Shown piece after piece: positions 1-64,000 of a stretch of 64,000 bases of DNA. The position numbers were made by a program, and so were the translations under genes. Below the pieces are notes generated by a model that was not told the origin of the DNA, ran no database searches, and worked only from the letters and a program-made list of their open reading frames with translations. How positions within the stretch are numbered: position 1 is the stretch's first letter; every line of letters starts with the position of its first letter. Origin of the DNA: a virus. The DNA is taken from IMG/VR virus record IMGVR_UViG_3300017971_000265, positions 1 through 64,000 of that record. One strand, given 5' to 3'.

Positions 1-7427: not shown

Positions 7428-7643
7428 ATGGTTGCGGTAAGAATCAGTGTAGAGTCTCAAACGCTAGATTTATGTGATCAATTTATGGAAAAATATCCTG
7501 GCGAGTTTGAGCCGTATGAACATGAGTTCATCTCGGGAATTAAAGCGTCTCCAGTTCCGGGGCGATGGTATTTTGTTTTCAATTCTATCCTAGATAAAAT
7601 GGAAGCGTTATGGAGTGCCGAGAGAGGGATGTTGATATACTAA
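7428..7643 (+). CDS. Hypothetical protein
   Basis: AGGAGG RBS. Confidence 0.6.
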   Translation: MVAVRISVESQTLDLCDQFMEKYPGEFEPYEHEFISGIKASPVPGRWYFVFNSILDKMEALWSAERGMLIY

Positions 7644-7769
7644 GGATTAGCTTCTCACCGTCTTCCCAAGCTTGGGCAAAAAGCGGGCTTTTCGGCAAAG
7701 AAACATACGTGCCGTGTCGAATGTGTGGCGGCACGGGCAGATTGCATCTAGCAAGTAAGGATATGAACC

Positions 7770-7997
7770 ATGGCTAAAATCCACTATTCCGGGGCGGTTA
7801 GAACGCCGAGGACGAAAATCCTACCAGGTTGGGCCGCGTGCTGTTCTGGCCCGAAGGCCGACAAGATACGTGCCGATGGGAATAACACCGCAGATCCCGA
7901 TAAGGTTACGTGTGCGGCGTGCCTCTGCGTGATGGCCAAGGATAAGAGCATTTTCAACACAAAGTACGAAGACCCCTGTGCTTTGGGGCATGAGTAA
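7770..7997 (+). CDS. Small Cys-containing hypothetical protein
   Basis: VTCAAC motif; stop overlaps the next start (TAATG). Confidence 0.6.
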   Translation: MAKIHYSGAVRTPRTKILPGWAACCSGPKADKIRADGNNTADPDKVTCAACLCVMAKDKSIFNTKYEDPCALGHE

Positions 7998-8248
7998 TGC
8001 CAGCCCTGTTCGAGTATGAGATGGCACTGGCGGCAGTGGACCCCTGGAAGCTGCGGGAAGATGGTTCTAATAACTGGAGCGTCCACTACTTCGACAGGCT
8101 TGGACGATGGACTGCCAGCGCAACAGGGATGAGCAAACACGAGGCAATGAAGAAGGCAAGAAACGCAAGGCGACGGGCCAGGAAGGAGGTCTCTGCCCTG
8201 TTAACCCGCCGGGAACCGTTTGACAGCCGTGAGACGGTTTGCAGGTAG
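7997..8248 (+). CDS. Hypothetical protein
   Basis: Translationally coupled to the upstream ORF. Confidence 0.55.
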   Translation: MPALFEYEMALAAVDPWKLREDGSNNWSVHYFDRLGRWTASATGMSKHEAMKKARNARRRARKEVSALLTRREPFDSRETVCR

Positions 8249-8303
8249 AGATCAATGACGCCATACTACAAAACGGTGAGTTGTGGCAGGAAGAGAAAGA
8301 CGA

Positions 8304-8861
8304 ATGAAAGCACTTACCCTTCATCCTGAGTGGATCTTTCCTATCTTAGAATTGGACAAAGACGTCGAGAATCGGTCCTGGGCTCCTCCAAGAGCTATGG
8401 TGAATCAGGATTTTGCGATCCATGCTGGGGCAAACATAGGGGGAACTACCTCTGCTTCAAACATAGTAGATGCTCTCTACGATGTTATGCACATGGCACG
8501 GGCGGCGAGATGGCAAGTGAGCGGAAAGCCCTGGGGGGTGATGAGGTTTCAGAAGGGCGGGGAGGAACGTAGATGGAGCGGACGGAATATTGTGAAGAGT
8601 TGCGTCGTTGCAGTTGCCAAGATCGTGGCAGTATTCGATCCTGGTGGAAGTGTTGAGGTTCATGAATACAGACGGGCAAAGGGATCGTCATCTTTTCCAC
8701 GGGTACAGGGATCATCGTGGGGGGTCAATGGTCAATATCAGTGGGTATTAGGTGAGGTGCGTCCCCTCGTGCCTATTCCTTGTCGGGGCCATCAAAGGTT
8801 TTGGGAGATTGCGCCGGATATAGAGGAGGAGGTTCTTGCCCAGATTTCCCCACGAGACTGA
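8304..8861 (+). CDS. ASCH/PUA-like domain protein
   Basis: MKALTL..W...I...KDVENRSW, AIHAG and PIPCRG.Q.FW motifs. Confidence 0.8.
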   Translation: MKALTLHPEWIFPILELDKDVENRSWAPPRAMVNQDFAIHAGANIGGTTSASNIVDALYDVMHMARAARWQVSGKPWGVMRFQKGGEERRWSGRNIVKSCVVAVAKIVAVFDPGGSVEVHEYRRAKGSSSFPRVQGSSWGVNGQYQWVLGEVRPLVPIPCRGHQRFWEIAPDIEEEVLAQISPRD

Positions 8862-10386
8862 GTGGAGAGTGATTAGGGGGGATTGTGTCGACGTCATGGC
8901 CGAGATGGATCATAGTGTTGACGCGATAGTGACAGATCCCCCCTATGGTCTCGGTTTTATGAATAAGGAATTTGATCAGTTGGGAAAGGGTAAGGAGCAG
9001 GAGAGGTGGCATTTGCGATGGGCCAAGGAGGCGTTTAGGGTACTTAGGCCAGGGGGACATCTGCTTGCGTTTGGAGGGACGAGAACGAGCCATAGATTAG
9101 CATGTGCCCTAGAAGATGCAGGATTTGAGCTGAGGGATACGGTTATGTGGCTTTATGCTGCAGGATTTCCAAAAAGCTTAGATGTGAGTAAGGCGATAGA
9201 CAAGGCGGCGGGGGCGGAGAGAGTAAGGGTTGGTCAAGGTAAGGGGCGAACGGAACAGGCAGCACAACCCAATGGTTCATCGTTTTCTGACGATAATTAC
9301 CAATGGCCCGGAGAATTTGATGTTACTGCCCCATCAACCAAGGAAGCCAAAAAGTGGGATGGATGGGGCACAGGTTTGAAGCCGAGTTATGAGCCGATTA
9401 TTCTGGCGCGAAAGCCGCTGGTTGGTACAGTGGTCAGGAATGTTTTGGAGCATGGATGTGGGGCGATCAATATTGACGGGTGCAGGATTGCGACAAGGGA
9501 TAATTTGAACGGCGGGGCTTATGCGAAAGATGCTACGGATCGAAGTGATTATAAAGATTGGAGGTTCAAACGTGGTGAGAAGGGTAATGCTGGTGAGTAC
9601 ACACAACCACCTGGTCGCTGGCCAGCAAATGTCGTCTTGAGTCATCATCCTATGTGTGAGCGGGCAGGAACGAAAAAAGTGAAGGGGAGTGGAACATCAA
9701 AAACTTTCCATGATTCGTATGAGGGGGAATCGGCTACAAAATTTCTTAGAGGGTATTCATGCCCAGGAAACCAACATGCCGATGAGAACGGTTTAGAAGA
9801 AGTAGAAGATTGGGATTGTCATCCTGAGTGCCCCATTCGGTTGCTAAATGAACAGGCCGGTCCCAGGAAGACGGGTGATTTTTGCATAAAAAAAACAAGC
9901 GGCAGCGATAGAAGGGGAAATCAGGGGGCTGCTTATGGTGCGGAGAGTCGTGCATCGGGTGCTGTTATGATATGCCATAGGGATCAGACAAACGATGCGT
10001 CTCGTTTTTTCAAAACTTTCGGTGAGAATTGTTTCTATTATTGTGGCAAGGCTTCAAAGTCGGAGCGTAATGCAGGGTTGTGTGAAGCGAATCGGCACCC
10101 TACCGTGAAGCCAATTGAGTTGATGCGTTATTTGTGTCGTCTCATTACTCCTATGGGCGGCACTGTTCTTGATCCGTTTTGTGGTTCTGGTTCAACGGGA
10201 GTTGCGGCGAGATTGGAAGGTTTTGATTTTGTCGGGATCGAGAGAGAGGATGAGTCAGCCGAGGTTGCTGAGAAGCGTATCGAGGCAGTGATGTTATATG
10301 TGCGGGACCGGGATGGGAGGCCAGCTCATTCTAAAAAGCCGCAGAAAATCAAGATCCCGAGGGGGCAGTTGGATCTCGACTTTTAG
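8836..10386 (+). CDS. DNA N6/N4 methyltransferase (beta class, long insertion)
   Basis: DPPY, GFPKS, GRWPANV, HPTVKP and DPFCGSGST motifs. Confidence 0.9.
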   Translation: MPRFPHETEWRVIRGDCVDVMAEMDHSVDAIVTDPPYGLGFMNKEFDQLGKGKEQERWHLRWAKEAFRVLRPGGHLLAFGGTRTSHRLACALEDAGFELRDTVMWLYAAGFPKSLDVSKAIDKAAGAERVRVGQGKGRTEQAAQPNGSSFSDDNYQWPGEFDVTAPSTKEAKKWDGWGTGLKPSYEPIILARKPLVGTVVRNVLEHGCGAINIDGCRIATRDNLNGGAYAKDATDRSDYKDWRFKRGEKGNAGEYTQPPGRWPANVVLSHHPMCERAGTKKVKGSGTSKTFHDSYEGESATKFLRGYSCPGNQHADENGLEEVEDWDCHPECPIRLLNEQAGPRKTGDFCIKKTSGSDRRGNQGAAYGAESRASGAVMICHRDQTNDASRFFKTFGENCFYYCGKASKSERNAGLCEANRHPTVKPIELMRYLCRLITPMGGTVLDPFCGSGSTGVAARLEGFDFVGIEREDESAEVAEKRIEAVMLYVRDRDGRPAHSKKPQKIKIPRGQLDLDF

Positions 10387-10443
10387 GTGTGAAACCTTGA
10401 TTATCTTCTAGTTCCTCTATACGTTCAGTAATAGAGGAGAGTT

Positions 10444-11193
10444 ATGACACTATCTGAAGTCAATAGTATTTTGGAGACGGCTCTGTTCCGCCTATCCGAG
10501 GCTACGAAGCATGTGGAGGGCGACAAGTGGGAGTTGGATGGCAAACAGGGCATATGGCGTACTGTGAGGGGACGTCGCATGTTCTTTCCCGACGATGGGA
10601 GCGATCCCGTTGGAATGCCCAGCGCTATGAAACTTGCCCCAGCCAAGAAGCTCATGAAAACGGCCAAGGGGGGAGGAGAAGGTGCCGGGGGTGATCTTGG
10701 TACTGAGACTGCCCAGAAGGCCGTGTCAGGGGCTAGGGAAGAACTGGATGATGCAGTAGGTGGGTCTGGAGAATCGGCCATAGAAGAGCTAGAGAATGGC
10801 TCAGAGGAAGAGCAGGAGGCTCTGGATAAATTTGATAGGGGTGGCAGTTTGGGCGGGAAAGATAGGAAGACGCTGGCGAGGGGAGGGGTACAGGCTGCGC
10901 TAGGGCTTGGTTTAGGCGCGGCGATCATGGGAGCACTTCCTACCCTCTTAGCGTTTGCTACGATGTACCTGGTTGCTACATATGCAGTTGACAAAGTGGC
11001 GAAAAAACTGGGGGAAATTTTTGAGTCTAAGACGTCGAGACGAAAACGGCTCGCGACAGCTATTGAGGGGGGGATCAAAGAAACCTTGGCTGATATCTCT
11101 CGGGGTAGGGTTGATAAAAAAGCTCTAGCTAAGGCTCAGGCATTTGCTGCTCGCAAGGCCAAGGGGGGTAAGCGTGGAGTATCGTTACCTTGA
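10444..11193 (+). CDS. Putative internal head protein with class-B leader
   Basis: MTLSEVNSILETALFRLSE leader; GAGGAG RBS; hydrophobic segment near the C-terminus. Confidence 0.6.
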   Translation: MTLSEVNSILETALFRLSEATKHVEGDKWELDGKQGIWRTVRGRRMFFPDDGSDPVGMPSAMKLAPAKKLMKTAKGGGEGAGGDLGTETAQKAVSGAREELDDAVGGSGESAIEELENGSEEEQEALDKFDRGGSLGGKDRKTLARGGVQAALGLGLGAAIMGALPTLLAFATMYLVATYAVDKVAKKLGEIFESKTSRRKRLATAIEGGIKETLADISRGRVDKKALAKAQAFAARKAKGGKRGVSLP

Positions 11194-11330
11194 TATATAA
11201 AAACAATGAACGCATTTTTCGTATTTTGGAAAAAATACTGATGCATATTCTTTTTTGGATCTTGGTTTTGTTTGTTTCATGCCCTTTCTGGCTATCTCGA
11301 TCCTGTATGGAAGGCGCAGTTGAGAAAGAA

Positions 11331-11437
11331 ACGGCAAGAAAGGGCGAGGAATGAGACTAGTCTTAGTCGAGACTGGGGAGAAAAGGTTTGGTGAGAGATG
11401 GGAATTCCCAAGGGTCTTTCTCGTATGCGTGGAGATC
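11331..11437 (+). repeat. Dispersed element copy E7 (internally deleted leader plus one degenerate repeat)
   Basis: aggaatgagactagtcttagtcgagact...gatgggaattcccaagg gtctttctcgtatgcgtggag. Confidence 0.85.
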
Positions 11438-11440
11438 TAG

Positions 11441-12142
11441 ATGCGCCTGAGACGTCGTACATACCTGGCCGAGGCCACTTATGAGCGTGATAAGAGAATT
11501 CGTGATGTTGCTGAAAAATTCTATCGGCAATTGCTGTCATATCTAAAGAAATACCCCGATGAGTTAGTGCCGAGGCGAGATGGTGGCTTTTCTGTTCATG
11601 CCGCTGAGTTTTGGGACCATCCCTTGAGGAAGCATTTTGGTGTGGTTTTTATGCCTAAGCGGGGATCGGTGCAGGGGGGGATGGGTAGAGCTGGTAATAC
11701 AGACGTCTTGGTGCTTTATAATCTTATCGCACCGGGAAATCGAAAACATCTCTATACTCGAACCACAAGTCTCCACGATGTTGTCATTCATGAAATGGTT
11801 CACTTCCTAGATCCTGGCTCTAAGTATAAGGAGGGGACGGCAAAGAAGTATGATGCGGGACAACTCGATGCCAAGGCTTACTTTAATGATGCTGGGGAGT
11901 GGAATGCCTTTTGGCAAGAGGGTGCGGCGAAGTTGGAGCGCCTAATAAAGACTGATTTGGTCAAAAATCCTAAAGCAGTGACTCACTTTTTTGGTGATGG
12001 TTCTCTTCGAGCCCTACAGGATAGGGTCAATCGATTCTGGGACGTTATGTTTCTCCAAAGTATGAACAAGAAGACGAGGCGCAAATTTGATAAAAGGTTG
12101 GCTCAACTCTGGCTGAACCTGAAGAAGAAGGGGTTGCTATGA
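11441..12142 (+). CDS. Putative zincin-like metallopeptidase with class-A leader
   Basis: VIHEMVHFLD (HExxH) and downstream E; begins MRLRRRTYLAEA. Confidence 0.65.
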   Translation: MRLRRRTYLAEATYERDKRIRDVAEKFYRQLLSYLKKYPDELVPRRDGGFSVHAAEFWDHPLRKHFGVVFMPKRGSVQGGMGRAGNTDVLVLYNLIAPGNRKHLYTRTTSLHDVVIHEMVHFLDPGSKYKEGTAKKYDAGQLDAKAYFNDAGEWNAFWQEGAAKLERLIKTDLVKNPKAVTHFFGDGSLRALQDRVNRFWDVMFLQSMNKKTRRKFDKRLAQLWLNLKKKGLL

Positions 12143-12360
12143 CTCTGAGACGTCGCAGATATGTGGTTGAGACCGCGTTGATGGGGCTTACGAAATGGCA
12201 AACTGATCTAATAGCGGAGATCGGAATGTGGAGGGCACGGCTAAAGTTGTCGGACAGACAGGTTCAGGAATTGAGAAATATTGTGAACAAAACTAAGCCG
12301 AAGGCACGGGCAGAGAAAATGTTTAATGCTAAGATACGAGAGTTTTCTCAGGTTAGATGA
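12139..12360 (+). CDS. Small basic protein with class-A leader
   Basis: MTLRRRRYVVET; ATGA overlap. Confidence 0.7.
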   Translation: MTLRRRRYVVETALMGLTKWQTDLIAEIGMWRARLKLSDRQVQELRNIVNKTKPKARAEKMFNAKIREFSQVR

Positions 12361-12731
12361 TGGCTCGTAATCGAAAATTAGAATTGGAAAATATCGGCTC
12401 TGGACGCTGGCAGACGTCAGATGGTCGTTTTGCGATATTGAGAAGGCGCGTTCCAATTGATCCCTTAGGTGTGGGGGAGAAGTGGAAGGTTAAGAGTGAA
12501 TATTCGATCCATGACTTTAGGGATTATGATGGACCGAGGAATTTTATCGAGTTGGCCCCTGAGATAGGAAGGGTCGATTCATTTAGGGAGGCATTCCCTT
12601 GGTTGGGGCAATTTACCGGAGAGGGATCTTTTGAGCTTGGTAATCCCGAGAGGACAGAGGCTAAGCCAGTTGGCGGTTCCAGAAAGATACAAGAGACAAG
12701 AGACTTTCTCTGTATGATCTTCGAGGCATAG
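12357..12731 (+). CDS. Hypothetical protein
   Basis: Overlapping start and stop in an operon. Confidence 0.65.
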   Translation: MMARNRKLELENIGSGRWQTSDGRFAILRRRVPIDPLGVGEKWKVKSEYSIHDFRDYDGPRNFIELAPEIGRVDSFREAFPWLGQFTGEGSFELGNPERTEAKPVGGSRKIQETRDFLCMIFEA

Positions 12732-12859
12732 TGTGTTGTTTGTTCCCATGGTTGATATTTTAGGCATTTTGGGTTTAATCTTTATGTCATGGGTATGGAT
12801 ATGGAGCAATAGACGGATTCGGCCAATTAGGAGTAGGGATTTATGGATAGGGGCAAGAG

Positions 12860-13567
12860 ATGACGTCTTTTATAGACCTTTGGGGGCAATCTAAAAGATT
12901 TCGATCTTTGTTTTTGTATAACGGAATCTTCCCTTCTGCTGGCAAGGTAGATGTAGGGTTGGCCGAGCTATTGTGGTGGCAGAGATATCCCCAGATAGAG
13001 TGGGATTTTTGTGGCCATGAGGGTTGTAAAAAGCTTGTACCAGAGGGTGAGTGCTGTCCCGATCACGCATACGTTTGTGGGCGTTTACCTAGTTGGAAGT
13101 GGGGAGAGGGGACGTTATATCACTATCTAGTTCTGAACTCCAACCACGAGAAGCGGGCCGGTGGCGTTCCTCAATATCGTGCCTATTATAAGTGGATGGG
13201 GAGGAAGCTTTTTGGAAAAATCAGTAATGGATATCGTATTTATTGGGCAGATAGGAATCCATTTAATCTACGAGAAGACAATTTGATTGTTCTATCTCGA
13301 ATTGGTGTTGTTGCCATCGAAGAGGGTATTTTGACAGTGCCGGGTGCTATTGAGATGGACGACGCCTTGTCGGGGTTTATTGGAGAAAAATTCAAACTTC
13401 GTAGACCTCCACATCAATGGGTCTACACGTATCAGACGATTGCTGACGTTGTTAAGCGTCCCGTGGGAAGGATTAGGGATGCTGTTGTAAATGGATGGTT
13501 GGACCCTTCCAGTCTCGTCTCAGTGGTGGATTTTTGTCAAAAGTGCCTAAGATCGGATAATGTATAG
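12860..13567 (+). CDS. Hypothetical protein with degenerate HNH-like segment
   Basis: IYWADRNPFNLREDNLIVL resembles HNH D.N..N....NL but lacks the His residues. Confidence 0.55.
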   Translation: MTSFIDLWGQSKRFRSLFLYNGIFPSAGKVDVGLAELLWWQRYPQIEWDFCGHEGCKKLVPEGECCPDHAYVCGRLPSWKWGEGTLYHYLVLNSNHEKRAGGVPQYRAYYKWMGRKLFGKISNGYRIYWADRNPFNLREDNLIVLSRIGVVAIEEGILTVPGAIEMDDALSGFIGEKFKLRRPPHQWVYTYQTIADVVKRPVGRIRDAVVNGWLDPSSLVSVVDFCQKCLRSDNV

Positions 13568-14405
13568 AGAGATGGATGATTCTGATATGGATGAAGGCGT
13601 TACAAAAATCGAGGATTTGCGACAGCGATCCGGTGTGCCAGGAGATGGGGTAGTTCCTCAGCGTCCGCCTCGTAAAAGGCTTGTTGGTCGCAATCCCAGT
13701 TTTCAATTGCGAAGCCTGAAGTGTTTCGAAGATGTAGATTTGATGGTCAAGAAGGGGGAACTGATTCGTAGCATTGTCAGTTTTATACAACAGGACAAGA
13801 CGGATAGTGAGGGGAATCTTATAGAGGGTGAGCTAAAAGATATGTCGTCTAGTGCTGTGTGGCATCTTGTCAACAATTATCGAAAATACCTAATGTCAGA
13901 TGATGCTGTAGTAGACAAAGCAACCCCCCAGGATCGGCCCGAAGAAGAAGATCCATTTTTTGAGCTTTACAAGATGCAGGAGCATTTTAAGCTGATGGAT
14001 CAGCGGATCGCGATGGAGACAGCTACGGAGAAGAATCTTACTAAATTATTTAGTACGACACATAAGGAGTTTTTGACAGCGGCACGCCTGGGGGATCTCA
14101 TTATGATGAAGAAAGAAAAATTGGGGCTCTTACGGAAGGAGAGAGGTGGTGTACGTCAGCGTGTTGGCAGTGGCGCTCCTGGCCGATTAGATTTGTCCGA
14201 GATAGTTTCAAATCCAGAATCGAGACAGAGGGTGTTGGGTTTTGTAGAGGCCCTTTTTGGTGATCCCGAGCTTTTGGAGGAAATAGGGGGGAAGAAGAAA
14301 GAGGCAGAAGAGAAGCCGAAAAAAGTTAGGTCGAAGAGAGAGAAACGGAAACGAAGAATTTCACCGCGTCCTTCGAGCGGAACATTTGGCAAGCGTAAGA
14401 GATGA
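13560..14405 (+). CDS. Possible terminase small subunit
   Basis: Directly upstream of and overlapping the large terminase; helical, with basic C-terminus (synteny only). Confidence 0.45.
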   Translation: MYREMDDSDMDEGVTKIEDLRQRSGVPGDGVVPQRPPRKRLVGRNPSFQLRSLKCFEDVDLMVKKGELIRSIVSFIQQDKTDSEGNLIEGELKDMSSSAVWHLVNNYRKYLMSDDAVVDKATPQDRPEEEDPFFELYKMQEHFKLMDQRIAMETATEKNLTKLFSTTHKEFLTAARLGDLIMMKKEKLGLLRKERGGVRQRVGSGAPGRLDLSEIVSNPESRQRVLGFVEALFGDPELLEEIGGKKKEAEEKPKKVRSKREKRKRRISPRPSSGTFGKRKR

Positions 14406-17400
14406 TTACTTCTACACGGGGGGGTCGTCACCGGTCCAAGCTTACTCTTATGGAGAAGCGTCAAGATCTGGCTCGTCAGTGGGAAAGTATGTCGGAGATA
14501 GAGAAGGCTGGTGTTCGGCACATTATAGATGAGGTTGATTTTCTCGGCACAGAGAATGATGTGGGGTTTGAGACGCTTGCTGAAATGTTTAGCTGCTCAG
14601 AGGTTTATCACGGTATAGCGGGGGCACATTATGTGGACCGTATCGCATCGGTAGAGGAATTTGTGTTGGATAATTACTATTTGGGCCATGTGGGGAAGTA
14701 TCTATGGCCCAAGTGGTTGGCAGATTTGCAGGAAGTATTTGCTGGTCGATATACCGAGGTGATTGTTACGGGGGCAATTGGCTCAGGGAAATGCCTAGAT
14801 GGCAAGACTGAATTCTATGATCCGGTGAGGGGATGTAGGTTAGTTTTAAAAGAGGTTTGTGCGCGTGATGACGTCCATGTTGTAGCTTTTGATCAAGAAA
14901 CGAACACGACTGTGACCAAAAAGGCTAAGGTGAGATTATCTGGAGAAAAATATCTGGGCACACTTACTCTTGCTAGTGGGAAAGTGATCAGATTAAGTCC
15001 AGATCATCCAGTTCTTACTGAGAATGGATGGAGCCCTATTGGTGATATAACTATGGGGGAGCTAATAGCAACGGCGCGTTCAGTTCCAGCGCCGGATTTT
15101 TGTTATGATGTTTCAGATGAAGAGGTAGAGTTTGTTGCTTTTCTTCTTGCAGAAAAAAGAGGAGTACTTGCAGAAAAAAGAGGAGTACTTGCAGAAAAAA
15201 GAGAAGTAGGTGCAACTGAAAACATTGGCAAAACGATTTTTCATCCACGGGGGACGAGATGGGTTCAGCATAAGTATGGTTTGCATGAGACGTCTCATAG
15301 AAAGCGTATACCTCCTGAATTTTATGGTTTATCAGATGAGCAACTGGGACTTTTCCTTAATAGAATATGGGCTTGCGATGGAAGTATTAATATTGCAGCT
15401 ATAGCTACGTTTGAGATTTGTTTGGCGAGTGAGTTGTTTATTCGTGATATTCAGCAACTACTATTGAGATTTGGTATTCATTCTCAACTTCAAAAAGGAG
15501 AGGGAAGTGAAGATTGGCAGTTAACTATTTCTGGGGCCGAAAACATCGGCCCATTGTGTGCTGCATTGGGGCCTGTCTTGGGAAAGGAAAGTGCATGGAA
15601 AGAGGCCGCTGAGTGGGCAAGGGTTAATCAAGACAATTCCAATATTGAACTCACTAGAATCGGGATGGATTTTGAGTCGCCAGAGCGATGTTCTTGGTGG
15701 ACTGGCGTGTTTTGGGATCGGGTAGTTTCGTTTGATATAGATAATGAGATGAGCCCTGTCTATGACGTAGAAGTTCCTGGGCTTAAAAATTTTGCGCCGC
15801 ATAGTGTTATTGTTCACAATACTACTTTCTCTGATATTGGTATTGCGTACATGTTCTATGAATTGTGCATGTTGAGAGATCCACAGGCGACGTTTGGACT
15901 GATGCCAGGGTCGGAAATTGTTTTGGTCTGTTTCAACCGTGATAAAAAACTAGCTAGAGATGTTACGTTTGGGGGGTTGAAGCGCAAATTAGAGGTTAGT
16001 CCTTTTTTTAAAGAGTTAGGATGCAAGTTTGGTGGTTCTGAGTTGGTTTATCCAGATAAGAATATACGGATCATTGCTGTTTCGGTTCGTTCTGCCGACG
16101 CTTTGGGCAGGGATGTGTTTGGTGGAGTTATTGATGAGACAGAGTTTATGGAGGGGAGCATTTTGAAAGGGGGAGGTGGAGTAGCAGCGCCTGGGGAAAA
16201 ACCATTTGCTGAACTTTTGCATGAGTCGATTACGCGACGTATGAAGTCTCGTTATGAACGTGCAGGTGCTTTGCCTGGAAAGCTCTTTCTTTCATCGTCG
16301 GCGCGACATAAACAATCGTTTACGAATCGCCGCATCGCGAGTGCTGCGAATGATCCGGGAATTTTTTGTCGAGACTATGCCATCTATGACGTCGCTCCTG
16401 CTGAGCGATTTTCAAAGAAGCATTTCTGGGTCATGGTTGGGACCGAGCGTATCAAGCATAAAATATTTCATAGGCGGGAATTTAGAGCGCTAGGGGGTGA
16501 GGGTAGGAAACAACTGGAGGAAAAGGGTTGTCGATTTATCAAGGTGCCGGATAATTTTCGGCCTGATTTTGAGAGAAATATTGAGGATGCTATTCGGGAA
16601 ATTGCCGGAGTAGTGACGGTTGTATTATCTCCGTTCATCCAGATGAGAGATCGCATCTATGATGCCATTGATCCGACACTATTTCATCCCATGGGGTCTG
16701 AGGTGTGGCGTACCGATGAGGCGACTCAAATAGATTGGCGACGATTGGTAAAACTGTATGAGCGGCGTGTTGGGCCGGGTCGGTTAGTAGAAGAATTGAG
16801 GCCCATTCGGCACCCTGATGCTACGCGGCACGCGCATATTGATATCAGTTTGGGAGCAAGCGATCCGGCAGGAATATGTATTGCTCACGTGGTTGATACG
16901 ATAGACGTCGAGAGGAGGACAGAGGGGGGGAGGGAAGTTGTAGAGCAGGCTCCTTTGATTGAGGTGGATCTGATGTTGCGAATACTTCCTCCCCTTAACG
17001 GGGAGATCGATCTGGGATCTATTCGTGCCCTGGTCTATGATTTTGTAAAGCATGGTTATAATTTAACTTTTGTCTCGATGGATCTTAAGTTTTTGAGTGC
17101 TGATACCCTACAACAATTTGAGCATCAGGGAATTGATACTGAGGTTATCAGTGTGGACAAGACTATTCAGCCCTATACTTATTGCAAAACTGCCCTATAT
17201 GAGGGCCGGTTGAGTCTCTATGAATACCCCATTGTTTTACAGGAACTGGAGCAGTTACAGAGAGATGAAATAAAACAGAAAGTTGACCACGTGCCGGGTG
17301 GAAGTAAAGATGTATCTGATAGCCTGGCAGGCGTGGTTTTTAGTCTTTCCACCAAGCAGGCATATCGTGCTCCGATTATGAGAGGCATTAGTGAGTACGA

Positions 17401-17518
17401 GGATCATGATAAGAGTTCGGAGTGGATACGCAAGACGATGCATCGCACAGGGGAAGAAGCGCCTCAAAAAGTTGGTGACGTCCCAGAAGACGGCAAGCCC
17501 ATAATATTTACCGGGTAA
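14402..17518 (+). CDS. terL: Terminase large subunit with intein
   Basis: Walker A GAIGSGK|TT split by the intein; Walker B GVIDE; nuclease residues HID and DH.PGGSKDVSD. Confidence 0.92.
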   Translation: MITSTRGGRHRSKLTLMEKRQDLARQWESMSEIEKAGVRHIIDEVDFLGTENDVGFETLAEMFSCSEVYHGIAGAHYVDRIASVEEFVLDNYYLGHVGKYLWPKWLADLQEVFAGRYTEVIVTGAIGSGKCLDGKTEFYDPVRGCRLVLKEVCARDDVHVVAFDQETNTTVTKKAKVRLSGEKYLGTLTLASGKVIRLSPDHPVLTENGWSPIGDITMGELIATARSVPAPDFCYDVSDEEVEFVAFLLAEKRGVLAEKRGVLAEKREVGATENIGKTIFHPRGTRWVQHKYGLHETSHRKRIPPEFYGLSDEQLGLFLNRIWACDGSINIAAIATFEICLASELFIRDIQQLLLRFGIHSQLQKGEGSEDWQLTISGAENIGPLCAALGPVLGKESAWKEAAEWARVNQDNSNIELTRIGMDFESPERCSWWTGVFWDRVVSFDIDNEMSPVYDVEVPGLKNFAPHSVIVHNTTFSDIGIAYMFYELCMLRDPQATFGLMPGSEIVLVCFNRDKKLARDVTFGGLKRKLEVSPFFKELGCKFGGSELVYPDKNIRIIAVSVRSADALGRDVFGGVIDETEFMEGSILKGGGGVAAPGEKPFAELLHESITRRMKSRYERAGALPGKLFLSSSARHKQSFTNRRIASAANDPGIFCRDYAIYDVAPAERFSKKHFWVMVGTERIKHKIFHRREFRALGGEGRKQLEEKGCRFIKVPDNFRPDFERNIEDAIREIAGVVTVVLSPFIQMRDRIYDAIDPTLFHPMGSEVWRTDEATQIDWRRLVKLYERRVGPGRLVEELRPIRHPDATRHAHIDISLGASDPAGICIAHVVDTIDVERRTEGGREVVEQAPLIEVDLMLRILPPLNGEIDLGSIRALVYDFVKHGYNLTFVSMDLKFLSADTLQQFEHQGIDTEVISVDKTIQPYTYCKTALYEGRLSLYEYPIVLQELEQLQRDEIKQKVDHVPGGSKDVSDSLAGVVFSLSTKQAYRAPIMRGISEYEDHDKSSEWIRKTMHRTGEEAPQKVGDVPEDGKPIIFTG
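14792..15820 (+). mobile_element. Intein (343 aa) in terminase Walker A, degenerate LAGLIDADG
   Basis: Starts CLDGKT; block B SPDHPVL; ends VYDVEV...IVHN followed by Thr. Confidence 0.92.
15146..15208 (+). repeat. 21-bp tandem repeat x3 (LAEKRGV) inside the intein
   Basis: cttgcagaaaaaagaggagta x2 plus cttgcagaaaaaagagaagta. Confidence 0.95.
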
Positions 17519-17529
17519 AGGAGAAAGTC

Positions 17530-20500
17530 ATGACTCTAGTTGTAGCACAAAATATCAGGGATCAACTGCTTGGAAGGGGCGAGGGGAAGTATAGCCTCGA
17601 TACTATAGAGGACTATTTTCTTGAGGCGATGAATCTGATGTTGGGAGATCAGGATTTTGTGTCGGTTGGAGAGAATGTGTGGCAGGTAGAGGGTGAGACT
17701 CCGATTACCGTAGAGGTATTCAGAGTATTTCACGAGGCTACCGGACAAGATATCATCAATAGGGTAGTAATTGTGGCGGGCGACAATAGGAAAGAGGAGC
17801 GATGGGCACTTCCCCCGGCGCGTATTACCGAGAAGTTTTATTTGGATCATCTCAATGCGATCAAGGATTATGTTTCGCAATGTGTGATGGGCAGCATCAT
17901 AGGGGAAGACGTCGAGCTGGATGAAGCCACTTATAAACCAGGCAGCGTGGCTCACTTTCTTATGGTGCTGACGAGCAAGGTAATCCAGGCGGATCAGCGT
18001 CAAGAGAAGGCGGACATTAAGCGTGGAATATCGGTGAATATTTATCGCCTTGGACATTTTTTAAAAGCTATAAAGGATGTTCAAAAGGGTGTTTCTCGGG
18101 TGATGGGTAGCACTGAAAAGAAAGACTTATTGGTTTTGAAACAGCGAATCAGCCGAGCTTTTACTCCGCAGTTTTCTCCTTCCAAGTTTGTACAAAAAGC
18201 AATCGATAAATACCTGGAGACAGGTGCGCTTCCGAAGATCTCAGGCAAGCGGGGAACGAAACCTCCGTGGGAAGAAGTGGATGTAGAACATGATGACGTC
18301 GAGTTGGATGAAGGTTTGGCCAAGGCACCTTGGGAGAAGGGTGGTCCTTCATATGAGAAGCTTGGATATACAGTATTGGCAAAGGTAAAGGGGGTTTTTA
18401 AGACAGACAATGAGCAGGCGGCAAAACGGGTGGCTCGTGAGAAAGAACTCTCCTATGGATTATCAATCTATGGTTCGTGGTATATAGGCAGGCCGTATCA
18501 GCTAAAAAAGCTTGGTGTGCCTAGATGGCAGATAAGAGAAGACGTTTCATCTCTAAGGAAAAGAGACGGCGTGTCTTTATTTGTTGGGGAAGGGATAGAT
18601 CTAGATGAGGCTATTCAGTGGAAAAAGAAGAAGCAACCAGTGACAGGACTCGATAAGTTTGTTGCGGGCGATGTGCGTAACAAGATGGTACTTTCTCCAG
18701 CACTTGCTGGGGATGGCCGGATGAAGGGGTGGAGGCTCCAGTTTCCTAGTGGTGTCGTTATAAATCATCATATTGATGTTTCCGATTCTCATGGGGCGAA
18801 GCGGTGGGCGGAGAAAATAATTGCTACACGCAGAGAAGACGTCGAGTTGGGTGATACTGGATCAGTGGGGGATATTCAGTTGATGCGAGACGAGCTTCTG
18901 GGAGATATCGATGAGGCGTGTAAGACACCGGGCATGAAGAAGCGTTCTAAGGGGAAGGGTCGTGGCTTGGCCAAGGGCAAGGGCAGGGGGCCGTTGGGTA
19001 TTCCCATAGGAGACAAGGTTGAGTTGGAAGACGTCGAGATGAATGAGGCAAAAGAGTTGTCGCATAGAGAGGTGGAAAAAATAATTACATCCTATGCTTC
19101 GGAGTTGTTACCTCTTTTTGCAGACAAATGGAGTAGGTGGCCACAGGGCCAAGCGGCCAGGGAGATTTACAACGTTTTGATGAAAAAACATAAATTTTAT
19201 TCTAGCTCAAAGATGAGTAAGGAAGCTGGTGATATAAAGAATGTTGCTAGGACAATTTTGAAGCGGGGTGGTATCAAGGAAGACGTCGGGTTGGACGAGG
19301 CCCGGCGTAGGAAGAAGATGACCCCGCGAGTCGATCCCGACATCAAGAAGATTCGGCCAGGCACGGTGCCCAAGGAGATCACGCTGTTTGGTGGCAAGAA
19401 GCACGCGGTGGACCCCAAGGCGTGGAAGCACTTCGTGAAGGAGGCCAAGAAGAACAAGAAGTGGGCCGAAGATCACGAGTACGCGAAGAACCCGGACGAG
19501 TGGCCTGCCAGCGGCATAAGCAAGGACATGCTCAAGGAACGGCTCAGAAAATCGGTCGAGCAACTGGCCCTCGATTCGTATCGGTATGCCTATATGCGGT
19601 CGCACGGCGTGGCCAAGGCGTGGGGCTCGAATATGGCTCTCGATCCTGCCGCCAAGAGGAATTGGGAGAAGATCACAGGCAAGAAGATCGAGATCCCGAT
19701 GGACCCGGCTGAGAAGAAGGTGCTGGACGCGCTACGGAAGAAGCGCAGGAACGAGGGTGTAGACGTCTCTGGGTTGCGCGATGACCTTCTGGAGTGCGGG
19801 TGCGAGGACGAACTGGACGAGGCCAAGGGCTTTACCAAGGGGCAGCGCGTATCGACCCCGCTGGGACCGGGTGACGTGGCGTATCAGCGAATGGGTCCTC
19901 CGAACTACAGTGAGCCCGTGTCCGTGTCGGTGGTGATCGACAAGAAGCGCAACAAGCCGGGCTATACCGGGACGATGTTCAAGGCGAAGGACGTGAAGCC
20001 GCTCAAGGAGGATGTCGAGCTGGACGAGGGCATGACCAAGCACACCGTTTTCAAGTTCGGATCGCTGGATGATTTGTGGGATGCTCACGATGCTCTGCGA
20101 GAGGCTGGCATGAATGTCAGCCGGTGGACTGGTGGCTGGAACACCGGGATGCGTGGTCCAATCGCCGCGTGGGTTCACCAGAAGTCGAAGACTCTGGCAT
20201 TCGGTTCTCCGTCCGTAGCGAGCGAGGCCAAGAAGATCCTGTCCGCGAAGAAGATCAAGATCGCCAAGGAGTTCAAGGAAGACGTCGAGTTGGATGAGGG
20301 CGATTCCAATTATGCGCGTTCTGAACTTGGCTATTTGAAAAAAGGTGAGATATGGAGCATACAGATCAGGGATGACAGTGGTGGTGCAACAAAATGGATG
20401 GATATAAACAAAGAGGTAATTTCTGCGTTGAAAGGGAAGGGTCGGGGGACTTACGCTGCGAAGGAGATGGGCCGTTTGAAAAAAGGTGAGATATGGAGCA

Positions 20501-22515
20501 TGCAGATCAGGGATGACAGTGGTGGTGCAACGAAATGGATGAACGTTAGTCCTGGGAGAATCAAGGCGCTTATTTCGATATGGAGCAAGCAGGGTCAACG
20601 AGAAGACGTCGAGTTGGACGAGGCCAATAGAGGTTTGAAGTCACAGGCAAATTCTATTCTAGTGACGGCTCAGGAGATGGAGACAGATCCAGATTATTTG
20701 AGCAGAAAGCCTGTGTTGGTGAAGCCTTATGCGGAGAACATGAGGGGGCATGTCAAGGAGTTGTTGGCTCGAAGCAGAGATCCATTGGTAGAAGATATTG
20801 CCAATTCAATTAGCCAGATTCGACAGAAAATGGAAAAGATGGCTAGGTATAGTGGGGGGCGCATTCCTGCCGAAAGGTTTTCGGAGTTTTTTATAAAATT
20901 AAAAGCGCAGGCCAAGGGGATACTCTCTGCGCTGAGAAGCAAGTCGGTGGCGGAAGGCATATTAGATGAGGCCAAGAAGACCTACGTGGTGAACGTTAAG
21001 AAGTATTTCCGGGGCATCACGGATCGTGGCGCGGTGGTCAAGGCTAGGAGTGAGAAGGAGGCTATTGCCAAGGCTGCGAAGCAGCTTGGTAAGAAACCGA
21101 GTTATCTGGAGATTGAGAATGTGTACGAAGATGTCGAGATGAATGAGGGCGAAACTCTTTTTATTTCTCCGACTAAGGAGGGGAACAAAAAGTGGCAGAT
21201 CCTTCACAGCACTAGCGGGATGGTCGGGACAGGTGGCCAGATCATCAAGATAGGGGGCAAGAAGGAAATCAAGGCGCTGGCGGCCAAGCTCGCGAAGAAA
21301 TGGAAGGCCGAAGTCAAGGAACTGGCTGGCGAAGACATCGAGATGGAGGCTGGGGACGAAATTCACGCTCTCAGGGACGAGCTGCTTGGGGGCGTAGATG
21401 AGGCGTGCAAGACACCGGGTATGAAGAAGCGTTCTAAGGGGAAGGGTCGTGGCTTGGCCAAGGGCAAGGGCAGGGGTCCGTTGGGTATTCCTGTTGATGA
21501 GTTGGAAGACATCGAGCTGGATGAGGGCCGCAAGGTCAAGCAGTTTGAGTTGGGTGACATTGTACGTCATACCAAGAAGTTCTTGCGAAACACGGGTCAA
21601 TACACTGGAGTACCCAGGAGTGGAAAGGTTGTTGGTTTTATTGATCTTGCTGGAAAGAAACTACCAAGGGTGAAATGGGATGATGGTAATGAGGCTCCCA
21701 TTCAGCCGGAAAATATCGAAATACATCCGAGGCACAGGAGGCGTATCGAAGACGTCGAGTTGGATGAGGCTAAGACCATTGCTCAGTTTGATCCAGTGAA
21801 GGTGGGGACAAAGGTCAAGTTGGTTCGTGGCCTGTTTGATATGGAGAAAGATCTTTTGCGTAAGAAAAATGTGCATTTCACTTTCGTTCGGTGGGCGAAG
21901 CCTCACGGGCATGCTGTGGTGAAGGATAGTAGTGGAGCGAATTGGCATGTGCATCCCGAGTCTCTTATTCTTGCCGAAGATGTCGAGTTGGATGAGGCTA
22001 CGCCAGCTGGTGGTGCGGTAGCACTGAAAGCAATAGCGGCACTAATGAAGGATTTCCAATACGCTCCCAAGGAATCGAACAAGTATTATGCGGCGTTTGT
22101 ATATCGGGGACGAGGGGGTAATCAATCTAGGATACTCGCGAAAGCTGAGAGTGCCTTGGCTGATGCTGGTTTTGACGAAGCGTCTTTTGGCACGTCGGGG
22201 GCTGGGCTTATGGCCGAGACGAGGAGGGGCAAGGTCTGGGTCAATATATATCTACCAGGACTAAGGACAGAAGACGTCGAACTGGATGAGGCTGGTGTAA
22301 CTGGTTATTCAATTATGCAGCTTTATAATATTTTGGCCCGGACGGTTAAGAAGGGAACTGTAAAAGAGATCGAGATGATTCATAACGAGTTAAAGGCCAA
22401 GGGGGCTGATATGCACCTGGTTGACCTAATTATCAGATCGGGAGGAAAGCTTCCTGGTCGTGTCAAAAAAATAGCATCTTTGAGCGAGATGAGAAATGAG
22501 CTGCTGGGCAGCTAG
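17530..22515 (+). CDS. Putative head polyprotein: ~18 modules separated by EDVELDE-type linkers
   Basis: About 17 (E)DVE(L/M)(D/N)E(A/G)-like linkers; lies between terminase and portal; AAGGAG RBS. Confidence 0.75.
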   Translation: MTLVVAQNIRDQLLGRGEGKYSLDTIEDYFLEAMNLMLGDQDFVSVGENVWQVEGETPITVEVFRVFHEATGQDIINRVVIVAGDNRKEERWALPPARITEKFYLDHLNAIKDYVSQCVMGSIIGEDVELDEATYKPGSVAHFLMVLTSKVIQADQRQEKADIKRGISVNIYRLGHFLKAIKDVQKGVSRVMGSTEKKDLLVLKQRISRAFTPQFSPSKFVQKAIDKYLETGALPKISGKRGTKPPWEEVDVEHDDVELDEGLAKAPWEKGGPSYEKLGYTVLAKVKGVFKTDNEQAAKRVAREKELSYGLSIYGSWYIGRPYQLKKLGVPRWQIREDVSSLRKRDGVSLFVGEGIDLDEAIQWKKKKQPVTGLDKFVAGDVRNKMVLSPALAGDGRMKGWRLQFPSGVVINHHIDVSDSHGAKRWAEKIIATRREDVELGDTGSVGDIQLMRDELLGDIDEACKTPGMKKRSKGKGRGLAKGKGRGPLGIPIGDKVELEDVEMNEAKELSHREVEKIITSYASELLPLFADKWSRWPQGQAAREIYNVLMKKHKFYSSSKMSKEAGDIKNVARTILKRGGIKEDVGLDEARRRKKMTPRVDPDIKKIRPGTVPKEITLFGGKKHAVDPKAWKHFVKEAKKNKKWAEDHEYAKNPDEWPASGISKDMLKERLRKSVEQLALDSYRYAYMRSHGVAKAWGSNMALDPAAKRNWEKITGKKIEIPMDPAEKKVLDALRKKRRNEGVDVSGLRDDLLECGCEDELDEAKGFTKGQRVSTPLGPGDVAYQRMGPPNYSEPVSVSVVIDKKRNKPGYTGTMFKAKDVKPLKEDVELDEGMTKHTVFKFGSLDDLWDAHDALREAGMNVSRWTGGWNTGMRGPIAAWVHQKSKTLAFGSPSVASEAKKILSAKKIKIAKEFKEDVELDEGDSNYARSELGYLKKGEIWSIQIRDDSGGATKWMDINKEVISALKGKGRGTYAAKEMGRLKKGEIWSMQIRDDSGGATKWMNVSPGRIKALISIWSKQGQREDVELDEANRGLKSQANSILVTAQEMETDPDYLSRKPVLVKPYAENMRGHVKELLARSRDPLVEDIANSISQIRQKMEKMARYSGGRIPAERFSEFFIKLKAQAKGILSALRSKSVAEGILDEAKKTYVVNVKKYFRGITDRGAVVKARSEKEAIAKAAKQLGKKPSYLEIENVYEDVEMNEGETLFISPTKEGNKKWQILHSTSGMVGTGGQIIKIGGKKEIKALAAKLAKKWKAEVKELAGEDIEMEAGDEIHALRDELLGGVDEACKTPGMKKRSKGKGRGLAKGKGRGPLGIPVDELEDIELDEGRKVKQFELGDIVRHTKKFLRNTGQYTGVPRSGKVVGFIDLAGKKLPRVKWDDGNEAPIQPENIEIHPRHRRRIEDVELDEAKTIAQFDPVKVGTKVKLVRGLFDMEKDLLRKKNVHFTFVRWAKPHGHAVVKDSSGANWHVHPESLILAEDVELDEATPAGGAVALKAIAALMKDFQYAPKESNKYYAAFVYRGRGGNQSRILAKAESALADAGFDEASFGTSGAGLMAETRRGKVWVNIYLPGLRTEDVELDEAGVTGYSIMQLYNILARTVKKGTVKEIEMIHNELKAKGADMHLVDLIIRSGGKLPGRVKKIASLSEMRNELLGS

Positions 22516-22525
22516 AGGAGGATAG

Positions 22526-23824
22526 ATGTCGCGACTAGAGTCGATTCGGGCCTTACGGGATGCTGTTGTAGAAAACAAAAGGGTTGGAAATCAGTCTCGT
22601 CTTGAATCGGGAGAGAAGCCTCGGTCTAGGATCAGGTTGCCAATTTTGCCAACTAAGAAGAAAGAATTGAGGCAGAAAAAAATTGAGTGGAGTGGCATTG
22701 ATTTCCGTCAATGGCTTACTGACGTCAACGAAGCGGTAGATTCTATTACTGGGATGGACATGGATATTTTGCCAGAGATGCCTTGGCAGAGCTGGTTCAA
22801 AGAAGGGATGGAGCCAGAGGATGCGGCAAGGCTTGCGCTGGAAGCTGCAGAGTTAGGGGATGATATCTCTGAAGAGGAGGAGGAGTTGAATGAGCGTGGC
22901 TTTTTTAGGCCGTCGTATCAAAAATGGATCAGCAAGCTCGATAAGCGATTAAGAAAAAAGGGAGGGGCTACTCTTTCAGCTCTCAAAAGGGCGGGTCGAG
23001 TCTCTAATTCAACTCTCCATTCTATATTTATGAGCCAGGCCACGGCAGAAATGGCTGCTCGGATGCTGCTTCAGGCCGTAGGAACTCCGATGGAAGATGA
23101 AGCAGTGTCTCTTCGGAGGCGCAATTTTGTATCGGAGAACCAGATGGAGGATTCTTTTGATCAATTGCGTGACCTAATGGATGAGTTTGGGATTGGTACT
23201 AGCCGTCCCCCTGTGACGACACGGGATATTGGCGAACCAGAGGAAGGGCTCGATGAGGAAAATACATCTTCTTCTCAGGAAACCCATGAGCTTCCTCAGA
23301 AGGCCCAGAGTCCTTCTCAGTTGTCCCAAGACGTATCAAGTGCCATTGCTGCCGTAAGGGCTGTGGAGGAGAAGGAGCGGGCACACAAGGATGCTCAGAG
23401 TGAGATAGAAGAGGCTTCTGTTCAAGGTGGAGACTATGGAAGGTGGGGGCCAGCTACGACAGCGGCTGGATCGGCTGGCAGATCCTTAGCGTCGGCCATT
23501 GCTAAGGCGAGTGGTGAGAGCTATCATTTTCATCAGGAAGGGATGGCTCAAAGTGCGGATGTGGGATCGGATCTTTGGTTTGAGATCGAGCCAAAAAATC
23601 CTAAGAGCCCTATTTACTATTTGGGTATCAAGATAAAAGGGGACAAGGAAGATCCGCGATGGGATGTTATGCTTAAGAAGGGTGCTGGGCTGGGATCAGC
23701 TACTTCGGTTGGGTCGAAACGCGGCATAGAGACGTCTAAGTTAAAGGGGGCGATTAACGAACTCAAGGCTGGGTTGAAACAAAAAACGAAAAAGAAGGAT
23801 GGTGATAAAGATGCGGCCAGTTAA
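22526..23824 (+). CDS. Putative internal head protein, multi-module
   Basis: EEELNE, SLRRRNFVSE, GLDEE and EIEEA candidate processing sites; GAGGAGG RBS. Confidence 0.6.
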   Translation: MSRLESIRALRDAVVENKRVGNQSRLESGEKPRSRIRLPILPTKKKELRQKKIEWSGIDFRQWLTDVNEAVDSITGMDMDILPEMPWQSWFKEGMEPEDAARLALEAAELGDDISEEEEELNERGFFRPSYQKWISKLDKRLRKKGGATLSALKRAGRVSNSTLHSIFMSQATAEMAARMLLQAVGTPMEDEAVSLRRRNFVSENQMEDSFDQLRDLMDEFGIGTSRPPVTTRDIGEPEEGLDEENTSSSQETHELPQKAQSPSQLSQDVSSAIAAVRAVEEKERAHKDAQSEIEEASVQGGDYGRWGPATTAAGSAGRSLASAIAKASGESYHFHQEGMAQSADVGSDLWFEIEPKNPKSPIYYLGIKIKGDKEDPRWDVMLKKGAGLGSATSVGSKRGIETSKLKGAINELKAGLKQKTKKKDGDKDAAS

Positions 23825-24107
23825 AGTGAGACTTCCGATGCATCACAAAGATCCTGAGACGGGTCAAATAAAAAGCACCTATGCGACCTATCGGGGCTAT
23901 GAGGCACAAGTCACGGAGGGAGAACGGCAGCGATTCCATACGGCACGGCTGTTCTATTTGAAAAACACCAAGGATGAGGATTGTGTATTCAGAGTCAGGG
24001 GCAACGGCATCTATGAGATGCAAAAGGTTGGTCTCAATCGCGTCTTAGCCAGTGGGACAATGATGGATTCGACACCTCCAGAAATTATTCCGCAGATGGG
24101 GCAGTAG
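23811..24107 (+). CDS. Hypothetical protein
   Basis: Fills the gap between 22526..23824 and the portal gene. Confidence 0.6.
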   Translation: MRPVKVRLPMHHKDPETGQIKSTYATYRGYEAQVTEGERQRFHTARLFYLKNTKDEDCVFRVRGNGIYEMQKVGLNRVLASGTMMDSTPPEIIPQMGQ

Positions 24108-24110
24108 CGA

Positions 24111-26858
24111 ATGTCTAAGATCTCGCAGGCATCGGCCCAATTTATTCGGAATATTTTTGGGCGAGAGAGAGCAAAGAGCGATCTGGCAATTTCGTCTAGG
24201 GAGTTGATTAGAACGGCCCAGGGTGGGATGTATGGATCTGGAATAGATGTGGGAGGTATCGGAGGTATTGGAGAAGCCCTAGCTCTCGATAGACGTCTCC
24301 TCTATCGTTACGGTGACTATGAGGAGATGGATGAATACCCCGATATTAATGCGGCCCTGGATATTTATGCTGACGATACTACACAGGTTGATGGGGCTAA
24401 GAGACAAAGCGTGTGGGTCGAAAGTGATGATGGCAAAATCAAGGATGAACTAAATGATCTTTTTCATGAACGTTTAAAGATTGAGGAAAATATCTGGTCT
24501 ATTGCGAGAACTCTCTCAAAGTACGGGAATGATTTCGAAGAAATTGTAGTGGGGGATGGCGGGGTTGTTGATCTTAACTATTTACCTATCGCCAGTGTGA
24601 GGCGCGTAGAGGATAAGCGGGGAAACCTCTTAGGATTTGCACAGACCTTTTCTGGCAACGTGGATATATCGCCGGAACAGTTTGAGAAATTACGAATTCC
24701 CGGAGGGGGCGCTGTAGGGCCTCAAAAGGACGTCGCTGCATTTGAAGATTGGCGTGTTGTGCATATGAGATTGCTCTCGAAGCATCGTGAATCAAAGTAT
24801 GGATGGAGTGTGGTAGATGCGGCGAGATGGATCTGGAAAAGATTGATGCTGCTCGAAGATGCCGTGATGGTTTACAAGTTATGTTTGCGTGGTGACTCTC
24901 AGGTATGGACAACAAATGGTAAGAAGGCCATTAGGGATCTTGAGGAGGGGGAAGAGGTTTTTTCCTACACAAGGGATGATGTCCTGAAAAAGACTAGGGT
25001 TGTTTATAAAAAACATAATGGGAAAGATCGACTTTTTAGGATTAAAAGCGCCCATCGTGAGCTGTTTGCTAATGCGACACACCCCGTATTGGTTGAGACA
25101 ATCATTGGCAAGGGAAGTGGCAAATCGTGTGGGCGCAGGATGGATTATGTCGAGGTAAAGGATCTTAGGCCGGGTGAGCATCGTCTTGTGACTCCTTTTA
25201 GGGATGATAGTCTTTGTGAAGATATACCATTGGTCGTGCCGGAGGCGCTTGACGACAATAAGAAGTTAAATCTACCCAAAGTAGTAAATGCTGATTTTGC
25301 AAAATGGTTTGGCTTTATGATCGGTGTTGGTTTTGCTTCGGCGCGATCTTTTATCGAGGGAGATAGAGCATGTCTGGTCTACGAGGTAGGTTTTGTATCC
25401 GGGGACAAGAGGGACATTAATGAGAAGTATCGAGAACTATTTGCTTCCTTCTTTGGTGAGCCCAAATTTGTGAAAGCTGAGAGGTCCAGGCATGATTGTG
25501 TCGGTAAGTTTTTAATATCTTCGAGGGCTCTTTATGAGTTTATGATATTGAATGGATTTATGGCGCATAACAGACGGATTCCAGAATGGGTCTTTAGGTC
25601 TTCAACGGTTGTACGGGAAGCGTTCCTTGAGGGATTAGCTGATGGCTATTGCGAAGGGGGTGGGGTCAGTGTTGAACGCGGTCGTGTAAGCATATCTCTT
25701 GAGTCGTGTAATTTTGAATTGGTCAGAGATGTACGTGAACTAGTGATGCAGCTTGGTTTTAGGGTTGGCAAGATTACGTCTAGGGAAAGACCGGATAGTT
25801 ATCTTCCCGAGACGACTATTTATTGTGTGAGTTGGAGTTATGATAGGCAACCTATGACTGAGGAGCTGGAAAGTGTTGAAGAGGTCGAGGTTGATGATAT
25901 TTGGGACATTGGTGTTGAGGCTGATGAGCATAATTTCGTAGCGAATGGAATAGTTGTTCATAACACTAGGAGTCCATCTAGGTATGCTTTTTATATTGAT
26001 GTGGGAAAATCGAATCGACAAGAGGCAGAGCGGTATGTGCAAGAGGTGATGCAGCGATTGAAGAAGAAGAAGTTTGTGAATCCCAAGACGGGAAAATTGG
26101 ATCTTAAAAATAACCCCATGGGGATGGATGAAGACTTCTTTTTGGCAATGCGTGAGGGTAGGGAGCAGACCAGGGTAGAGTCATTAATGGGGCCGTCGTA
26201 TCAGCAAGTTGACGATGTGGAATATTTTTTAAACAAACTCTATGCTGCGATAAGAATCCCCAAGGCGTATCTGGGATATGATCAAAATCTCCCAAGCAAG
26301 GCAACCCTAAGTATGGAAGACGTCCGTTTCGGGCGGACTATTTTGCGCATTCAGCGAGAGGTGCGCAACGGGTTGAGAAAGATTGCTAATGTTGATTTAG
26401 CGGCGAGGCGAATAGATCCTGCTGCGACTAAGTTTGATATAATGATGGCTGTACCGAGTGCCATATTCGAGCTTGGCCAGATGGAGATTAGGCGAGCACG
26501 GGCCGATCTCGCCTCTATGATGGAACGGCACGTATCTCTCTACTGGATCTTGAGCAACATCTATGGTTTGGCAGAGGATGAAATAGCCGAAATAACCAAG
26601 CAGAAAAAAACTGAACAAAAGATGATGGGCGGTGCTGGAGGCGGTATGGGTGGGGGAGGTTTTGAGTCGGTTGATCCCAGGCAGGGCAGGGTAATTAGTG
26701 AGCGTGAATTGATGGATGGAAAAAAAGAAGACGAGAAACGTGTCGAAGAGATTGTTCACAAGGTGGTAAATGATCCATCGAGTCCGTTGGGTAGGCAACT
26801 GCGAGAAACGGGACATCTCGTTCGTGAAATTGTCCATTCTCTTCATAGTTCTGCATAA
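24111..26858 (+). CDS. Portal protein (T4 gp20-like) with intein
   Basis: YEEMDEYPDINAALDIYAD, LMLLEDAVMVY..|TRSPSR.AFYIDVG and DVEYFLNKLY.A.RIP motifs. Confidence 0.92.
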   Translation: MSKISQASAQFIRNIFGRERAKSDLAISSRELIRTAQGGMYGSGIDVGGIGGIGEALALDRRLLYRYGDYEEMDEYPDINAALDIYADDTTQVDGAKRQSVWVESDDGKIKDELNDLFHERLKIEENIWSIARTLSKYGNDFEEIVVGDGGVVDLNYLPIASVRRVEDKRGNLLGFAQTFSGNVDISPEQFEKLRIPGGGAVGPQKDVAAFEDWRVVHMRLLSKHRESKYGWSVVDAARWIWKRLMLLEDAVMVYKLCLRGDSQVWTTNGKKAIRDLEEGEEVFSYTRDDVLKKTRVVYKKHNGKDRLFRIKSAHRELFANATHPVLVETIIGKGSGKSCGRRMDYVEVKDLRPGEHRLVTPFRDDSLCEDIPLVVPEALDDNKKLNLPKVVNADFAKWFGFMIGVGFASARSFIEGDRACLVYEVGFVSGDKRDINEKYRELFASFFGEPKFVKAERSRHDCVGKFLISSRALYEFMILNGFMAHNRRIPEWVFRSSTVVREAFLEGLADGYCEGGGVSVERGRVSISLESCNFELVRDVRELVMQLGFRVGKITSRERPDSYLPETTIYCVSWSYDRQPMTEELESVEEVEVDDIWDIGVEADEHNFVANGIVVHNTRSPSRYAFYIDVGKSNRQEAERYVQEVMQRLKKKKFVNPKTGKLDLKNNPMGMDEDFFLAMREGREQTRVESLMGPSYQQVDDVEYFLNKLYAAIRIPKAYLGYDQNLPSKATLSMEDVRFGRTILRIQREVRNGLRKIANVDLAARRIDPAATKFDIMMAVPSAIFELGQMEIRRARADLASMMERHVSLYWILSNIYGLAEDEIAEITKQKKTEQKMMGGAGGGMGGGGFESVDPRQGRVISERELMDGKKEDEKRVEEIVHKVVNDPSSPLGRQLRETGHLVREIVHSLHSSA
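24882..25964 (+). mobile_element. Intein (361 aa) in portal, degenerate LAGLIDADG
   Basis: CLRGDS...NATHPVL...HNFVANGIVVHN followed by Thr. Confidence 0.92.
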
Positions 26859-27002
26859 TCTTGTGCATTCATCGTACATACGCCAGAAGTATTCTGAACA
26901 TATATCTTTAAAAAAACGTTTTATAACGTTGTGGTTTATTGACATGCACGCGATTTCATTAAGTAATGGAATGTGTGGTTTCATCTTTCGTTAGGAGGAG
27001 TA

Positions 27003-27905
27003 ATGAGCCACGGGAAAAATGATATGATTGTAGAGGCAAAGGTTCTTCATGATTTGCAGAAAGGTTCCTATGAGGAACTTTTGCAATCGTTGGATCGGGC
27101 CGTTATCGAAAATCAAGATCTGTTTGGGGACGACGCTGTTTTGTTTGCTTCTCACCTAGATAGGGTCATTGTAATCAATGAGGGGGGGCAGTTTTTTTCT
27201 GCGAATTATACCAACCGAGACGGGGTGATTAGGTTTGGAAAGGTCGATGAGTTGGACGTAAATGCGGTGACGGAAGAATCAATCGTTGCCAGTGCTGTAG
27301 ATAATTTTTTCGAGGGGGAATCGTTGGCTGAAGGTTTGAAGGGGCTTATGGATTTGCGTCAAGGCATTGATGAGTCGCCCATAGCTAAGACAAGGGAGTC
27401 TTTGTCTCGCCTATTTGGTGGGGGTCGATTGTGGCGCAGATATGTTGATGAGCACAGCGAACGAGTCAGCAATTTTGCTTGGGATGCAGATTATGGTTCT
27501 TTAAAGATTGATGTGCGGCCAATTTTTAGTGACAGGGGTAGTGATGTTATCGAAGATGAACAAGAGGTAATGTCGGCACTGATCAATTTGGAGCGACGTC
27601 TTGTTGAGAGTCTGAATAAAACAACTGAGATTTACAAGGCTTACCAGGAAGAGACGAAAGATTTGCGAAGTGACGAGGCTGATCAGGTTCTGAGTCGTTT
27701 CGAATCTTTCGCTTCTGATTACATCGATCATTTGACTGAAGTTTCTAACTTTGCATCGAATGCGGTGCGACGTGGGAGAGATGGTAATGTATCTTGTGCC
27801 GCCATTACTCATGATGAGATAGCGGCTAGGTTTAAAGAGTTGGAATTGGGTGGCAGATTTGTCAGGAAAGTTTCATCTCAATTTTTGCAGCAACAATCTG
27901 CGTAG
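27003..27905 (+). CDS. Hypothetical head-module protein
   Basis: AGGAGGAG RBS before ATG 27003; between portal and protease. Confidence 0.7.
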   Translation: MSHGKNDMIVEAKVLHDLQKGSYEELLQSLDRAVIENQDLFGDDAVLFASHLDRVIVINEGGQFFSANYTNRDGVIRFGKVDELDVNAVTEESIVASAVDNFFEGESLAEGLKGLMDLRQGIDESPIAKTRESLSRLFGGGRLWRRYVDEHSERVSNFAWDADYGSLKIDVRPIFSDRGSDVIEDEQEVMSALINLERRLVESLNKTTEIYKAYQEETKDLRSDEADQVLSRFESFASDYIDHLTEVSNFASNAVRRGRDGNVSCAAITHDEIAARFKELELGGRFVRKVSSQFLQQQSA

Positions 27906-27917
27906 GAGGTAAAGAAA

Positions 27918-29165
27918 ATGGCAGTTCGACCTCTCGAAGAAGATTTCCAACGTTTAGGATTATCACAAGATGAAATCCGTGCGTCACTTCACAATATGGG
28001 GCGACCCTTGGGTGAAATGGCAGAGGCGGATCTCAGCGATGGTTCTGAAGAAGAGGAAGATGAGGACTTCGAGGAATCCTATCTGAGTGATCTGATAGGT
28101 CATGACGACGATGAGGCAGAGGACTTTGACGAGATGTCAGAGGAAGATTATTTTGAGTTTGTTGACAATCTTTCCGATGAAGAGTTGGATAGGTTGCTTG
28201 AAAACTCGGAGATGTTCGAGGCGAAGTTTATCAAGCTTACTCCTTTGGGTACGCGCAAGACGGCTCGCAGGAAGAGGAAGAAATGGCTCAAAACGGCTGC
28301 GGGTCAAGCCTATGCAAGAAAGCAGATGCAGAAGCGAAAGCGTCCCGCTTTTAAAAAGCAAGCCAAGAAGCAGCGTATTAGGCGCAAAAGAGCGGGTGGA
28401 GCACGTAAGGGCTATATGATGCGTGCCGGAGTCGAAAATCCTTCAGAAGGGAAAGAAGCTATACATGAAGATCTCATGGAAAGCTTGACCGATCTCGCTG
28501 AGTCGATTGAGCGTGAACCTGTTTCTCGTTTCGACGAATATGTCACAGCATTTAATGCCCTTGCTGATCTGGGAGAGCTGGGTGCTGCAAAGATCATGGA
28601 CGAAGACGAAGATGCGGCAATGGACGTCTTGAATCTGTCGCTCCAGGCAGAAGAAGTGTTGAAGCTCATGGAGGACATGGGTGGAGCGCTCGACGAAGAC
28701 GAAGACGAGGTGCTGGAAGAGGCTCTGGCCCAGCTGATGGAGCTTGCCGGAGAACTCGTCGAGGAGTATGGCTTGCTTCTCGAAGATGAAGACGAGGAAG
28801 AGTATGAGGACGAGGAGCTGGAAGAAGATGAGGAAGAGATCAATCCCTTCCTAGAGGCTGCTGCTTCGCTTCGTGAAGCTAGACGTCCCCCCAAGGGCAA
28901 GAAGCGCTTTCTTCTCAATCCTAAGTCCAGAAAGGCCGTAAAGGGTCGGTCGAAGTGGAGCAAGGCCGGTGGCAATGCTAAGAGGCAGTTGGCTGGACGC
29001 AAAGATGTGAGGAATAAGCAGGCTTTGCTTGGCTATCTCAAGATGGTGAAGGCGGGCAAGGTTGCTCCTGGCCAACCCATTATGATGAGTAAAACCGGGA
29101 AGCCCCTCAGCAAGGGTGCGAGAGCTGCCAAGAAATTGGCTGCGGCCCGAAGGAAAGCTGGCTGA
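27918..29165 (+). CDS. Putative prohead core/scaffold protein with alternating acidic and basic blocks
   Basis: AGGAGG RBS; position just upstream of the protease, like T4 core genes. Confidence 0.6.
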   Translation: MAVRPLEEDFQRLGLSQDEIRASLHNMGRPLGEMAEADLSDGSEEEEDEDFEESYLSDLIGHDDDEAEDFDEMSEEDYFEFVDNLSDEELDRLLENSEMFEAKFIKLTPLGTRKTARRKRKKWLKTAAGQAYARKQMQKRKRPAFKKQAKKQRIRRKRAGGARKGYMMRAGVENPSEGKEAIHEDLMESLTDLAESIEREPVSRFDEYVTAFNALADLGELGAAKIMDEDEDAAMDVLNLSLQAEEVLKLMEDMGGALDEDEDEVLEEALAQLMELAGELVEEYGLLLEDEDEEEYEDEELEEDEEEINPFLEAAASLREARRPPKGKKRFLLNPKSRKAVKGRSKWSKAGGNAKRQLAGRKDVRNKQALLGYLKMVKAGKVAPGQPIMMSKTGKPLSKGARAAKKLAAARRKAG

Positions 29166-31927
29166 TGAAAGGTAAGATGCTCCAGATTCTTCGGGAAGGT
29201 GAAGAAATTCAGGAGATAGGTATTCCTGAAGGAAAGACATTGGACGATCTTCTTGAAGACGTCTGTGTCTTGGAATTCAAGCCGGAAGATTTGTGTGAGA
29301 GCGAAGATGGTAAGCGCCCATATCTGAAGGGTAGATTCGGGTTCGTAGATAAGGCAACCGCGAACAAGAGGGTCTATCCTCGCAACATCATGTTGCGTGA
29401 GGTGAATCGTATTCTCGAAGATATGCATGCTAAGGGTGTCTATGGTGAGTTGGATCATCCATGTCTTACGGATAGTGATTTCCGAGTTCTTACCTCAGAT
29501 GGTTGGAAGGAGTTTAGGGACATTAGGGTTGGTGACAAAATATGGTCCCGCAAGGATGGCCATGCTGTTTTGTCTACTGTTCGTGGGATTGTGGATGAGC
29601 CCTATGATGGAGATGCATACAAGGTCAAGGGTAGGAGCATTGATGCTATCTTTACACCAGCGCACAAGATGGTGTTGAACAAGAGACCTGATCGATGTGG
29701 CAACGATGTACAAGATGAGTATGTGACAATTTCCGATATTGCAGAGAATCCTGGGAAATATAGTCATTATGCTATTCCGAATAGAGCACAATGGTTTGAG
29801 GAAAAGATTGATACTGTTGTTATTCCCGGCGTATCTATTCCTAGAGTAAAATCGGCCAGAAACGATGTTTCTGTTGATTTGAAACTAGATGCGAAGGTAT
29901 ATGCTGCCTTTTTGGGAATATACCTGTCTGAAGGATTTTGTAGTCCTGAAGACACAGATAACTACATTGTCAATATCTATCAGAAGAATGAGTGGTCCAA
30001 GAGGTATATTTACGACGAGGTTCTGAGCAAGTTTCCAAAAGAGCTGGAGTGGCATGAGACTGATAAAGGGTATGCTCTTTCAGATGCTCGTTTGTATTTT
30101 TATCTCAAAAAACTCGGTGACGTATACTCAAGACATGTGCCAGAGGAAGCAAAAAATCTTGGAATCGATTGTCTCAACGAGCTTATTTTTTGGTTTGCTA
30201 ATGGAAGACTTGTTTTTAGCAATTCGAAAGATGAGAATTGCAATGTAACCAATGGGCAAACTGGGAAGCAAGTTTTAGCTGAAGAGATCAGGGAAGATTT
30301 TACCAAACCTTTGACTAGACAGGATGTTTTTTCAGTATCGAAACGATTGATAGACGACTTGCATGAATGTTTGGTTCGTTCTGGTCGGTCTGGAAGTATT
30401 TCTTGCATCTATCCAGATAATGACTATCAGTTTGCTGGAAGAACAATTCTGGCGGCTAATAAAGTTCCATTATATCAGTTACACATTGAACATAGTTGTC
30501 ACACATGGATGGACCCTCGCTTTATCTCTATTGAGAAGATAAAGCATGCCGGTAACATTTATTGTCTAACTGTCGATAATGGTAATTTCTATATGGAAAA
30601 AAATGGCTATTCGTTCTGGACTGGAAATAGCGATGGAAAAACGAAGTTTTCCCGAGTTAGCCATTTTGTTACCGATGGCGAGATCACAGAAGATGGAGAA
30701 ATTCGAGGTAAGATTGAATTTATTCCCGGTACAATCAACGGGGATCAGGCTCTTGCTATTGCGCGTGCAGGTGGCAGGTTGGGGGTGAGTAGCCGTGGAT
30801 TCGGTTCTACCGCTCCCGATTCAAAAGGCAATGACGTCGTACAGGAAGACTACAAATTGGTAACTTGGGATATTGTTGCCGATCCAGCTAACGCAGGAGC
30901 ACACCCTGATTTTGTGGTGGAGCATAAGGAGGCACAGAAGATGGATCTGGATAGACTCAAAAAAGAACATCCCGAATTGGTAGAGGCGATTCAGAAGGAG
31001 ACCACGGAAGCGGTTGAGTCTGAGGCGCGGACCCATGCCAGGGAAGCATTGCGCGAAGAATTCGAAGGACGGCTTCAGGAAGAAGCAGATTCTATCCGAG
31101 AGGAAGCTGTTGAAGAAGCTCGTGGCAAATTACTCGAAGATCCCGAGGTGGCTGGTTCTGCAACCGCCATTGAAAGGGTCAAAGAGATCGTTGCTCCATT
31201 TATCCTTTCGGAGGATGAGAGCAACGAGGTGGCGAGGCTCAAGAAGAAAATTGTCGCGTTGGAGCAAAAGATCGCTGACCAAGATGAAGCCTTGACTGTT
31301 GCGAGAGAGGAGAGTGATGAGCTTTCCGGTATCGCTAAGGAGCTTGGGTATCATCTCTATTTGGAACGCGAACTAAGTGACAATGCGCATTTTGAGCAAG
31401 TCATGGAAATGCTTGGTGACGTCAGTGAGTACGATACTCTGGACCAACTCAAGGATCGTGTTGAGGAGATTTCCGAGGCGCTTTCCGAGCAGGACAAGGT
31501 GACAGAGGATTACGAGGTTCGAATTTCTCAGATGGAGAAGGAGCTGAATAAAATCACGGAAGAGCGTGATAAGGCTCTTAGTATCGGAAAGCAGTTTGGC
31601 CTGCGTGCCTATGTCGAGCGGAAGATTGCAGATAACCCAAGGGCTTCGCAGCTGAGGGAGTTTATTGGGAATCAGGCATTCGAAAGCAGAGAAGATGTGG
31701 ACAAGCTGGTCGAGTCATTTACGGCTGCTAACCCTCCCTCAGAGGAATACGAAAAGATCCGTAATGGGATCGAGAAGAGAGGGCAAACGTTGCCGGAGGA
31801 CATTGGCTCACGTAGTCCCAAGTCGTTGACGGAAGGAATGGGAGACGTCGCGGGCGTACCCATAAACGAGCTAAGGGAGCGTGCGGAGAGAATGAATCCT
31901 CCCCGCGCTTCTGTGGCGCAACAGTAG
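29165..31927 (+). CDS. Prohead protease (T4 gp21-like) fused to coiled-coil scaffold, with intein
   Basis: NKRVYP, GELDHP, GVSSRGFGS and WDIVADP motifs; long Glu-rich helical C-terminus. Confidence 0.9.
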   Translation: MKGKMLQILREGEEIQEIGIPEGKTLDDLLEDVCVLEFKPEDLCESEDGKRPYLKGRFGFVDKATANKRVYPRNIMLREVNRILEDMHAKGVYGELDHPCLTDSDFRVLTSDGWKEFRDIRVGDKIWSRKDGHAVLSTVRGIVDEPYDGDAYKVKGRSIDAIFTPAHKMVLNKRPDRCGNDVQDEYVTISDIAENPGKYSHYAIPNRAQWFEEKIDTVVIPGVSIPRVKSARNDVSVDLKLDAKVYAAFLGIYLSEGFCSPEDTDNYIVNIYQKNEWSKRYIYDEVLSKFPKELEWHETDKGYALSDARLYFYLKKLGDVYSRHVPEEAKNLGIDCLNELIFWFANGRLVFSNSKDENCNVTNGQTGKQVLAEEIREDFTKPLTRQDVFSVSKRLIDDLHECLVRSGRSGSISCIYPDNDYQFAGRTILAANKVPLYQLHIEHSCHTWMDPRFISIEKIKHAGNIYCLTVDNGNFYMEKNGYSFWTGNSDGKTKFSRVSHFVTDGEITEDGEIRGKIEFIPGTINGDQALAIARAGGRLGVSSRGFGSTAPDSKGNDVVQEDYKLVTWDIVADPANAGAHPDFVVEHKEAQKMDLDRLKKEHPELVEAIQKETTEAVESEARTHAREALREEFEGRLQEEADSIREEAVEEARGKLLEDPEVAGSATAIERVKEIVAPFILSEDESNEVARLKKKIVALEQKIADQDEALTVAREESDELSGIAKELGYHLYLERELSDNAHFEQVMEMLGDVSEYDTLDQLKDRVEEISEALSEQDKVTEDYEVRISQMEKELNKITEERDKALSIGKQFGLRAYVERKIADNPRASQLREFIGNQAFESREDVDKLVESFTAANPPSEEYEKIRNGIEKRGQTLPEDIGSRSPKSLTEGMGDVAGVPINELRERAERMNPPRASVAQQ
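29462..30628 (+). mobile_element. Intein (389 aa) next to the protease catalytic His
   Basis: GELDHP|CLTDSD...TPAHKM...FLGIYLSEG...YCLTV.NGNFY...WTGN|S. Confidence 0.9.
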
Positions 31928-31955
31928 TAACTAATTTTCGGATTGGAGGATAGAC

Positions 31956-33440
31956 ATGGAAGCGAGAGATTATCTCAACGATGAGGCGCTTGCACAATCG
32001 GCCGGAACCGTTCTGGACGAGGATCTGAATGTGGCGCTTCAGGCAAAGTGGGGCGGATTGATGGAACAGGGCTGGGACTCGTGGACGAAGCGCTGCATGG
32101 CGCGGATGTTCGAGAACGAGATGGTCCACCTCAATCAGCTCAAACGAAGGTTTCTCACAGAGGCCACGCTGGCGCAAAACATCCCGGATCTGGTCAAATT
32201 CATCTTTCCCATCGTGCGGAGAGTATGGGCCAACCTGATCGCTAACGGGCTGTTTTCGATTCAGCCGATGAACTCGCCAATTGGAGGCATCTTCTATTGG
32301 GAGTACAAGTACGGGACGTCAAAGGGAACTATCACTGCTGGCGACAACATGATAGAGAACTTTGATCGTTACTACTCCTCGGAATATGTCGATGGCGAAT
32401 CGATTGGAACTGGCACCGATACCTATTCTGGTACGCTGGCTTGGAAGCCTGTGAAGCCTTATGGCATGGGCCAGGTGGGAATCGAGTTCGTTGGTACTAC
32501 CGATGTCGGGGCTACTCTGCGCATCTATGATGCTGACGGAAGTGGTGATTTGTCAGGAGATGTCAGTGGTGCAAACACTATTACGTTTGCCACGGGTGCT
32601 TACAGCATCAAATTCACCGCATCTGTAAATAATGTGGTTGCCAACTACTTCTACAACATGGAGGCTGAGGCGGACAACGTACCGCAGGTCAACGTGGACA
32701 TCACCCTCGAAGCTATCAAGGCTTGGAGTCGGAAGCTGAAGATATTGTGGTCCAGCGAGGCTGCAGACGACATGAGGGCCGTGCTCAATATGGATATTGA
32801 GCCCGAGTTGACATCCGGTGTGGCAAGTGAGATCGCGCTGGGTATCGACCGCGAGCTGATCATGGCGGCTTACGGTTCGGGAACAACCAACACAGACACG
32901 TTCGATGCAGCGGTGCCACCGGGACGAAACCAGGTGGATCACTTCCGCAACATCATGACGACCATCGAGAAGGTGTCGGGTGGGATCAACACGGCTACGC
33001 ACAGAGGCCCTGGCAACTTCCTGGTTATAGGGCCGAGCGTACAGCCGATTTTTGGTGCGCTGGCCACGCACGGTGACCTGGTACGTGTCTATACGGACGT
33101 GCCGACAGGACCGGTAGGCCAGGGTGTGACGGGACGTCCCGCATTCCCATTGCCGCAGGCTCCGAGTGGATACGGTGTTTATCCGATGGGCTTCCTCCAG
33201 AACAAGTGGACGGTCATTGTGGACCCGTATTTCCCGAGTGGGAAGATTCTGGTCGGTCTGAAGGGGACGATGTTCACCGACTCCGGTTTGGTGTATGCCC
33301 CCTACGTGCCACTGGAAATGACGGCTGCGTTCCTCGATCCGGCAGACTTTTCGCTGCGGAAGGGTATGAGAACCAGGTATGCCAAGAAGCTGGTTAATTC
33401 CAATTTCTACGGCATTATCACGGTAACCAACCTTCCCTAA
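31956..33440 (+). CDS. Major capsid protein (T4 gp23-like)
   Basis: PIVRRV..NLIA, IQPMNSP.G.IF, SRKLK..WS.E...D, VYAPYVPL, DPADF..RKGMRTRYA. Confidence 0.95.
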   Translation: MEARDYLNDEALAQSAGTVLDEDLNVALQAKWGGLMEQGWDSWTKRCMARMFENEMVHLNQLKRRFLTEATLAQNIPDLVKFIFPIVRRVWANLIANGLFSIQPMNSPIGGIFYWEYKYGTSKGTITAGDNMIENFDRYYSSEYVDGESIGTGTDTYSGTLAWKPVKPYGMGQVGIEFVGTTDVGATLRIYDADGSGDLSGDVSGANTITFATGAYSIKFTASVNNVVANYFYNMEAEADNVPQVNVDITLEAIKAWSRKLKILWSSEAADDMRAVLNMDIEPELTSGVASEIALGIDRELIMAAYGSGTTNTDTFDAAVPPGRNQVDHFRNIMTTIEKVSGGINTATHRGPGNFLVIGPSVQPIFGALATHGDLVRVYTDVPTGPVGQGVTGRPAFPLPQAPSGYGVYPMGFLQNKWTVIVDPYFPSGKILVGLKGTMFTDSGLVYAPYVPLEMTAAFLDPADFSLRKGMRTRYAKKLVNSNFYGIITVTNLP

Positions 33441-33454
33441 AGGGCTGTGAAGTG

Positions 33455-33520
33455 AAGGGGCAGGGAGATGTTTAGCAACTTCTGAGAGGATGCGCGACGA
33501 CGCCTCCTGCCCCTTTTGCT
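33455..33520 (+). terminator. Inverted repeat after the capsid gene, possible terminator or stabiliser
   Basis: aaggggcagggag ... ctcctgcccctt followed by T residues; long loop. Confidence 0.35.
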
Positions 33521-33549
33521 TCCCAAGCAGGAATTGAGGAGAAATAGGT

Positions 33550-34119
33550 ATGAAAATCACAGTCATCAATAAGAGAGTAGCATCGGAGTTTGGTGCGGAC
33601 CACGTAATGTGTGTCGATGGCACCACTGTCAACCCCGGTGAGCAGCATGAGATGCTGGGTCGTTCCAGGACAGAACTCATTTTCCAGATGAATGTCCAAG
33701 ACGACGACGTATCGGTGTTGGGCGAACTGGAGGGCGATGATCGTTCTCCTCTCATTAACCAGATGAAGACTCCGGCAGATCCAGCTGCCGACACGTTTAC
33801 ACTGGCCGGTGAGGGATTCGATATTCTGGACGAGGTTGGAGCGGCATTCGACACAGACCTCCAGATGTATCTGGGTGTGTTTGACGACGCTGATTGTCAA
33901 ACTCCTTCGGAGGATGGCACGTTGGACACGGCGGCAACTGGGACGATTGATGCAGGTGCAGGTACAAATCTGCTCAAGGTTACCCCAGATGCGGGTGTTG
34001 TATCGGTAACTCTGACGGCAACGGGAGCTGGAGAATTCTGGCTCAAAGCGTGGCCGGTCGAAACCGACTACATTGTCGATGCCAGCGATTCGCACAAAAC
34101 GACATTCACCGCTTCATAG
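33550..34119 (+). CDS. Probable virion (decoration-like) protein
   Basis: Directly after the capsid gene; acidic, T/G/D-rich; GAGGAG RBS. Confidence 0.55.
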   Translation: MKITVINKRVASEFGADHVMCVDGTTVNPGEQHEMLGRSRTELIFQMNVQDDDVSVLGELEGDDRSPLINQMKTPADPAADTFTLAGEGFDILDEVGAAFDTDLQMYLGVFDDADCQTPSEDGTLDTAATGTIDAGAGTNLLKVTPDAGVVSVTLTATGAGEFWLKAWPVETDYIVDASDSHKTTFTAS

Positions 34120-34136
34120 TCGGTGAGCTGTTCGGT

Positions 34137-34204
34137 ATGGTGAAGAGCACCCACGTTAGGATTCCTACCCCGGACATTCTACGGGGTGCTCGGCACCATC
34201 TTTT
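34137..34204 (+). terminator. Long hairpin followed by TTTT
   Basis: atggtg..gagcaccc ... gggtgctc..caccat ctttt. Confidence 0.4.
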
Positions 34205-34234
34205 GAACCTTCCTTCCCACGAGGAGAGTCTAAG

Positions 34235-34531
34235 ATGAGTCTAGGTGCATATATTAGGGAGTCATTGAGAGAAAAAGTTCTTGCTGAGTCCAAGAGTGTT
34301 GAGGAGTGGTGGGATCGTTTACCGGGTAAAAGACGTCTCAAAGTTGTGGCGATTCTTGGGTTGAGCAAGGGGAGGGCGAAGGTTATTTATAGTAAACTCA
34401 ACCCTGATGAGCAGAGTGAAATCTCTGCATATTTCAAGAAATATAAGGGCAAGGTTGAGGGAACAGAGGGGACAGATGATACTTTGAACGAGTCGATGCA
34501 GAGGAATGAAGCTAGTCTTAGCCGAGACTAG
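34235..34531 (+). CDS. Small putative head protein; 3' end runs into element E8
   Basis: GAGGAG RBS; SLREKVLAES leader-like segment. Confidence 0.6.
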   Translation: MSLGAYIRESLREKVLAESKSVEEWWDRLPGKRRLKVVAILGLSKGRAKVIYSKLNPDEQSEISAYFKKYKGKVEGTEGTDDTLNESMQRNEASLSRD

Positions 34532-34643
34532 CGGGAGACATCGATGTTGCCTGAGAACATCGAGTCCAAAAGTCCCGCGTCGAGAAAAGGTTTGGTGAGA
34601 GATGGGAATTCCCAAGGGTCTTTCCCACATGCGAGGAGGGTTA
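34502..34643 (+). repeat. Dispersed element copy E8 (full leader plus one solitary degenerate repeat at 34618-34643)
   Basis: gctagtcttagccgagactagcgggagacatcgatgttgcctgagaacatcga...gtctttcccacatgcgaggagggtta. Confidence 0.9.
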
Positions 34644-34644
34644 G

Positions 34645-35217
34645 ATGGAGTTTTATAAGAAGAATCCAAAGATTGAGGGGACCATTACTGTCCAGAAGGT
34701 ATTGCTGGATGACGACATGGTTGTGACGGGAGAAGAGTTTAGGATCTTTGCTAATCCAAAAACCTTTCCCTCTATTCCTGTTAGGTTGGTTGCTGTCGAT
34801 TTTGACTCGCTGACTGAGACACAGAAAGAGAGGGCTATTCAGTTTGCTAAGGAGCGAGGGCAACCCGCGCCCAGACATCTCGGTGTGATCAAGTCGGAGA
34901 ATTTTGAGCTGACAAGAGATGGTGCTTTCAAAATTCATAGTCAACCGAAAAAGCCTTCCAAGCAAGCACCGGCACCTGTTCTTCCCCCCAAGAAGGCTGA
35001 ACCAAAACTTACCCAGCTTTATAACCTGGATGAGTTTATTGATATTTTTCCAGGTATTACAGATCGGAATGCGAGGCAAGTGAGACGCAAATTTCTGACA
35101 GTGAAGAGTTTGGCAGAGGCCAGCAATGCTGATTTGAGAGCGGTAGGGGTTAGGTCAAATTTTTTTAAGCGCCTGCGAGATCGGGCCAATTTGGAGATGG
35201 AGCAAGGAGACGAGTAG
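34645..35217 (+). CDS. Protein with C-terminal helix-hairpin-helix-like domain
   Basis: FPGITDRNARQV..KF.TVKSLAEAS..DL.AVGV. Confidence 0.6.
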   Translation: MEFYKKNPKIEGTITVQKVLLDDDMVVTGEEFRIFANPKTFPSIPVRLVAVDFDSLTETQKERAIQFAKERGQPAPRHLGVIKSENFELTRDGAFKIHSQPKKPSKQAPAPVLPPKKAEPKLTQLYNLDEFIDIFPGITDRNARQVRRKFLTVKSLAEASNADLRAVGVRSNFFKRLRDRANLEMEQGDE

Positions 35218-35226
35218 GAGGATAAT

Positions 35227-35802
35227 ATGCCCAAACTAGGAGATCTCGGACGGAACGTTGACATACTGAGGCAGATGCGTGATCGGCTAGTTGCTGAGGA
35301 GGGGAGAGCTAAGGAGCAGGAGGTTGAACAGGATCGATGGGATAGTTTTTCCGAGGTAGCGTCCGAGATTATTGAGGCGTGTGACAATAGACGTCTGGAA
35401 GAGCTTGTTACGGCGGTTCGTAAGCTCAAGAATCGGTTGCGCCGACCAGCGGTTAGGAAAGAATTGGCAAAGCTGGAAGCCGATGGAGGAAACGATAAGA
35501 TTCCTGCCAAGAAAGATAAGCCAATTACTGGGCAGTGCAAATGCGCGGAATGCGGCAAGGTTATTGATGGGTCAAAAGAGCCCTGTGTTGAAGATGCCTT
35601 ATGTACTGATTGTGCCTTGAAAAACAGAGTTGTTTCTAAGAAGGAACAGGACAAAAAGAAGAAGAAAAAGGGCGTGCCACCTACTCCAGGCATGGGATCT
35701 GAAGGAGGAGGAGCGTCAGGGGGCGAGGATGAGGGAGAGAGAGACGACGATGAGGAAAAAGAAAAGAAAGAGTCTCTGAGGAGAAGAAGCTATTCATTAT
35801 GA
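35227..35802 (+). CDS. Hypothetical protein with CxxC...CxxC motif
   Basis: AGGAGG RBS; ends ESLRRRSYSL. Confidence 0.65.
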   Translation: MPKLGDLGRNVDILRQMRDRLVAEEGRAKEQEVEQDRWDSFSEVASEIIEACDNRRLEELVTAVRKLKNRLRRPAVRKELAKLEADGGNDKIPAKKDKPITGQCKCAECGKVIDGSKEPCVEDALCTDCALKNRVVSKKEQDKKKKKKGVPPTPGMGSEGGGASGGEDEGERDDDEEKEKKESLRRRSYSL

Positions 35803-35851
35803 GTCTGGCCCAGGCAAATGAAGTCTCAACCGAGACAGTTGCGGCAAGCAG

Positions 35852-36616
35852 ATGAGGCTGCAAGAGTTCAAGCGATGGATTCGCCGCAAACTAGGCGATG
35901 ATGGGCAATGTACCGTCAAGGTTGAATTGACGGAGCAACAGATTGAACAAGCCTTAGAGGATGCTAAGGATTGGTTCAATGTCTTTGTGGGGATCTATAG
36001 AGAATCATCTCTTAATATTGCCGAAGGAACGGTGGAGTATGATCTGTCTGCTGTTATCCCTGCTATCGATACAGTGTCCAAGGTGTGGTTTCCTCGTCGT
36101 GGCACTGAGATCGATTTTAGTGTTCTCTATCCCGGTTTTTTAGACGTCGAAGGAATTCCTTACGGAGTAGGGACACTGTGGGGCGAGGGATATCCCCAAA
36201 CATCGATTACGCAGACTCTTCAAACTCTCGAATCCATGTCTAAGCTTTTGAGTTCGGATCTAGATTGGGAGTTCTACAAGGATACCATGGTCGATCCCGC
36301 GACAAAGACGTTGCGAATAATGCCATCTCCAAAACAGGGAGGTGTTGTGTATTATTTCTATCGAGTCGATCCATCGGCTATTAAGTTGGAGAATTACGAT
36401 CCGAAACATCTCTGGTTTATTAGGGAGTGGGCCTTAGCTGAGGCGAAGTATACGTTGGGGCGAATCCGAGGGAAATATTCAGGCGGTTTGCCAGCGGCAG
36501 GTGGAGATCGTAGTCTTGACGGCGAGGCGCTAATCACTGAGTCGAGAGAAGATAAGGAACGAATAGAGGAAAAAATCCTGGATATGCAAGGTCCAGTTAT
36601 GCCTATGATTTATTAG
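35852..36616 (+). CDS. Neck/head-completion protein (T4 gp13-like)
   Basis: IRRKLG...VKVELTEQQIEQALEDA; WALAEAK..LG.IRGKY; synteny. Confidence 0.75.
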   Translation: MRLQEFKRWIRRKLGDDGQCTVKVELTEQQIEQALEDAKDWFNVFVGIYRESSLNIAEGTVEYDLSAVIPAIDTVSKVWFPRRGTEIDFSVLYPGFLDVEGIPYGVGTLWGEGYPQTSITQTLQTLESMSKLLSSDLDWEFYKDTMVDPATKTLRIMPSPKQGGVVYYFYRVDPSAIKLENYDPKHLWFIREWALAEAKYTLGRIRGKYSGGLPAAGGDRSLDGEALITESREDKERIEEKILDMQGPVMPMIY

Positions 36617-36645
36617 GAGAGTCGAATCACACTGGTGAGGAAGCG

Positions 36646-37776
36646 ATGAGAGCGATACAGGAATGGCAACTTTGGATGCACCCATATCCTACTCTGATTA
36701 AAAACAAGAGTAGACGTCTGGACCCATCAAAATTCCCCTTTGGGAGGATTTTTCGGGATGGGAAGGAGCTGGTGAGGCTATCTGACTTGTTTGAGGCTCG
36801 GAAGCAGACTCCTCCCCAGTTGAAACGATGTGTTCGGGCCATTGTAGACAAAGAGATGGAGGGCGAGGATCGGACCCCAGAGGCGATGCGTGCGGCCATT
36901 TCGAAGGGTTTTGCTATTTGTACCTCACAGCTCCAGAAGAGTGGCTATTTGAAGGTAGGTAGTCAGAAGCCCACCAAGGCCGGGAAACAGGCGGGGCGCT
37001 CCAAGGCTGCTCAGAAGGCTCACATGGACAAGGTGGCCGATTATGAGCGGATGCTTGGTGTGGCTCGTGGAGAAGGCTCAGAGGATACTGGGGGCTCTCT
37101 GAGCGAGGCTGAGGGGGGGTTTAGGTTGAATGTGGCCCGTGTCCCGCTCGGCAAGGCCAGATCTTATGCAGAAGGAGTGTTGCGGCAGGCAGGCGAAGAT
37201 ATTGAGAGAGAATTGCCTGATTTTGATAAGAATTATGTTCGTTTGCAGAAGATGACCAGACAGGCATTAGACGTCCCAAGGATCGAGATGCCCGTTATTG
37301 AGCCCAAGGACATGAAGCGATTTGATAAAAAGCTCAAAAAGGGCCACCTCGATATTTTTGCTCCCTATGCGGAGGGTCATTTAGAAGCTCCGAAGCATTT
37401 GACCAAACAGACAGGCTCAGAATGGATCAAGCTAGGTGTGAGGGATGGCAAGAAAAAGGACGATGTAGTGGTTGGTCGCTGGACCTCGGTCCCCGCTAAA
37501 AAGCTGATTCCGACTCAATCGCAGATCTGGCTAGAGAAACTGGTGAGAAACATCGCAAAGTTTGGCAGGCCGAGGGCGGGTTCTCCAGTTCTCAATACGA
37601 CAATTATCGTTTCTAGGGAGGGTTATATCTTGGATGGCCATCACCGATATGGGCAGGTGATGTTGGCGAATCCAGACTTGAAATTGAAAGCGCTCTATAT
37701 TCCATTGCCCATTGAATTGTTACTCAAGATTGGACGCACCTATGGCAACGCCATTGGTAATGTTCAGAAGGGGTAA
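36646..37776 (+). CDS. Two-module protein with C-terminal ParB/Srx-like domain (likely true start GTG 36772)
   Basis: LIPTQSQI...IIVSREGYILDGHHRY; AAGGAG before GTG gives MRLSDLFEA. Confidence 0.7.
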   Translation: MRAIQEWQLWMHPYPTLIKNKSRRLDPSKFPFGRIFRDGKELVRLSDLFEARKQTPPQLKRCVRAIVDKEMEGEDRTPEAMRAAISKGFAICTSQLQKSGYLKVGSQKPTKAGKQAGRSKAAQKAHMDKVADYERMLGVARGEGSEDTGGSLSEAEGGFRLNVARVPLGKARSYAEGVLRQAGEDIERELPDFDKNYVRLQKMTRQALDVPRIEMPVIEPKDMKRFDKKLKKGHLDIFAPYAEGHLEAPKHLTKQTGSEWIKLGVRDGKKKDDVVVGRWTSVPAKKLIPTQSQIWLEKLVRNIAKFGRPRAGSPVLNTTIIVSREGYILDGHHRYGQVMLANPDLKLKALYIPLPIELLLKIGRTYGNAIGNVQKG

Positions 37777-37780
37777 GGAA

Positions 37781-38455
37781 ATGTCTCTTTTCTATATGAA
37801 CCAATTACTTTCTGAGGCAGTTGATACGGTTTCTAGGGACGTCTTAACAGAGGTGGCTATTGGCCAGACAACGGAAACGGCAAATCTACGAATCCACCGT
37901 TACTCTAGTGCGATCCGTGTTACCGATCTCACAAATGCGGGAAAACGAGGAAAAAAGGTGGATGAATTCGCTCTTTACGATATTGACTCTTTGCGAGATC
38001 CCAGGATGAAAGATTTGGTAGAGATGTTTGCTGCCATGCTTAGCCGTGGGCGGATCAAAACTTATAAACAAGCTTTGACGGCGGCTAGGGGATTAGTTGA
38101 TGAGTCGGAACGAATTGCGAAAGCTTCTGATCAGTTTCTTTCCGTGCCCAAGATAGAGACGGGTCAATACAAGGGCGTTCGAGTAGCACCGGCCGGTTTT
38201 AAACCTATTGATTTTAAAAATCCGAATATTGCGCTGTATGCGGACAATGAGAGGTTCCGAATCACAGATATGAGGGATAAGTACAATGAACCTACCCTAA
38301 TAGCTCCGCTTCGTGGCAAGGTTGCATCGGTTAAAAAATTCTATGAGTGGGCTCGCAACAACATGGGAAAGTTGAACCGCATGACTTTTAGAGACGTCAT
38401 GAAGGAGATGAAACGTGCCGGAATCGATTATCACTACTATTGCGCGGTAGACTGA
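37781..38455 (+). CDS. Putative internal head protein, class-B leader
   Basis: MSLFYMNQLLSEA...VLTEV. Confidence 0.65.
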   Translation: MSLFYMNQLLSEAVDTVSRDVLTEVAIGQTTETANLRIHRYSSAIRVTDLTNAGKRGKKVDEFALYDIDSLRDPRMKDLVEMFAAMLSRGRIKTYKQALTAARGLVDESERIAKASDQFLSVPKIETGQYKGVRVAPAGFKPIDFKNPNIALYADNERFRITDMRDKYNEPTLIAPLRGKVASVKKFYEWARNNMGKLNRMTFRDVMKEMKRAGIDYHYYCAVD

Positions 38456-38462
38456 GGGAAAA

Positions 38463-39413
38463 ATGCTTGGAAAATCCATAGAATTTTTGGAAGATATCAT
38501 CTCGATATTGGGGGAACAACCCGTGGGAGATGAAAACGATGTGGATGCATTTGGCATGGATGCACATACTAGGAGAAGGTTACGGGTTGATCGTTTATTG
38601 CAACCTAGAGGGAAGAAAAAGCCGCGTAAGCCGATGCGTACCAAAATGCCGCATTCGTTGGCCAGAATTCCCCGGCTGGGGAATGAGGAGATTGTGAATT
38701 CATCACTGAGGAGACGAGGTTATCTAGCAGAGAGCGTCCGGGTTCTTAAGAAAGCTCCTCCCAAGACCGCTGTGGCAGATGTGTACGGGTTAAGATTCTC
38801 GTCGTGGGACGGGAAGCTGGCATTGGTGACGACATCTGCATTAAGTGCTTTCAGCTCAGGCGAGCATATCAGTCAATGGTTTAATCCAGAGACATTAGCG
38901 CAGCGATATGTTGTACGGTTTGCTGTAGACAGCCGAGGGAAACCTATACCGGTGACGAATAGTAGTTGGATTGGGGCGCAGCCTTACCTTGCTGATGCGC
39001 ATCTTCCTTACGAGAAGAACACATTTAAGCTTGGTAGCCGTGGATATGGCATGAGGGCCGAAGTTGAAGGATCTTTTTCAAAACCTCAAGAGTTTTGGGT
39101 AAAGAAATCGTTCAAGAATCTGGATGGTGCACAGACCAACGTAGTGGAACACTATTTCCGCAAGCGCGGTTTTATTGACGTCTCTGATTTCAAACTCACG
39201 GTGCGGGATTGGCGCATTATGCTTGGCATGGGTTTTGACGAGATTCAGGAGAAACTGCATTACGAGAAGGCGAAGGAGGCTGATTATTTGGTTACGAGGA
39301 TACTCGGACATTCTACTATCGATGATAGTTTGATGAACAGAGTTTGGAAGGGCATCAAGGGCGTATACGCCTTGACACGGCAGGGTAAGATAAAATTCGC
39401 TGTAGAAAGGTGA
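38463..39413 (+). CDS. Putative internal head protein with internal class-A motif
   Basis: SSLRRRGYLAES near residue 80-92. Confidence 0.65.
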   Translation: MLGKSIEFLEDIISILGEQPVGDENDVDAFGMDAHTRRRLRVDRLLQPRGKKKPRKPMRTKMPHSLARIPRLGNEEIVNSSLRRRGYLAESVRVLKKAPPKTAVADVYGLRFSSWDGKLALVTTSALSAFSSGEHISQWFNPETLAQRYVVRFAVDSRGKPIPVTNSSWIGAQPYLADAHLPYEKNTFKLGSRGYGMRAEVEGSFSKPQEFWVKKSFKNLDGAQTNVVEHYFRKRGFIDVSDFKLTVRDWRIMLGMGFDEIQEKLHYEKAKEADYLVTRILGHSTIDDSLMNRVWKGIKGVYALTRQGKIKFAVER

Positions 39414-39760
39414 ATCAAAAGATGGCGCACAAAAAGCTGAGACATAGGCAATATCTGGGAGAGGGCACGACACCGTGGATATGGGCTTTTTCAAAACGTC
39501 CAGATGTTGAGTTTGCAATACAGATAGTTTCGGCTGATTCATTTCAGGTGCAAATAGGTATGGGGGGTGAGTGGTGGAACGGACGTCTAAGGCTTGGACG
39601 GAACATTCTCTATCATCGCAAGGGGAAAGTTGATCCTGCCTACCGACCCGTAACAGCAGAGGTAAGTCATAGGAAAGACGGTATATATTTCTCAATTTCC
39701 GGTGGCTTCTATGGGGATCAGACTGCGAAGTTTACGATGAGGCTAGTTGCGAATACGTGA
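39410..39760 (+). CDS. Putative internal head protein, class-A leader
   Basis: KKLRHRQYLGEG. Confidence 0.65.
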   Translation: MNQKMAHKKLRHRQYLGEGTTPWIWAFSKRPDVEFAIQIVSADSFQVQIGMGGEWWNGRLRLGRNILYHRKGKVDPAYRPVTAEVSHRKDGIYFSISGGFYGDQTAKFTMRLVANT

Positions 39761-40173
39761 TGGTTTCTTCTCTTACCAGTACTGTTGATCTTCTCCAAGA
39801 TGCACGCAAGTTCATGACGCCTGGACGCGAGGGGCGTGGCAAGCATGATCCGGTTGGATATGTACTTGGTAAATTTTTTAACTCTACGCCAGAGTTCGAT
39901 AAGTCGTTAGTTGAGAGACAGCGACGGAAGAATGGTTGGACGCTGCGAGGAGCATGGCCAAGTACTGGTCGGAAAATATTCGATTGGGAATTTGATGTTT
40001 GGGGCGAGCGCGGGGGTGAAGTAGTTGTGAAATTTGCGATGTGGAGTAATGAAGGATTGATTGATGGTCTGAGTTTTAGAACCAACGTAGGGACTGTGGA
40101 TAGGCTTATTCCTAAGTTTTTGAGAAAATACTTCTATCCCATGAAGGCTATGGCAAAGGAGAGAGCGGCATGA
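39757..40173 (+). CDS. Hypothetical protein
   Basis: Overlapping operon ORF. Confidence 0.6.
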   Translation: MMVSSLTSTVDLLQDARKFMTPGREGRGKHDPVGYVLGKFFNSTPEFDKSLVERQRRKNGWTLRGAWPSTGRKIFDWEFDVWGERGGEVVVKFAMWSNEGLIDGLSFRTNVGTVDRLIPKFLRKYFYPMKAMAKERAA

Positions 40174-40565
40174 ATCTTAGATGTCGCGGATATTTAGTGG
40201 AAAAGACGCTAAATGTTAAGCAGGCAATTCCCGATCAAGATTTAAGCGATAGGGAATTGGTACAAAGGATAAAAAGCTATAGGGTCGATAAGACTCGGGG
40301 GTGGGGTTTGTTTGTCAAGGCAAGAAATCTTCGACCGGGAATAGATGCGAAAGAATTTTATAAGATTTTTGATTCTGTAAATCCTGATCCTCATCACACG
40401 ATAGTTTCGGTTAAGTTTGAGCCGACACATATATCGAAAGATACTCCAGGATTATCCATAATGGTTACCTCAAGAACGCCGCATTTGGTACGTCATATAA
40501 TGAGCTATGGTGGAACTGGTGGCACGCCTGTACGTGAGTTTGATCGGCAATGGAGAGCAATATGA
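40170..40565 (+). CDS. Putative internal head protein, class-A leader
   Basis: MNLRCRGYLVEK. Confidence 0.7.
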   Translation: MNLRCRGYLVEKTLNVKQAIPDQDLSDRELVQRIKSYRVDKTRGWGLFVKARNLRPGIDAKEFYKIFDSVNPDPHHTIVSVKFEPTHISKDTPGLSIMVTSRTPHLVRHIMSYGGTGGTPVREFDRQWRAI

Positions 40566-40795
40566 ATCTTAGACGTCGTGGATATTTACAGGAGTCGGTT
40601 GGGATTGTGAAAAAATCTCAGATTGATAGGAACAAATCTTATACTGTTTGGGAGAAGCATCCCTATATGGATACGTGGATGATCGATAGATCTTACTATG
40701 GGATTTATTTCTATGGAGAAGGCGAGGCTTATTTGAAATCAAAGAAACATATTGTGGTTCCCAGGGGAGTGGACCCAAATAGGGAGGACAAGTGA
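40562..40795 (+). CDS. Putative internal head protein, class-A leader
   Basis: MNLRRRGYLQES. Confidence 0.7.
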   Translation: MNLRRRGYLQESVGIVKKSQIDRNKSYTVWEKHPYMDTWMIDRSYYGIYFYGEGEAYLKSKKHIVVPRGVDPNREDK

Positions 40796-40796
40796 T

Positions 40797-41285
40797 ATGA
40801 GTCTTCGAGATGTAAATGAATTGCTTCGTGGCAGTGTTGCGCAGATCAGGGACATAGAAGAGGCAGCGCCAGCGCCCGGTGTGGTAGACTTGGAGAATCC
40901 GGTCTATCATATACGTCAGAAGGTGGCTAAGATCAGTGTCCCGGTCTCACCAACAACTAGTATTGCTGCTGGACAGACAGGGGCGAAGTTGTTGAAACAG
41001 AGACTGACAGGTTGGACAAAGGCTGATCATAAAAAGGCTGTGGTTAAGTTGGAAAAAATGGCAAAGAGGGCCAAGGCTGACTATGCGCGTGCGCTCGATA
41101 GGGCGGCGCAGGAAACGTGGGGGCGAAAATGGAAGCCGACTGATTACAAGATCTCTTGCGTTGGTTCGGATGAATTTTCCGAGTCGATCAAGAAAAAACT
41201 CCGAGTGTTGTGTCGTAAGATGACAATTATTGGAGATGCGCTTGCGTCTCATAGGTATTTGGCAAAATATCTAAGGACAAAATGA
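40797..41285 (+). CDS. Putative internal head protein, class-B leader
   Basis: MSLRDVNELLRGSVAQIRDIEEA; GGAGG RBS. Confidence 0.7.
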   Translation: MSLRDVNELLRGSVAQIRDIEEAAPAPGVVDLENPVYHIRQKVAKISVPVSPTTSIAAGQTGAKLLKQRLTGWTKADHKKAVVKLEKMAKRAKADYARALDRAAQETWGRKWKPTDYKISCVGSDEFSESIKKKLRVLCRKMTIIGDALASHRYLAKYLRTK

Positions 41286-41767
41286 AGTTTACTCTTACAG
41301 AGAATCTGATCTTGCTTGAATTCCTCCTGGGGGAACTCTCAGGATCGGAGTATCTGGTTGAGAAAAAGATCTCTAAACTGACTCCTTACCAGAAGGCGCA
41401 AAGGGCAAGACGTCAAACAGTGGCGGCACATACTCCTCGTCCGGCGAAACAGAGTGTGTTTTACAAACATGCTGTGCGGGCAATATTTCAGAAGCTTAGA
41501 AAAGGCGGGGATGGTTTCAAGGGGTCAGCTAGGGGAGGGCAGCTTATTGCTCAACATATGTTGAAAAAGCATGGATATGCAGCGGGGAGTCCTTCTGGCA
41601 ACTTCAGTCTAACCAGCAAGGGTAGGAAGAGGAATTTGAAACATGTACGTGAGCCTGCTGGGGTACGGGCGAGAAAAGAGCGTGCCTACAACTACATTAT
41701 GGGTATTCAGAAACGTGCCGCTCAGAGGCAGCAGCAGGTGAAGGCCAAGGCGGCTGGAGCTGGATAG
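41282..41767 (+). CDS. Highly basic putative head protein
   Basis: Acidic/hydrophobic leader ending YLVE, then K/R-rich body. Confidence 0.65.
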   Translation: MKFTLTENLILLEFLLGELSGSEYLVEKKISKLTPYQKAQRARRQTVAAHTPRPAKQSVFYKHAVRAIFQKLRKGGDGFKGSARGGQLIAQHMLKKHGYAAGSPSGNFSLTSKGRKRNLKHVREPAGVRARKERAYNYIMGIQKRAAQRQQQVKAKAAGAG

Positions 41768-41775
41768 GAGACGTC

Positions 41776-42048
41776 ATGAATAGTTTGAGAAATCGCGGGT
41801 ATTTGGAAGAGGGGCAGTATCAAGTGTCTATTGGTCCTGACGATGACCTGGAAGATAAGACTGGTGAGCTGATGAAAATGATCAGAGCAGCTATTCACGG
41901 TGGTATCAGGAGGGTATTGGCTCAGAATGGTATGTCTCCTTCTGTGATCGGGAAGGTGGATAGATACCTTGATGCCAAAGAAGGTAAATTCATGGATGAT
42001 TTGACTGATATTATGTTGAAAATGCGAGTTCCACATAGGCTTGGGTAA
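41776..42048 (+). CDS. Putative internal head protein, class-A leader
   Basis: MNSLRNRGYLEEG; AGGAG RBS. Confidence 0.7.
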   Translation: MNSLRNRGYLEEGQYQVSIGPDDDLEDKTGELMKMIRAAIHGGIRRVLAQNGMSPSVIGKVDRYLDAKEGKFMDDLTDIMLKMRVPHRLG

Positions 42049-42095
42049 ATAATGGGTACACTGATAACTGATTGCAACCAAATAGGAGACGTCAA

Positions 42096-42371
42096 ATGTC
42101 GCTAAGAAATAGGTCTTATAGATATATCGATGAAGCCAAGATGCGGAAGTATGTTGGTGTTAGGGCCAAGGGTGTTGCATCTCTGCTTTTTTCTACTGCA
42201 AACGATGCCAAGGATGCTGCAGCTAAAATCAATCGTTTCAAAAGGAGTTATGATGCATCTTATAGGAAGTCTGGTGACGTATGGAGAGTAGAGGTTGAGG
42301 GCATATCTATTGCCGAGCTTGTTTCATTGATTGACAAGCTGGATCTCAAACCGTTGACGCAATATCACTAG
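42096..42371 (+). CDS. Putative internal head protein, class-A leader
   Basis: MSLRNRSYRYIDEA; AGGAG RBS. Confidence 0.7.
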   Translation: MSLRNRSYRYIDEAKMRKYVGVRAKGVASLLFSTANDAKDAAAKINRFKRSYDASYRKSGDVWRVEVEGISIAELVSLIDKLDLKPLTQYH

Positions 42372-42380
42372 GAAAGCAAC

Positions 42381-42860
42381 GTGGGCACACTAATAAATGA
42401 TTGCGACCAATGTTTTTTCGACAGCGTGGCACAAGAGGTGATCAAGCTGGCAGGAACTACTGCGATCATCTATCAGTTTGAAGAAGTCGAGAGTTCACGA
42501 GATGCGCTTTGGGATGAGGAGATTGAGACTGTTTACAAAAAGAATAGTGAGGGGAATCCAGGAATTGAATGTCCCGTCTTTTTTAAGGCTCCAGACAAGT
42601 CTGGTCTTACCGGAGAAGAGGGGTATAGGCTTGATAGGACGTCAGAGCTTCATGTGGCATGGCGAGACTTAGAAAGCAGAGGGCTGAGACGTTTGCGTCC
42701 TGGTGATATTGTGAAAGTTTGGGATATGTATTTTGATGTTATAGAGTCACACGCTACCGAGGGGTACATTAACGATACTCCGACAAAATCGACCATTGTT
42801 TTTGATGTGACGAGACGAACAAAGGGGCCACCTGAGAGTTTGTGGGAGCCTGGCGAATGA
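42381..42860 (+). CDS. Head-closure/neck protein (T4 gp14-like)
   Basis: QEVIKLAG..., D.LW.E and RPGDIVKVWD.YFDVI pattern; synteny. Confidence 0.55.
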   Translation: MGTLINDCDQCFFDSVAQEVIKLAGTTAIIYQFEEVESSRDALWDEEIETVYKKNSEGNPGIECPVFFKAPDKSGLTGEEGYRLDRTSELHVAWRDLESRGLRRLRPGDIVKVWDMYFDVIESHATEGYINDTPTKSTIVFDVTRRTKGPPESLWEPGE

Positions 42861-43306
42861 GTGAGGTAAGGCAAATCTTAGAGGATGTGTTTACGGAGAG
42901 GAAGAAGGCTACTATCCGTGGACGTGCCAAAGGATTGAGAAGGCCGAAGAGAGCTGAGAAACAGCATTATTTGGGGCGTGCCACAGGAATGAGAGGGCGT
43001 GATCTAAGCGGAGAGCCCGAGGCTCCGAAAGTGCCTGGAGCTAAGGAAGAGCCGTGGAAGAAAGAGAGAATTACTGAGTTTGAGAGTCCTGACGACTGGA
43101 TGTTGTCGATGATTTTGGTTGCAATAATGCATGCGAATCCTGGCATTAAACCGGAAGATGCGATTAAAATAGGGAAAGAATGGGTAAAAAAATTATATCT
43201 GCCAAGGACTGACTATCTTTGGAGAATGCAAATGGTCAGACTGAACAGAACAGGTATCAGAGCTGAGGCATCAAAGATTCGGCGTGAATTGTTCAAGGTG
43301 ATCTAG
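42857..43306 (+). CDS. Hypothetical basic protein with acidic leader
   Basis: MSEVRQILEDVFTE then basic body. Confidence 0.6.
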   Translation: MSEVRQILEDVFTERKKATIRGRAKGLRRPKRAEKQHYLGRATGMRGRDLSGEPEAPKVPGAKEEPWKKERITEFESPDDWMLSMILVAIMHANPGIKPEDAIKIGKEWVKKLYLPRTDYLWRMQMVRLNRTGIRAEASKIRRELFKVI

Positions 43307-43315
43307 GAGGTTGAG

Positions 43316-43597
43316 ATGGACATAATAGAAGCAAATGCTTTGCTAGATAAAGCAGTGGAAAGGCTCGCAGAGAAGATTTGGTCAGGAGAGGTTAAGACCA
43401 AGTGGCATCCTCCCGAGGGTTTTTTCGAGCAGAGTGCGAGCAAGATTGCTAGTGGTCTAAAATCAGCCTCGAAAGATCTGAAGCAAGCCATGGCCCGGTT
43501 GAATTTCTATATAAACAGAGCTGGGGAAAATCTCTCAGATGCAGATGTTAGACGTCTGGAGATGGCCAAGAAAAAACTCCAAAAGGCTTATGTATAG
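43316..43597 (+). CDS. DUF3175-like protein with class-B leader
   Basis: AMARLNFYINRAGENL...LE.AK motif; MDIIEANALLDKAVERLAE leader. Confidence 0.7.
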   Translation: MDIIEANALLDKAVERLAEKIWSGEVKTKWHPPEGFFEQSASKIASGLKSASKDLKQAMARLNFYINRAGENLSDADVRRLEMAKKKLQKAYV

Positions 43598-43605
43598 GAG
43601 GAGTC

Positions 43606-44217
43606 ATGAATCTACACAAAGTAAACGAATTGTTGGCTGAGACGATTTATGAGATCGGGGCTGGTGGTTTGAGGCCGATCAAAACGAGTGGTATTTTGAT
43701 TCAACCAAATGTGACTTACCACATGGGTGCATCTAGTTCTCCCCATAAAATCTTTGTGACCAAGGTTGATGATAGGATGATTTATTATCGATCTTATCCG
43801 TTTTATCGAGGACGAGAGGCCCGAATTGATCGAGGGATAGGAACGGATCTGATTCTTCAAGGCGTCAATACCTTCATGAAAAGTGGGTATGGTAAGTACC
43901 CTTGGGGAAAAGCGACGATCAGAAAATACAAATCGTTACTTGCTGGCAAAAAGGTTAAGCCTGAAGATCTCAAGGATTACCAGAGAATAAAAGTCACGGT
44001 GGGGCCGGGCAAGGGGTATGAGGGCAAAGATTTGTGGCGTGAGGCTGAGTCGCATGGCTATGGTGTTGGGGGTAGGCGAGTCGAGGGAATGACGGATGGA
44101 TTTCCGTGGATGAAAAATGATAATTCTAGTGTGTACGAGATTGAGATGGATAAGAAGAGTTTGCCGGGTCTAAAGAAAGATAAGCGTTTCAAAATTCTGA
44201 GCATAAAAGAAATGTAG
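43606..44217 (+). CDS. Putative internal head protein, class-B leader
   Basis: MNLHKVNELLAETIYE. Confidence 0.7.
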   Translation: MNLHKVNELLAETIYEIGAGGLRPIKTSGILIQPNVTYHMGASSSPHKIFVTKVDDRMIYYRSYPFYRGREARIDRGIGTDLILQGVNTFMKSGYGKYPWGKATIRKYKSLLAGKKVKPEDLKDYQRIKVTVGPGKGYEGKDLWREAESHGYGVGGRRVEGMTDGFPWMKNDNSSVYEIEMDKKSLPGLKKDKRFKILSIKEM

Positions 44218-44229
44218 GGAGGTGACGTC

Positions 44230-44583
44230 GTGAAGCTTCGGAAAATAAATGAGTTATTGGGTGATACGGTTGAGAGCTTGACCGAATCGTTTCCTGCTTC
44301 ATCTCCTGGTGAGGTAGCAATTCGCAAACTCATAAGGGCTGTTCAGACAAAGACTCGTCTCCGATTTATGTATCGATCTGGTAAGATTGTTACGCTGAGC
44401 GGTGCAGTTGTGGCAACACTTGCTGCAACAGAGGACGGAAGATTCAATATAGAGGTTATCGAGTACGATACAAATTATCGATATGGATACAAGCCTAGAG
44501 GCAAAAAAACCTACAAGGAATTGTCGAAAGAAGCTGCGGTGAAAGTGCTTGCTAAGGCGTTAGAGGCGCATCCAGGAGTATAG
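44230..44583 (+). CDS. Putative internal head protein, class-B leader
   Basis: MKLRKINELLGDTVESLTES; GGAGG RBS. Confidence 0.7.
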   Translation: MKLRKINELLGDTVESLTESFPASSPGEVAIRKLIRAVQTKTRLRFMYRSGKIVTLSGAVVATLAATEDGRFNIEVIEYDTNYRYGYKPRGKKTYKELSKEAAVKVLAKALEAHPGV

Positions 44584-44594
44584 GAGTTGTCGTC

Positions 44595-45011
44595 ATGAGT
44601 GTTGAGTGGGTCAATGGAATGCTGAATGAGGCGATTGCAGAACTGGCTGAGGCGAGAAACAGGACTCTTAAGAAGGATTTGAAATTCAAGAGTGGCGATA
44701 TTATTCCTAGAGGCACCCCGGTTGAGGTGGAGTTTTTGGGAGAAAGAGATCCCAGGGGATATAGTGTCGCGCTTTTGAAGGCGAATTGGAGAGGGTCAAA
44801 TGGGCGAGATTATCAGAGGGAGCCTGTTCGAATATCGATTGCCAAGCTACACAAATATGTGAGTGGTTTTGGTAAGCCACCAGGAATGGCCAAGCTGGAA
44901 CGCATGGCCTCGGATGGAGTAGCAACGACTCCGACAGGAAAGCGCGTGGAGCCTGATGGATATGGACCAGATGGATCTCCTAGTTGGCTCATGGCGTTGG
45001 GATTTGTCTAA
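44595..45011 (+). CDS. Putative internal head protein, class-B leader
   Basis: MSVEWVNGMLNEAIAELAEA. Confidence 0.7.
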   Translation: MSVEWVNGMLNEAIAELAEARNRTLKKDLKFKSGDIIPRGTPVEVEFLGERDPRGYSVALLKANWRGSNGRDYQREPVRISIAKLHKYVSGFGKPPGMAKLERMASDGVATTPTGKRVEPDGYGPDGSPSWLMALGFV

Positions 45012-45021
45012 GAGGAGGGAG

Positions 45022-45426
45022 ATGTTAGATCCAGCAAGAATAGTAGAGGCGCAGACAAAGGGAGTCGTCTTTGTTTGCCGGATGTGTACCAGGTTTCATG
45101 AGGGGGCAGATCTTGGACTAAAAGATGAGGAGGGGGACGTGATCTGTACTGCCCATAAGACATGTGGAAGTCCCCTGTCTGGTAAGAGCTTTCAGGAATA
45201 TGAGGGTCCGTTAAAAAATTACCTGGTAAATTATTGCTATATTTGTGGCAAATATAGGCCGGAACATGCCTTAGAACCCAAAGTTTCAGGGGCCAAACGG
45301 ATTGGTTGCTGTACCGACTGCTTGAACAATGTGGTAAAGAAGGTCACGCCCCGTCCCGAGGGTCGCAGAGTTGTGTTTACAACGGCAAAAAGGGCAGGGC
45401 CTGATCAGTTTGAGGTATTGCAATGA
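45022..45426 (+). CDS. Cys-rich hypothetical protein
   Basis: Three CxxC motifs; GAGGAGG RBS. Confidence 0.65.
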   Translation: MLDPARIVEAQTKGVVFVCRMCTRFHEGADLGLKDEEGDVICTAHKTCGSPLSGKSFQEYEGPLKNYLVNYCYICGKYRPEHALEPKVSGAKRIGCCTDCLNNVVKKVTPRPEGRRVVFTTAKRAGPDQFEVLQ

Positions 45427-45833
45427 CCACTTATGTTACGAAACAGCTTCGTATCAAGGTTGCGGAACAGCAGAATGGCGAGAATCTTATCTTTCAGCGC
45501 GGAGATCGCGAGACTAAGTTTGAAGCCGTAGCTGCTCTTGACGAGGCAGGATTACAGCGATTCGTAATACCGCTTCCAGCTTCGGATAAGGATCTCATGG
45601 CGGGGCTAGAGATCACCACGGGACGTCTTCTCTATATCGAGACCGATACCGAGCTTTTGATCAAGTTGGCAAATGTGGCGGATACTGGTTTTGTAGTCAA
45701 GCCCATGATTGACGAGAGCGCATCAGAGAAACCGGGCATGTTGTATTTGGAAGGGGAATTTTCTCATGTGTATGTTACTCCAACTGGGACAACGGGAGAT
45801 GCCACTGTAATTTTCGGTGTAGTGGGAGCGTAG
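45423..45833 (+). CDS. Hypothetical (probable virion) protein
   Basis: Overlapping operon ORF, beta-rich. Confidence 0.6.
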   Translation: MTTYVTKQLRIKVAEQQNGENLIFQRGDRETKFEAVAALDEAGLQRFVIPLPASDKDLMAGLEITTGRLLYIETDTELLIKLANVADTGFVVKPMIDESASEKPGMLYLEGEFSHVYVTPTGTTGDATVIFGVVGA

Positions 45834-45859
45834 GGATAAGACATATTGGGATTAAACAA

Positions 45860-46684
45860 ATGTTTAATATAAAACTCAAAGGCCCGTGGAAAGAGCTTGT
45901 GTCGATTCTCAATAGCTATGATAAGCGATTGATATATGTGCGCAGGCGGGCTTGCAAAGACCTTGCAGAGGCGTTTCTGGAGCGGCTGAAAGAGAATGCT
46001 CCAGAGGGGGAAGAGTTTAATGCCTATATCAAATCATTAGAAGTGGTCGAGTTGACCCATACGAGAGGAATTCCGGCGTTTGCGATTATTTCTAGGCGTA
46101 GCAAGGTTAAGCTGGGAACGCTTATGGGGAACGAAGCAACTGCAAAAACGGTGGCATATATTTATCCGAGTCAGGGGGAAGTGACGTCTCCCGTTACCGA
46201 ATTGATCTCCTCGGTAAATCCGTGGCCCCTCGATTTGGTTCCGCATGGTCTTTCTGGAGATGATTTTATGTTGGTGCATAGGATTGTTACAGAGGGGGAG
46301 ATGAAATGGGCTCGTCAACAAGTCTTGGAACTTATCTCAGAGAATCGTGGAGAATTTCGCAGGTACGGCATTCATTGGGGCAAGGCTGTAGAGCAAGATA
46401 GGCATTCCGATGAGTTAGAGTCCTTACCGGATTTTATGTCTCTAGCGATAAGAGCTGAGTTTGGAATCAACGCGGATCACCAGCCTCATTGGCGACCAGC
46501 AATGAAATGGGTCATTGCCAATGCGGTGAAGATTTTAGAAAAAGATAAGCTGATCAAGGGGGCTCTTCATGATTGGTTGTTCAAAGAGCATACCTTGGTA
46601 AAAAAGAGTGGCTTGCCTTCTGTATCAGCCAAGGACTTCTTGAAAGAGGCGGGTGCTTTTCAGAAAAAAGTGTTGAGTATGTAA
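45860..46684 (+). CDS. Hypothetical neck/tail-completion-region protein
   Basis: EFG.....PHWRPA end motif resembles tail-completion proteins; synteny. Confidence 0.5.
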   Translation: MFNIKLKGPWKELVSILNSYDKRLIYVRRRACKDLAEAFLERLKENAPEGEEFNAYIKSLEVVELTHTRGIPAFAIISRRSKVKLGTLMGNEATAKTVAYIYPSQGEVTSPVTELISSVNPWPLDLVPHGLSGDDFMLVHRIVTEGEMKWARQQVLELISENRGEFRRYGIHWGKAVEQDRHSDELESLPDFMSLAIRAEFGINADHQPHWRPAMKWVIANAVKILEKDKLIKGALHDWLFKEHTLVKKSGLPSVSAKDFLKEAGAFQKKVLSM

Positions 46685-47427
46685 TGTCGATGATCAGGAA
46701 CGAGCAGGTAGGAGACGTCTTTTTACGAGAGTTTGATCTCGGCATGGTCCTGACTCTTGGTGCTGTAGAAATTGGTCAGCGGTATTATTTGCCTACAGAG
46801 AAGGTTCCGGGAGTAAAGCCTCCGAAGTTTTCTGAGTTCTATGGTAATACCAGTGAGGTTGGGCAAACGATGCCTGGTATTCCCATTATTTATGCGAATC
46901 CTTCTACTGCTGTTCAGAGATATCTCTTGCCGTGCATCAGAATTCGGCGGGAAGATCCCAGTCCTGCCTTAGAGCGCTGGTTGAGTATCCACTATAAATA
47001 TCGTAGACCTGCTCCGGGGGAGCCGGAAATTGATGTTCAGTATCGTAAGAGGACATTGACTGGATATAAAAAATATGAACAGCAAGAGGGCGGCTATACC
47101 TATGATATTCCCTATACTATTACGGTAGAGGCAGCGGGCAAGGGTGCGCGTACAAAAGCGCATGTCATGCTGCTTCACTGTATGCGTATTTTTGGACCGC
47201 ATGGAACAGTTCGAGTTGTCGACTCGTTGGGGAACGAACGTAAATATTGGGTATTTGGAGAAGGGCCGAGTGATCTTTCGGTTGCCACAGATATTAGGGA
47301 TCGCACGATTATTTATGCTCTTTCTCTGCGTGTTCAGGCCGAACTGGACTTGCGCTTGCCCGTTACGAACCGTGCCATGACGTCAGAGCCCACAATAAAT
47401 ATGCATGACATGGAAGACTTGGGCTAG
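46684..47427 (+). CDS. Putative tail terminator/sheath stabiliser
   Basis: LP.I.I.R and YDIPYTI pattern; lies before the sheath gene. Confidence 0.5.
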   Translation: MSMIRNEQVGDVFLREFDLGMVLTLGAVEIGQRYYLPTEKVPGVKPPKFSEFYGNTSEVGQTMPGIPIIYANPSTAVQRYLLPCIRIRREDPSPALERWLSIHYKYRRPAPGEPEIDVQYRKRTLTGYKKYEQQEGGYTYDIPYTITVEAAGKGARTKAHVMLLHCMRIFGPHGTVRVVDSLGNERKYWVFGEGPSDLSVATDIRDRTIIYALSLRVQAELDLRLPVTNRAMTSEPTINMHDMEDLG

Positions 47428-47438
47428 AGAGGTGAGAC

Positions 47439-47918
47439 ATGAAAAAGTATCGAAATGTGTCAAAAGGACCATTGCCGATAGATTTGGGATCGAAAGTTAT
47501 CTCAGTTCCTGGCAAGGGTTTTTTTACTGTTGATGAGAGTGATGCTAATTCGCCTGGTCTGTTGCGAAGACTGAGACGGAAGCAGGTAACTTTCATCGAA
47601 GATGTCGGGGTACGGGTTGAGGCTCTGCAAGTTCCAACTGTGCCCAAAGATGAGATTGTGACGAAGCCGAGTGAAAAACCAAAATCTCTTGAAAAAACGG
47701 ATATTAAGCCATTTATGACGTCAATAGATGAAAAATCTGATGATGAAAAAGATGGCGATACATTGACAAGTACGTCTAAAATGGTGGAATCAAAAGACGA
47801 TGGTGCCGTTTCTGACGACAAAGAGGAAGCGAAAAACGAACGGAACAAATCTGCCAAGCCTGCAAAAAAGAGTAGGCGAGCCAGAAAGAAGACCAAAGGC
47901 ATCTCGGGATCTGAATAA
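47439..47918 (+). CDS. Hypothetical protein with charged, disordered C-terminus
   Basis: GAGGTG RBS; pre-sheath position. Confidence 0.65.
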   Translation: MKKYRNVSKGPLPIDLGSKVISVPGKGFFTVDESDANSPGLLRRLRRKQVTFIEDVGVRVEALQVPTVPKDEIVTKPSEKPKSLEKTDIKPFMTSIDEKSDDEKDGDTLTSTSKMVESKDDGAVSDDKEEAKNERNKSAKPAKKSRRARKKTKGISGSE

Positions 47919-47953
47919 TATGGCCCGGAGCTTGAGAAGAGGAGGACAGTAAA

Positions 47954-50098
47954 ATGGGTGAATACCTGAGTCCTGGACTGTTTCTGATAGAGAGGTCTGC
48001 GAGCGCAGGGGCAATCGCTGGTGTTTCTACGTCTACCTATGCTACGGCAGGGTGGCTTAGGAAGGGGCCGGAGAATGAACCGCAGCTCGTGACCACTTTT
48101 GATAGGTTCGTAGAGATATTCGGAACGTATTGGAGGAATAGTAATATTCCGTTCATGATGGCTGCGTTTTTTCAAAATGAGGGAACGCGAGCATATGTGA
48201 CACGTGTAGTTCCGAGTGATGCAATAGCGGCGACGAATGCATCAGATCTGGATGATGCTGCTACTCCGGCATCTTTTTTTGGTCGTCCCCTAGCTTCCAC
48301 TGTTGATCTGAGTACCGATAGTTATATCGCTGTAAAGATCAGCGGTGCTGCGGCTACAGAAATCGATTGTGCAGGTGCGGTTCCAGCGAGCACTACCCCC
48401 ACAGAAATTGCATCGGCTATTGACGCGATAGCGGGCATTAGTTGTTCAGTAGGCACTGGCAATCGAATTGAAATTGTCACAGATGATACTGGTGCTACCG
48501 CGAGTCTTGAGTTCGAAGATGCAACAGCCAATGATGCAACGGCTGTGATTCTCGGCTTGGACGTCTCAAACGATCAGACTTACCTGTACGAAGGTGAGGA
48601 TGCATCGGACTGGACGCTTACCTCGCCTTGGAAAGGCACTTTTTACAATCAGGTTCGCATGTGTCTCTCGGGCAACAATGATTATGAGGGGGACAATGGA
48701 GGTTGGACCAGGTTTGATGTTTCGATTCAGAGCGAATCGGCAGTTGGCGAGGCCGATTGGCAGGTAGAGGAGACATATGACGAGGTGGTTCTTGATGACG
48801 ATACGGATGAGCATTTCATTGAAGATGTCGTCAATGGTGAGACCAACTTCTCTCAAATCACGAAGGGATCTGATTACAACATTCCAAGATCGTTGAGAGC
48901 TACGAAGCGATTAGCTGAGTTCTTGGGTGAAGGTGATGCGGCGGAGACTTCCTTTTCCGGCACTATTCGCAATCCAGAGGTGAGGTTTGGAACGGTTTCG
49001 GTTCAGGCTGGTACTGTGACAGGTACGGACGATAGCGACGGAGCTATCACGGGCACAGGGATTGTCAGCGGCACCATCAACTATACGACAGGAGCTTGGA
49101 CGCTTGAATTTTCGGCTGCGCCAGCCGATGGGACTCCGATCATGATGACATATTGGTCCGAGCCCGATGAGACCGAAGTCTGTGGTCAACTCTCGGGAGG
49201 AACAGACGGAACTGGGCCGTTGACACGTGGGGACGTCACAGATCCCACTTTGCAAGCGAGCAAGACTGGTCTTTACTCCTTTGATGATCTCGATGAGATC
49301 TTGAACATTTCAATGCCAGATTTTGCAGGGAATGTGACAGTAAGCAATGATCTCATTGCGTATGCTGAGACGAACAAGAACCGTTTCGCCATTTTGACCA
49401 CCGAGGCGGGACTGGAGCCGACCGATGCGGTCAAGTTTGTGAGGAATACGGCTGCTTACAACACGAGTTATGGCGCTCTCTACTATCCCTGGGTTAAGAT
49501 TTACGATCCGATAGCTGACGATGGTCGCAACCTCGATGTACCTCCCGATGGATTTATCGCGGGAGTGTTTGCACGGACAGATACCAACAGGAATGTTGGC
49601 AAGGCTCCTGCGGGCATTACCGATGGTAGACTCAATGGAGCGACTGGGCTAGAGCGTATTCTATCCAAGGGCGAGCGGGATATTTTGTATCCGGCACGTA
49701 TCAATCCGTTAGTGTCTACCGTTCAGACTGGTCGAGCCGTGTGGGGAGCGAAAACTCTTAGTAAGGATGCGGAATGGATCAATGTTAACATTCGACGTCT
49801 CTTCATGTTCTGTGAGCAGAGCGTGTATAACAATTCGTTCTGGGCCGTCTTTGAGAACAATGGGCCGGGCCTTTGGGCTCGAATCAAGGCGCAGGGAGAT
49901 GGCTTTTTCCAAGGATTGCTCAGGGATGGGTATCTGAAGGGAGCTACGCAGGCCGAGGCTTGGTTTATCAAGGTGGATGAGGAGAACAACCCGCAGGCCA
50001 GTATTGATGCTGGGTTGCTTACGGTGGACTACTACATTGCTGGGAATAAACCAGCGGAATTTATCCGGTTGAGATTTCAGCAAAAGGTTGCTTCATAG
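47954..50098 (+). CDS. Tail sheath protein
   Basis: YLSPGLFLIE, FFQNEG...YVTRV, ALYYPWV, KAPAG, VWGAKTL, NIRRL, PAEFI. Confidence 0.95.
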   Translation: MGEYLSPGLFLIERSASAGAIAGVSTSTYATAGWLRKGPENEPQLVTTFDRFVEIFGTYWRNSNIPFMMAAFFQNEGTRAYVTRVVPSDAIAATNASDLDDAATPASFFGRPLASTVDLSTDSYIAVKISGAAATEIDCAGAVPASTTPTEIASAIDAIAGISCSVGTGNRIEIVTDDTGATASLEFEDATANDATAVILGLDVSNDQTYLYEGEDASDWTLTSPWKGTFYNQVRMCLSGNNDYEGDNGGWTRFDVSIQSESAVGEADWQVEETYDEVVLDDDTDEHFIEDVVNGETNFSQITKGSDYNIPRSLRATKRLAEFLGEGDAAETSFSGTIRNPEVRFGTVSVQAGTVTGTDDSDGAITGTGIVSGTINYTTGAWTLEFSAAPADGTPIMMTYWSEPDETEVCGQLSGGTDGTGPLTRGDVTDPTLQASKTGLYSFDDLDEILNISMPDFAGNVTVSNDLIAYAETNKNRFAILTTEAGLEPTDAVKFVRNTAAYNTSYGALYYPWVKIYDPIADDGRNLDVPPDGFIAGVFARTDTNRNVGKAPAGITDGRLNGATGLERILSKGERDILYPARINPLVSTVQTGRAVWGAKTLSKDAEWINVNIRRLFMFCEQSVYNNSFWAVFENNGPGLWARIKAQGDGFFQGLLRDGYLKGATQAEAWFIKVDEENNPQASIDAGLLTVDYYIAGNKPAEFIRLRFQQKVAS

Positions 50099-50126
50099 TT
50101 TGTCGAGAACGTAAGGAGGATAGGTT

Positions 50127-50636
50127 ATGACGGTAAGGTCAGTAGCACAAGACGAGATTCAGAGTTTTCGCTTTCGAGTCTTTGAGATAGACGGTGGAGC
50201 AGGGGTGTTTGACAATGAAAATCCAGTTGCTGGATTTAATACGGTCACTACTCCAAACCTCACCTTTGAAACAGCGGAGCATCGAACGGGATCTCGCAAA
50301 TATGCGCGGAAGTTTCTTGGACCCCCCACGTGGGAAGCTGGAACGATGACGCGAGGCATCTTGAGAGGTGATACGACGTTTTACGACTGGGCGATTGACA
50401 AATATTTGGGTCGCAAGCCGTTTCGTACCGATCTGGAGATTCGAGTCTATGATCAGGAGGAGGACGGATCAGATGTGGCGAACGACGAGGCTGTTCGATC
50501 TGAGATTTGGAGACAGTGTATTCCATCGAGTGTCAAGCCGATGGGAGACCTCGATGCGTCGGCTACAGACGTCAACATGCAGGAAATTACGGTTGAGGTT
50601 GAAGAAGTAGAGTTGACAACCAAGCCTTCTGCCTAA
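50127..50636 (+). CDS. Tail tube protein (gp19-like)
   Basis: FRFRV, AGF..V..P, TMTRG...FYDW, LDA....V..QEIT. Confidence 0.85.
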   Translation: MTVRSVAQDEIQSFRFRVFEIDGGAGVFDNENPVAGFNTVTTPNLTFETAEHRTGSRKYARKFLGPPTWEAGTMTRGILRGDTTFYDWAIDKYLGRKPFRTDLEIRVYDQEEDGSDVANDEAVRSEIWRQCIPSSVKPMGDLDASATDVNMQEITVEVEEVELTTKPSA

Positions 50637-51344
50637 ATGTCTCGCAGTATTTTTAGCGATGAACTTCGAGTTCACCAATTCCATCTTATAGATGTAGATC
50701 CATCTTTTTCTTTCCCTCCCTTTGTATTAGTTCCCAATGTAGGTTTTTCTTCAATCACCATACCTGAGATTTCTATCGAGACAGAGGAGATCCAGGAGGG
50801 AACTAGTGATTTTGTTCATCACGTGTTAAAAAAAGCTTCTACCAATACTATTACTCTTTCGAGAGGATCGACTCCTTTTAATAGTGATTTTTGGCGATGG
50901 ACCATGGCGTGTGTCAAGGGGACTAGCGCTTCAGGCAAAGAAAGCGTGGCCGGATTTTTAACTCAGGCGTCAACGCTTGGTTTGTTTGGCGATATCAAAA
51001 TTCCTGGCAAGCGCAGGAATATGATCTTGTTACATCTGACTGGGCTTTCTGCAGAGGGTCTTTTAGAGGCTATGGATTCAGCGAGGGGGCTGGATATGGC
51101 GAGGGGATTAGCGCTCCTCCCCTATGCTGGCTTGTCCGAAGCTTCAGGGTTGCAGTCGTCACTGACACAGGGGCTTTTAGATCTGGGGATTACTTCTATA
51201 CCAGGTAAAGCCTATATGCTGTTTGGATGCTTGCCGACCCGGTATAAACCAGGTAGTGATTTTGATGCAGATACAACAGCCGTAAGTATTGAGGAGTTAG
51301 ATTTGGCATATTCTCATTTTGAGCAATTTGGAGTGGGGGCATAG
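50637..51344 (+). CDS. Second tail-tube-like protein
   Basis: GFSSITIPE, EG, ITLSRG...FWRW, FDA....VSIEELDL. Confidence 0.75.
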   Translation: MSRSIFSDELRVHQFHLIDVDPSFSFPPFVLVPNVGFSSITIPEISIETEEIQEGTSDFVHHVLKKASTNTITLSRGSTPFNSDFWRWTMACVKGTSASGKESVAGFLTQASTLGLFGDIKIPGKRRNMILLHLTGLSAEGLLEAMDSARGLDMARGLALLPYAGLSEASGLQSSLTQGLLDLGITSIPGKAYMLFGCLPTRYKPGSDFDADTTAVSIEELDLAYSHFEQFGVGA

Positions 51345-51542
51345 ATGGGACTACGGAAAAGAGCATATCTCGCAGAAATCACCACATCGGGCGCTGTGCC
51401 CCCTCTTGTTAAGCCCTTTGCCGTCTACCGAAGAGCTTTTCCAACGACGCTGAGCGGCATTGTGGACAAGCTGACGCGATCTAAGAAACGGTTGGCCAAG
51501 AAATTCTCCAAAATGGGGCCTCCTCTTCCTCCCAAGGTTTGA
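51345..51542 (+). CDS. Small basic protein, class-A leader
   Basis: MGLRKRAYLAEI. Confidence 0.65.
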   Translation: MGLRKRAYLAEITTSGAVPPLVKPFAVYRRAFPTTLSGIVDKLTRSKKRLAKKFSKMGPPLPPKV

Positions 51543-51565
51543 TTGATTTTTTTTAAAACAATTCC

Positions 51566-51595
51566 TTGATCCACCTTGTTGACGTCTAGTATACT
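51566..51595 (+). promoter_or_regulatory. Possible sigma70-type promoter TTGATC-N18-TATACT
   Basis: In an AT-rich gap upstream of the RHH gene. Confidence 0.4.
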
Positions 51596-51635
51596 TCTGT
51601 CATCACCCAAGGATACAGACAAAGGAGGATACAAG

Positions 51636-51827
51636 ATGGGGCAGGATCAAGAGGTAAAATCTAATAGGAATAGCAAGGTGAGAGTGAATATGTGGTTGCC
51701 CCGGCACCAACATGATGAACTCAAACAGTTAGCTGAGTATGAGGGCAGGAGTGTGAGCGATATTATTCGACAGCTCATAGCGTCCTATCTCAGGGATAGT
51801 AGTTCTGTTGAAAAAGGAGGGCGATGA
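51636..51827 (+). CDS. Ribbon-helix-helix (CopG/Arc-like) regulator
   Basis: RVNMWLP....DELKQLA..EGRSVSDIIRQLI; AGGAGG RBS. Confidence 0.85.
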   Translation: MGQDQEVKSNRNSKVRVNMWLPRHQHDELKQLAEYEGRSVSDIIRQLIASYLRDSSSVEKGGR

Positions 51828-52633
51828 TGTCGGTTCTGGATACTAAGACAATTGATGATGCGAAGGTTCCCAGTATTGAGGCAAAACTGCCTCGTGGCTA
51901 TCTGTTACAGGATAGCGATGGGGTGCATGTACTAGGTACTGCTATTTTGCGAGAGATGAGCGGTTTGGAAGAGGACATTATAGCCGATGACAAGGTATCT
52001 TTTACTAAGCGAATGCATCGGCTCGTGGGGAGTTGTTTGACGTCTCTTTCCGATGATGAGGGGCATTCGATTGTTGATCGATCAGCATTAATCAAAGCTG
52101 CTCCTCAGATGCTCATGTCGGATCTGTTGGTTTGTGCTCTTCGTATCAGAGAGGTAACTGTTGGTGACGAGTTGAGACAAATAGTGAAATGTCCAAATTG
52201 TACAACCGATGATGGACAGCCTTTCTCATGGACGGTACGGCTAAGCCTGTCTGATTTTAAAGCTCTTCCAGCCGAGGGTGATCTGACTAAGGCGGTGAGG
52301 GAGTATACGACAAGCAGGGGGACACGTATCACGTGGGCCATGATGACTGGCGATATGGAGTTGACGCATGAGAAGAAGAAAACGTCGAAAAATAAAGCGA
52401 CGGCTGCGCTTCTGATTCGTGTCCAGACGGTAAACGATGAGCCCGCTACGATAGAGAATTTGCAAGCACTTTCATATAAGGAACGTGTCGAGATCAGGAA
52501 GCTATTTGACCAGGAGGGCGGGATAGAGACAGAGTTTGATGTTATATGTAGAGAATGTGAACATGAATTTAGGGTGCTTCTCGCAATTGGAGGTGTCAAT
52601 TTTTTCGCCCCTTCGGAGACGTCAGAAGACTAG
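51824..52633 (+). CDS. Tail assembly chaperone / hub assembly protein
   Basis: LREMSG.EEDI and two CxxC motifs; between tube and tape measure. Confidence 0.7.
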   Translation: MMSVLDTKTIDDAKVPSIEAKLPRGYLLQDSDGVHVLGTAILREMSGLEEDIIADDKVSFTKRMHRLVGSCLTSLSDDEGHSIVDRSALIKAAPQMLMSDLLVCALRIREVTVGDELRQIVKCPNCTTDDGQPFSWTVRLSLSDFKALPAEGDLTKAVREYTTSRGTRITWAMMTGDMELTHEKKKTSKNKATAALLIRVQTVNDEPATIENLQALSYKERVEIRKLFDQEGGIETEFDVICRECEHEFRVLLAIGGVNFFAPSETSED

Positions 52634-52764
52634 AGAAGGAAGTGTTTTATATGATGAGCGAATTACATCTTCCTTATGAAAGTGCGATGTCAATGCCGTC
52701 TTCGCGTAGACACAGAGCGATCCAGGAACATCTCGAATACATAGCGAGATTGAATAAATCATAG
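52600..52764 (+). CDS. -1 frameshift extension of the tail chaperone (G/GT-like)
   Basis: Slippery T TTT TTC at 52600-52606; the -1 frame is open as FRPFGDVRRLEKEVFYMMSELHLPYESAMSMPSSRR...KS*. Confidence 0.7.
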   Translation, partial: FFRPFGDVRRLEKEVFYMMSELHLPYESAMSMPSSRRHRAIQEHLEYIARLNKS

Positions 52765-52839
52765 TAAGGAGAAGGCCATGTTGAGAAAAAAGTGGATGTT
52801 GCCAGTGGTTAGGAATTGTTGTGCCGGTAGCTGTTTCAG

Positions 52840-53205
52840 ATGAAGCTTTTTCTCTTCTTGTCTATAGGTTTTTCGATTACCAATGCGGTGGTTTTTCTCC
52901 ACGTTTTTCATTGGTTGAGGAGGGCCGTTTCGGGCCTATCCGATCATGATTTTTACGAGATGGTACAGAAGAAGAGAGGGCGTAGTGTTGGGTTTCGTAC
53001 CTCATATCTGGGTCGCCTAGTGAGATGCCATGCCTGTGTAGGGTTTTGGATCGGTGTTTTCTTGTCACTTATCTCTGGTAGTTTTATAAATGAATATATG
53101 TCTTTGTCATTTCCGATAGACGTCGTTGCAGATGGGCTCTTAATGTCTGGATTCAATTTCGTTGTTTGGGTAATATTGAAAAGGCACGGAGCAACGGAGT
53201 TATAG
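52840..53205 (+). CDS. Membrane protein, DUF1360-like
   Basis: Hydrophobic helices; LVRCHACVGFWIG. Confidence 0.6.
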   Translation: MKLFLFLSIGFSITNAVVFLHVFHWLRRAVSGLSDHDFYEMVQKKRGRSVGFRTSYLGRLVRCHACVGFWIGVFLSLISGSFINEYMSLSFPIDVVADGLLMSGFNFVVWVILKRHGATEL

Positions 53206-56200
53206 ATGGCACGTAATTTTGAAGGGCTCGGAATTGGTATTGAGGCCGAAGACGACGGGTCGGAAAAGAAATTACAGGGCCTATCTGATACGGTTAATAA
53301 CCTGTGGGGTGGTTTGAAGAAAGCTAGTGGGTTAGCTCCTACTCTGGGACGTAAGCTTGGACGGGGATTGGGACGGATGGGGCAGCAGGGAGCGAAGACG
53401 GTTGGGCTCGTCACTACGGCGATTGGGGGGATGATCGATAAGGCGATGAGTCCCGAGTTGGACACCGCATATTCATCGATGTTTACTGGTTTCAACAAGT
53501 CGTTTTCAGCGATGGTTGCGGGGATGAAGATTTCTGAGAAAGAGATGAAGGAGGCACGCAAGATCATTGGGGGTGCAGCATTTGGTATGGCCGAAGATAT
53601 GGAGGGGACTGCAAAGAGTTGGGCAGCCTTTCGGCAACAAAATGTCGATCTTATCAAGGTGTTGGGAGCAGATGGATTAAGTGGGGCAGTTAAGGATCTA
53701 ATCAAGGTGACGTCTGTATTTGATATGGAGGGGGAGCAGCTTGCTATCATAGCTGGCGGGTTAACAAAGGGGTTTGGTTTTACCGAGGAGGCAGTGGGTA
53801 GTCTGGCCGATAAGATAGTTGCGGTAGGTCGTGAATTCAATATTGGACGAGAGGCCCTTCAGGCATGGCCCGCCATCTTTGAATCCATAAACAATGAGAT
53901 GGCTGCGTTTGGAAAGCAGCTTAGTCCAGAAGAGGTAGAGAATCTAACCCTGTCTATTGTTCAACTAGGTGGTGGGTTACAGGAGTCTCTTGGTGTAGGA
54001 GCGCAACAGAGCTTAGAGATTGCGCGTACACTGTTTACTACCTTGATTGGAGAGCGAAAAAATATTCATCAGATGTTCGTTGGGATGGGTGGAGAATTTG
54101 GAGAAGTGGCCAAAAATCTGATGGAGACGGGAGGAGACGTCAATAAGGTTTTTGAAATGATAACCAAGGGCGATCCTCTTAAGTTTATGGATATGTTGAG
54201 GGAGATGGGAAGAGAGGCTAAGGCAAGGGGGGGAGAGACGGGAATTGCATTTGAGCGCATGGCTCATGTGATGGATAGTGCATTAGGTGCTGATGTAGCC
54301 TGGGCCGTGAAGGGGAATTGGGACAAGGTGAGTGAGACGATGGCCAATATGCCCGGTGTAATTGCTGGAGCTAAGGGCACCCTAAAGGAAGTGGCTGATG
54401 CTCACTGGAAATCGACTATTACGGCGGGGGAAGCTTGGGATCGGATGATGCAGACTATGAAGGCTCAGCTTTTTAGGTTGAGTAATAAAGAAATTCGGGC
54501 TTGGCAAAAGAACATGAAGCGGGGTTTTAAGACTACGTTTGGAGTAATTAGTGATTTTGCCAAAGACAAAGGTCCGCTTGGCGAATTAACGAGAAGACTG
54601 CTTGCTGTGCAGCGCGTAGGTCTTTCTGCACTTATTCCGGGCCTCAGTTCTTTGGCTCCACTATTAGGAGGTATCGCAACGAGTGCATTGCCCGTTCTGA
54701 CAGCTTTGGGGGCGATGGGAATGAGGTTTAGTGATCTGGGTAAGTTTGCAATTGCCGGTGGTGGATTATGGTTAGTTTTCAAGTTGCTGACTGATGGTCC
54801 AGACAAAGTTATTGAACAGTTCTCGAATATGAAAGAAAAAATTAAGGAAGTTTTTGAGAAGCGATTTATCGACAATAAAAAATTCAAAAAGAATTTTCCC
54901 GATACGCATGCATGGTTAAAAAGTACCTATGAAGATATTCAGACCAAAGGGTTGATACAGGTAATTAAGGATAAGTTCAAAGAGATAAAATGGGGCGAAT
55001 TATGGGGGACCGTGTGGGGAACGAGCGAACAAGTCCTTCGTAGTATAGGAAAGTTTTTGGCAGACGTCGATTGGGCCGGTATTGTCAAAACTGCTTTTAC
55101 ATATATTGGTAGAGGTATATCTGCACTTGGGGGTGCGATCTGGGGATCGATATTTGGCGAGGAAGCAGAACAAGGTGCGGTCGGATCAATACAGCGTTTG
55201 TTAGAAGATGCCTTTAGGGGAGCAATAGATATTGTTAAAAAGACAGTGAAGGGAGCCATAACTGGTCTGTGGGAATCTGTTTTTGATCCCGAATCTATCA
55301 GTGGAACGCTGAAGAATGTTGTTAAATTAGTAACGGGGACGTTTGCTACGCTTCTTGTTTTGTCCAAATCTTTTCGTGCCAAAATGATGGGTATTGCTGG
55401 GAGCGGTATTAGTAGAGTAATGACGCCACCGATGGGAGGGGCCGGAGCCTTTTTTGGGGGTGTCCCCCTGTCTGGTCTAGGCGTAGGAGCAGCGGGAAAG
55501 GGTATGTTGGGTGCGGGAAAGGCAGGGCTTGGTAAAGCATTGGGAGGGGCGAAGGCGGTTGGTAAAATGATGGCTCCTATCGGTGCTTTGATGGGAGCTA
55601 TGGAAGCTGCTAATCAAGTCTCTATTAGGGCGCAGACTATTTCTGAAATATCCACTTCAAAAATACTTTCTGATCAAGAAAAGATGGCGCTTAAGAGCGA
55701 GGAAGCATTTAAGGGGGTGACGTCTACTATTGATTCTATGTTTATGGGCCTCCCCTCTTTAATAGGGAGGATGTTGGGTATTTCAAGCGACGATCTGAGT
55801 GATTTTTATCAACACACTGTTGCTACTGTTGAGGCGCAAATTAGTACGATTGTTGGGTTTTTTGGGTTCTTGAAAGATGCTGCTTGGGATTCTTTCAAAT
55901 GGGTAGGATCAAAATTGACGCAGCTTTGGGTGTGGATTGGTGAAAAGGTCAATAGCGGTCTTGGGTATGTTGTAGGTAAGATCTATGATTTTGGTGAGAT
56001 GGTTCATAAGGGGATGAGCAAATTAGCGAGCTGGATAATGTATCCATTTGAATGGCTCGGATTCAAACTGAAAGGCTGGATTGCGGAAGTTATTGAGGGC
56101 ATGTTTGGAACAGAGCAAGCTCCTACATGGCTTGGTGATATTGTTAAAAAGTTTGGTGATGAGGAAACTTTTGCCAAAATTTCTGATACGGTTAAACAAC

Positions 56201-56820
56201 TACGCAAAGAACAGCGTCAATTCTTGGGAGGAGAAAAAACTTTTACGGATGCCTATGAAAAAAAAATGAAGGCGTCCGATGAAGAGACACATGATCTTTG
56301 GGAAGGTATGAGAGAAACGGCAACGTTTATTTCTGATACTGTCGAGGGTGGGCTTGGTAAGGCTGGAAAAGCAGCTGAAGATATTGCTGATAAATCGGCA
56401 GCTAATTTAGGGGGGGCATGGAGCAAGTTTACAGGAGATGTCGTCGAGTATAGTTCGGCTTCCTATGCCGAGGCTGATAAGGCGATAAGAGCTAGGGCTA
56501 AACATGCGAGGGGGCAAACTAGGATGACTGCGACTGAGGAGGTGGAAGAAACAGCGGCGAAACCGAAGGGGGGGGGGAGAAATATACCTAGTGCTGAGGA
56601 AAGAGCAAAGAGGAAGCAGGAGAAGAAGGATGCGGTAGCATTGGAGGAAGTGATTCGTAAACAAGAAGGTATAGCCGAAGATTTGGGAAGGTTTATTAAG
56701 ACTCCAATTGTGATAGAGAATTATCTAAAAGTGGATAAAAAAGTCTTGGCCAAAAGTGTTGATCAGGTTTCATTGTCAGGGGCTGCTAGAAGTGGCAGAG
56801 CGGTAGGAGGGGTGAAATGA
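53206..56820 (+). CDS. Tape measure protein
   Basis: 1204 aa, A/G-rich helical with periodic W/F; after the chaperone and before the baseplate. Confidence 0.85.
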   Translation: MARNFEGLGIGIEAEDDGSEKKLQGLSDTVNNLWGGLKKASGLAPTLGRKLGRGLGRMGQQGAKTVGLVTTAIGGMIDKAMSPELDTAYSSMFTGFNKSFSAMVAGMKISEKEMKEARKIIGGAAFGMAEDMEGTAKSWAAFRQQNVDLIKVLGADGLSGAVKDLIKVTSVFDMEGEQLAIIAGGLTKGFGFTEEAVGSLADKIVAVGREFNIGREALQAWPAIFESINNEMAAFGKQLSPEEVENLTLSIVQLGGGLQESLGVGAQQSLEIARTLFTTLIGERKNIHQMFVGMGGEFGEVAKNLMETGGDVNKVFEMITKGDPLKFMDMLREMGREAKARGGETGIAFERMAHVMDSALGADVAWAVKGNWDKVSETMANMPGVIAGAKGTLKEVADAHWKSTITAGEAWDRMMQTMKAQLFRLSNKEIRAWQKNMKRGFKTTFGVISDFAKDKGPLGELTRRLLAVQRVGLSALIPGLSSLAPLLGGIATSALPVLTALGAMGMRFSDLGKFAIAGGGLWLVFKLLTDGPDKVIEQFSNMKEKIKEVFEKRFIDNKKFKKNFPDTHAWLKSTYEDIQTKGLIQVIKDKFKEIKWGELWGTVWGTSEQVLRSIGKFLADVDWAGIVKTAFTYIGRGISALGGAIWGSIFGEEAEQGAVGSIQRLLEDAFRGAIDIVKKTVKGAITGLWESVFDPESISGTLKNVVKLVTGTFATLLVLSKSFRAKMMGIAGSGISRVMTPPMGGAGAFFGGVPLSGLGVGAAGKGMLGAGKAGLGKALGGAKAVGKMMAPIGALMGAMEAANQVSIRAQTISEISTSKILSDQEKMALKSEEAFKGVTSTIDSMFMGLPSLIGRMLGISSDDLSDFYQHTVATVEAQISTIVGFFGFLKDAAWDSFKWVGSKLTQLWVWIGEKVNSGLGYVVGKIYDFGEMVHKGMSKLASWIMYPFEWLGFKLKGWIAEVIEGMFGTEQAPTWLGDIVKKFGDEETFAKISDTVKQLRKEQRQFLGGEKTFTDAYEKKMKASDEETHDLWEGMRETATFISDTVEGGLGKAGKAAEDIADKSAANLGGAWSKFTGDVVEYSSASYAEADKAIRARAKHARGQTRMTATEEVEETAAKPKGGGRNIPSAEERAKRKQEKKDAVALEEVIRKQEGIAEDLGRFIKTPIVIENYLKVDKKVLAKSVDQVSLSGAARSGRAVGGVK

Positions 56821-57119
56821 CGGTTAGAATTAGAAGGGGGAGTTCGAGGTTGGTACATTCCACATTAGTCGTCATTGATGGCGTAGAGTTTTGGACCAGG
56901 CCGAATCTGCCAGAGTTGACTCCTTCCAGTATGGATAAACAGCATCTTGTTGCAGATCCTGAGCGAATCGATTCTATCGCTAATGCTCGTTACAAAAGGG
57001 ATGATTGGTGGTGGGTCTTGGCTCACCGCAATGATCTCAGATTGTTGCCCAGTGCGCTCATTCCGGGACAATCAATTATCGTTACCGATGTGACGCAGGT
57101 TCGCAGGGAGTTATTCTAG
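56817..57119 (+). CDS. LysM-like baseplate protein (gp53/tail X-like)
   Basis: ERIDSIA..RY....WWVLA..N. Confidence 0.75.
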   Translation: MTVRIRRGSSRLVHSTLVVIDGVEFWTRPNLPELTPSSMDKQHLVADPERIDSIANARYKRDDWWWVLAHRNDLRLLPSALIPGQSIIVTDVTQVRRELF

Positions 57120-58495
57120 TGGCCTTTCGTAGTGTTTTTGTCGATGCGAAAATTGCTAATCCAAAGACTGGAAGGGCCATTTCGCTTAACGTTATCAATG
57201 GGATAGATACAATTCCTTATCTTCAGAGTGTACAGATATCATTGGTACGTGGAATTGCCTCGGAAATGTCTGTTGTTTTTGCTCCACCTTATGAGAAGGC
57301 CCTTGAATTGATTTCTGTAGACAATGAATGGTTTCATGTCGGCAATACATTAGGAATACGGTGGGGGTATTCGGATATTAGTGGGGCAATGTCTGATTGG
57401 CACTATGGATTTATGTTGCGACCAGAGGTTTCTTTTGGCGAGGAGATCACTGTAACAATTCCAGCCACCACATTGGCGTTTCAAGCTGATCGTTTGGGAC
57501 GTCTTCGGGACTGGGCAGCTGATGGTCCGACGAATTTTAAAACAATTGCAGAAACAATTGCTAAGCGATACGGGATGGAGGTGGAGTTTAAAATAAGGAA
57601 TTCGGCAGTTGAAACACTTGCCGAGTATTATCGGGACTCATTTGTTCAGGGAGGACGGACTGATTTGCAATTCCTAACATTGGAGGCAGAGAAGGTAGGG
57701 TTGCGATTAGTGATTCAGAATCAAAAATTTATTTTTGCAGATCCAGCGGCAACATATCATGACGATATTAAGACCAGTGCGAATTTTCGCATGTATGGCA
57801 AAATTGATATTGCGAAAAACGAGTTTCCGCTTATGTCTTTTACTCCTACCAGTTTGGGAACTTTGTTTCTTCAGGATTTTCAAGGGGTAGGCACTGTGCC
57901 CAATGGTCCCAATGATGATCCCGAGGCAGATTCAGGTATAGTTGTTTCTGCCGATACCGATACAAAAAATGTTTCTCCCTCTTTTTCTGCGAAGAAGACA
58001 CAGGCTGCGCCTCCCTCAGAGGATGGTCAACCCCCACGGGATATGGGCGACGTCAAGGTTAAGTCAATAATTGCTAAGCGGGAAAATGAAGATGAAGCAG
58101 GTCGGCACTTTTATTTTCCGCGTGATGGGAAAGAGCCGAGTGACATCATAGAAGCCCAAGTGTCTGCGTATAGGGAGGCTCAGGAGGCGGGGCATGGCAT
58201 TTTGGTCGATTTCTCTGCTTTTGCACTACCTCACCTTTTGCCTGGAATGTTTGTGGGAATAGCAGGGGTGGGCGACTATTTTACCGGGAATTATATGTTG
58301 AATAAGGTGGATCTAAAAGTGGAAGCTGGAGGGGCCGATATGGATTGTGAAGCTTTTGCCAGGGGATTTCCAGGTGTCGACGAATCATTGGATGTGTTTA
58401 GTGGGAATTTCTATAGTTACGAAGAGGTCTCTGAGGGGACTTTGCTGGACTTTTTAGATCAGTCGATAACGGCCACTGAGGGGGAAATGGGATAA
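57119..58495 (+). CDS. Baseplate hub (gp27/late control D-like)
   Basis: IRWGY, Q...TDLQFL..A, P.L.PG..V.I.GVG..F.GNY. Confidence 0.75.
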   Translation: MAFRSVFVDAKIANPKTGRAISLNVINGIDTIPYLQSVQISLVRGIASEMSVVFAPPYEKALELISVDNEWFHVGNTLGIRWGYSDISGAMSDWHYGFMLRPEVSFGEEITVTIPATTLAFQADRLGRLRDWAADGPTNFKTIAETIAKRYGMEVEFKIRNSAVETLAEYYRDSFVQGGRTDLQFLTLEAEKVGLRLVIQNQKFIFADPAATYHDDIKTSANFRMYGKIDIAKNEFPLMSFTPTSLGTLFLQDFQGVGTVPNGPNDDPEADSGIVVSADTDTKNVSPSFSAKKTQAAPPSEDGQPPRDMGDVKVKSIIAKRENEDEAGRHFYFPRDGKEPSDIIEAQVSAYREAQEAGHGILVDFSAFALPHLLPGMFVGIAGVGDYFTGNYMLNKVDLKVEAGGADMDCEAFARGFPGVDESLDVFSGNFYSYEEVSEGTLLDFLDQSITATEGEMG

Positions 58496-59424
58496 TGGGA
58501 GTCTTGTTTCGGAATTTTTTAGATAACCTTCTCCAGCATGGCTTGGAGTATTTTCAGCTCTACTATTCGGAGTATGACGGGGTATGTGTCAACAACGAAG
58601 ATCCCGAGGAGCAGGGGCGCATAAAAGTAAAGGTGCCACAGGTGGGAGGGAATAAGCCGTTGGGAGCGTGGGCGTGGCCGAGACCCCTGTGGGGTGGCAG
58701 AAATAAGGGGTCTTTTTTCCCCCCAGACGTCGGTGATCCCGTGGGAGTTACGTTTAGGGGTGGGAATCCGTCCTATCCTCGATATTCTGGTGGATCATGG
58801 CCCAATGTGGGGGGGAGCGATAATTTTTATCCCATTGGTGGATATGTTGATGGAAAGCCGGTTGTTCGAGGTTTTCGTACCAAGGCTGGACATGAACTGA
58901 CATTTAGCGATGAGGAGGGGAAGCCTGGATGCAAATTTATTTGGCACGATCCAGTTAGTGATAGGTACAGTTTTATCGCCTTTACCGAAGATGGCAGTAT
59001 CCAGATGGCTACACATGTTGGATCGTTCTTGGAGATGCGAGCCAAAGAAGATGGTGAGTTGAATATGTTGGTGGATAAGAATGGAAATTCCATTATTCAG
59101 GATCAGGATGGAATCAAAGTGGTAGATGCGAGTGGGAATGTGTTTGAGTTAAGGGAGGGTATGGTTCAGATCATTGGAACAAAGGATGTTGTGGTAAATT
59201 CGCAAAGCGTCAATCTGAAGACGGGAGGTGTGACAGTGGGGGATGTGGCAACGGATAGTGCGGTCAAGGGGACGTCGTGGCTCGCGTGGTGGACCGGCAC
59301 GGTTCTCACCTGGCTCTTGGCGCATACTCATCCAACAGGGGTAGGGCCGAGTGGGCCACCAGCTCCTCCTGTGTTGCAACCTCCATCTCCAACATTGTTG
59401 ACGGACAAATTGAAGATGCAATGA
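58495..59424 (+). CDS. Baseplate spike (gp5/gpV/VgrG OB-fold)
   Basis: DPE.QGRIKVKVP, FFPP.VGD.V.V.F..G.P and C-terminal HTH motif. Confidence 0.85.
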   Translation: MGVLFRNFLDNLLQHGLEYFQLYYSEYDGVCVNNEDPEEQGRIKVKVPQVGGNKPLGAWAWPRPLWGGRNKGSFFPPDVGDPVGVTFRGGNPSYPRYSGGSWPNVGGSDNFYPIGGYVDGKPVVRGFRTKAGHELTFSDEEGKPGCKFIWHDPVSDRYSFIAFTEDGSIQMATHVGSFLEMRAKEDGELNMLVDKNGNSIIQDQDGIKVVDASGNVFELREGMVQIIGTKDVVVNSQSVNLKTGGVTVGDVATDSAVKGTSWLAWWTGTVLTWLLAHTHPTGVGPSGPPAPPVLQPPSPTLLTDKLKMQ

Positions 59425-59433
59425 GAATAAGAG

Positions 59434-59796
59434 ATGAGCAGATGTACATTTCCCCCATTTCCTCCCTCGATAGGTTTGCCGGGAATTCCTGCGGCACCAA
59501 GCCCTCCGGGGATACCAAGTGTTCCCACCATGCCATCTCGACCTACATTTGCGGTAGACGTTTCTGTTCCCCCATTTCCTCCCTCGATAGGTTTGCCGGG
59601 AATTCCTGCGGCACCAAGCCCTCCGGGGATACCAAGTGTTCCCACCATGCCATCTCGGCCTACATTTGCGGTAGATGTTTCTGTCCCCCCATTTCCTCCC
59701 TCGATAGGTTTGCCGGGAATTCCTGCGGCACCAAGCCTTCCGGGGATACCAAGTGTCCCCACCATGCCATCTCTGCCGGGTTGTCCCATCGATTAG
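59434..59796 (+). CDS. Pro-rich protein of 39-aa tandem repeats
   Basis: PPFPPSIGLPGIPAAPSPPGIPSVPTMPSRPTFAVDVSV x~2.8. Confidence 0.65.
   Translation: MSRCTFPPFPPSIGLPGIPAAPSPPGIPSVPTMPSRPTFAVDVSVPPFPPSIGLPGIPAAPSPPGIPSVPTMPSRPTFAVDVSVPPFPPSIGLPGIPAAPSLPGIPSVPTMPSLPGCPID
59451..59772 (+). repeat. 117-bp tandem repeat, ~2.8 copies
   Basis: cccatttcctccctcgataggtttgcc recurs at 59454, 59571 and 59688. Confidence 0.95.
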
Positions 59797-59802
59797 GGGG
59801 AT

Positions 59803-60300
59803 ATGATGCCACTTGATATGTCGTCATTGGCGAGGGGATTAGCTGCTATTTTTAAGAGCTGGCCCTCAAATGGGACAGAGGCAGCGTCTAAGATCGCGGA
59901 GGAATATGATAAATATTGCAGGAAAGGAAAGGCTCCACCGGGATCACCCGTCTTCACAGGGGCCGAGAAGCCTGCCTTAGCTTCTGTTTTAGCTGGAGCC
60001 ATAGGTGCGCCAGGGGGATCAGCTGCGGCGGCAGCGGCGGCTTTCTCGTCGGGCATACAGGCATATTGGTTGTCACCCCCGGTTCCTTTTGTGGGAGGGG
60101 CGGCAAGTGGGGTAAGTTCGGCCATGCCAGGAGCTGCGGCTATTATCGGACCTCTCACGGGAGCGTTGTCAAATCTGGCCAATAGTGAGGAAGCTATTGG
60201 TCAGCAGATCGCGTCTCAACTCGATGCAGCTACCAGGACTGTTTTGGTCATATTTGCAACACCAACATCGGGACCACCACCACCGGCAACTGTAATATAG
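59803..60300 (+). CDS. Ala/Pro/Gly-rich baseplate-region protein
   Basis: AGGGGG RBS; between spike and gp25. Confidence 0.65.
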   Translation: MMPLDMSSLARGLAAIFKSWPSNGTEAASKIAEEYDKYCRKGKAPPGSPVFTGAEKPALASVLAGAIGAPGGSAAAAAAAFSSGIQAYWLSPPVPFVGGAASGVSSAMPGAAAIIGPLTGALSNLANSEEAIGQQIASQLDAATRTVLVIFATPTSGPPPPATVI

Positions 60301-60309
60301 GAGGGTGGG

Positions 60310-60687
60310 ATGACAATATCGGGAGTAATAGGAATTTCATGGCCCTGGAACACGTTTCCTGTCTGGGTAGAGAATGATGACGTCATCGGTTTGGCCATTA
60401 ACGATATCGTTTTTACTGCTTTGGGTGAGAGGAAGATGAACTCTAATTTTGGCAGCGAGGCGATGCGTCTAGTCTTTGAAAACAGGGGAGAACTGCTTGA
60501 AGCCCTTGCTCGCAGGGAACTTTCCCTAGCGATACGGCAACATTTGCCCAGTGTTAGTGTGCTAAACATTGACGTTATCGAGGCTGCGACGGATACTGAT
60601 CCAGATAGAATAGTGGTCGATTATGAATATCTAGGTGTGAGAGGGAGAGCAATTACTGACATTTCTGCCTCAGAGGTGAGTCGATGA
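60310..60687 (+). CDS. Baseplate wedge gp25/GPW-like
   Basis: I..IVFT..GER.M..NFGS....LVFE. Confidence 0.85.
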   Translation: MTISGVIGISWPWNTFPVWVENDDVIGLAINDIVFTALGERKMNSNFGSEAMRLVFENRGELLEALARRELSLAIRQHLPSVSVLNIDVIEAATDTDPDRIVVDYEYLGVRGRAITDISASEVSR

Positions 60688-63404
60688 TACTTGCAGTACC
60701 AGAATATAGTTCGGCACCAGCTGCTCCGGCTCAGTGGGATCGGTACTACAATACTTCTGACGACAAGTTATATATTCAGACCGTGGCAGTTGGTAGCCCC
60801 ACATATCCGGCCTGGGTAGAGATAGAAGAGGGTGCTGCGGTTCGAGAGAGCATGCGGCGTGAGATTACGCTAACCAGGTCGAAGTATTCGGCAAAGGATT
60901 ATCAAACATTTCTGGATGCTACGATTGCTTATATTGCGGAGAGATGGGGCGATAGTTTTAATGATTTCATGTCGAGCGATGCGGCTATGATGATTGCTGA
61001 ATATGTAGCAGCTGCGTTTGACCAGATGAGTTGGTACTTAGATCGAGAGATCGATGATCATTATATGGAGTTGGCACGAGTCGCAAGCAATGTGGCCCGG
61101 CTCGCGAGGTATTTGGGATATAAGCCTACTGCTTCTGTTGCTGCCTCGGCAGATTTGACGGTGACTCTGCCTGATGGTCCTTACTCGTTTGACGTCCCAC
61201 TTAGGGCGGGGCATCAATTTGAGGGTCCGAACGGATTGATTTTTGAGTTGGGGACGGATCAAGTAATTTCGGCAAGTGAGACTGAGAAGGAGGATCTTGG
61301 GGTTTATCAGGGACAGACCTATGTTGAAGTCTTTACTTCAGATGGTACGCCCAACCAAACCTTTGATTTATCTCTCGTTCCGGGGGATGAATATCTCGCG
61401 CAGCAGAAGACGTATCTGACGGTAGATTTGGATGAGTGGACAGAGGAAGATTATTTGCCCTATGGCCAGTTAGATGTTTACGAGATATCTTATTTGACGT
61501 CCCCGCCTAAGTTGAAATTTGGCGATGGAGTTATTGGGAAAATTCCACCTGACGGTGCCGAGATTAGGGTTAGCTATGTAGCTACTAAGGGGAAAAGTGC
61601 TACTCTGGCCACGTCGGGAACGATTACTACGAGCCTCACAACAGTTGTGGTCAATTTCCAAGAAATACCAATTGAGGTTACGAATCCTATCACGGCAAGT
61701 GGAGGTGCGGATTCGGAATCGTTAGAGAGTATCAAGGCAGAAGCACCTCGCTATTTCTTGGCGGCTGAAAGACTTGTTACGAAGGGGGATTATGAAGCGC
61801 TTGCGGGGCAGTTTAGCTCTATCTCGGGAGCGGTGGCAAAGGCGAATGCGATTATTGTGAGGGGAGTAGAGGATGATTTGGAGCTGCAAGCCTTAATGGA
61901 TGCAGTCGTAGCCAATAGGGTAGCTTTGGATAGCTATCTGGACACTATTGAGACGAACCAAGACGACATAAAGGCTAAGACGGGGGATACTGGCACTGCG
62001 GACACTATTCGATATGAAGTAGAGGCGGCAAAGGGTAAAAATACAGATATTCGCTCAAAAACAGATCAGATTGATACTCAGGTAGGGGTGGTTAAGGGGC
62101 ATATTTCGGATTGTCGAGACAATATCGATTTGGCTAGGACGCGGCTTGCTTTTTTGCCCTATCAGCACATGATCGGCCAAGGGGACGGGTTGGCTACTGT
62201 TTTTTCTTCTTTTCTTCCCATGGTGCCAATTAGGGAGGGTTCTGTAACTGTTCTAGTGGGGAGCCAAGATGAGGAGAAGTCAGGCACAGATGGGGATTGC
62301 GATACAACTCCGGGGAGGTTGCGGGCAACGGTAGTTCCGGTATTTTCTTCTGACGACGTGGGAAAGCTAATTAGAATCGGTGGAGAATATAGGCAGATTC
62401 AGAAGTATGTGGGAACTTCTGAGATCGAATATAGTGGCCCCAGGATCTATGGAACGGACCTATTGGTGGATGTTTATGAACCTGCCGTGGTTGGATATGA
62501 TGATGGGGCGGGTAATATTTCAGGAAACGGAATTAGCATGGGGACCGTTTCATATAGCTCGGGTTTTTTATCAATTGCGCTCACGGTAGTTCCGGCTGGA
62601 ATTTCTGGTAAGTACGGTGTGCCAATTATGTGTACTTTTCAATATAAGGGGGAAGCGATACGGGAGATTTTGGAAGATGCCGATACAGATGCGGGAGAAG
62701 CGGATACGGGCACGGACACTTTTTCTACCCAGGGCAATGCGATAGATGGGTACGCAGATGACTCCGATGATAGTCTTGATAAAATTGACGAAATCAGTGA
62801 CGACATAGATGCAGAGGCGAATAATTCTCAGACAATCATAGCTAGTGCCAGGAACGTTCCTGACCAGATTCAGAATGATATCGATGATCTGAGTGAATAC
62901 TTAGATGAGATGCTTTCGGATGTTTGCAAGGCCAATATCGTTCGTGTCTCATGTCTAGTCTTGGATTCTGAAGGATTTTATACGGCTCCTACAGAGGCTC
63001 TGAAGCAAGATTTGAAGACATATCTGGATGAACGCAAAATCGTAACGGTTCAGAATAGTGTTGTGGGTGGCGAATTTTACCTGGTAAAGGCGAAGCTTAA
63101 TATTGAGGTTAAGATCTTACCTCTTTTTGTTTTTCAAACAGTGAGTGCTCTAATAGAGGCGGCTATTGATGAGATGTTTAAGGGACGAGACTATAAGCAG
63201 CCGCTACTTAGAAGTGAATATTATAGTGTGATAGATGCTATTGATGGAGTGGATTATCACAATACCACTATTTCGGATACGGATTATGTCGACACAGACA
63301 ATACGGGAACAGCCCCGGTTGCTGATAGCGATGGAAATCTGTTTGTTGGAGACTACGAAGTGATTACCAAGTGGGACGTCACTATTACGCAGATCGAGGA
63401 GTAG
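60684..63404 (+). CDS. Baseplate J / gp6-like wedge protein
   Basis: LARYLGYKP, FGDGVIGKIP, ASGGADSESLESIK, RLVTKGDY. Confidence 0.9.
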   Translation: MILAVPEYSSAPAAPAQWDRYYNTSDDKLYIQTVAVGSPTYPAWVEIEEGAAVRESMRREITLTRSKYSAKDYQTFLDATIAYIAERWGDSFNDFMSSDAAMMIAEYVAAAFDQMSWYLDREIDDHYMELARVASNVARLARYLGYKPTASVAASADLTVTLPDGPYSFDVPLRAGHQFEGPNGLIFELGTDQVISASETEKEDLGVYQGQTYVEVFTSDGTPNQTFDLSLVPGDEYLAQQKTYLTVDLDEWTEEDYLPYGQLDVYEISYLTSPPKLKFGDGVIGKIPPDGAEIRVSYVATKGKSATLATSGTITTSLTTVVVNFQEIPIEVTNPITASGGADSESLESIKAEAPRYFLAAERLVTKGDYEALAGQFSSISGAVAKANAIIVRGVEDDLELQALMDAVVANRVALDSYLDTIETNQDDIKAKTGDTGTADTIRYEVEAAKGKNTDIRSKTDQIDTQVGVVKGHISDCRDNIDLARTRLAFLPYQHMIGQGDGLATVFSSFLPMVPIREGSVTVLVGSQDEEKSGTDGDCDTTPGRLRATVVPVFSSDDVGKLIRIGGEYRQIQKYVGTSEIEYSGPRIYGTDLLVDVYEPAVVGYDDGAGNISGNGISMGTVSYSSGFLSIALTVVPAGISGKYGVPIMCTFQYKGEAIREILEDADTDAGEADTGTDTFSTQGNAIDGYADDSDDSLDKIDEISDDIDAEANNSQTIIASARNVPDQIQNDIDDLSEYLDEMLSDVCKANIVRVSCLVLDSEGFYTAPTEALKQDLKTYLDERKIVTVQNSVVGGEFYLVKAKLNIEVKILPLFVFQTVSALIEAAIDEMFKGRDYKQPLLRSEYYSVIDAIDGVDYHNTTISDTDYVDTDNTGTAPVADSDGNLFVGDYEVITKWDVTITQIEE

Positions 63405-63407
63405 ACG

Positions 63408-64000
63408 ATGGCAAAGGGAATAACTGCTAAACTAGGATGGATCTACCCCTCGGAGGGACAAGAGACATGGTATCAAATCTTTCAGACCCTTATTGGTCAA
63501 CAAGATGCTGATGTTTATTCTGCCCTGGAAGATCCTAATCTTTGGCTGAGGGGGGGCGGGATTATTTCGCTAGATGCTGGAGCTGACGAGTTGACTTGGA
63601 CAGAGGACATGGAAATATTGGCGATGCTTACGGGTGGCATAATTACTATTACAGCCGATACGTTGACTGGTTTTGAAGATGGCAAGATCGCGTATGTGGA
63701 GGTGGCACGTCCCGTGGTTGGCAGCAGAGAATTGACCCTCCAGGTCGCAGATACTATTGGCGATAACCGCAACAACCTCTTCATAGCGGTGAGGCGGGGG
63801 GACACCGTATATATGCGCAACCAGGTTAATCGAGCCTCGGTTGCGTTGGTGGACACGTTTGGAGCGCTCAAAACTGTGACGTCTTCGGCTGCGAGTGGAG
63901 GAGGAACAGTCACTGGATCAATTGCTGTGGGAGTTGCACAGGCCGGAATGTGGAGAGTCAAGGTTGTGGCCAACGGGAATACGGTGGATTCAACGGTCAA
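63408..64000 (+). CDS. Tail/baseplate-associated protein, truncated by the window edge
   Basis: GAGGAG RBS, ATG 63408, MAKGITAKLGWIYPSEGQETW...; I saw no in-frame stop before the window end. Confidence 0.65.
   Translation, partial: MAKGITAKLGWIYPSEGQETWYQIFQTLIGQQDADVYSALEDPNLWLRGGGIISLDAGADELTWTEDMEILAMLTGGIITITADTLTGFEDGKIAYVEVARPVVGSRELTLQVADTIGDNRNNLFIAVRRGDTVYMRNQVNRASVALVDTFGALKTVTSSAASGGGTVTGSIAVGVAQAGMWRVKVVANGNTVDSTV

What the first reader, a model, noticed from the sequence alone, without database searches (positions are those of the whole stretch)
10444..51542. Two families of shared N-terminal leaders on otherwise unrelated small proteins: candidate capsid-targeting signals
Seen: class A, LR(R/N/K/H)RxY(L/V)xE, begins genes at 11441, 12139, 39410, 40170, 40562, 41776, 42096 and 51345, and occurs internally in 38463, 22526 and 35227. 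Class B, x(V/I)NxLL...(L/I)xE, begins 10444, 37781, 40797, 43316, 43606, 44230 and 44595. Sequences diverge right after the Glu. The major capsid protein has LKRRFLTE-A near residue 68. Established: T4 internal proteins carry a ~10-aa capsid targeting sequence removed by gp21 after (I/L)-x-E, and IPI* is an injected anti-restriction factor. Inference: 15-20 cargo proteins are packaged, matured and injected, using two address codes different from the T4 sequence.
Basis: partly seen in the sequence, partly recalled or inferred. Interest (0 to 1): 0.8.

Follow-up and report, generated by a model that had tools for sequence, protein, structure and literature searches.

The report
Head-loading tags on phage cargo proteins
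An uncultured phage with a T4-type head puts one of two short N-terminal tags, each ending in the cut site of its head protease, on about 15 unrelated small basic proteins, most likely to load them into the capsid as T4 loads its internal proteins; nothing has been measured.

Summary
Class A (M-x-L-R-x-R-x-Y-L/V-x-E) starts 8 genes and class B (a roughly 19-residue helix with a V/I-N-x-L-L core, ending in L/I-x-E) starts 7. Both are conserved as protein rather than DNA, are far above chance, and recur in related uncultured phages.

The contig (77.9 kb, probably partial) has a T4-type head module: gp20-like portal, gp21-like S77 protease and gp23-like capsid protein. The capsid protein's F-L-T-E|A aligns exactly with T4 gp23's known cut site E65|A66, and class A resembles it.

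The strongest evidence is comparative:
- Tagged genes turn over completely between relatives, while the neighbouring structural genes stay 45-76% identical.
- Orthologues swap tag type but keep the junction right after the Glu.
- The same cargo domain is a free tagged gene in one phage and fused behind an internal tag in another.
- Fourteen of the 15 cargo proteins have pI above 9.

The best reading is T4-CTS-like propeptides: dock in the prohead core, then get cut. Cleavage, packaging and especially injection remain inferred. "Different from T4" is only half right, because class A keeps T4's aromatic-aliphatic-x-Glu ending and class B resembles T4 gp24's propeptide.

The scan has already reported similar shared leaders in other uncultured T4-like phages. 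This is a new variant of a known kind.

The parts
11441..11473 (+). Class A leader MRLRRRTYLAE on a 233-aa protein whose family has an invariant HExxHxxDP motif
12139..12171 (+). Class A leader MTLRRRRYVVE on a 73-aa protein
39422..39463 (+).
40170..40202 (+). Class A leader MNLRCRGYLVE
40562..40594 (+). Class A leader MNLRRRGYLQE
41776..41811 (+). Class A leader MNSLRNRGYLEE; the orthologue in L003 has a different 12-residue leader that also ends in LEE
42096..42134 (+). Class A variant MSLRNRSYRYIDE
51345..51377 (+). Class A leader MGLRKRAYLAE on a conserved 65-aa, very basic protein lying in the tail module
10444..10500 (+). Class B leader (19 residues, ends LSE) on a 249-aa protein with a hydrophobic segment; the weakest class B member
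37781..37852 (+). Class B leader (24 residues, ends LTE). AlphaFold2 predicts a helix at residues 3-22, then a linker. Twelve or more near orthologues keep (L/V/I/C)-x-E directly before the conserved AIGQT
40797..40862 (+). Class B leader (ends IEE)
43316..43372 (+). Class B leader (ends LAE); orthologue L022_16014 keeps the class B leader and the junction
43606..43653 (+). Class B leader (candidate cut sites LAE at 12 and IYE at 16)
44230..44286 (+). Class B leader (ends LTE)
44595..44651 (+). Class B leader (ends LAE)
38706..38732 (+). Internal class A motif LRRRGYLAE in g38463. The domain downstream of it is a free gene with an N-terminal class A leader in relative L017
23111..23137 (+). 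Internal class A motif LRRRNFVSE in g22526; the L017 homologue keeps LRRRRF but has Asp where the Glu would be
35776..35799 (+). C-terminal LRRRSYSL of g35227 with no cut site after it; the L004 homologue ends in LRSRRY
36646..36663 (+). Minimal leader MRAIQE ahead of the conserved WQLWMHPYP. Orthologues carry MLFE, MRLEE or class A MSLRQRGHLEE at the same junction
32139..32162 (+). Capsid protein maturation site LKRRFLTE|A (residues 62-69), aligned with T4 gp23 FLTE65|A66
31956..33440 (+). gp23-type major capsid protein
29165..31927 (+). gp21-type (Peptidase_S77) prohead protease fused to a roughly 330-residue acidic helical tail that looks like a scaffold
29462..30625 (+). Intein (residues 100-487) inserted directly after the catalytic His of the protease; absent from the 512-527-aa homologues in relatives
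24111..26858 (+). gp20-type portal protein containing an intein
17530..22515 (+). 1661-aa polyprotein: at least 12 E-D-V-E-L-D-E|A/G linkers (L-x-E sites) separating mostly basic modules. A third context for the same cut motif

Best explanation
The two leaders are removable head-loading propeptides of the T4 capsid-targeting-sequence type. A tagged protein is made late and docks by its leader in the prohead core, which here would be built from the acidic tail of the protease protein and the charged proteins g27003 and g27918. It is enclosed when the capsid shell forms. The gp21-like serine protease then cuts it free after the Glu of (L/V/I)-x-E, and the mature, mostly basic protein stays with the DNA.

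Class A has two parts. The Arg-rich L-R-x-R-x-Y half probably does the docking, since it also occurs where no cut can follow. The Y-L-x-E half is the cut site and copies the capsid protein's own maturation site. Class B is an amphipathic helix that ends in the same cut motif.

Because the tag works at the N-terminus or inside a chain, cargo domains can be fused, split or exchanged freely. This explains the rapid turnover of tagged genes and the EDVELDE polyprotein. Delivery of the cargo into the host with the DNA is a further, untested inference.
For: Shown by sequence and comparison:
1. T4-type head module in T4 gene order. The intein-less protease homologue is 29% identical to T4 gp21 over 165 residues (E=9e-16), with GELDHP and GVSSRG conserved.
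2. The capsid protein's FLTE69|A sits in the same alignment columns as T4 gp23's FLTE65|A. Relatives have h-K-R-(R/K)-x-L-x-E at that site, and more distant relatives have TRQRGYLQE or TRQKGYLQE, which is class A exactly.
3. Leaders are far above chance and conserved at protein level. They recur in relatives L002-L005, L017, L020 and L022.
4. Nine tagged genes have no homologue in relatives, whereas the interleaved structural genes are 45-76% identical.
5. Leader swaps keep the junction fixed. In the g11441 family, six homologues have class A and eight have MRxLLERLxxLxE, with E11 and A12 conserved in at least 90%. The g36646 family has four different leaders, each ending in E directly before the conserved W. 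The g51345 and g37781 families behave the same way.
6. Fusion and fission occur exactly at the tags.
7. In the AlphaFold2 models, class A residues 1-10 have pLDDT below 50 and the fold starts after E11. Class B forms a helix at residues 3-22, followed by a linker that carries the cut site.
8. Fourteen of 15 cargo proteins have pI above 9, against 21 of 72 other proteins (p=1e-5). The T4 internal proteins are likewise basic.

Established knowledge: gp21 cuts after L/I-x-E; the 10-residue CTS of IPIII is sufficient for packaging; T-even relatives carry diverse basic proteins with CTS-like leaders (PMC9026906, PMC3012670, PMC5694885).
Against: There are no protein-level data. Nothing shows that any tagged protein is in virions, is cut, or is ejected.

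L-x-E alone is common by chance, so the exact cut positions in class B, which offers 2-3 candidate sites per leader, are uncertain.

g51345 is a conserved class A protein in the tail module between the tube genes and the tape-measure region, an odd place for a head-internal protein.

In the more distant relative L030 the capsid protein has the class-A-like site, but the small proteins carry other leaders. Class A on cargo does not simply track the capsid protein's site.

Docking to the scaffold is inferred from T4 and from charge; no interaction was modelled. The cargo functions are unknown, because two confident models found no fold match.
Confidence: 0.7

Rival explanations
1. The motifs are protease recognition sites only. 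The tagged proteins reach the prohead by other means, or through their basic bodies, and the extended motif reflects a long substrate groove (P9-P1) in this protease rather than an address.
For: Class A mirrors the capsid protein's own cut site. The polyprotein linkers use the same L-x-E with a quite different, acidic context. Minimal leaders such as MLFE or MRAIQE can replace class A on the g36646 family.
Against: LRxRxY/F is conserved where no cut can follow: at the C-termini of g35227 and L004_2182, and as LRRRRFRVD in L017_670. Removing a 10-residue N-terminal peptide has no obvious purpose without a prior function for it. In T4 the targeting and processing residues of the CTS are separable (PMC9026906).
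Confidence: 0.15
2. LRxRxY is a docking motif for some other partner, such as the portal, the terminase, DNA or a tail component. It serves the assembly of structural proteins, with no proteolysis and no delivery of cargo.
For: There are uncleavable copies at C-termini and inside proteins. A conserved class A protein sits in the tail module.
Against: The invariant Glu and the fixed junction behind it across leader swaps are not needed for plain docking. Most tagged genes are non-conserved accessories rather than structural core genes.
Confidence: 0.07
3. The shared sequence is a nucleic-acid feature, either a translation-initiation region or a recombination cassette, and the peptide is a by-product.
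For: Upstream ribosome-site regions are also similar among some tagged genes in L002 and in the window. AGA-CGT-C Arg codons contribute to the over-represented GACGTC.
Against: The Leu, Arg and Glu codons vary synonymously. The motif also occurs inside and at the end of proteins. The amino-acid pattern holds across relatives whose DNA is not detectably alike.
Confidence: 0.03
4. Class A is a twin-arginine (Tat) or other export signal.
For: RRxYL looks superficially like the Tat motif RRxFL.
Against: No hydrophobic core follows. The highest 12-residue Kyte-Doolittle mean after the motif is 1.15 or less, and the sequence is charged and diverse. AlphaFold2 places the folded domain directly after the Glu.
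Confidence: 0.01

Closest known systems
Phage T4 capsid targeting sequence on internal proteins IPI, IPII, IPIII and Alt, removed by the gp21 protease
   Same: Short N-terminal leader of 10-19 residues on otherwise unrelated, basic, non-conserved proteins. It ends in aromatic-aliphatic-x-Glu, and a homologous S77 protease is present. In T-even relatives the leader is the only conserved part of a variable gene set (PMC3012670, PMC9026906; T4 sequences read).
   Different: The N-terminal half is Arg-rich (L-R-x-R) rather than M-K-T-Y-Q. Two well-defined classes coexist. There are about 15 tagged genes plus a 13-module polyprotein, against 4 in T4. The tags also work internally, and copies that cannot be cut occur at C-termini.
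T4 gp23 and gp24 maturation propeptides
   Same: The capsid protein's cut site is positionally homologous. T4 gp24's 10-residue propeptide MAKINELLRE|S resembles the class B core V/I-N-E-L-L and is the best class B profile hit among 177 T4 ORFs.
   Different: The gp24 match scores only 5.3 bits and may be convergence. No gp24 paralogue was seen on this contig. Class B extends to about 19 residues with a second cut motif.
Propeptides of head and ejection proteins in giant phages phiKZ, 201phi2-1 and SPN3US
   Same: A gp21-related protease cuts many head and ejection proteins after Glu. Propeptides are thought to guide assembly (PMC5694885, PMC10052503).
   Different: Their motif has a small residue at P3 (S/A/G-x-E) and most of their propeptides are 100-250 residues long. 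Here P3 is L/V/I and the leaders are 6-24 residues.
Phage P1 DarB N-terminal packaging signal
   Same: An N-terminal signal of 30 residues or fewer is sufficient to load an anti-restriction protein or a reporter into the head (PMC9024508).
   Different: Unrelated head type and sequence. It is a single protein, not a tag shared across many genes.

Membership tests
T4-type CTS / gp21-processed propeptide system | The phage encodes a gp21 (Peptidase_S77) prohead protease with its catalytic residues | tested here: met
   Pfam PF03420 and PHROG 207. PDB 5JBL matches in two pieces on either side of an intein. The intein-less homologue is 29% identical to T4 gp21 with the His and Ser motifs conserved. 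The third catalytic residue was not checked.
T4-type CTS / gp21-processed propeptide system | The leader ends in (L/I)-x-E within about 10-20 residues of the N-terminus | tested here: met
   All 15 leaders qualify. V is also accepted at P3. 42096 has I-D-E.
T4-type CTS / gp21-processed propeptide system | The same leader sits on otherwise unrelated, poorly conserved proteins | tested here: met
   No BLASTP similarity among members. No Pfam or PHROG families. Nine members have no homologue in relatives.
T4-type CTS / gp21-processed propeptide system | The cargo consists of small basic proteins | tested here: met
   Fourteen of 15 have pI above 9, Mann-Whitney p=1e-5 against the rest of the proteome.
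T4-type CTS / gp21-processed propeptide system | Sequence similarity to the T4 CTS MKTYQEFIAE | tested here: inconclusive
   Only P4 aromatic, P3 aliphatic and P1 Glu are shared with class A. Class B resembles the gp24 propeptide at 5.3 bits.
T4-type CTS / gp21-processed propeptide system | The leader is physically removed in virions | not testable with these tools
   Needs virion mass spectrometry or N-terminal sequencing. Supported only indirectly by the fixed junctions.
T4-type CTS / gp21-processed propeptide system | The leader is sufficient to package a foreign protein, and the cargo is ejected into the host | not testable with these tools
   No cultured member of the clade and no known host.
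phiKZ/SPN3US-type propeptides | Cleavage motif with a small residue at P3 (S/A/G-x-E) | tested here: not met
   P3 is L, V or I in all class A, class B, capsid-protein and polyprotein sites.
Tat signal peptide | Twin-Arg motif followed by a hydrophobic core and a signal-peptidase site | tested here: not met
   No hydrophobic stretch follows the motif.

The most novel reading that the evidence does not exclude
The phage uses a modular two-part code. A stand-alone Arg-rich docking peptide (L-R-x-R-x-Y/F) binds a conserved prohead partner and can sit at the N-terminus, inside a chain or at the C-terminus. A separate L-x-E cut signal decides whether the attached domain is released. Together with the class B helix and the EDVELDE polyprotein, this would let the lineage fuse, split and exchange cargo genes at will, pack 30 or more different mature polypeptides, and make packaged proteomes of uncultured phages readable from sequence.
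Probability: 0.35. Interest if true: 0.65.

Novelty: new variant of a known kind. Interest (0 to 1): 0.5.

Why it matters
If the reading holds, the packaged and possibly injected protein set of a whole clade of uncultured phages can be read directly from genome sequence. That set is a natural place to look for anti-defence and host-takeover factors. One example here is the tagged HExxH protein family, whose fold has no solved relative.

The natural leader swaps and the fusions and fissions amount to evolutionary experiments. They show that the tags are portable and where the cut falls.

The well-defined 9-residue class A motif, which copies the capsid protein's own maturation site, also gives a concrete handle on how a gp21-type protease or the prohead core recognises its clients. 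This remains unclear even for T4.

The principle itself is textbook T4 biology, and this scan has met similar shared leaders in several other uncultured T4-like lineages.

Tried and rejected
- Near-identity DNA search of 39000-46000 against isolated phages: no match. The best isolated-phage capsid proteins are only about 33% identical, so no studied relative exists.
- The g36646 relative L001 turned out to lie in a non-structural context. It showed only that the protein's C-terminal domain is mobile.
Relatives came from IMG/VR instead.
- Scan of GTDB genomes with the capsid protein: no relative, so no host clue. The cluster look-up gave no names.
- Pfam and PHROG on 20 tagged or neighbouring proteins: nothing usable.
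- Fold searches with two confident models (g11441 pLDDT 89.8, g37781 pLDDT 94.5): no Foldseek match at E of 0.001 or better, and the best VIA-align Z was 4.7, which is within noise. Cargo functions stay unknown.
- The class-B-like LREVNRILED at residues 77-86 of the protease protein aligns to the gp21 fold itself and is not a leader.
- The Tat-signal idea was rejected, as was the DNA-repeat idea.
- Amphipathicity of class B is only moderate per leader: all 7 lie above the shuffle mean, with individual fractions of 0.007-0.2.
Full report
**What the window is.** The window is the first 64 kb of a single 77,932-bp contig. All genes lie on the + strand and GC skew is strongly positive. It encodes a contractile-tailed phage with a T4-type head module in T4 gene order (T4 order read):
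- a gp20-type portal with an intein (24111-26858);
- two charged proteins of unknown family (27003-27905 and 27918-29165);
- a 920-aa protein carrying a Peptidase_S77 (gp21) domain (29165-31927);
- a gp23-type major capsid protein (31956-33440).

Sheath, tube, tape-measure and baseplate genes follow from 47954. No isolated phage is close. DNA search finds nothing, and the best isolated-phage capsid proteins are about 33% identical. Metagenomes hold a sizeable uncultured clade whose capsid proteins are 52-82% identical, on contigs of up to about 180 kb. This contig is therefore probably a partial genome.

**The protease.** The S77 match is split. Residues 45-119 and 512-586 match T4 gp21 (PDB 5JBL). 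The piece between them starts with Cys directly after GELDHP and ends in Gly-Asn before Ser, so it is an intein of about 388 residues. Homologues in relatives lack it and are 512-527 aa long. One of these aligns with T4 gp21 at 29% identity over 165 residues (E=9e-16), with the His motif and GVSSRG conserved. The last roughly 330 residues are acidic and helical and occupy the position of T4 gp22. I read this as a protease-scaffold fusion; that reading is an inference.

**Checking the observation.** Every listed start carries the stated leader. The class A pattern occurs 9 times in the 87 proteins, against 0.045 expected from shuffles. Seven hits begin at residues 3-6, and none lies in the other five frames. 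Class B members score 23-28 bits against their profile, with the next protein at 2.3. In leave-one-out tests each member still outranks every non-member, although 10444 and 37781 do so only narrowly. Codon usage at the conserved residues varies synonymously. BLASTP finds no similarity between members beyond the leader, and Pfam and PHROGs find nothing.

The internal class A copies in g22526 and g38463 are real. In g35227 the clear copy is the C-terminus, which ends LRRRSYSL.

**Link to the protease.** The capsid protein's LKRRFLTE|A (residues 62-69) falls in the same alignment columns as T4 gp23's FLTE65|A66, the known gp21 cut site (PMC9026906). Across 60 or so close homologues the site reads h-K-R-(R/K)-x-L-x-E followed by Ser or Ala. 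In the 55%-identity branch it reads TRQRGYLQE or TRQKGYLQE, which is class A itself. Class A is therefore a copy of the capsid protein's maturation site placed at the front of small proteins.

Its last four positions (Y-L-x-E) match T4's F-(I/L)-x-E in both IPII/IPIII (MKTYQEFIAE) and gp23. The core of class B (V/I-N-E-L-L) resembles the 10-residue propeptide of T4 gp24 (MAKINELLRE|S). That propeptide is the top class B profile hit among 177 T4 ORFs, but at only 5.3 bits, so it is a lead and not proof.

A 1661-aa protein (17530-22515) offers a third context for the same cut motif. It has at least 12 EDVELDE|A/G linkers separating mostly basic modules. An earlier first-reader note pointed me to it.

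**Comparative evidence.** This carries most of the weight.
- *Tags recur in relatives.* Relatives with sheath proteins 62-71% identical and capsid proteins 71-78% identical carry the same tags on other proteins, for example MTLRRRGYLSE, MRLRKRGYLVE, MNIRQTNEVLGETVEELSE. Over 268 kb, all 30 class A hits lie on the coding strand and most lie within 5 residues of a start codon.
- *Tagged genes turn over.* Nine tagged genes of the window have no homologue in these relatives, while the untagged genes between them are 45-76% identical. This matches the T-even pattern, where only the targeting sequence is conserved among diverse internal proteins (PMC3012670, PMC9026906).
- *Leader swaps keep the junction.* In the HExxH family of g11441, six homologues carry class A and eight more distant ones carry MRxLLERLxxLxE. 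Glu11 and Ala12 are at least 90% conserved. The g36646 family begins MRAIQE, MRLEE, MLFE or MSLRQRGHLEE, always directly before the conserved WQLWMHPYP. The g51345 family and more than a dozen g37781 orthologues behave alike.
- *Fusion and fission at the tag.* The domain behind the internal LRRRGYLAE of g38463 is a separate gene starting MNLRRRRYLTE in L017. The C-terminal domain of g36646 is a separate gene with a class-B-like leader in L022. L002 and L004 fuse the N-part of g38463 to the g39757 body through a helical L-x-E segment.

**Structure and composition.** AlphaFold2 gives confident models for two cargo families. In g11441 (pLDDT 89.8), residues 1-10 are below 50 and the fold starts just after Glu11. 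In g37781 (pLDDT 94.5), residues 3-22 form a lone helix of lower confidence, followed by a coil that holds the predicted cut at Glu24. Neither domain has a recognisable solved relative.

Fourteen of the 15 cargo proteins have pI above 9, against 21 of 72 other proteins (p=1e-5). This fits DNA-associated internal proteins such as the T4 IPs, which have pI 8.9-9.5.

**Docking versus cutting.** LRxRxY/F is also conserved where no cut can follow. It forms the C-terminus of g35227 and of its L004 homologue (LRSRRY). In the L017 homologue of g22526 it reads LRRRRFRVD, with Asp in place of Glu. In T4, Asp at the last CTS position blocks processing but not targeting, and the targeting and processing residues are separable (PMC9026906). 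I therefore propose that the Arg-rich half docks, probably on the acidic core proteins, and that L-x-E cuts. This split is an inference.

**Rivals.** Cut site only, with no address function (0.15); docking for another partner without proteolysis (0.07); a nucleic-acid-level element (0.03); a Tat signal (0.01). The evidence for and against each is given in the rival entries.

**Open points.**
- The conserved class A protein g51345 lies in the tail module.
- The more distant relative L030 has the class-A-like capsid site but uses other shared leaders on its small proteins, RFNTLLEAI...LDE and KxLMEEMxxxAGLxE. Lineages appear to change their tags.
- No data exist on virion content, cleavage or injection.

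**Comparison and novelty.** The closest known system is the T4 CTS with gp21 processing. Every defining feature that can be read from sequence is met. Sequence similarity to the T4 CTS itself is only partial, and the physical features cannot be tested here. The giant-phage propeptide type (S/A/G-x-E) is not met.

The scan's own notes list similar shared leaders in at least eight other uncultured T4-like genomes. I did not check those notes and do not count them as support. I found no paper describing this clade or these motifs.

Verdict: a real, well-supported new variant of a known kind. It is of moderate interest for four reasons: the capsid-site mimicry, the two coexisting tag classes, the internal and C-terminal use of the tag, and the natural swap experiments.

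Noticed in passing
window 14402-17518, 24111-26858, 29165-31927: Three head and packaging genes each carry an intein: the 1038-aa putative large terminase (Intein_splicing plus LAGLIDADG, residues 150-473), the portal (about residues 270-618), and the protease (residues 100-487, directly after the catalytic His). Relatives have intein-less protease genes, and L017 has a 1465-aa portal.
   Followed up: partly
window 17530-22515: A 1661-aa polyprotein with at least 12 EDVELDE|A/G linkers and mostly basic modules. The first module is acidic (pI 4.4). The gene is absent from relative L017, where the terminase-like gene is followed directly by the g22526 homologue. Its internal (R)(D/N)ELLG motifs before some linkers and at the C-terminus resemble the class B core.
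   Followed up: partly
window 36646-37776 (residues 150-376): The C-terminal domain of g36646 is mobile. It is fused here and in L020, free with its own leader in L022, missing from L004, L017 and L022 orthologues of the N-domain, and present in Aeromonas phage 65 and in an unrelated 157-kb IMG/VR contig in a non-structural context (L001).
   Followed up: partly
window 11441-12142: The g11441 family (15 metagenomic members) has an invariant HExxHxxDP motif and a conserved EWNAFWQEG segment. The AlphaFold2 model is confident (pLDDT 89.8) but has no convincing solved relative. It is a candidate packaged zinc hydrolase of unknown target.
   Followed up: partly
window 51345-51542: A 65-aa, very basic, Pro-rich protein with a class A leader is conserved in all five relatives at the same place, between the two tube-like genes and the tape-measure region. 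In L003 the leader is replaced by MEDHERFDE.
   Followed up: partly
whole contig: GACGTC occurs 100 times, against 15.7 expected from base composition and 64.6 from a Markov estimate. Half of the copies are in-frame Asp-Val codons, including the polyprotein linkers. Others come from Arg-Arg codons in class A leaders and from spacers just before start codons.
   Followed up: partly
window 2505, 3287, 4509: Three ORFs begin with nearly the same MLLGDVEPGSPAL sequence. Earlier notes of this scan read these repeats as guide-RNA scaffolds of a phage TnpB-type nuclease, not as protein leaders. They are unrelated to classes A and B.
   Followed up: no
L030:6559-8700 and 10601-11400: A more distant relative (capsid protein about 55% identical) has its own repeated leaders on small genes: (D/E)(R/K)FNxLLE(A/M)(I/F)...LDE on four genes and KxLMEEMxxxAGL(S/T)E on two. 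Each lineage seems to have its own tag set.
   Followed up: no
window 10444-11193: The class B protein g10444 has a long Gly/Ala-rich hydrophobic stretch (about residues 160-195) that could span a membrane. Part of its mature N-terminus recurs fused to a g37781-type domain in L020_11666.
   Followed up: no

What the first reader, a model, noticed from the sequence alone, without database searches (positions are those of the whole stretch)
17530..22515. 1661-aa phage polyprotein: ~18 unrelated modules strung on EDVELDE protease-site linkers
Seen: about 17 acidic linkers, including EDVELDEA/G eight times (one as DDVELDEG), EDVEMNEA/G twice, EDVGLDEA, EDIELDEG, IDLDEA, DELDEA and ILDEA. They separate mostly Lys/Arg-rich modules of about 40-130 aa. 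A recurring (L/M/I)RD(E/D/Q)LL(G) motif occurs at the N-terminus, internally three times and as MRNELLGS at the C-terminus. Established: T4 gp21-type proteases, one of which is encoded at 29165, cut after (L/I)-x-E, often before A/G. Inference: one gene encodes a magazine of small internal proteins, loaded into the prohead as a single chain and released during maturation. This resembles viral polyprotein processing and is, to my knowledge, not a described strategy for tailed-phage effector delivery.
Basis: partly seen in the sequence, partly recalled or inferred. Interest (0 to 1): 0.88.

Follow-up and report, generated by a model that had tools for sequence, protein, structure and literature searches.

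The report
Phage head-cargo polyprotein with protease-site linkers
An uncultured T4-like phage encodes one 1661-residue chain of about 18 unrelated small, mostly basic domains joined by a repeated acidic peptide that matches the cutting site of the phage's own head-maturation protease, so it probably delivers many small internal head proteins from a single gene.

Summary
ORF 17530-22515 (+) encodes 1661 aa. It has 12 strict [ED]D[VI][EG][LM][DN]E[AG] linkers and 6 looser (L/I/V)-x-E|A sites. The strict motif occurs nowhere else in the window.

The pieces are unrelated to each other and mostly basic. Several belong to large families of free-standing 60-150 aa metagenomic proteins whose ends coincide with the module ends. 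Module 2 folds alone (pLDDT 90), and its linker tail is modelled at low confidence and as coil.

The phage has an intein-split S77 (T4 gp21-type) protease with the His and Ser motifs aligned. Its capsid protein carries FLTE|A in the same alignment column as the known T4 gp23 cut. At least 15 small genes carry N-terminal leaders ending in (L/I/V)-x-E, and the polyprotein's RDELLG motif resembles one leader class.

Syntenic relatives carry polyproteins of 1092 and 1060 aa with the same linkers but other modules in other orders. More distant phages keep the peptide with different codons.

Best reading (0.62): head-internal cargo polyprotein cut by the prohead protease. Cleavage, packaging and module functions are not shown. 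It is a new variant of T4-type internal-protein processing; polyvalent proteins are the nearest described concept. An overlapping window of this same genome was flagged earlier in this scan.

The parts
17530..22515 (+). Polyprotein ORF, 1661 aa (P0001)
   Evidence: seen on 3 contigs
17530..17925 (+). Module 1 (residues 1-132). It is acidic (pI 4.4) and carries the N-terminal leader-like motif NIRDQLLG. It is the only module shared, at about 30% identity and in the same N-terminal position, with the syntenic G002 polyprotein.
17908..17931 (+). Strict linker EDVELDE|A
18295..18318 (+). Strict linker DDVELDE|G
19030..19053 (+). Strict linker EDVEMNE|A
19282..19305 (+). Strict linker EDVGLDE|A
20011..20034 (+). 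Strict linker EDVELDE|G
20281..20304 (+). Strict linker EDVELDE|G
20605..20628 (+). Strict linker EDVELDE|A
21130..21153 (+). Strict linker EDVEMNE|G
21508..21531 (+). Strict linker EDIELDE|G
21751..21774 (+). Strict linker EDVELDE|A
21979..22002 (+). Strict linker EDVELDE|A
22273..22296 (+). Strict linker EDVELDE|A
18601..18612 (+). Looser site (ID)LDE|A
18907..18918 (+). Looser site IDE|A. It directly follows RDELLG and directly precedes the first CKTPGMKK peptide.
19813..19824 (+). Looser site (DE)LDE|A
20962..20973 (+). Looser site (I)LDE|A
21394..21405 (+). Looser site VDE|A, after the second RDELLG and before the second CKTPGMKK peptide
   Evidence: (sequence)
18889..19004 (+). First copy of the RDELLG leader plus basic Gly-rich peptide (CKTPGMKKRSKGKGRGLAKGKGRGPLGIP). 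Its DNA is 91% identical to the second copy.
   Evidence: homologues
21376..21491 (+). Second copy of the RDELLG leader plus basic Gly-rich peptide
22492..22512 (+). C-terminal MRNELLGS, a leader-like motif at the very end of the chain
17926..18312 (+). Module 2 (residues 133-261). It is a four-helix domain. Many free-standing 100-150 aa homologues exist, one of them a separate 232-aa ORF in huge phage LR745208.1.
19300..19821 (+). Module 7 (residues 591-764), a family of free-standing proteins of about 100-135 aa
19822..20028 (+). Module 8 (residues 765-833), a family of free-standing proteins of 60-125 aa
20329..20541 (+). Internal tandem duplication inside module 11 (72 nt, 94% identical)
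20971..21147 (+). Module 13 (residues 1148-1206). It is 77% identical to a module of P0004, where it lies after the module-15 homologue, i.e. in the other order.
21526..21768 (+). Module 15 (residues 1333-1413), 72% identical to a module of P0004
29165..31927 (+). Prohead protease, Peptidase_S77 (T4 gp21 type), split by an intein placed right after the catalytic His motif (GELDHP|C). The Ser motif GVSSRG is present in the C-extein.
31956..33440 (+). Major capsid protein (Gp23 family)
32151..32165 (+). Predicted capsid-protein maturation cut FLTE|A (residues 66-70). It lies in the same alignment column as T4 gp23 FLTE65|A66.
14402..17518 (+). Large terminase with an intein in the P-loop. The C-extein is 31% identical over 96% of its length to annotated terminases of Vibrio phages.
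22526..23824 (+). 432-aa protein with the N-terminus SIRALRDAVV (leader-like). It is conserved next to the portal gene in G001 and G002.
24111..26858 (+). Portal protein (Portal_T4) with an intein
27918..29165 (+). 415-aa protein, acidic in the middle with basic ends. It is a candidate scaffold with several (L/M)xE|(A/S) sites.
   Evidence: composition and position only
39410..45011 (+). Cluster of small genes with N-terminal leaders. Class I is M.LR.R.YL.E| and class II is M.L..(V/I)NELL...(L/I).E|. More such genes lie at 10444, 11441, 12139, 37712 and 51345.
   Evidence: testing earlier notes

Best explanation
The gene encodes a polyprotein of head-internal proteins. Inferred mechanism: the chain is taken into the prohead core through its N-terminal leader-like segment (NIRDQLLG, related to the phage's class II leaders and to the T4 gp24 propeptide KINELLRE|) and/or its conserved acidic module 1. 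The intein-spliced S77 prohead protease then cuts after the Glu of each (L/I/M/V)-x-E|(A/G) linker. This releases about 18 small, mostly basic pieces, including two copies of a protamine-like Gly/Lys/Arg peptide. These pieces would stay with the packaged DNA and enter the host with it. The linker peptide is conserved across lineages as the protease site. Within a genome its near-uniform DNA probably also serves as a joint for swapping modules. Shown here: the anatomy, the fit of the site to the protease specificity, the autonomy of the modules, and the turnover of modules between sister phages. Inferred: packaging, cleavage, retention in the head, ejection, and any function of the modules.
For: (1) The linker has L/I/M at P3, Glu at P1 and A/G at P1' at 17 sites (18 with VDE|A), against 3.8 expected by shuffling. 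T4 gp21 cuts after L/I-X-E (PMC9026906). (2) The S77 protease is present and its His and Ser motifs align with T4 gp21. (3) The capsid protein has a single candidate site, FLTE|A, in the column of the known T4 gp23 cut. G001 and G002 have LSE|S and LTE|S there. (4) At least 15 small genes in the window carry N-terminal leaders ending in (L/I/V)-x-E, like T4 CTS-tagged internal proteins. The RDELLG motif of the polyprotein resembles class II. In G001 the 1060-aa polyprotein lies inside that small-gene cluster and starts with ...MRDVILG. (5) The modules are independent units. They show no mutual similarity. A phmmer search found 600 hits piling onto single modules, many of them free-standing proteins of 60-150 aa. 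Their boundaries coincide with the module boundaries. The AF2 model of module 2 has pLDDT 89.8, while residues 103-129 including the linker are coil at low confidence. (6) Syntenic G002 has a 1092-aa polyprotein in the same slot between terminase and portal. It shares only module 1; its other modules recur in G001, P0003 and P0004 in other orders. Such turnover resembles the hypervariable T4 internal proteins rather than essential structural proteins. (7) E(E/D)VELDE(A/G) is kept in distant phages with different codons: GTT in L061, GTA in L065, GTC here. Selection therefore acts on the peptide. (8) The basic peptide occurs elsewhere flanked by two linkers (L129).
Against: There is no proteomic or biochemical evidence, because the phage is an uncultured IMG/VR contig about 46% complete. 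L-x-E is a short motif. T4-type proteases do not cut every such site, and most SPN3US head proteins are not cut (PMC10052503). No module matches any Pfam, PHROG or solved fold, so the cargo function is unknown. The N-terminal motif is only loosely like the class II leaders and is not followed by a clear nearby cut site. The invariant GTC Val codon in the linkers (11/11 against 15/108 elsewhere) shows DNA-level homogenisation, which could partly explain the uniformity of the linkers without any protease.
Confidence: 0.62

Rival explanations
1. Sacrificial core or scaffold-like protein. The chain is built into the prohead core and cut at the linkers, but the pieces are expelled like T4 gp22, gp67 and gp68 fragments. 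They would not be kept as cargo or ejected into the host.
For: T4 core proteins are cut into many fragments at L/I-X-E; gp22 has 16 such motifs in 269 aa. The gene lies in the head-assembly cluster next to terminase and portal.
Against: A separate acidic, scaffold-like 415-aa ORF sits just upstream of the protease. The pieces are folded domains of 60-170 aa with pI above 9, which would bind DNA and are large for exit through shell pores. The module content is not conserved between syntenic phages, and the gene sits elsewhere in G001, which is unlike a size-determining scaffold.
Confidence: 0.13
2. Uncut beads-on-a-string protein. The acidic linkers would be flexible spacers, or neutralise the basic domains, in a large multidomain internal or structural protein. 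Their uniformity would come from DNA-level duplication and gene conversion.
For: The Val codon is always GTC and the first Glu mostly GAA in the linkers, unlike the rest of the gene. In L061 the linker DNA copies are nearly identical. N4 vRNAP and some polyvalent proteins are packaged unprocessed (PMC5512222).
Against: The same peptide is kept with different codons in distant lineages. P3, P1 and P1' are the invariant positions, exactly those that matter for gp21-type cleavage. The strict 8-residue linker occurs only in this ORF in the window, and the (L/I/V)-x-E core recurs at the predicted capsid-protein cut and at the ends of the small-gene leaders. Spacers rarely need an 8-residue fixed sequence.
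Confidence: 0.12
3. Polyprotein processed outside the capsid. It would be cut in the cytoplasm by the phage protease or another protease, or only after injection, to give small proteins that are not head cargo.
For: Nothing shows packaging. Polyvalent proteins are proposed to be processed after delivery.
Against: S77 proteases act inside the prohead in all studied cases. Leader-like motifs, the head-gene context, and clustering with leader-bearing genes in G001 all point to the prohead. No peptidase domain lies within the chain.
Confidence: 0.08
4. Assembly or gene-calling artefact: a chimeric ORF made by mis-assembly across the repeated linker DNA.
For: The repeated 24-nt linkers could confuse an assembler.
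Against: All 12 linker DNA versions differ. The identical protein is on 3 contigs. Independent contigs G001 and G002 and proteins P0002-P0004 show the same architecture.
Confidence: 0.02

Closest known systems
T4 internal proteins IPI, IPII, IPIII and Alt with capsid targeting sequences, processed by gp21 (PMC9026906, PMC3012670)
   Same: They are small, basic and hypervariable. They are targeted to the prohead core by a short leader and released by cleavage after L/I-X-E by an S77 protease. This phage has the protease, the conserved capsid-protein cut and many leader-bearing small genes.
   Different: In T4 each internal protein is its own gene with one N-terminal cut (Alt has two). Here about 18 unrelated units are translated as one chain with an extended, nearly invariant 8-residue site between them. 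There is no sequence similarity to IPI-III.
T4 prohead core proteins gp22, gp67 and gp68, and the multiply cut propeptides and inner-body proteins of phiKZ, 201phi2-1 and SPN3US (PMC9026906, PMC10052503)
   Same: A single head protein is cut at several x-x-E sites by the prohead protease.
   Different: Those are single proteins or propeptides degraded into peptides, with a few documented sites per protein (14 sites in 9 SPN3US proteins). They are not strings of autonomous domains that exist elsewhere as separate genes.
Polyvalent proteins of phages and conjugative elements (Iyer, Burroughs, Anand, de Souza, Aravind 2017, PMC5512222)
   Same: Many unrelated domains in one polypeptide, encoded among late or virion genes. 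They are proposed to be packaged, delivered with the DNA and processed into separate units, and they show extensive domain shuffling.
   Different: Polyvalent proteins carry recognisable enzymatic effector domains and usually an embedded zincin-like MPTase for self-processing. Here no known domain and no peptidase is found. Processing would be in trans by the prohead protease at a dedicated repeated linker.
Adenovirus core precursors (pVII, pX/Mu) cut by the adenoviral protease (PMC4246237, seen only as title and abstract; the rest is general knowledge)
   Same: A maturation protease releases small, very basic DNA-condensing peptides inside the capsid. The CKTPGMKK...GRGPLGIP peptide is a candidate analogue.
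   Different: The protease, site and virus lineage are unrelated. The resemblance is functional only and was not tested.

Membership tests
T4-type CTS-tagged internal head proteins | The phage encodes a gp21-type (Peptidase_S77) prohead protease | tested here: met
   PF03420 scores 36.7 bits against a cut-off of 27, and phrog_207 gives 8.6e-28. The His and Ser motifs align to T4 gp21.
T4-type CTS-tagged internal head proteins | Cleavage motif L/I-X-E| at the junctions | tested here: met
   There are 17-18 (L/I/M/V)-x-E|(A/G) sites. The capsid-protein cut FLTE|A is conserved with T4.
T4-type CTS-tagged internal head proteins | Short N-terminal targeting leader removed by the protease | tested here: inconclusive
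   N-terminal NIRDQLLG resembles the class II leaders of the window's small genes and T4 gp24 KINELLRE|, but no clear cut site follows within 20 residues.
T4-type CTS-tagged internal head proteins | Presence of processed forms in the virion and ejection into the host | not testable with these tools
   The phage is an uncultured metagenomic contig.
T4-type CTS-tagged internal head proteins | Sequence homology to IPI, IPII, IPIII or Alt | tested here: not met
   No PHROG or Pfam hit for the whole protein or for the ten of its modules that were scanned singly in Pfam. tblastn against 50,697 phage records gives one hit, to module 2 in an unannotated huge phage.
Polyvalent proteins (Iyer et al. 2017) | Many distinct domains in one polypeptide in a phage virion or late-gene context | tested here: met
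   and the gene context.
Polyvalent proteins (Iyer et al. 2017) | Embedded MPTase or other peptidase, or known effector domains (ParB, methylase, ART, lysozyme, etc.) | tested here: not met
   No Pfam family for the whole protein at E <= 0.01; the ten modules scanned singly gave no family at or above its gathering score, only chance-level hits with E >= 0.09 in three of them.
Prohead scaffold or core protein (gp22-like) | Conserved, essential assembly protein kept in syntenic relatives | tested here: not met
   Only module 1 is shared with G002. G001 has no such gene in that slot. A separate scaffold-like ORF exists at 27918.
Tail tape measure or other large tail protein | Position in the tail module after the tube and chaperone genes | tested here: not met
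   Sheath (47954), tube (50127), a 1204-aa ORF (53206) and baseplate (60684) form the tail module. The polyprotein lies between terminase and portal.

The most novel reading that the evidence does not exclude
The E(D/E)VELDE(A/G) linker is a dual-purpose joint used by a broad clade of T4-related aquatic phages. As a peptide it is the prohead-protease site that frees each unit. As near-uniform DNA within a genome it is the recombination seam through which cargo modules are gained, lost and reordered. The polyprotein would then be an exchangeable magazine, functionally comparable to an integron cassette array, of injected small proteins. These would include a widespread protamine-like DNA-condensing peptide and probably anti-defence factors.
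Probability: 0.3. Interest if true: 0.85.

Novelty: new variant of a known kind. Interest (0 to 1): 0.68.

Why it matters
If the linkers are cut, tailed phages use a true polyprotein strategy to load the capsid. One translation product and one targeting signal would supply equimolar amounts of many unrelated small proteins. The cargo set would be rewired simply by swapping cassettes at a fixed joint.

That would widen the picture of what phages inject besides DNA. It would give a sequence rule (three or more E[DE]VELDE[AG] linkers plus an S77 protease) for finding virion cargo in metagenomes. It would also assign a context to several large families of unannotated small proteins: 600 hits in the representative library.

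The linker is also a ready-made candidate tag for packaging and releasing several foreign proteins in engineered T4-like capsids.

Tried and rejected
- **Family scans.** Pfam and PHROG scans of the whole protein, Pfam scans of ten single modules, and both libraries on ten free-standing homologues gave nothing significant.
- **ESM Atlas.** It holds the sequence but gave no usable neighbour.
- **Structure prediction.** Single-sequence AF2 of residues 1333-1661 was useless (pLDDT 43).
- **Fold searches for module 2.** Foldseek against PDB and BFVD gave no match at E <= 0.001. VIA-align wide gave only generic helical bundles with Z <= 7.4. The fold therefore says nothing about function.
- **Joint alignment of modules 7 and 8.** MAFFT mis-aligned it, so I abandoned it.
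- **The search for related loci.** P0001 or P0003 found no relatives in viral or metagenome contigs.
- **Degenerate DNA patterns.** Patterns for modules 2 and 8 found nothing in viral contigs. The module 8 pattern, also tried on genome contigs, gave only chance hits there.
- **Cluster look-up.** It showed only short unnamed metagenome contigs.
- **Cultured phages.** Modules 7 and 8 have no tblastn hit.
- **Literature.** A search for the linker strings found nothing relevant.
- **Terminase.** The C-extein had no Pfam, PHROG or PDB sequence hit. It was identified by tblastn instead.
- **Tape measure reading.** Rejected on gene order.
Full report
**1.

The + strand ORF 17530-22515 is open for 1661 codons.
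- There are 12 strict copies of [ED]D[VI][EG][LM][DN]E[AG].
- There are looser sites IDLDE|A, DIDE|A, ELDE|A, ILDE|A and VDE|A, plus a doubtful ALRE|A.
- There are five R(D/N)(E/D/Q)LL motifs: one N-terminal, three internal and one at the very C-terminus.

In a six-frame translation of the whole 64-kb window the strict linker occurs only in this ORF. [LIM]xE[AG] occurs 17 times against 3.8 +/- 1.9 (maximum 11) in 2000 shuffles.

Cutting at these sites gives 18 pieces of 25-174 aa. Twelve have pI >= 9 even though each carries the acidic linker at its C-terminus. Piece 1 is acidic, with pI 4.4.

All-against-all BLASTP finds no similarity between pieces except two things. One is the linkers themselves. 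The other is a duplicated unit, RDELLG-(D/G)(I/V)DE|A followed by a basic Gly-rich peptide, whose DNA copies are 91% identical. There is also a tandem duplication inside piece 11. The identical protein is recorded on three contigs.

**2. Context**

The window is part of a 77.9-kb IMG/VR viral contig estimated at 46% complete. All genes run on the + strand. The head module reads as follows.

| Coordinates | Gene | Evidence |
|---|---|---|
| 14402 | Large terminase with intein; C-extein 31% identical over 96% to annotated Vibrio-phage terminases | |
| 17530 | The polyprotein | |
| 22526 | 432-aa protein | |
| 24111 | T4-type portal with intein | |
| 26973 | 310-aa protein | |
| 27918 | 415-aa protein, acidic middle with basic ends; candidate scaffold | |
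| 29165 | Peptidase_S77 protease with intein | |
| 31956 | Gp23-family capsid protein | |

Head-tail adaptor, sheath, tube, a 1204-aa ORF and baseplate genes follow. The phage is therefore a myovirus, and the tail roles are taken by other genes. The capsid protein is only about 30-33% identical to any cultured phage.

**3. Does the linker fit this phage's protease?**

T4 gp21 cuts C-terminal to Glu after L/I-X-E, and capsid targeting sequences are removed this way (PMC9026906).

The two exteins of the window protease align with T4 gp21. GELDHP matches GELNHP, the catalytic His region, and GVSSRGFGS matches GVSSRGLGS. The intein sits directly after the His motif.

The capsid protein has exactly one [LIMV]xE[AGS] site, FLTE|A at residues 66-70. 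In a MAFFT alignment it falls in the very column of T4 gp23 FLTE65|A66, the known maturation cut. Two sister phages have LSE|S and LTE|S there. The specificity L-x-E|small is therefore well grounded for this phage. The linker ...V-E-L-D-E|A/G fits it at P3, P1 and P1'.

**4. The phage uses leaders on many small proteins**

Following leads from earlier first-stage notes, I listed the N-termini of all + strand ORFs.
- At least eight small genes begin with M.LR.R.YL.E|. This resembles the end of the capsid-protein prodomain, LKRRFLTE|.
- At least seven begin with M.L..(V/I)NELL..., followed within a few residues by (L/I).E|.
- The second class resembles the T4 gp24 propeptide MAKINELLRE|S and the RDELLG motif of the polyprotein.

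This is the pattern of T4 internal proteins, on a larger scale. In the polyprotein each internal RDELLG is followed by a looser cut site. Two of them (DIDE|A and VDE|A) are then followed by the basic peptide. These look like formerly separate leader-plus-cargo units fused in frame.

**5. Modules are autonomous units**

A phmmer search of residues 133-1332 against 1.84 billion representatives gave 600 proteins at E <= 1e-3 and 82 at E <= 1e-10. Each hit covers one module: piece 2, 7, 8, 12, 13 or the basic peptide. Many hits are free-standing proteins of 60-150 aa.

In the alignment of piece 2 with 26 homologues, the conserved domain starts where the piece starts and ends just before the linker. 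The free-standing homologues carry their own short N-terminal extensions. One homologue is a separate 232-aa ORF with its own leader in the 485-kb phage LR745208.1.

AF2 with that alignment gives a confident four-helix domain (mean pLDDT 89.8; above 96 for residues 11-100). Residues 103-129, including the linker, are coil with low confidence. The refutation condition 'one repetitive structural domain' is therefore not met.

No module matches Pfam, PHROGs or a solved fold, so what the modules do is unknown.

**6. Relatives**

A degenerate DNA scan for EDVELDE[AG] in IMG/VR found about ten ORFs with 2-7 E(E/D)VELDE(A/G)-type linkers between small basic modules. These lie on loci L061, L074, L025, L003, L049, L067, L042, L099, L065 and L038. 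Some of these loci share a contig (L049/L067) or repeat the same ORF (L074/L025).

Two of the contigs have the same head module as the window, with S77 protease and Gp23 capsid protein.
- **G002.** A 1092-aa polyprotein occupies the same slot between terminase and portal. It shares only the N-terminal module 1 with the window protein (about 30% identity, same position).
- **G001.** A 1060-aa polyprotein with about ten linkers and an N-terminal ...MRDVILG lies instead inside the cluster of small leader-bearing genes downstream of the capsid gene.

Modules recur among G001, G002, P0003 and P0004 in different orders. P0004 carries homologues of pieces 15 and 13 at 72-77% identity in the reverse order and with other linkers.

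The basic peptide (C.TPGMK..S.G.GRGLA.G.G.GP.G.P) is widespread. It occurs in one to three copies in small proteins, and in L129 it is flanked by two linkers.

More distant, AT-rich contigs are related to Methylophilales phage Melnitz (Kyanoviridae). Melnitz genes 20 and 21 carry one linker each. These contigs keep EEVELDE(A/G) with their own codons.

**7. Peptide-level versus DNA-level conservation**

Across lineages the peptide is constant while the codons differ: Val is GTT in L061, GTA in L065 and GTC here. This argues for selection on the peptide.

Within the window gene all 12 linker DNAs differ. Even so, Val is always GTC (11/11, against 15 of 108 elsewhere) and the first Glu is mostly GAA. 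There is therefore also DNA-level homogenisation or shared descent. That is consistent with the linker acting as a recombination seam for cassette exchange. This agrees with earlier first-stage notes on the same stretch.

**8. Interpretation**

The chain is a cargo polyprotein taken into the prohead and cut by the prohead protease into many small, mostly basic proteins. I put it at 0.62.

The main rivals are these.

| Rival reading | Confidence |
|---|---|
| Sacrificial core protein whose fragments leave the head | 0.13 |
| Uncut beads-on-a-string protein whose linkers are uniform through gene conversion | 0.12 |
| Processing outside the capsid | 0.08 |
| Assembly or gene-calling artefact | 0.02 |

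Against the first rival stand the separate scaffold candidate, the size and charge of the pieces, and the lack of conservation between syntenic phages. Against the second stands the cross-lineage conservation of precisely the P3, P1 and P1' positions. Nothing here shows cleavage, packaging, ejection or function.

**9. Comparison with known systems**

It works like T4 internal proteins: CTS-like leaders, gp21-type cleavage, and a hypervariable basic cargo. It is not homologous to them, and it differs in stringing the units into one chain.
- **Multiply cut head proteins.** These are known: T4 gp22, gp67 and gp68, and the phiKZ and SPN3US propeptides (PMC9026906; PMC10052503). They are single proteins degraded at a few sites.
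- **Polyvalent proteins (PMC5512222).** These are the nearest described concept. They have many shuffled domains in one packaged polypeptide that is later processed. They carry recognisable enzymatic domains and an embedded MPTase, neither of which is found here.

Literature searches for the linker strings and for phage polyproteins cut by prohead proteases found no description of this architecture. I file it as a new variant of a known kind.

An overlapping window of the same genome had already been flagged for this stretch by first-stage readers. No follow-up existed.

**10. Limits**

Both structure-prediction jobs are used, and only module 2 has a reliable model.

Noticed in passing
window 14402-17518, 24111-26858, 29165-31927: Inteins interrupt three head-assembly and packaging proteins. 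Terminase is split in the P-loop by an intein carrying a LAGLIDADG domain. The portal also carries one. The protease is split right after the catalytic His motif. Relatives G001 and G002 have long portal or terminase ORFs too.
   Followed up: partly
window 10444, 11441, 12139, 37712, 39410-45011, 51345: There are two classes of N-terminal leaders on at least 15 otherwise unrelated small ORFs. Class I is M.LR.R.YL.E| and resembles the capsid-protein prodomain end LKRRFLTE|. Class II is M.L..(V/I)NELL...(L/I).E| and resembles the T4 gp24 propeptide MAKINELLRE|. The same leaders occur in G001 (L137).
   Followed up: partly
window 2495-2561, 3220-3389, 4442-4611, 6018-6187, 6749-6918, 7199-7368, 11322-11443, 34477-34647: A dispersed repeat of about 160 nt occurs in 7-8 copies at 60-92% identity, mostly between early-region genes. 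It contains the small palindrome GAGACTAGTCTTAGCCGAGACTAGC. It creates spurious look-alike ORF starts (MLLGDVEPGSPAL..., MRLVLAETSGRH...). There is no Rfam match, and the RNA fold is not better than shuffles (z = -0.74). It is possibly a regulatory or promoter cassette.
   Followed up: partly
window 1-64000: GC skew is unusually strong and uniform, about +0.2 to +0.35 in most 2-kb windows and never below +0.12. All identified genes are on the + strand.
   Followed up: no
window 18919-19005 and 21406-21492; P0037, P0038, P0041, P0123, L129: The basic Gly-rich peptide family C.TPG(M/E/K)K.(R/K)S.G.GRGLA.G.G.GP.G.P is widespread in metagenomes. It occurs in 1-3 copies per small protein and has no Pfam or PHROG family. 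It is a candidate protamine-like DNA-condensing peptide.
   Followed up: partly
L110 5538-6609 (LR745208.1, 485-kb phage): Two adjacent ORFs begin with the same leader, M(T)TLRSKLIRLAH.(D/N)P.LRP.LLPLL. One of them is the free-standing homologue of module 2. P0065 has the same leader. This may be another capsid-targeting leader class in huge phages.
   Followed up: no
window 8836-10386: A 516-aa DNA methyltransferase (phrog_67, 2e-68) lies upstream of the head module.
   Followed up: no
window 53206-56820: A 1204-aa ORF after the tube gene has no PHROG hit. It is a likely tape measure by position only.
   Followed up: no
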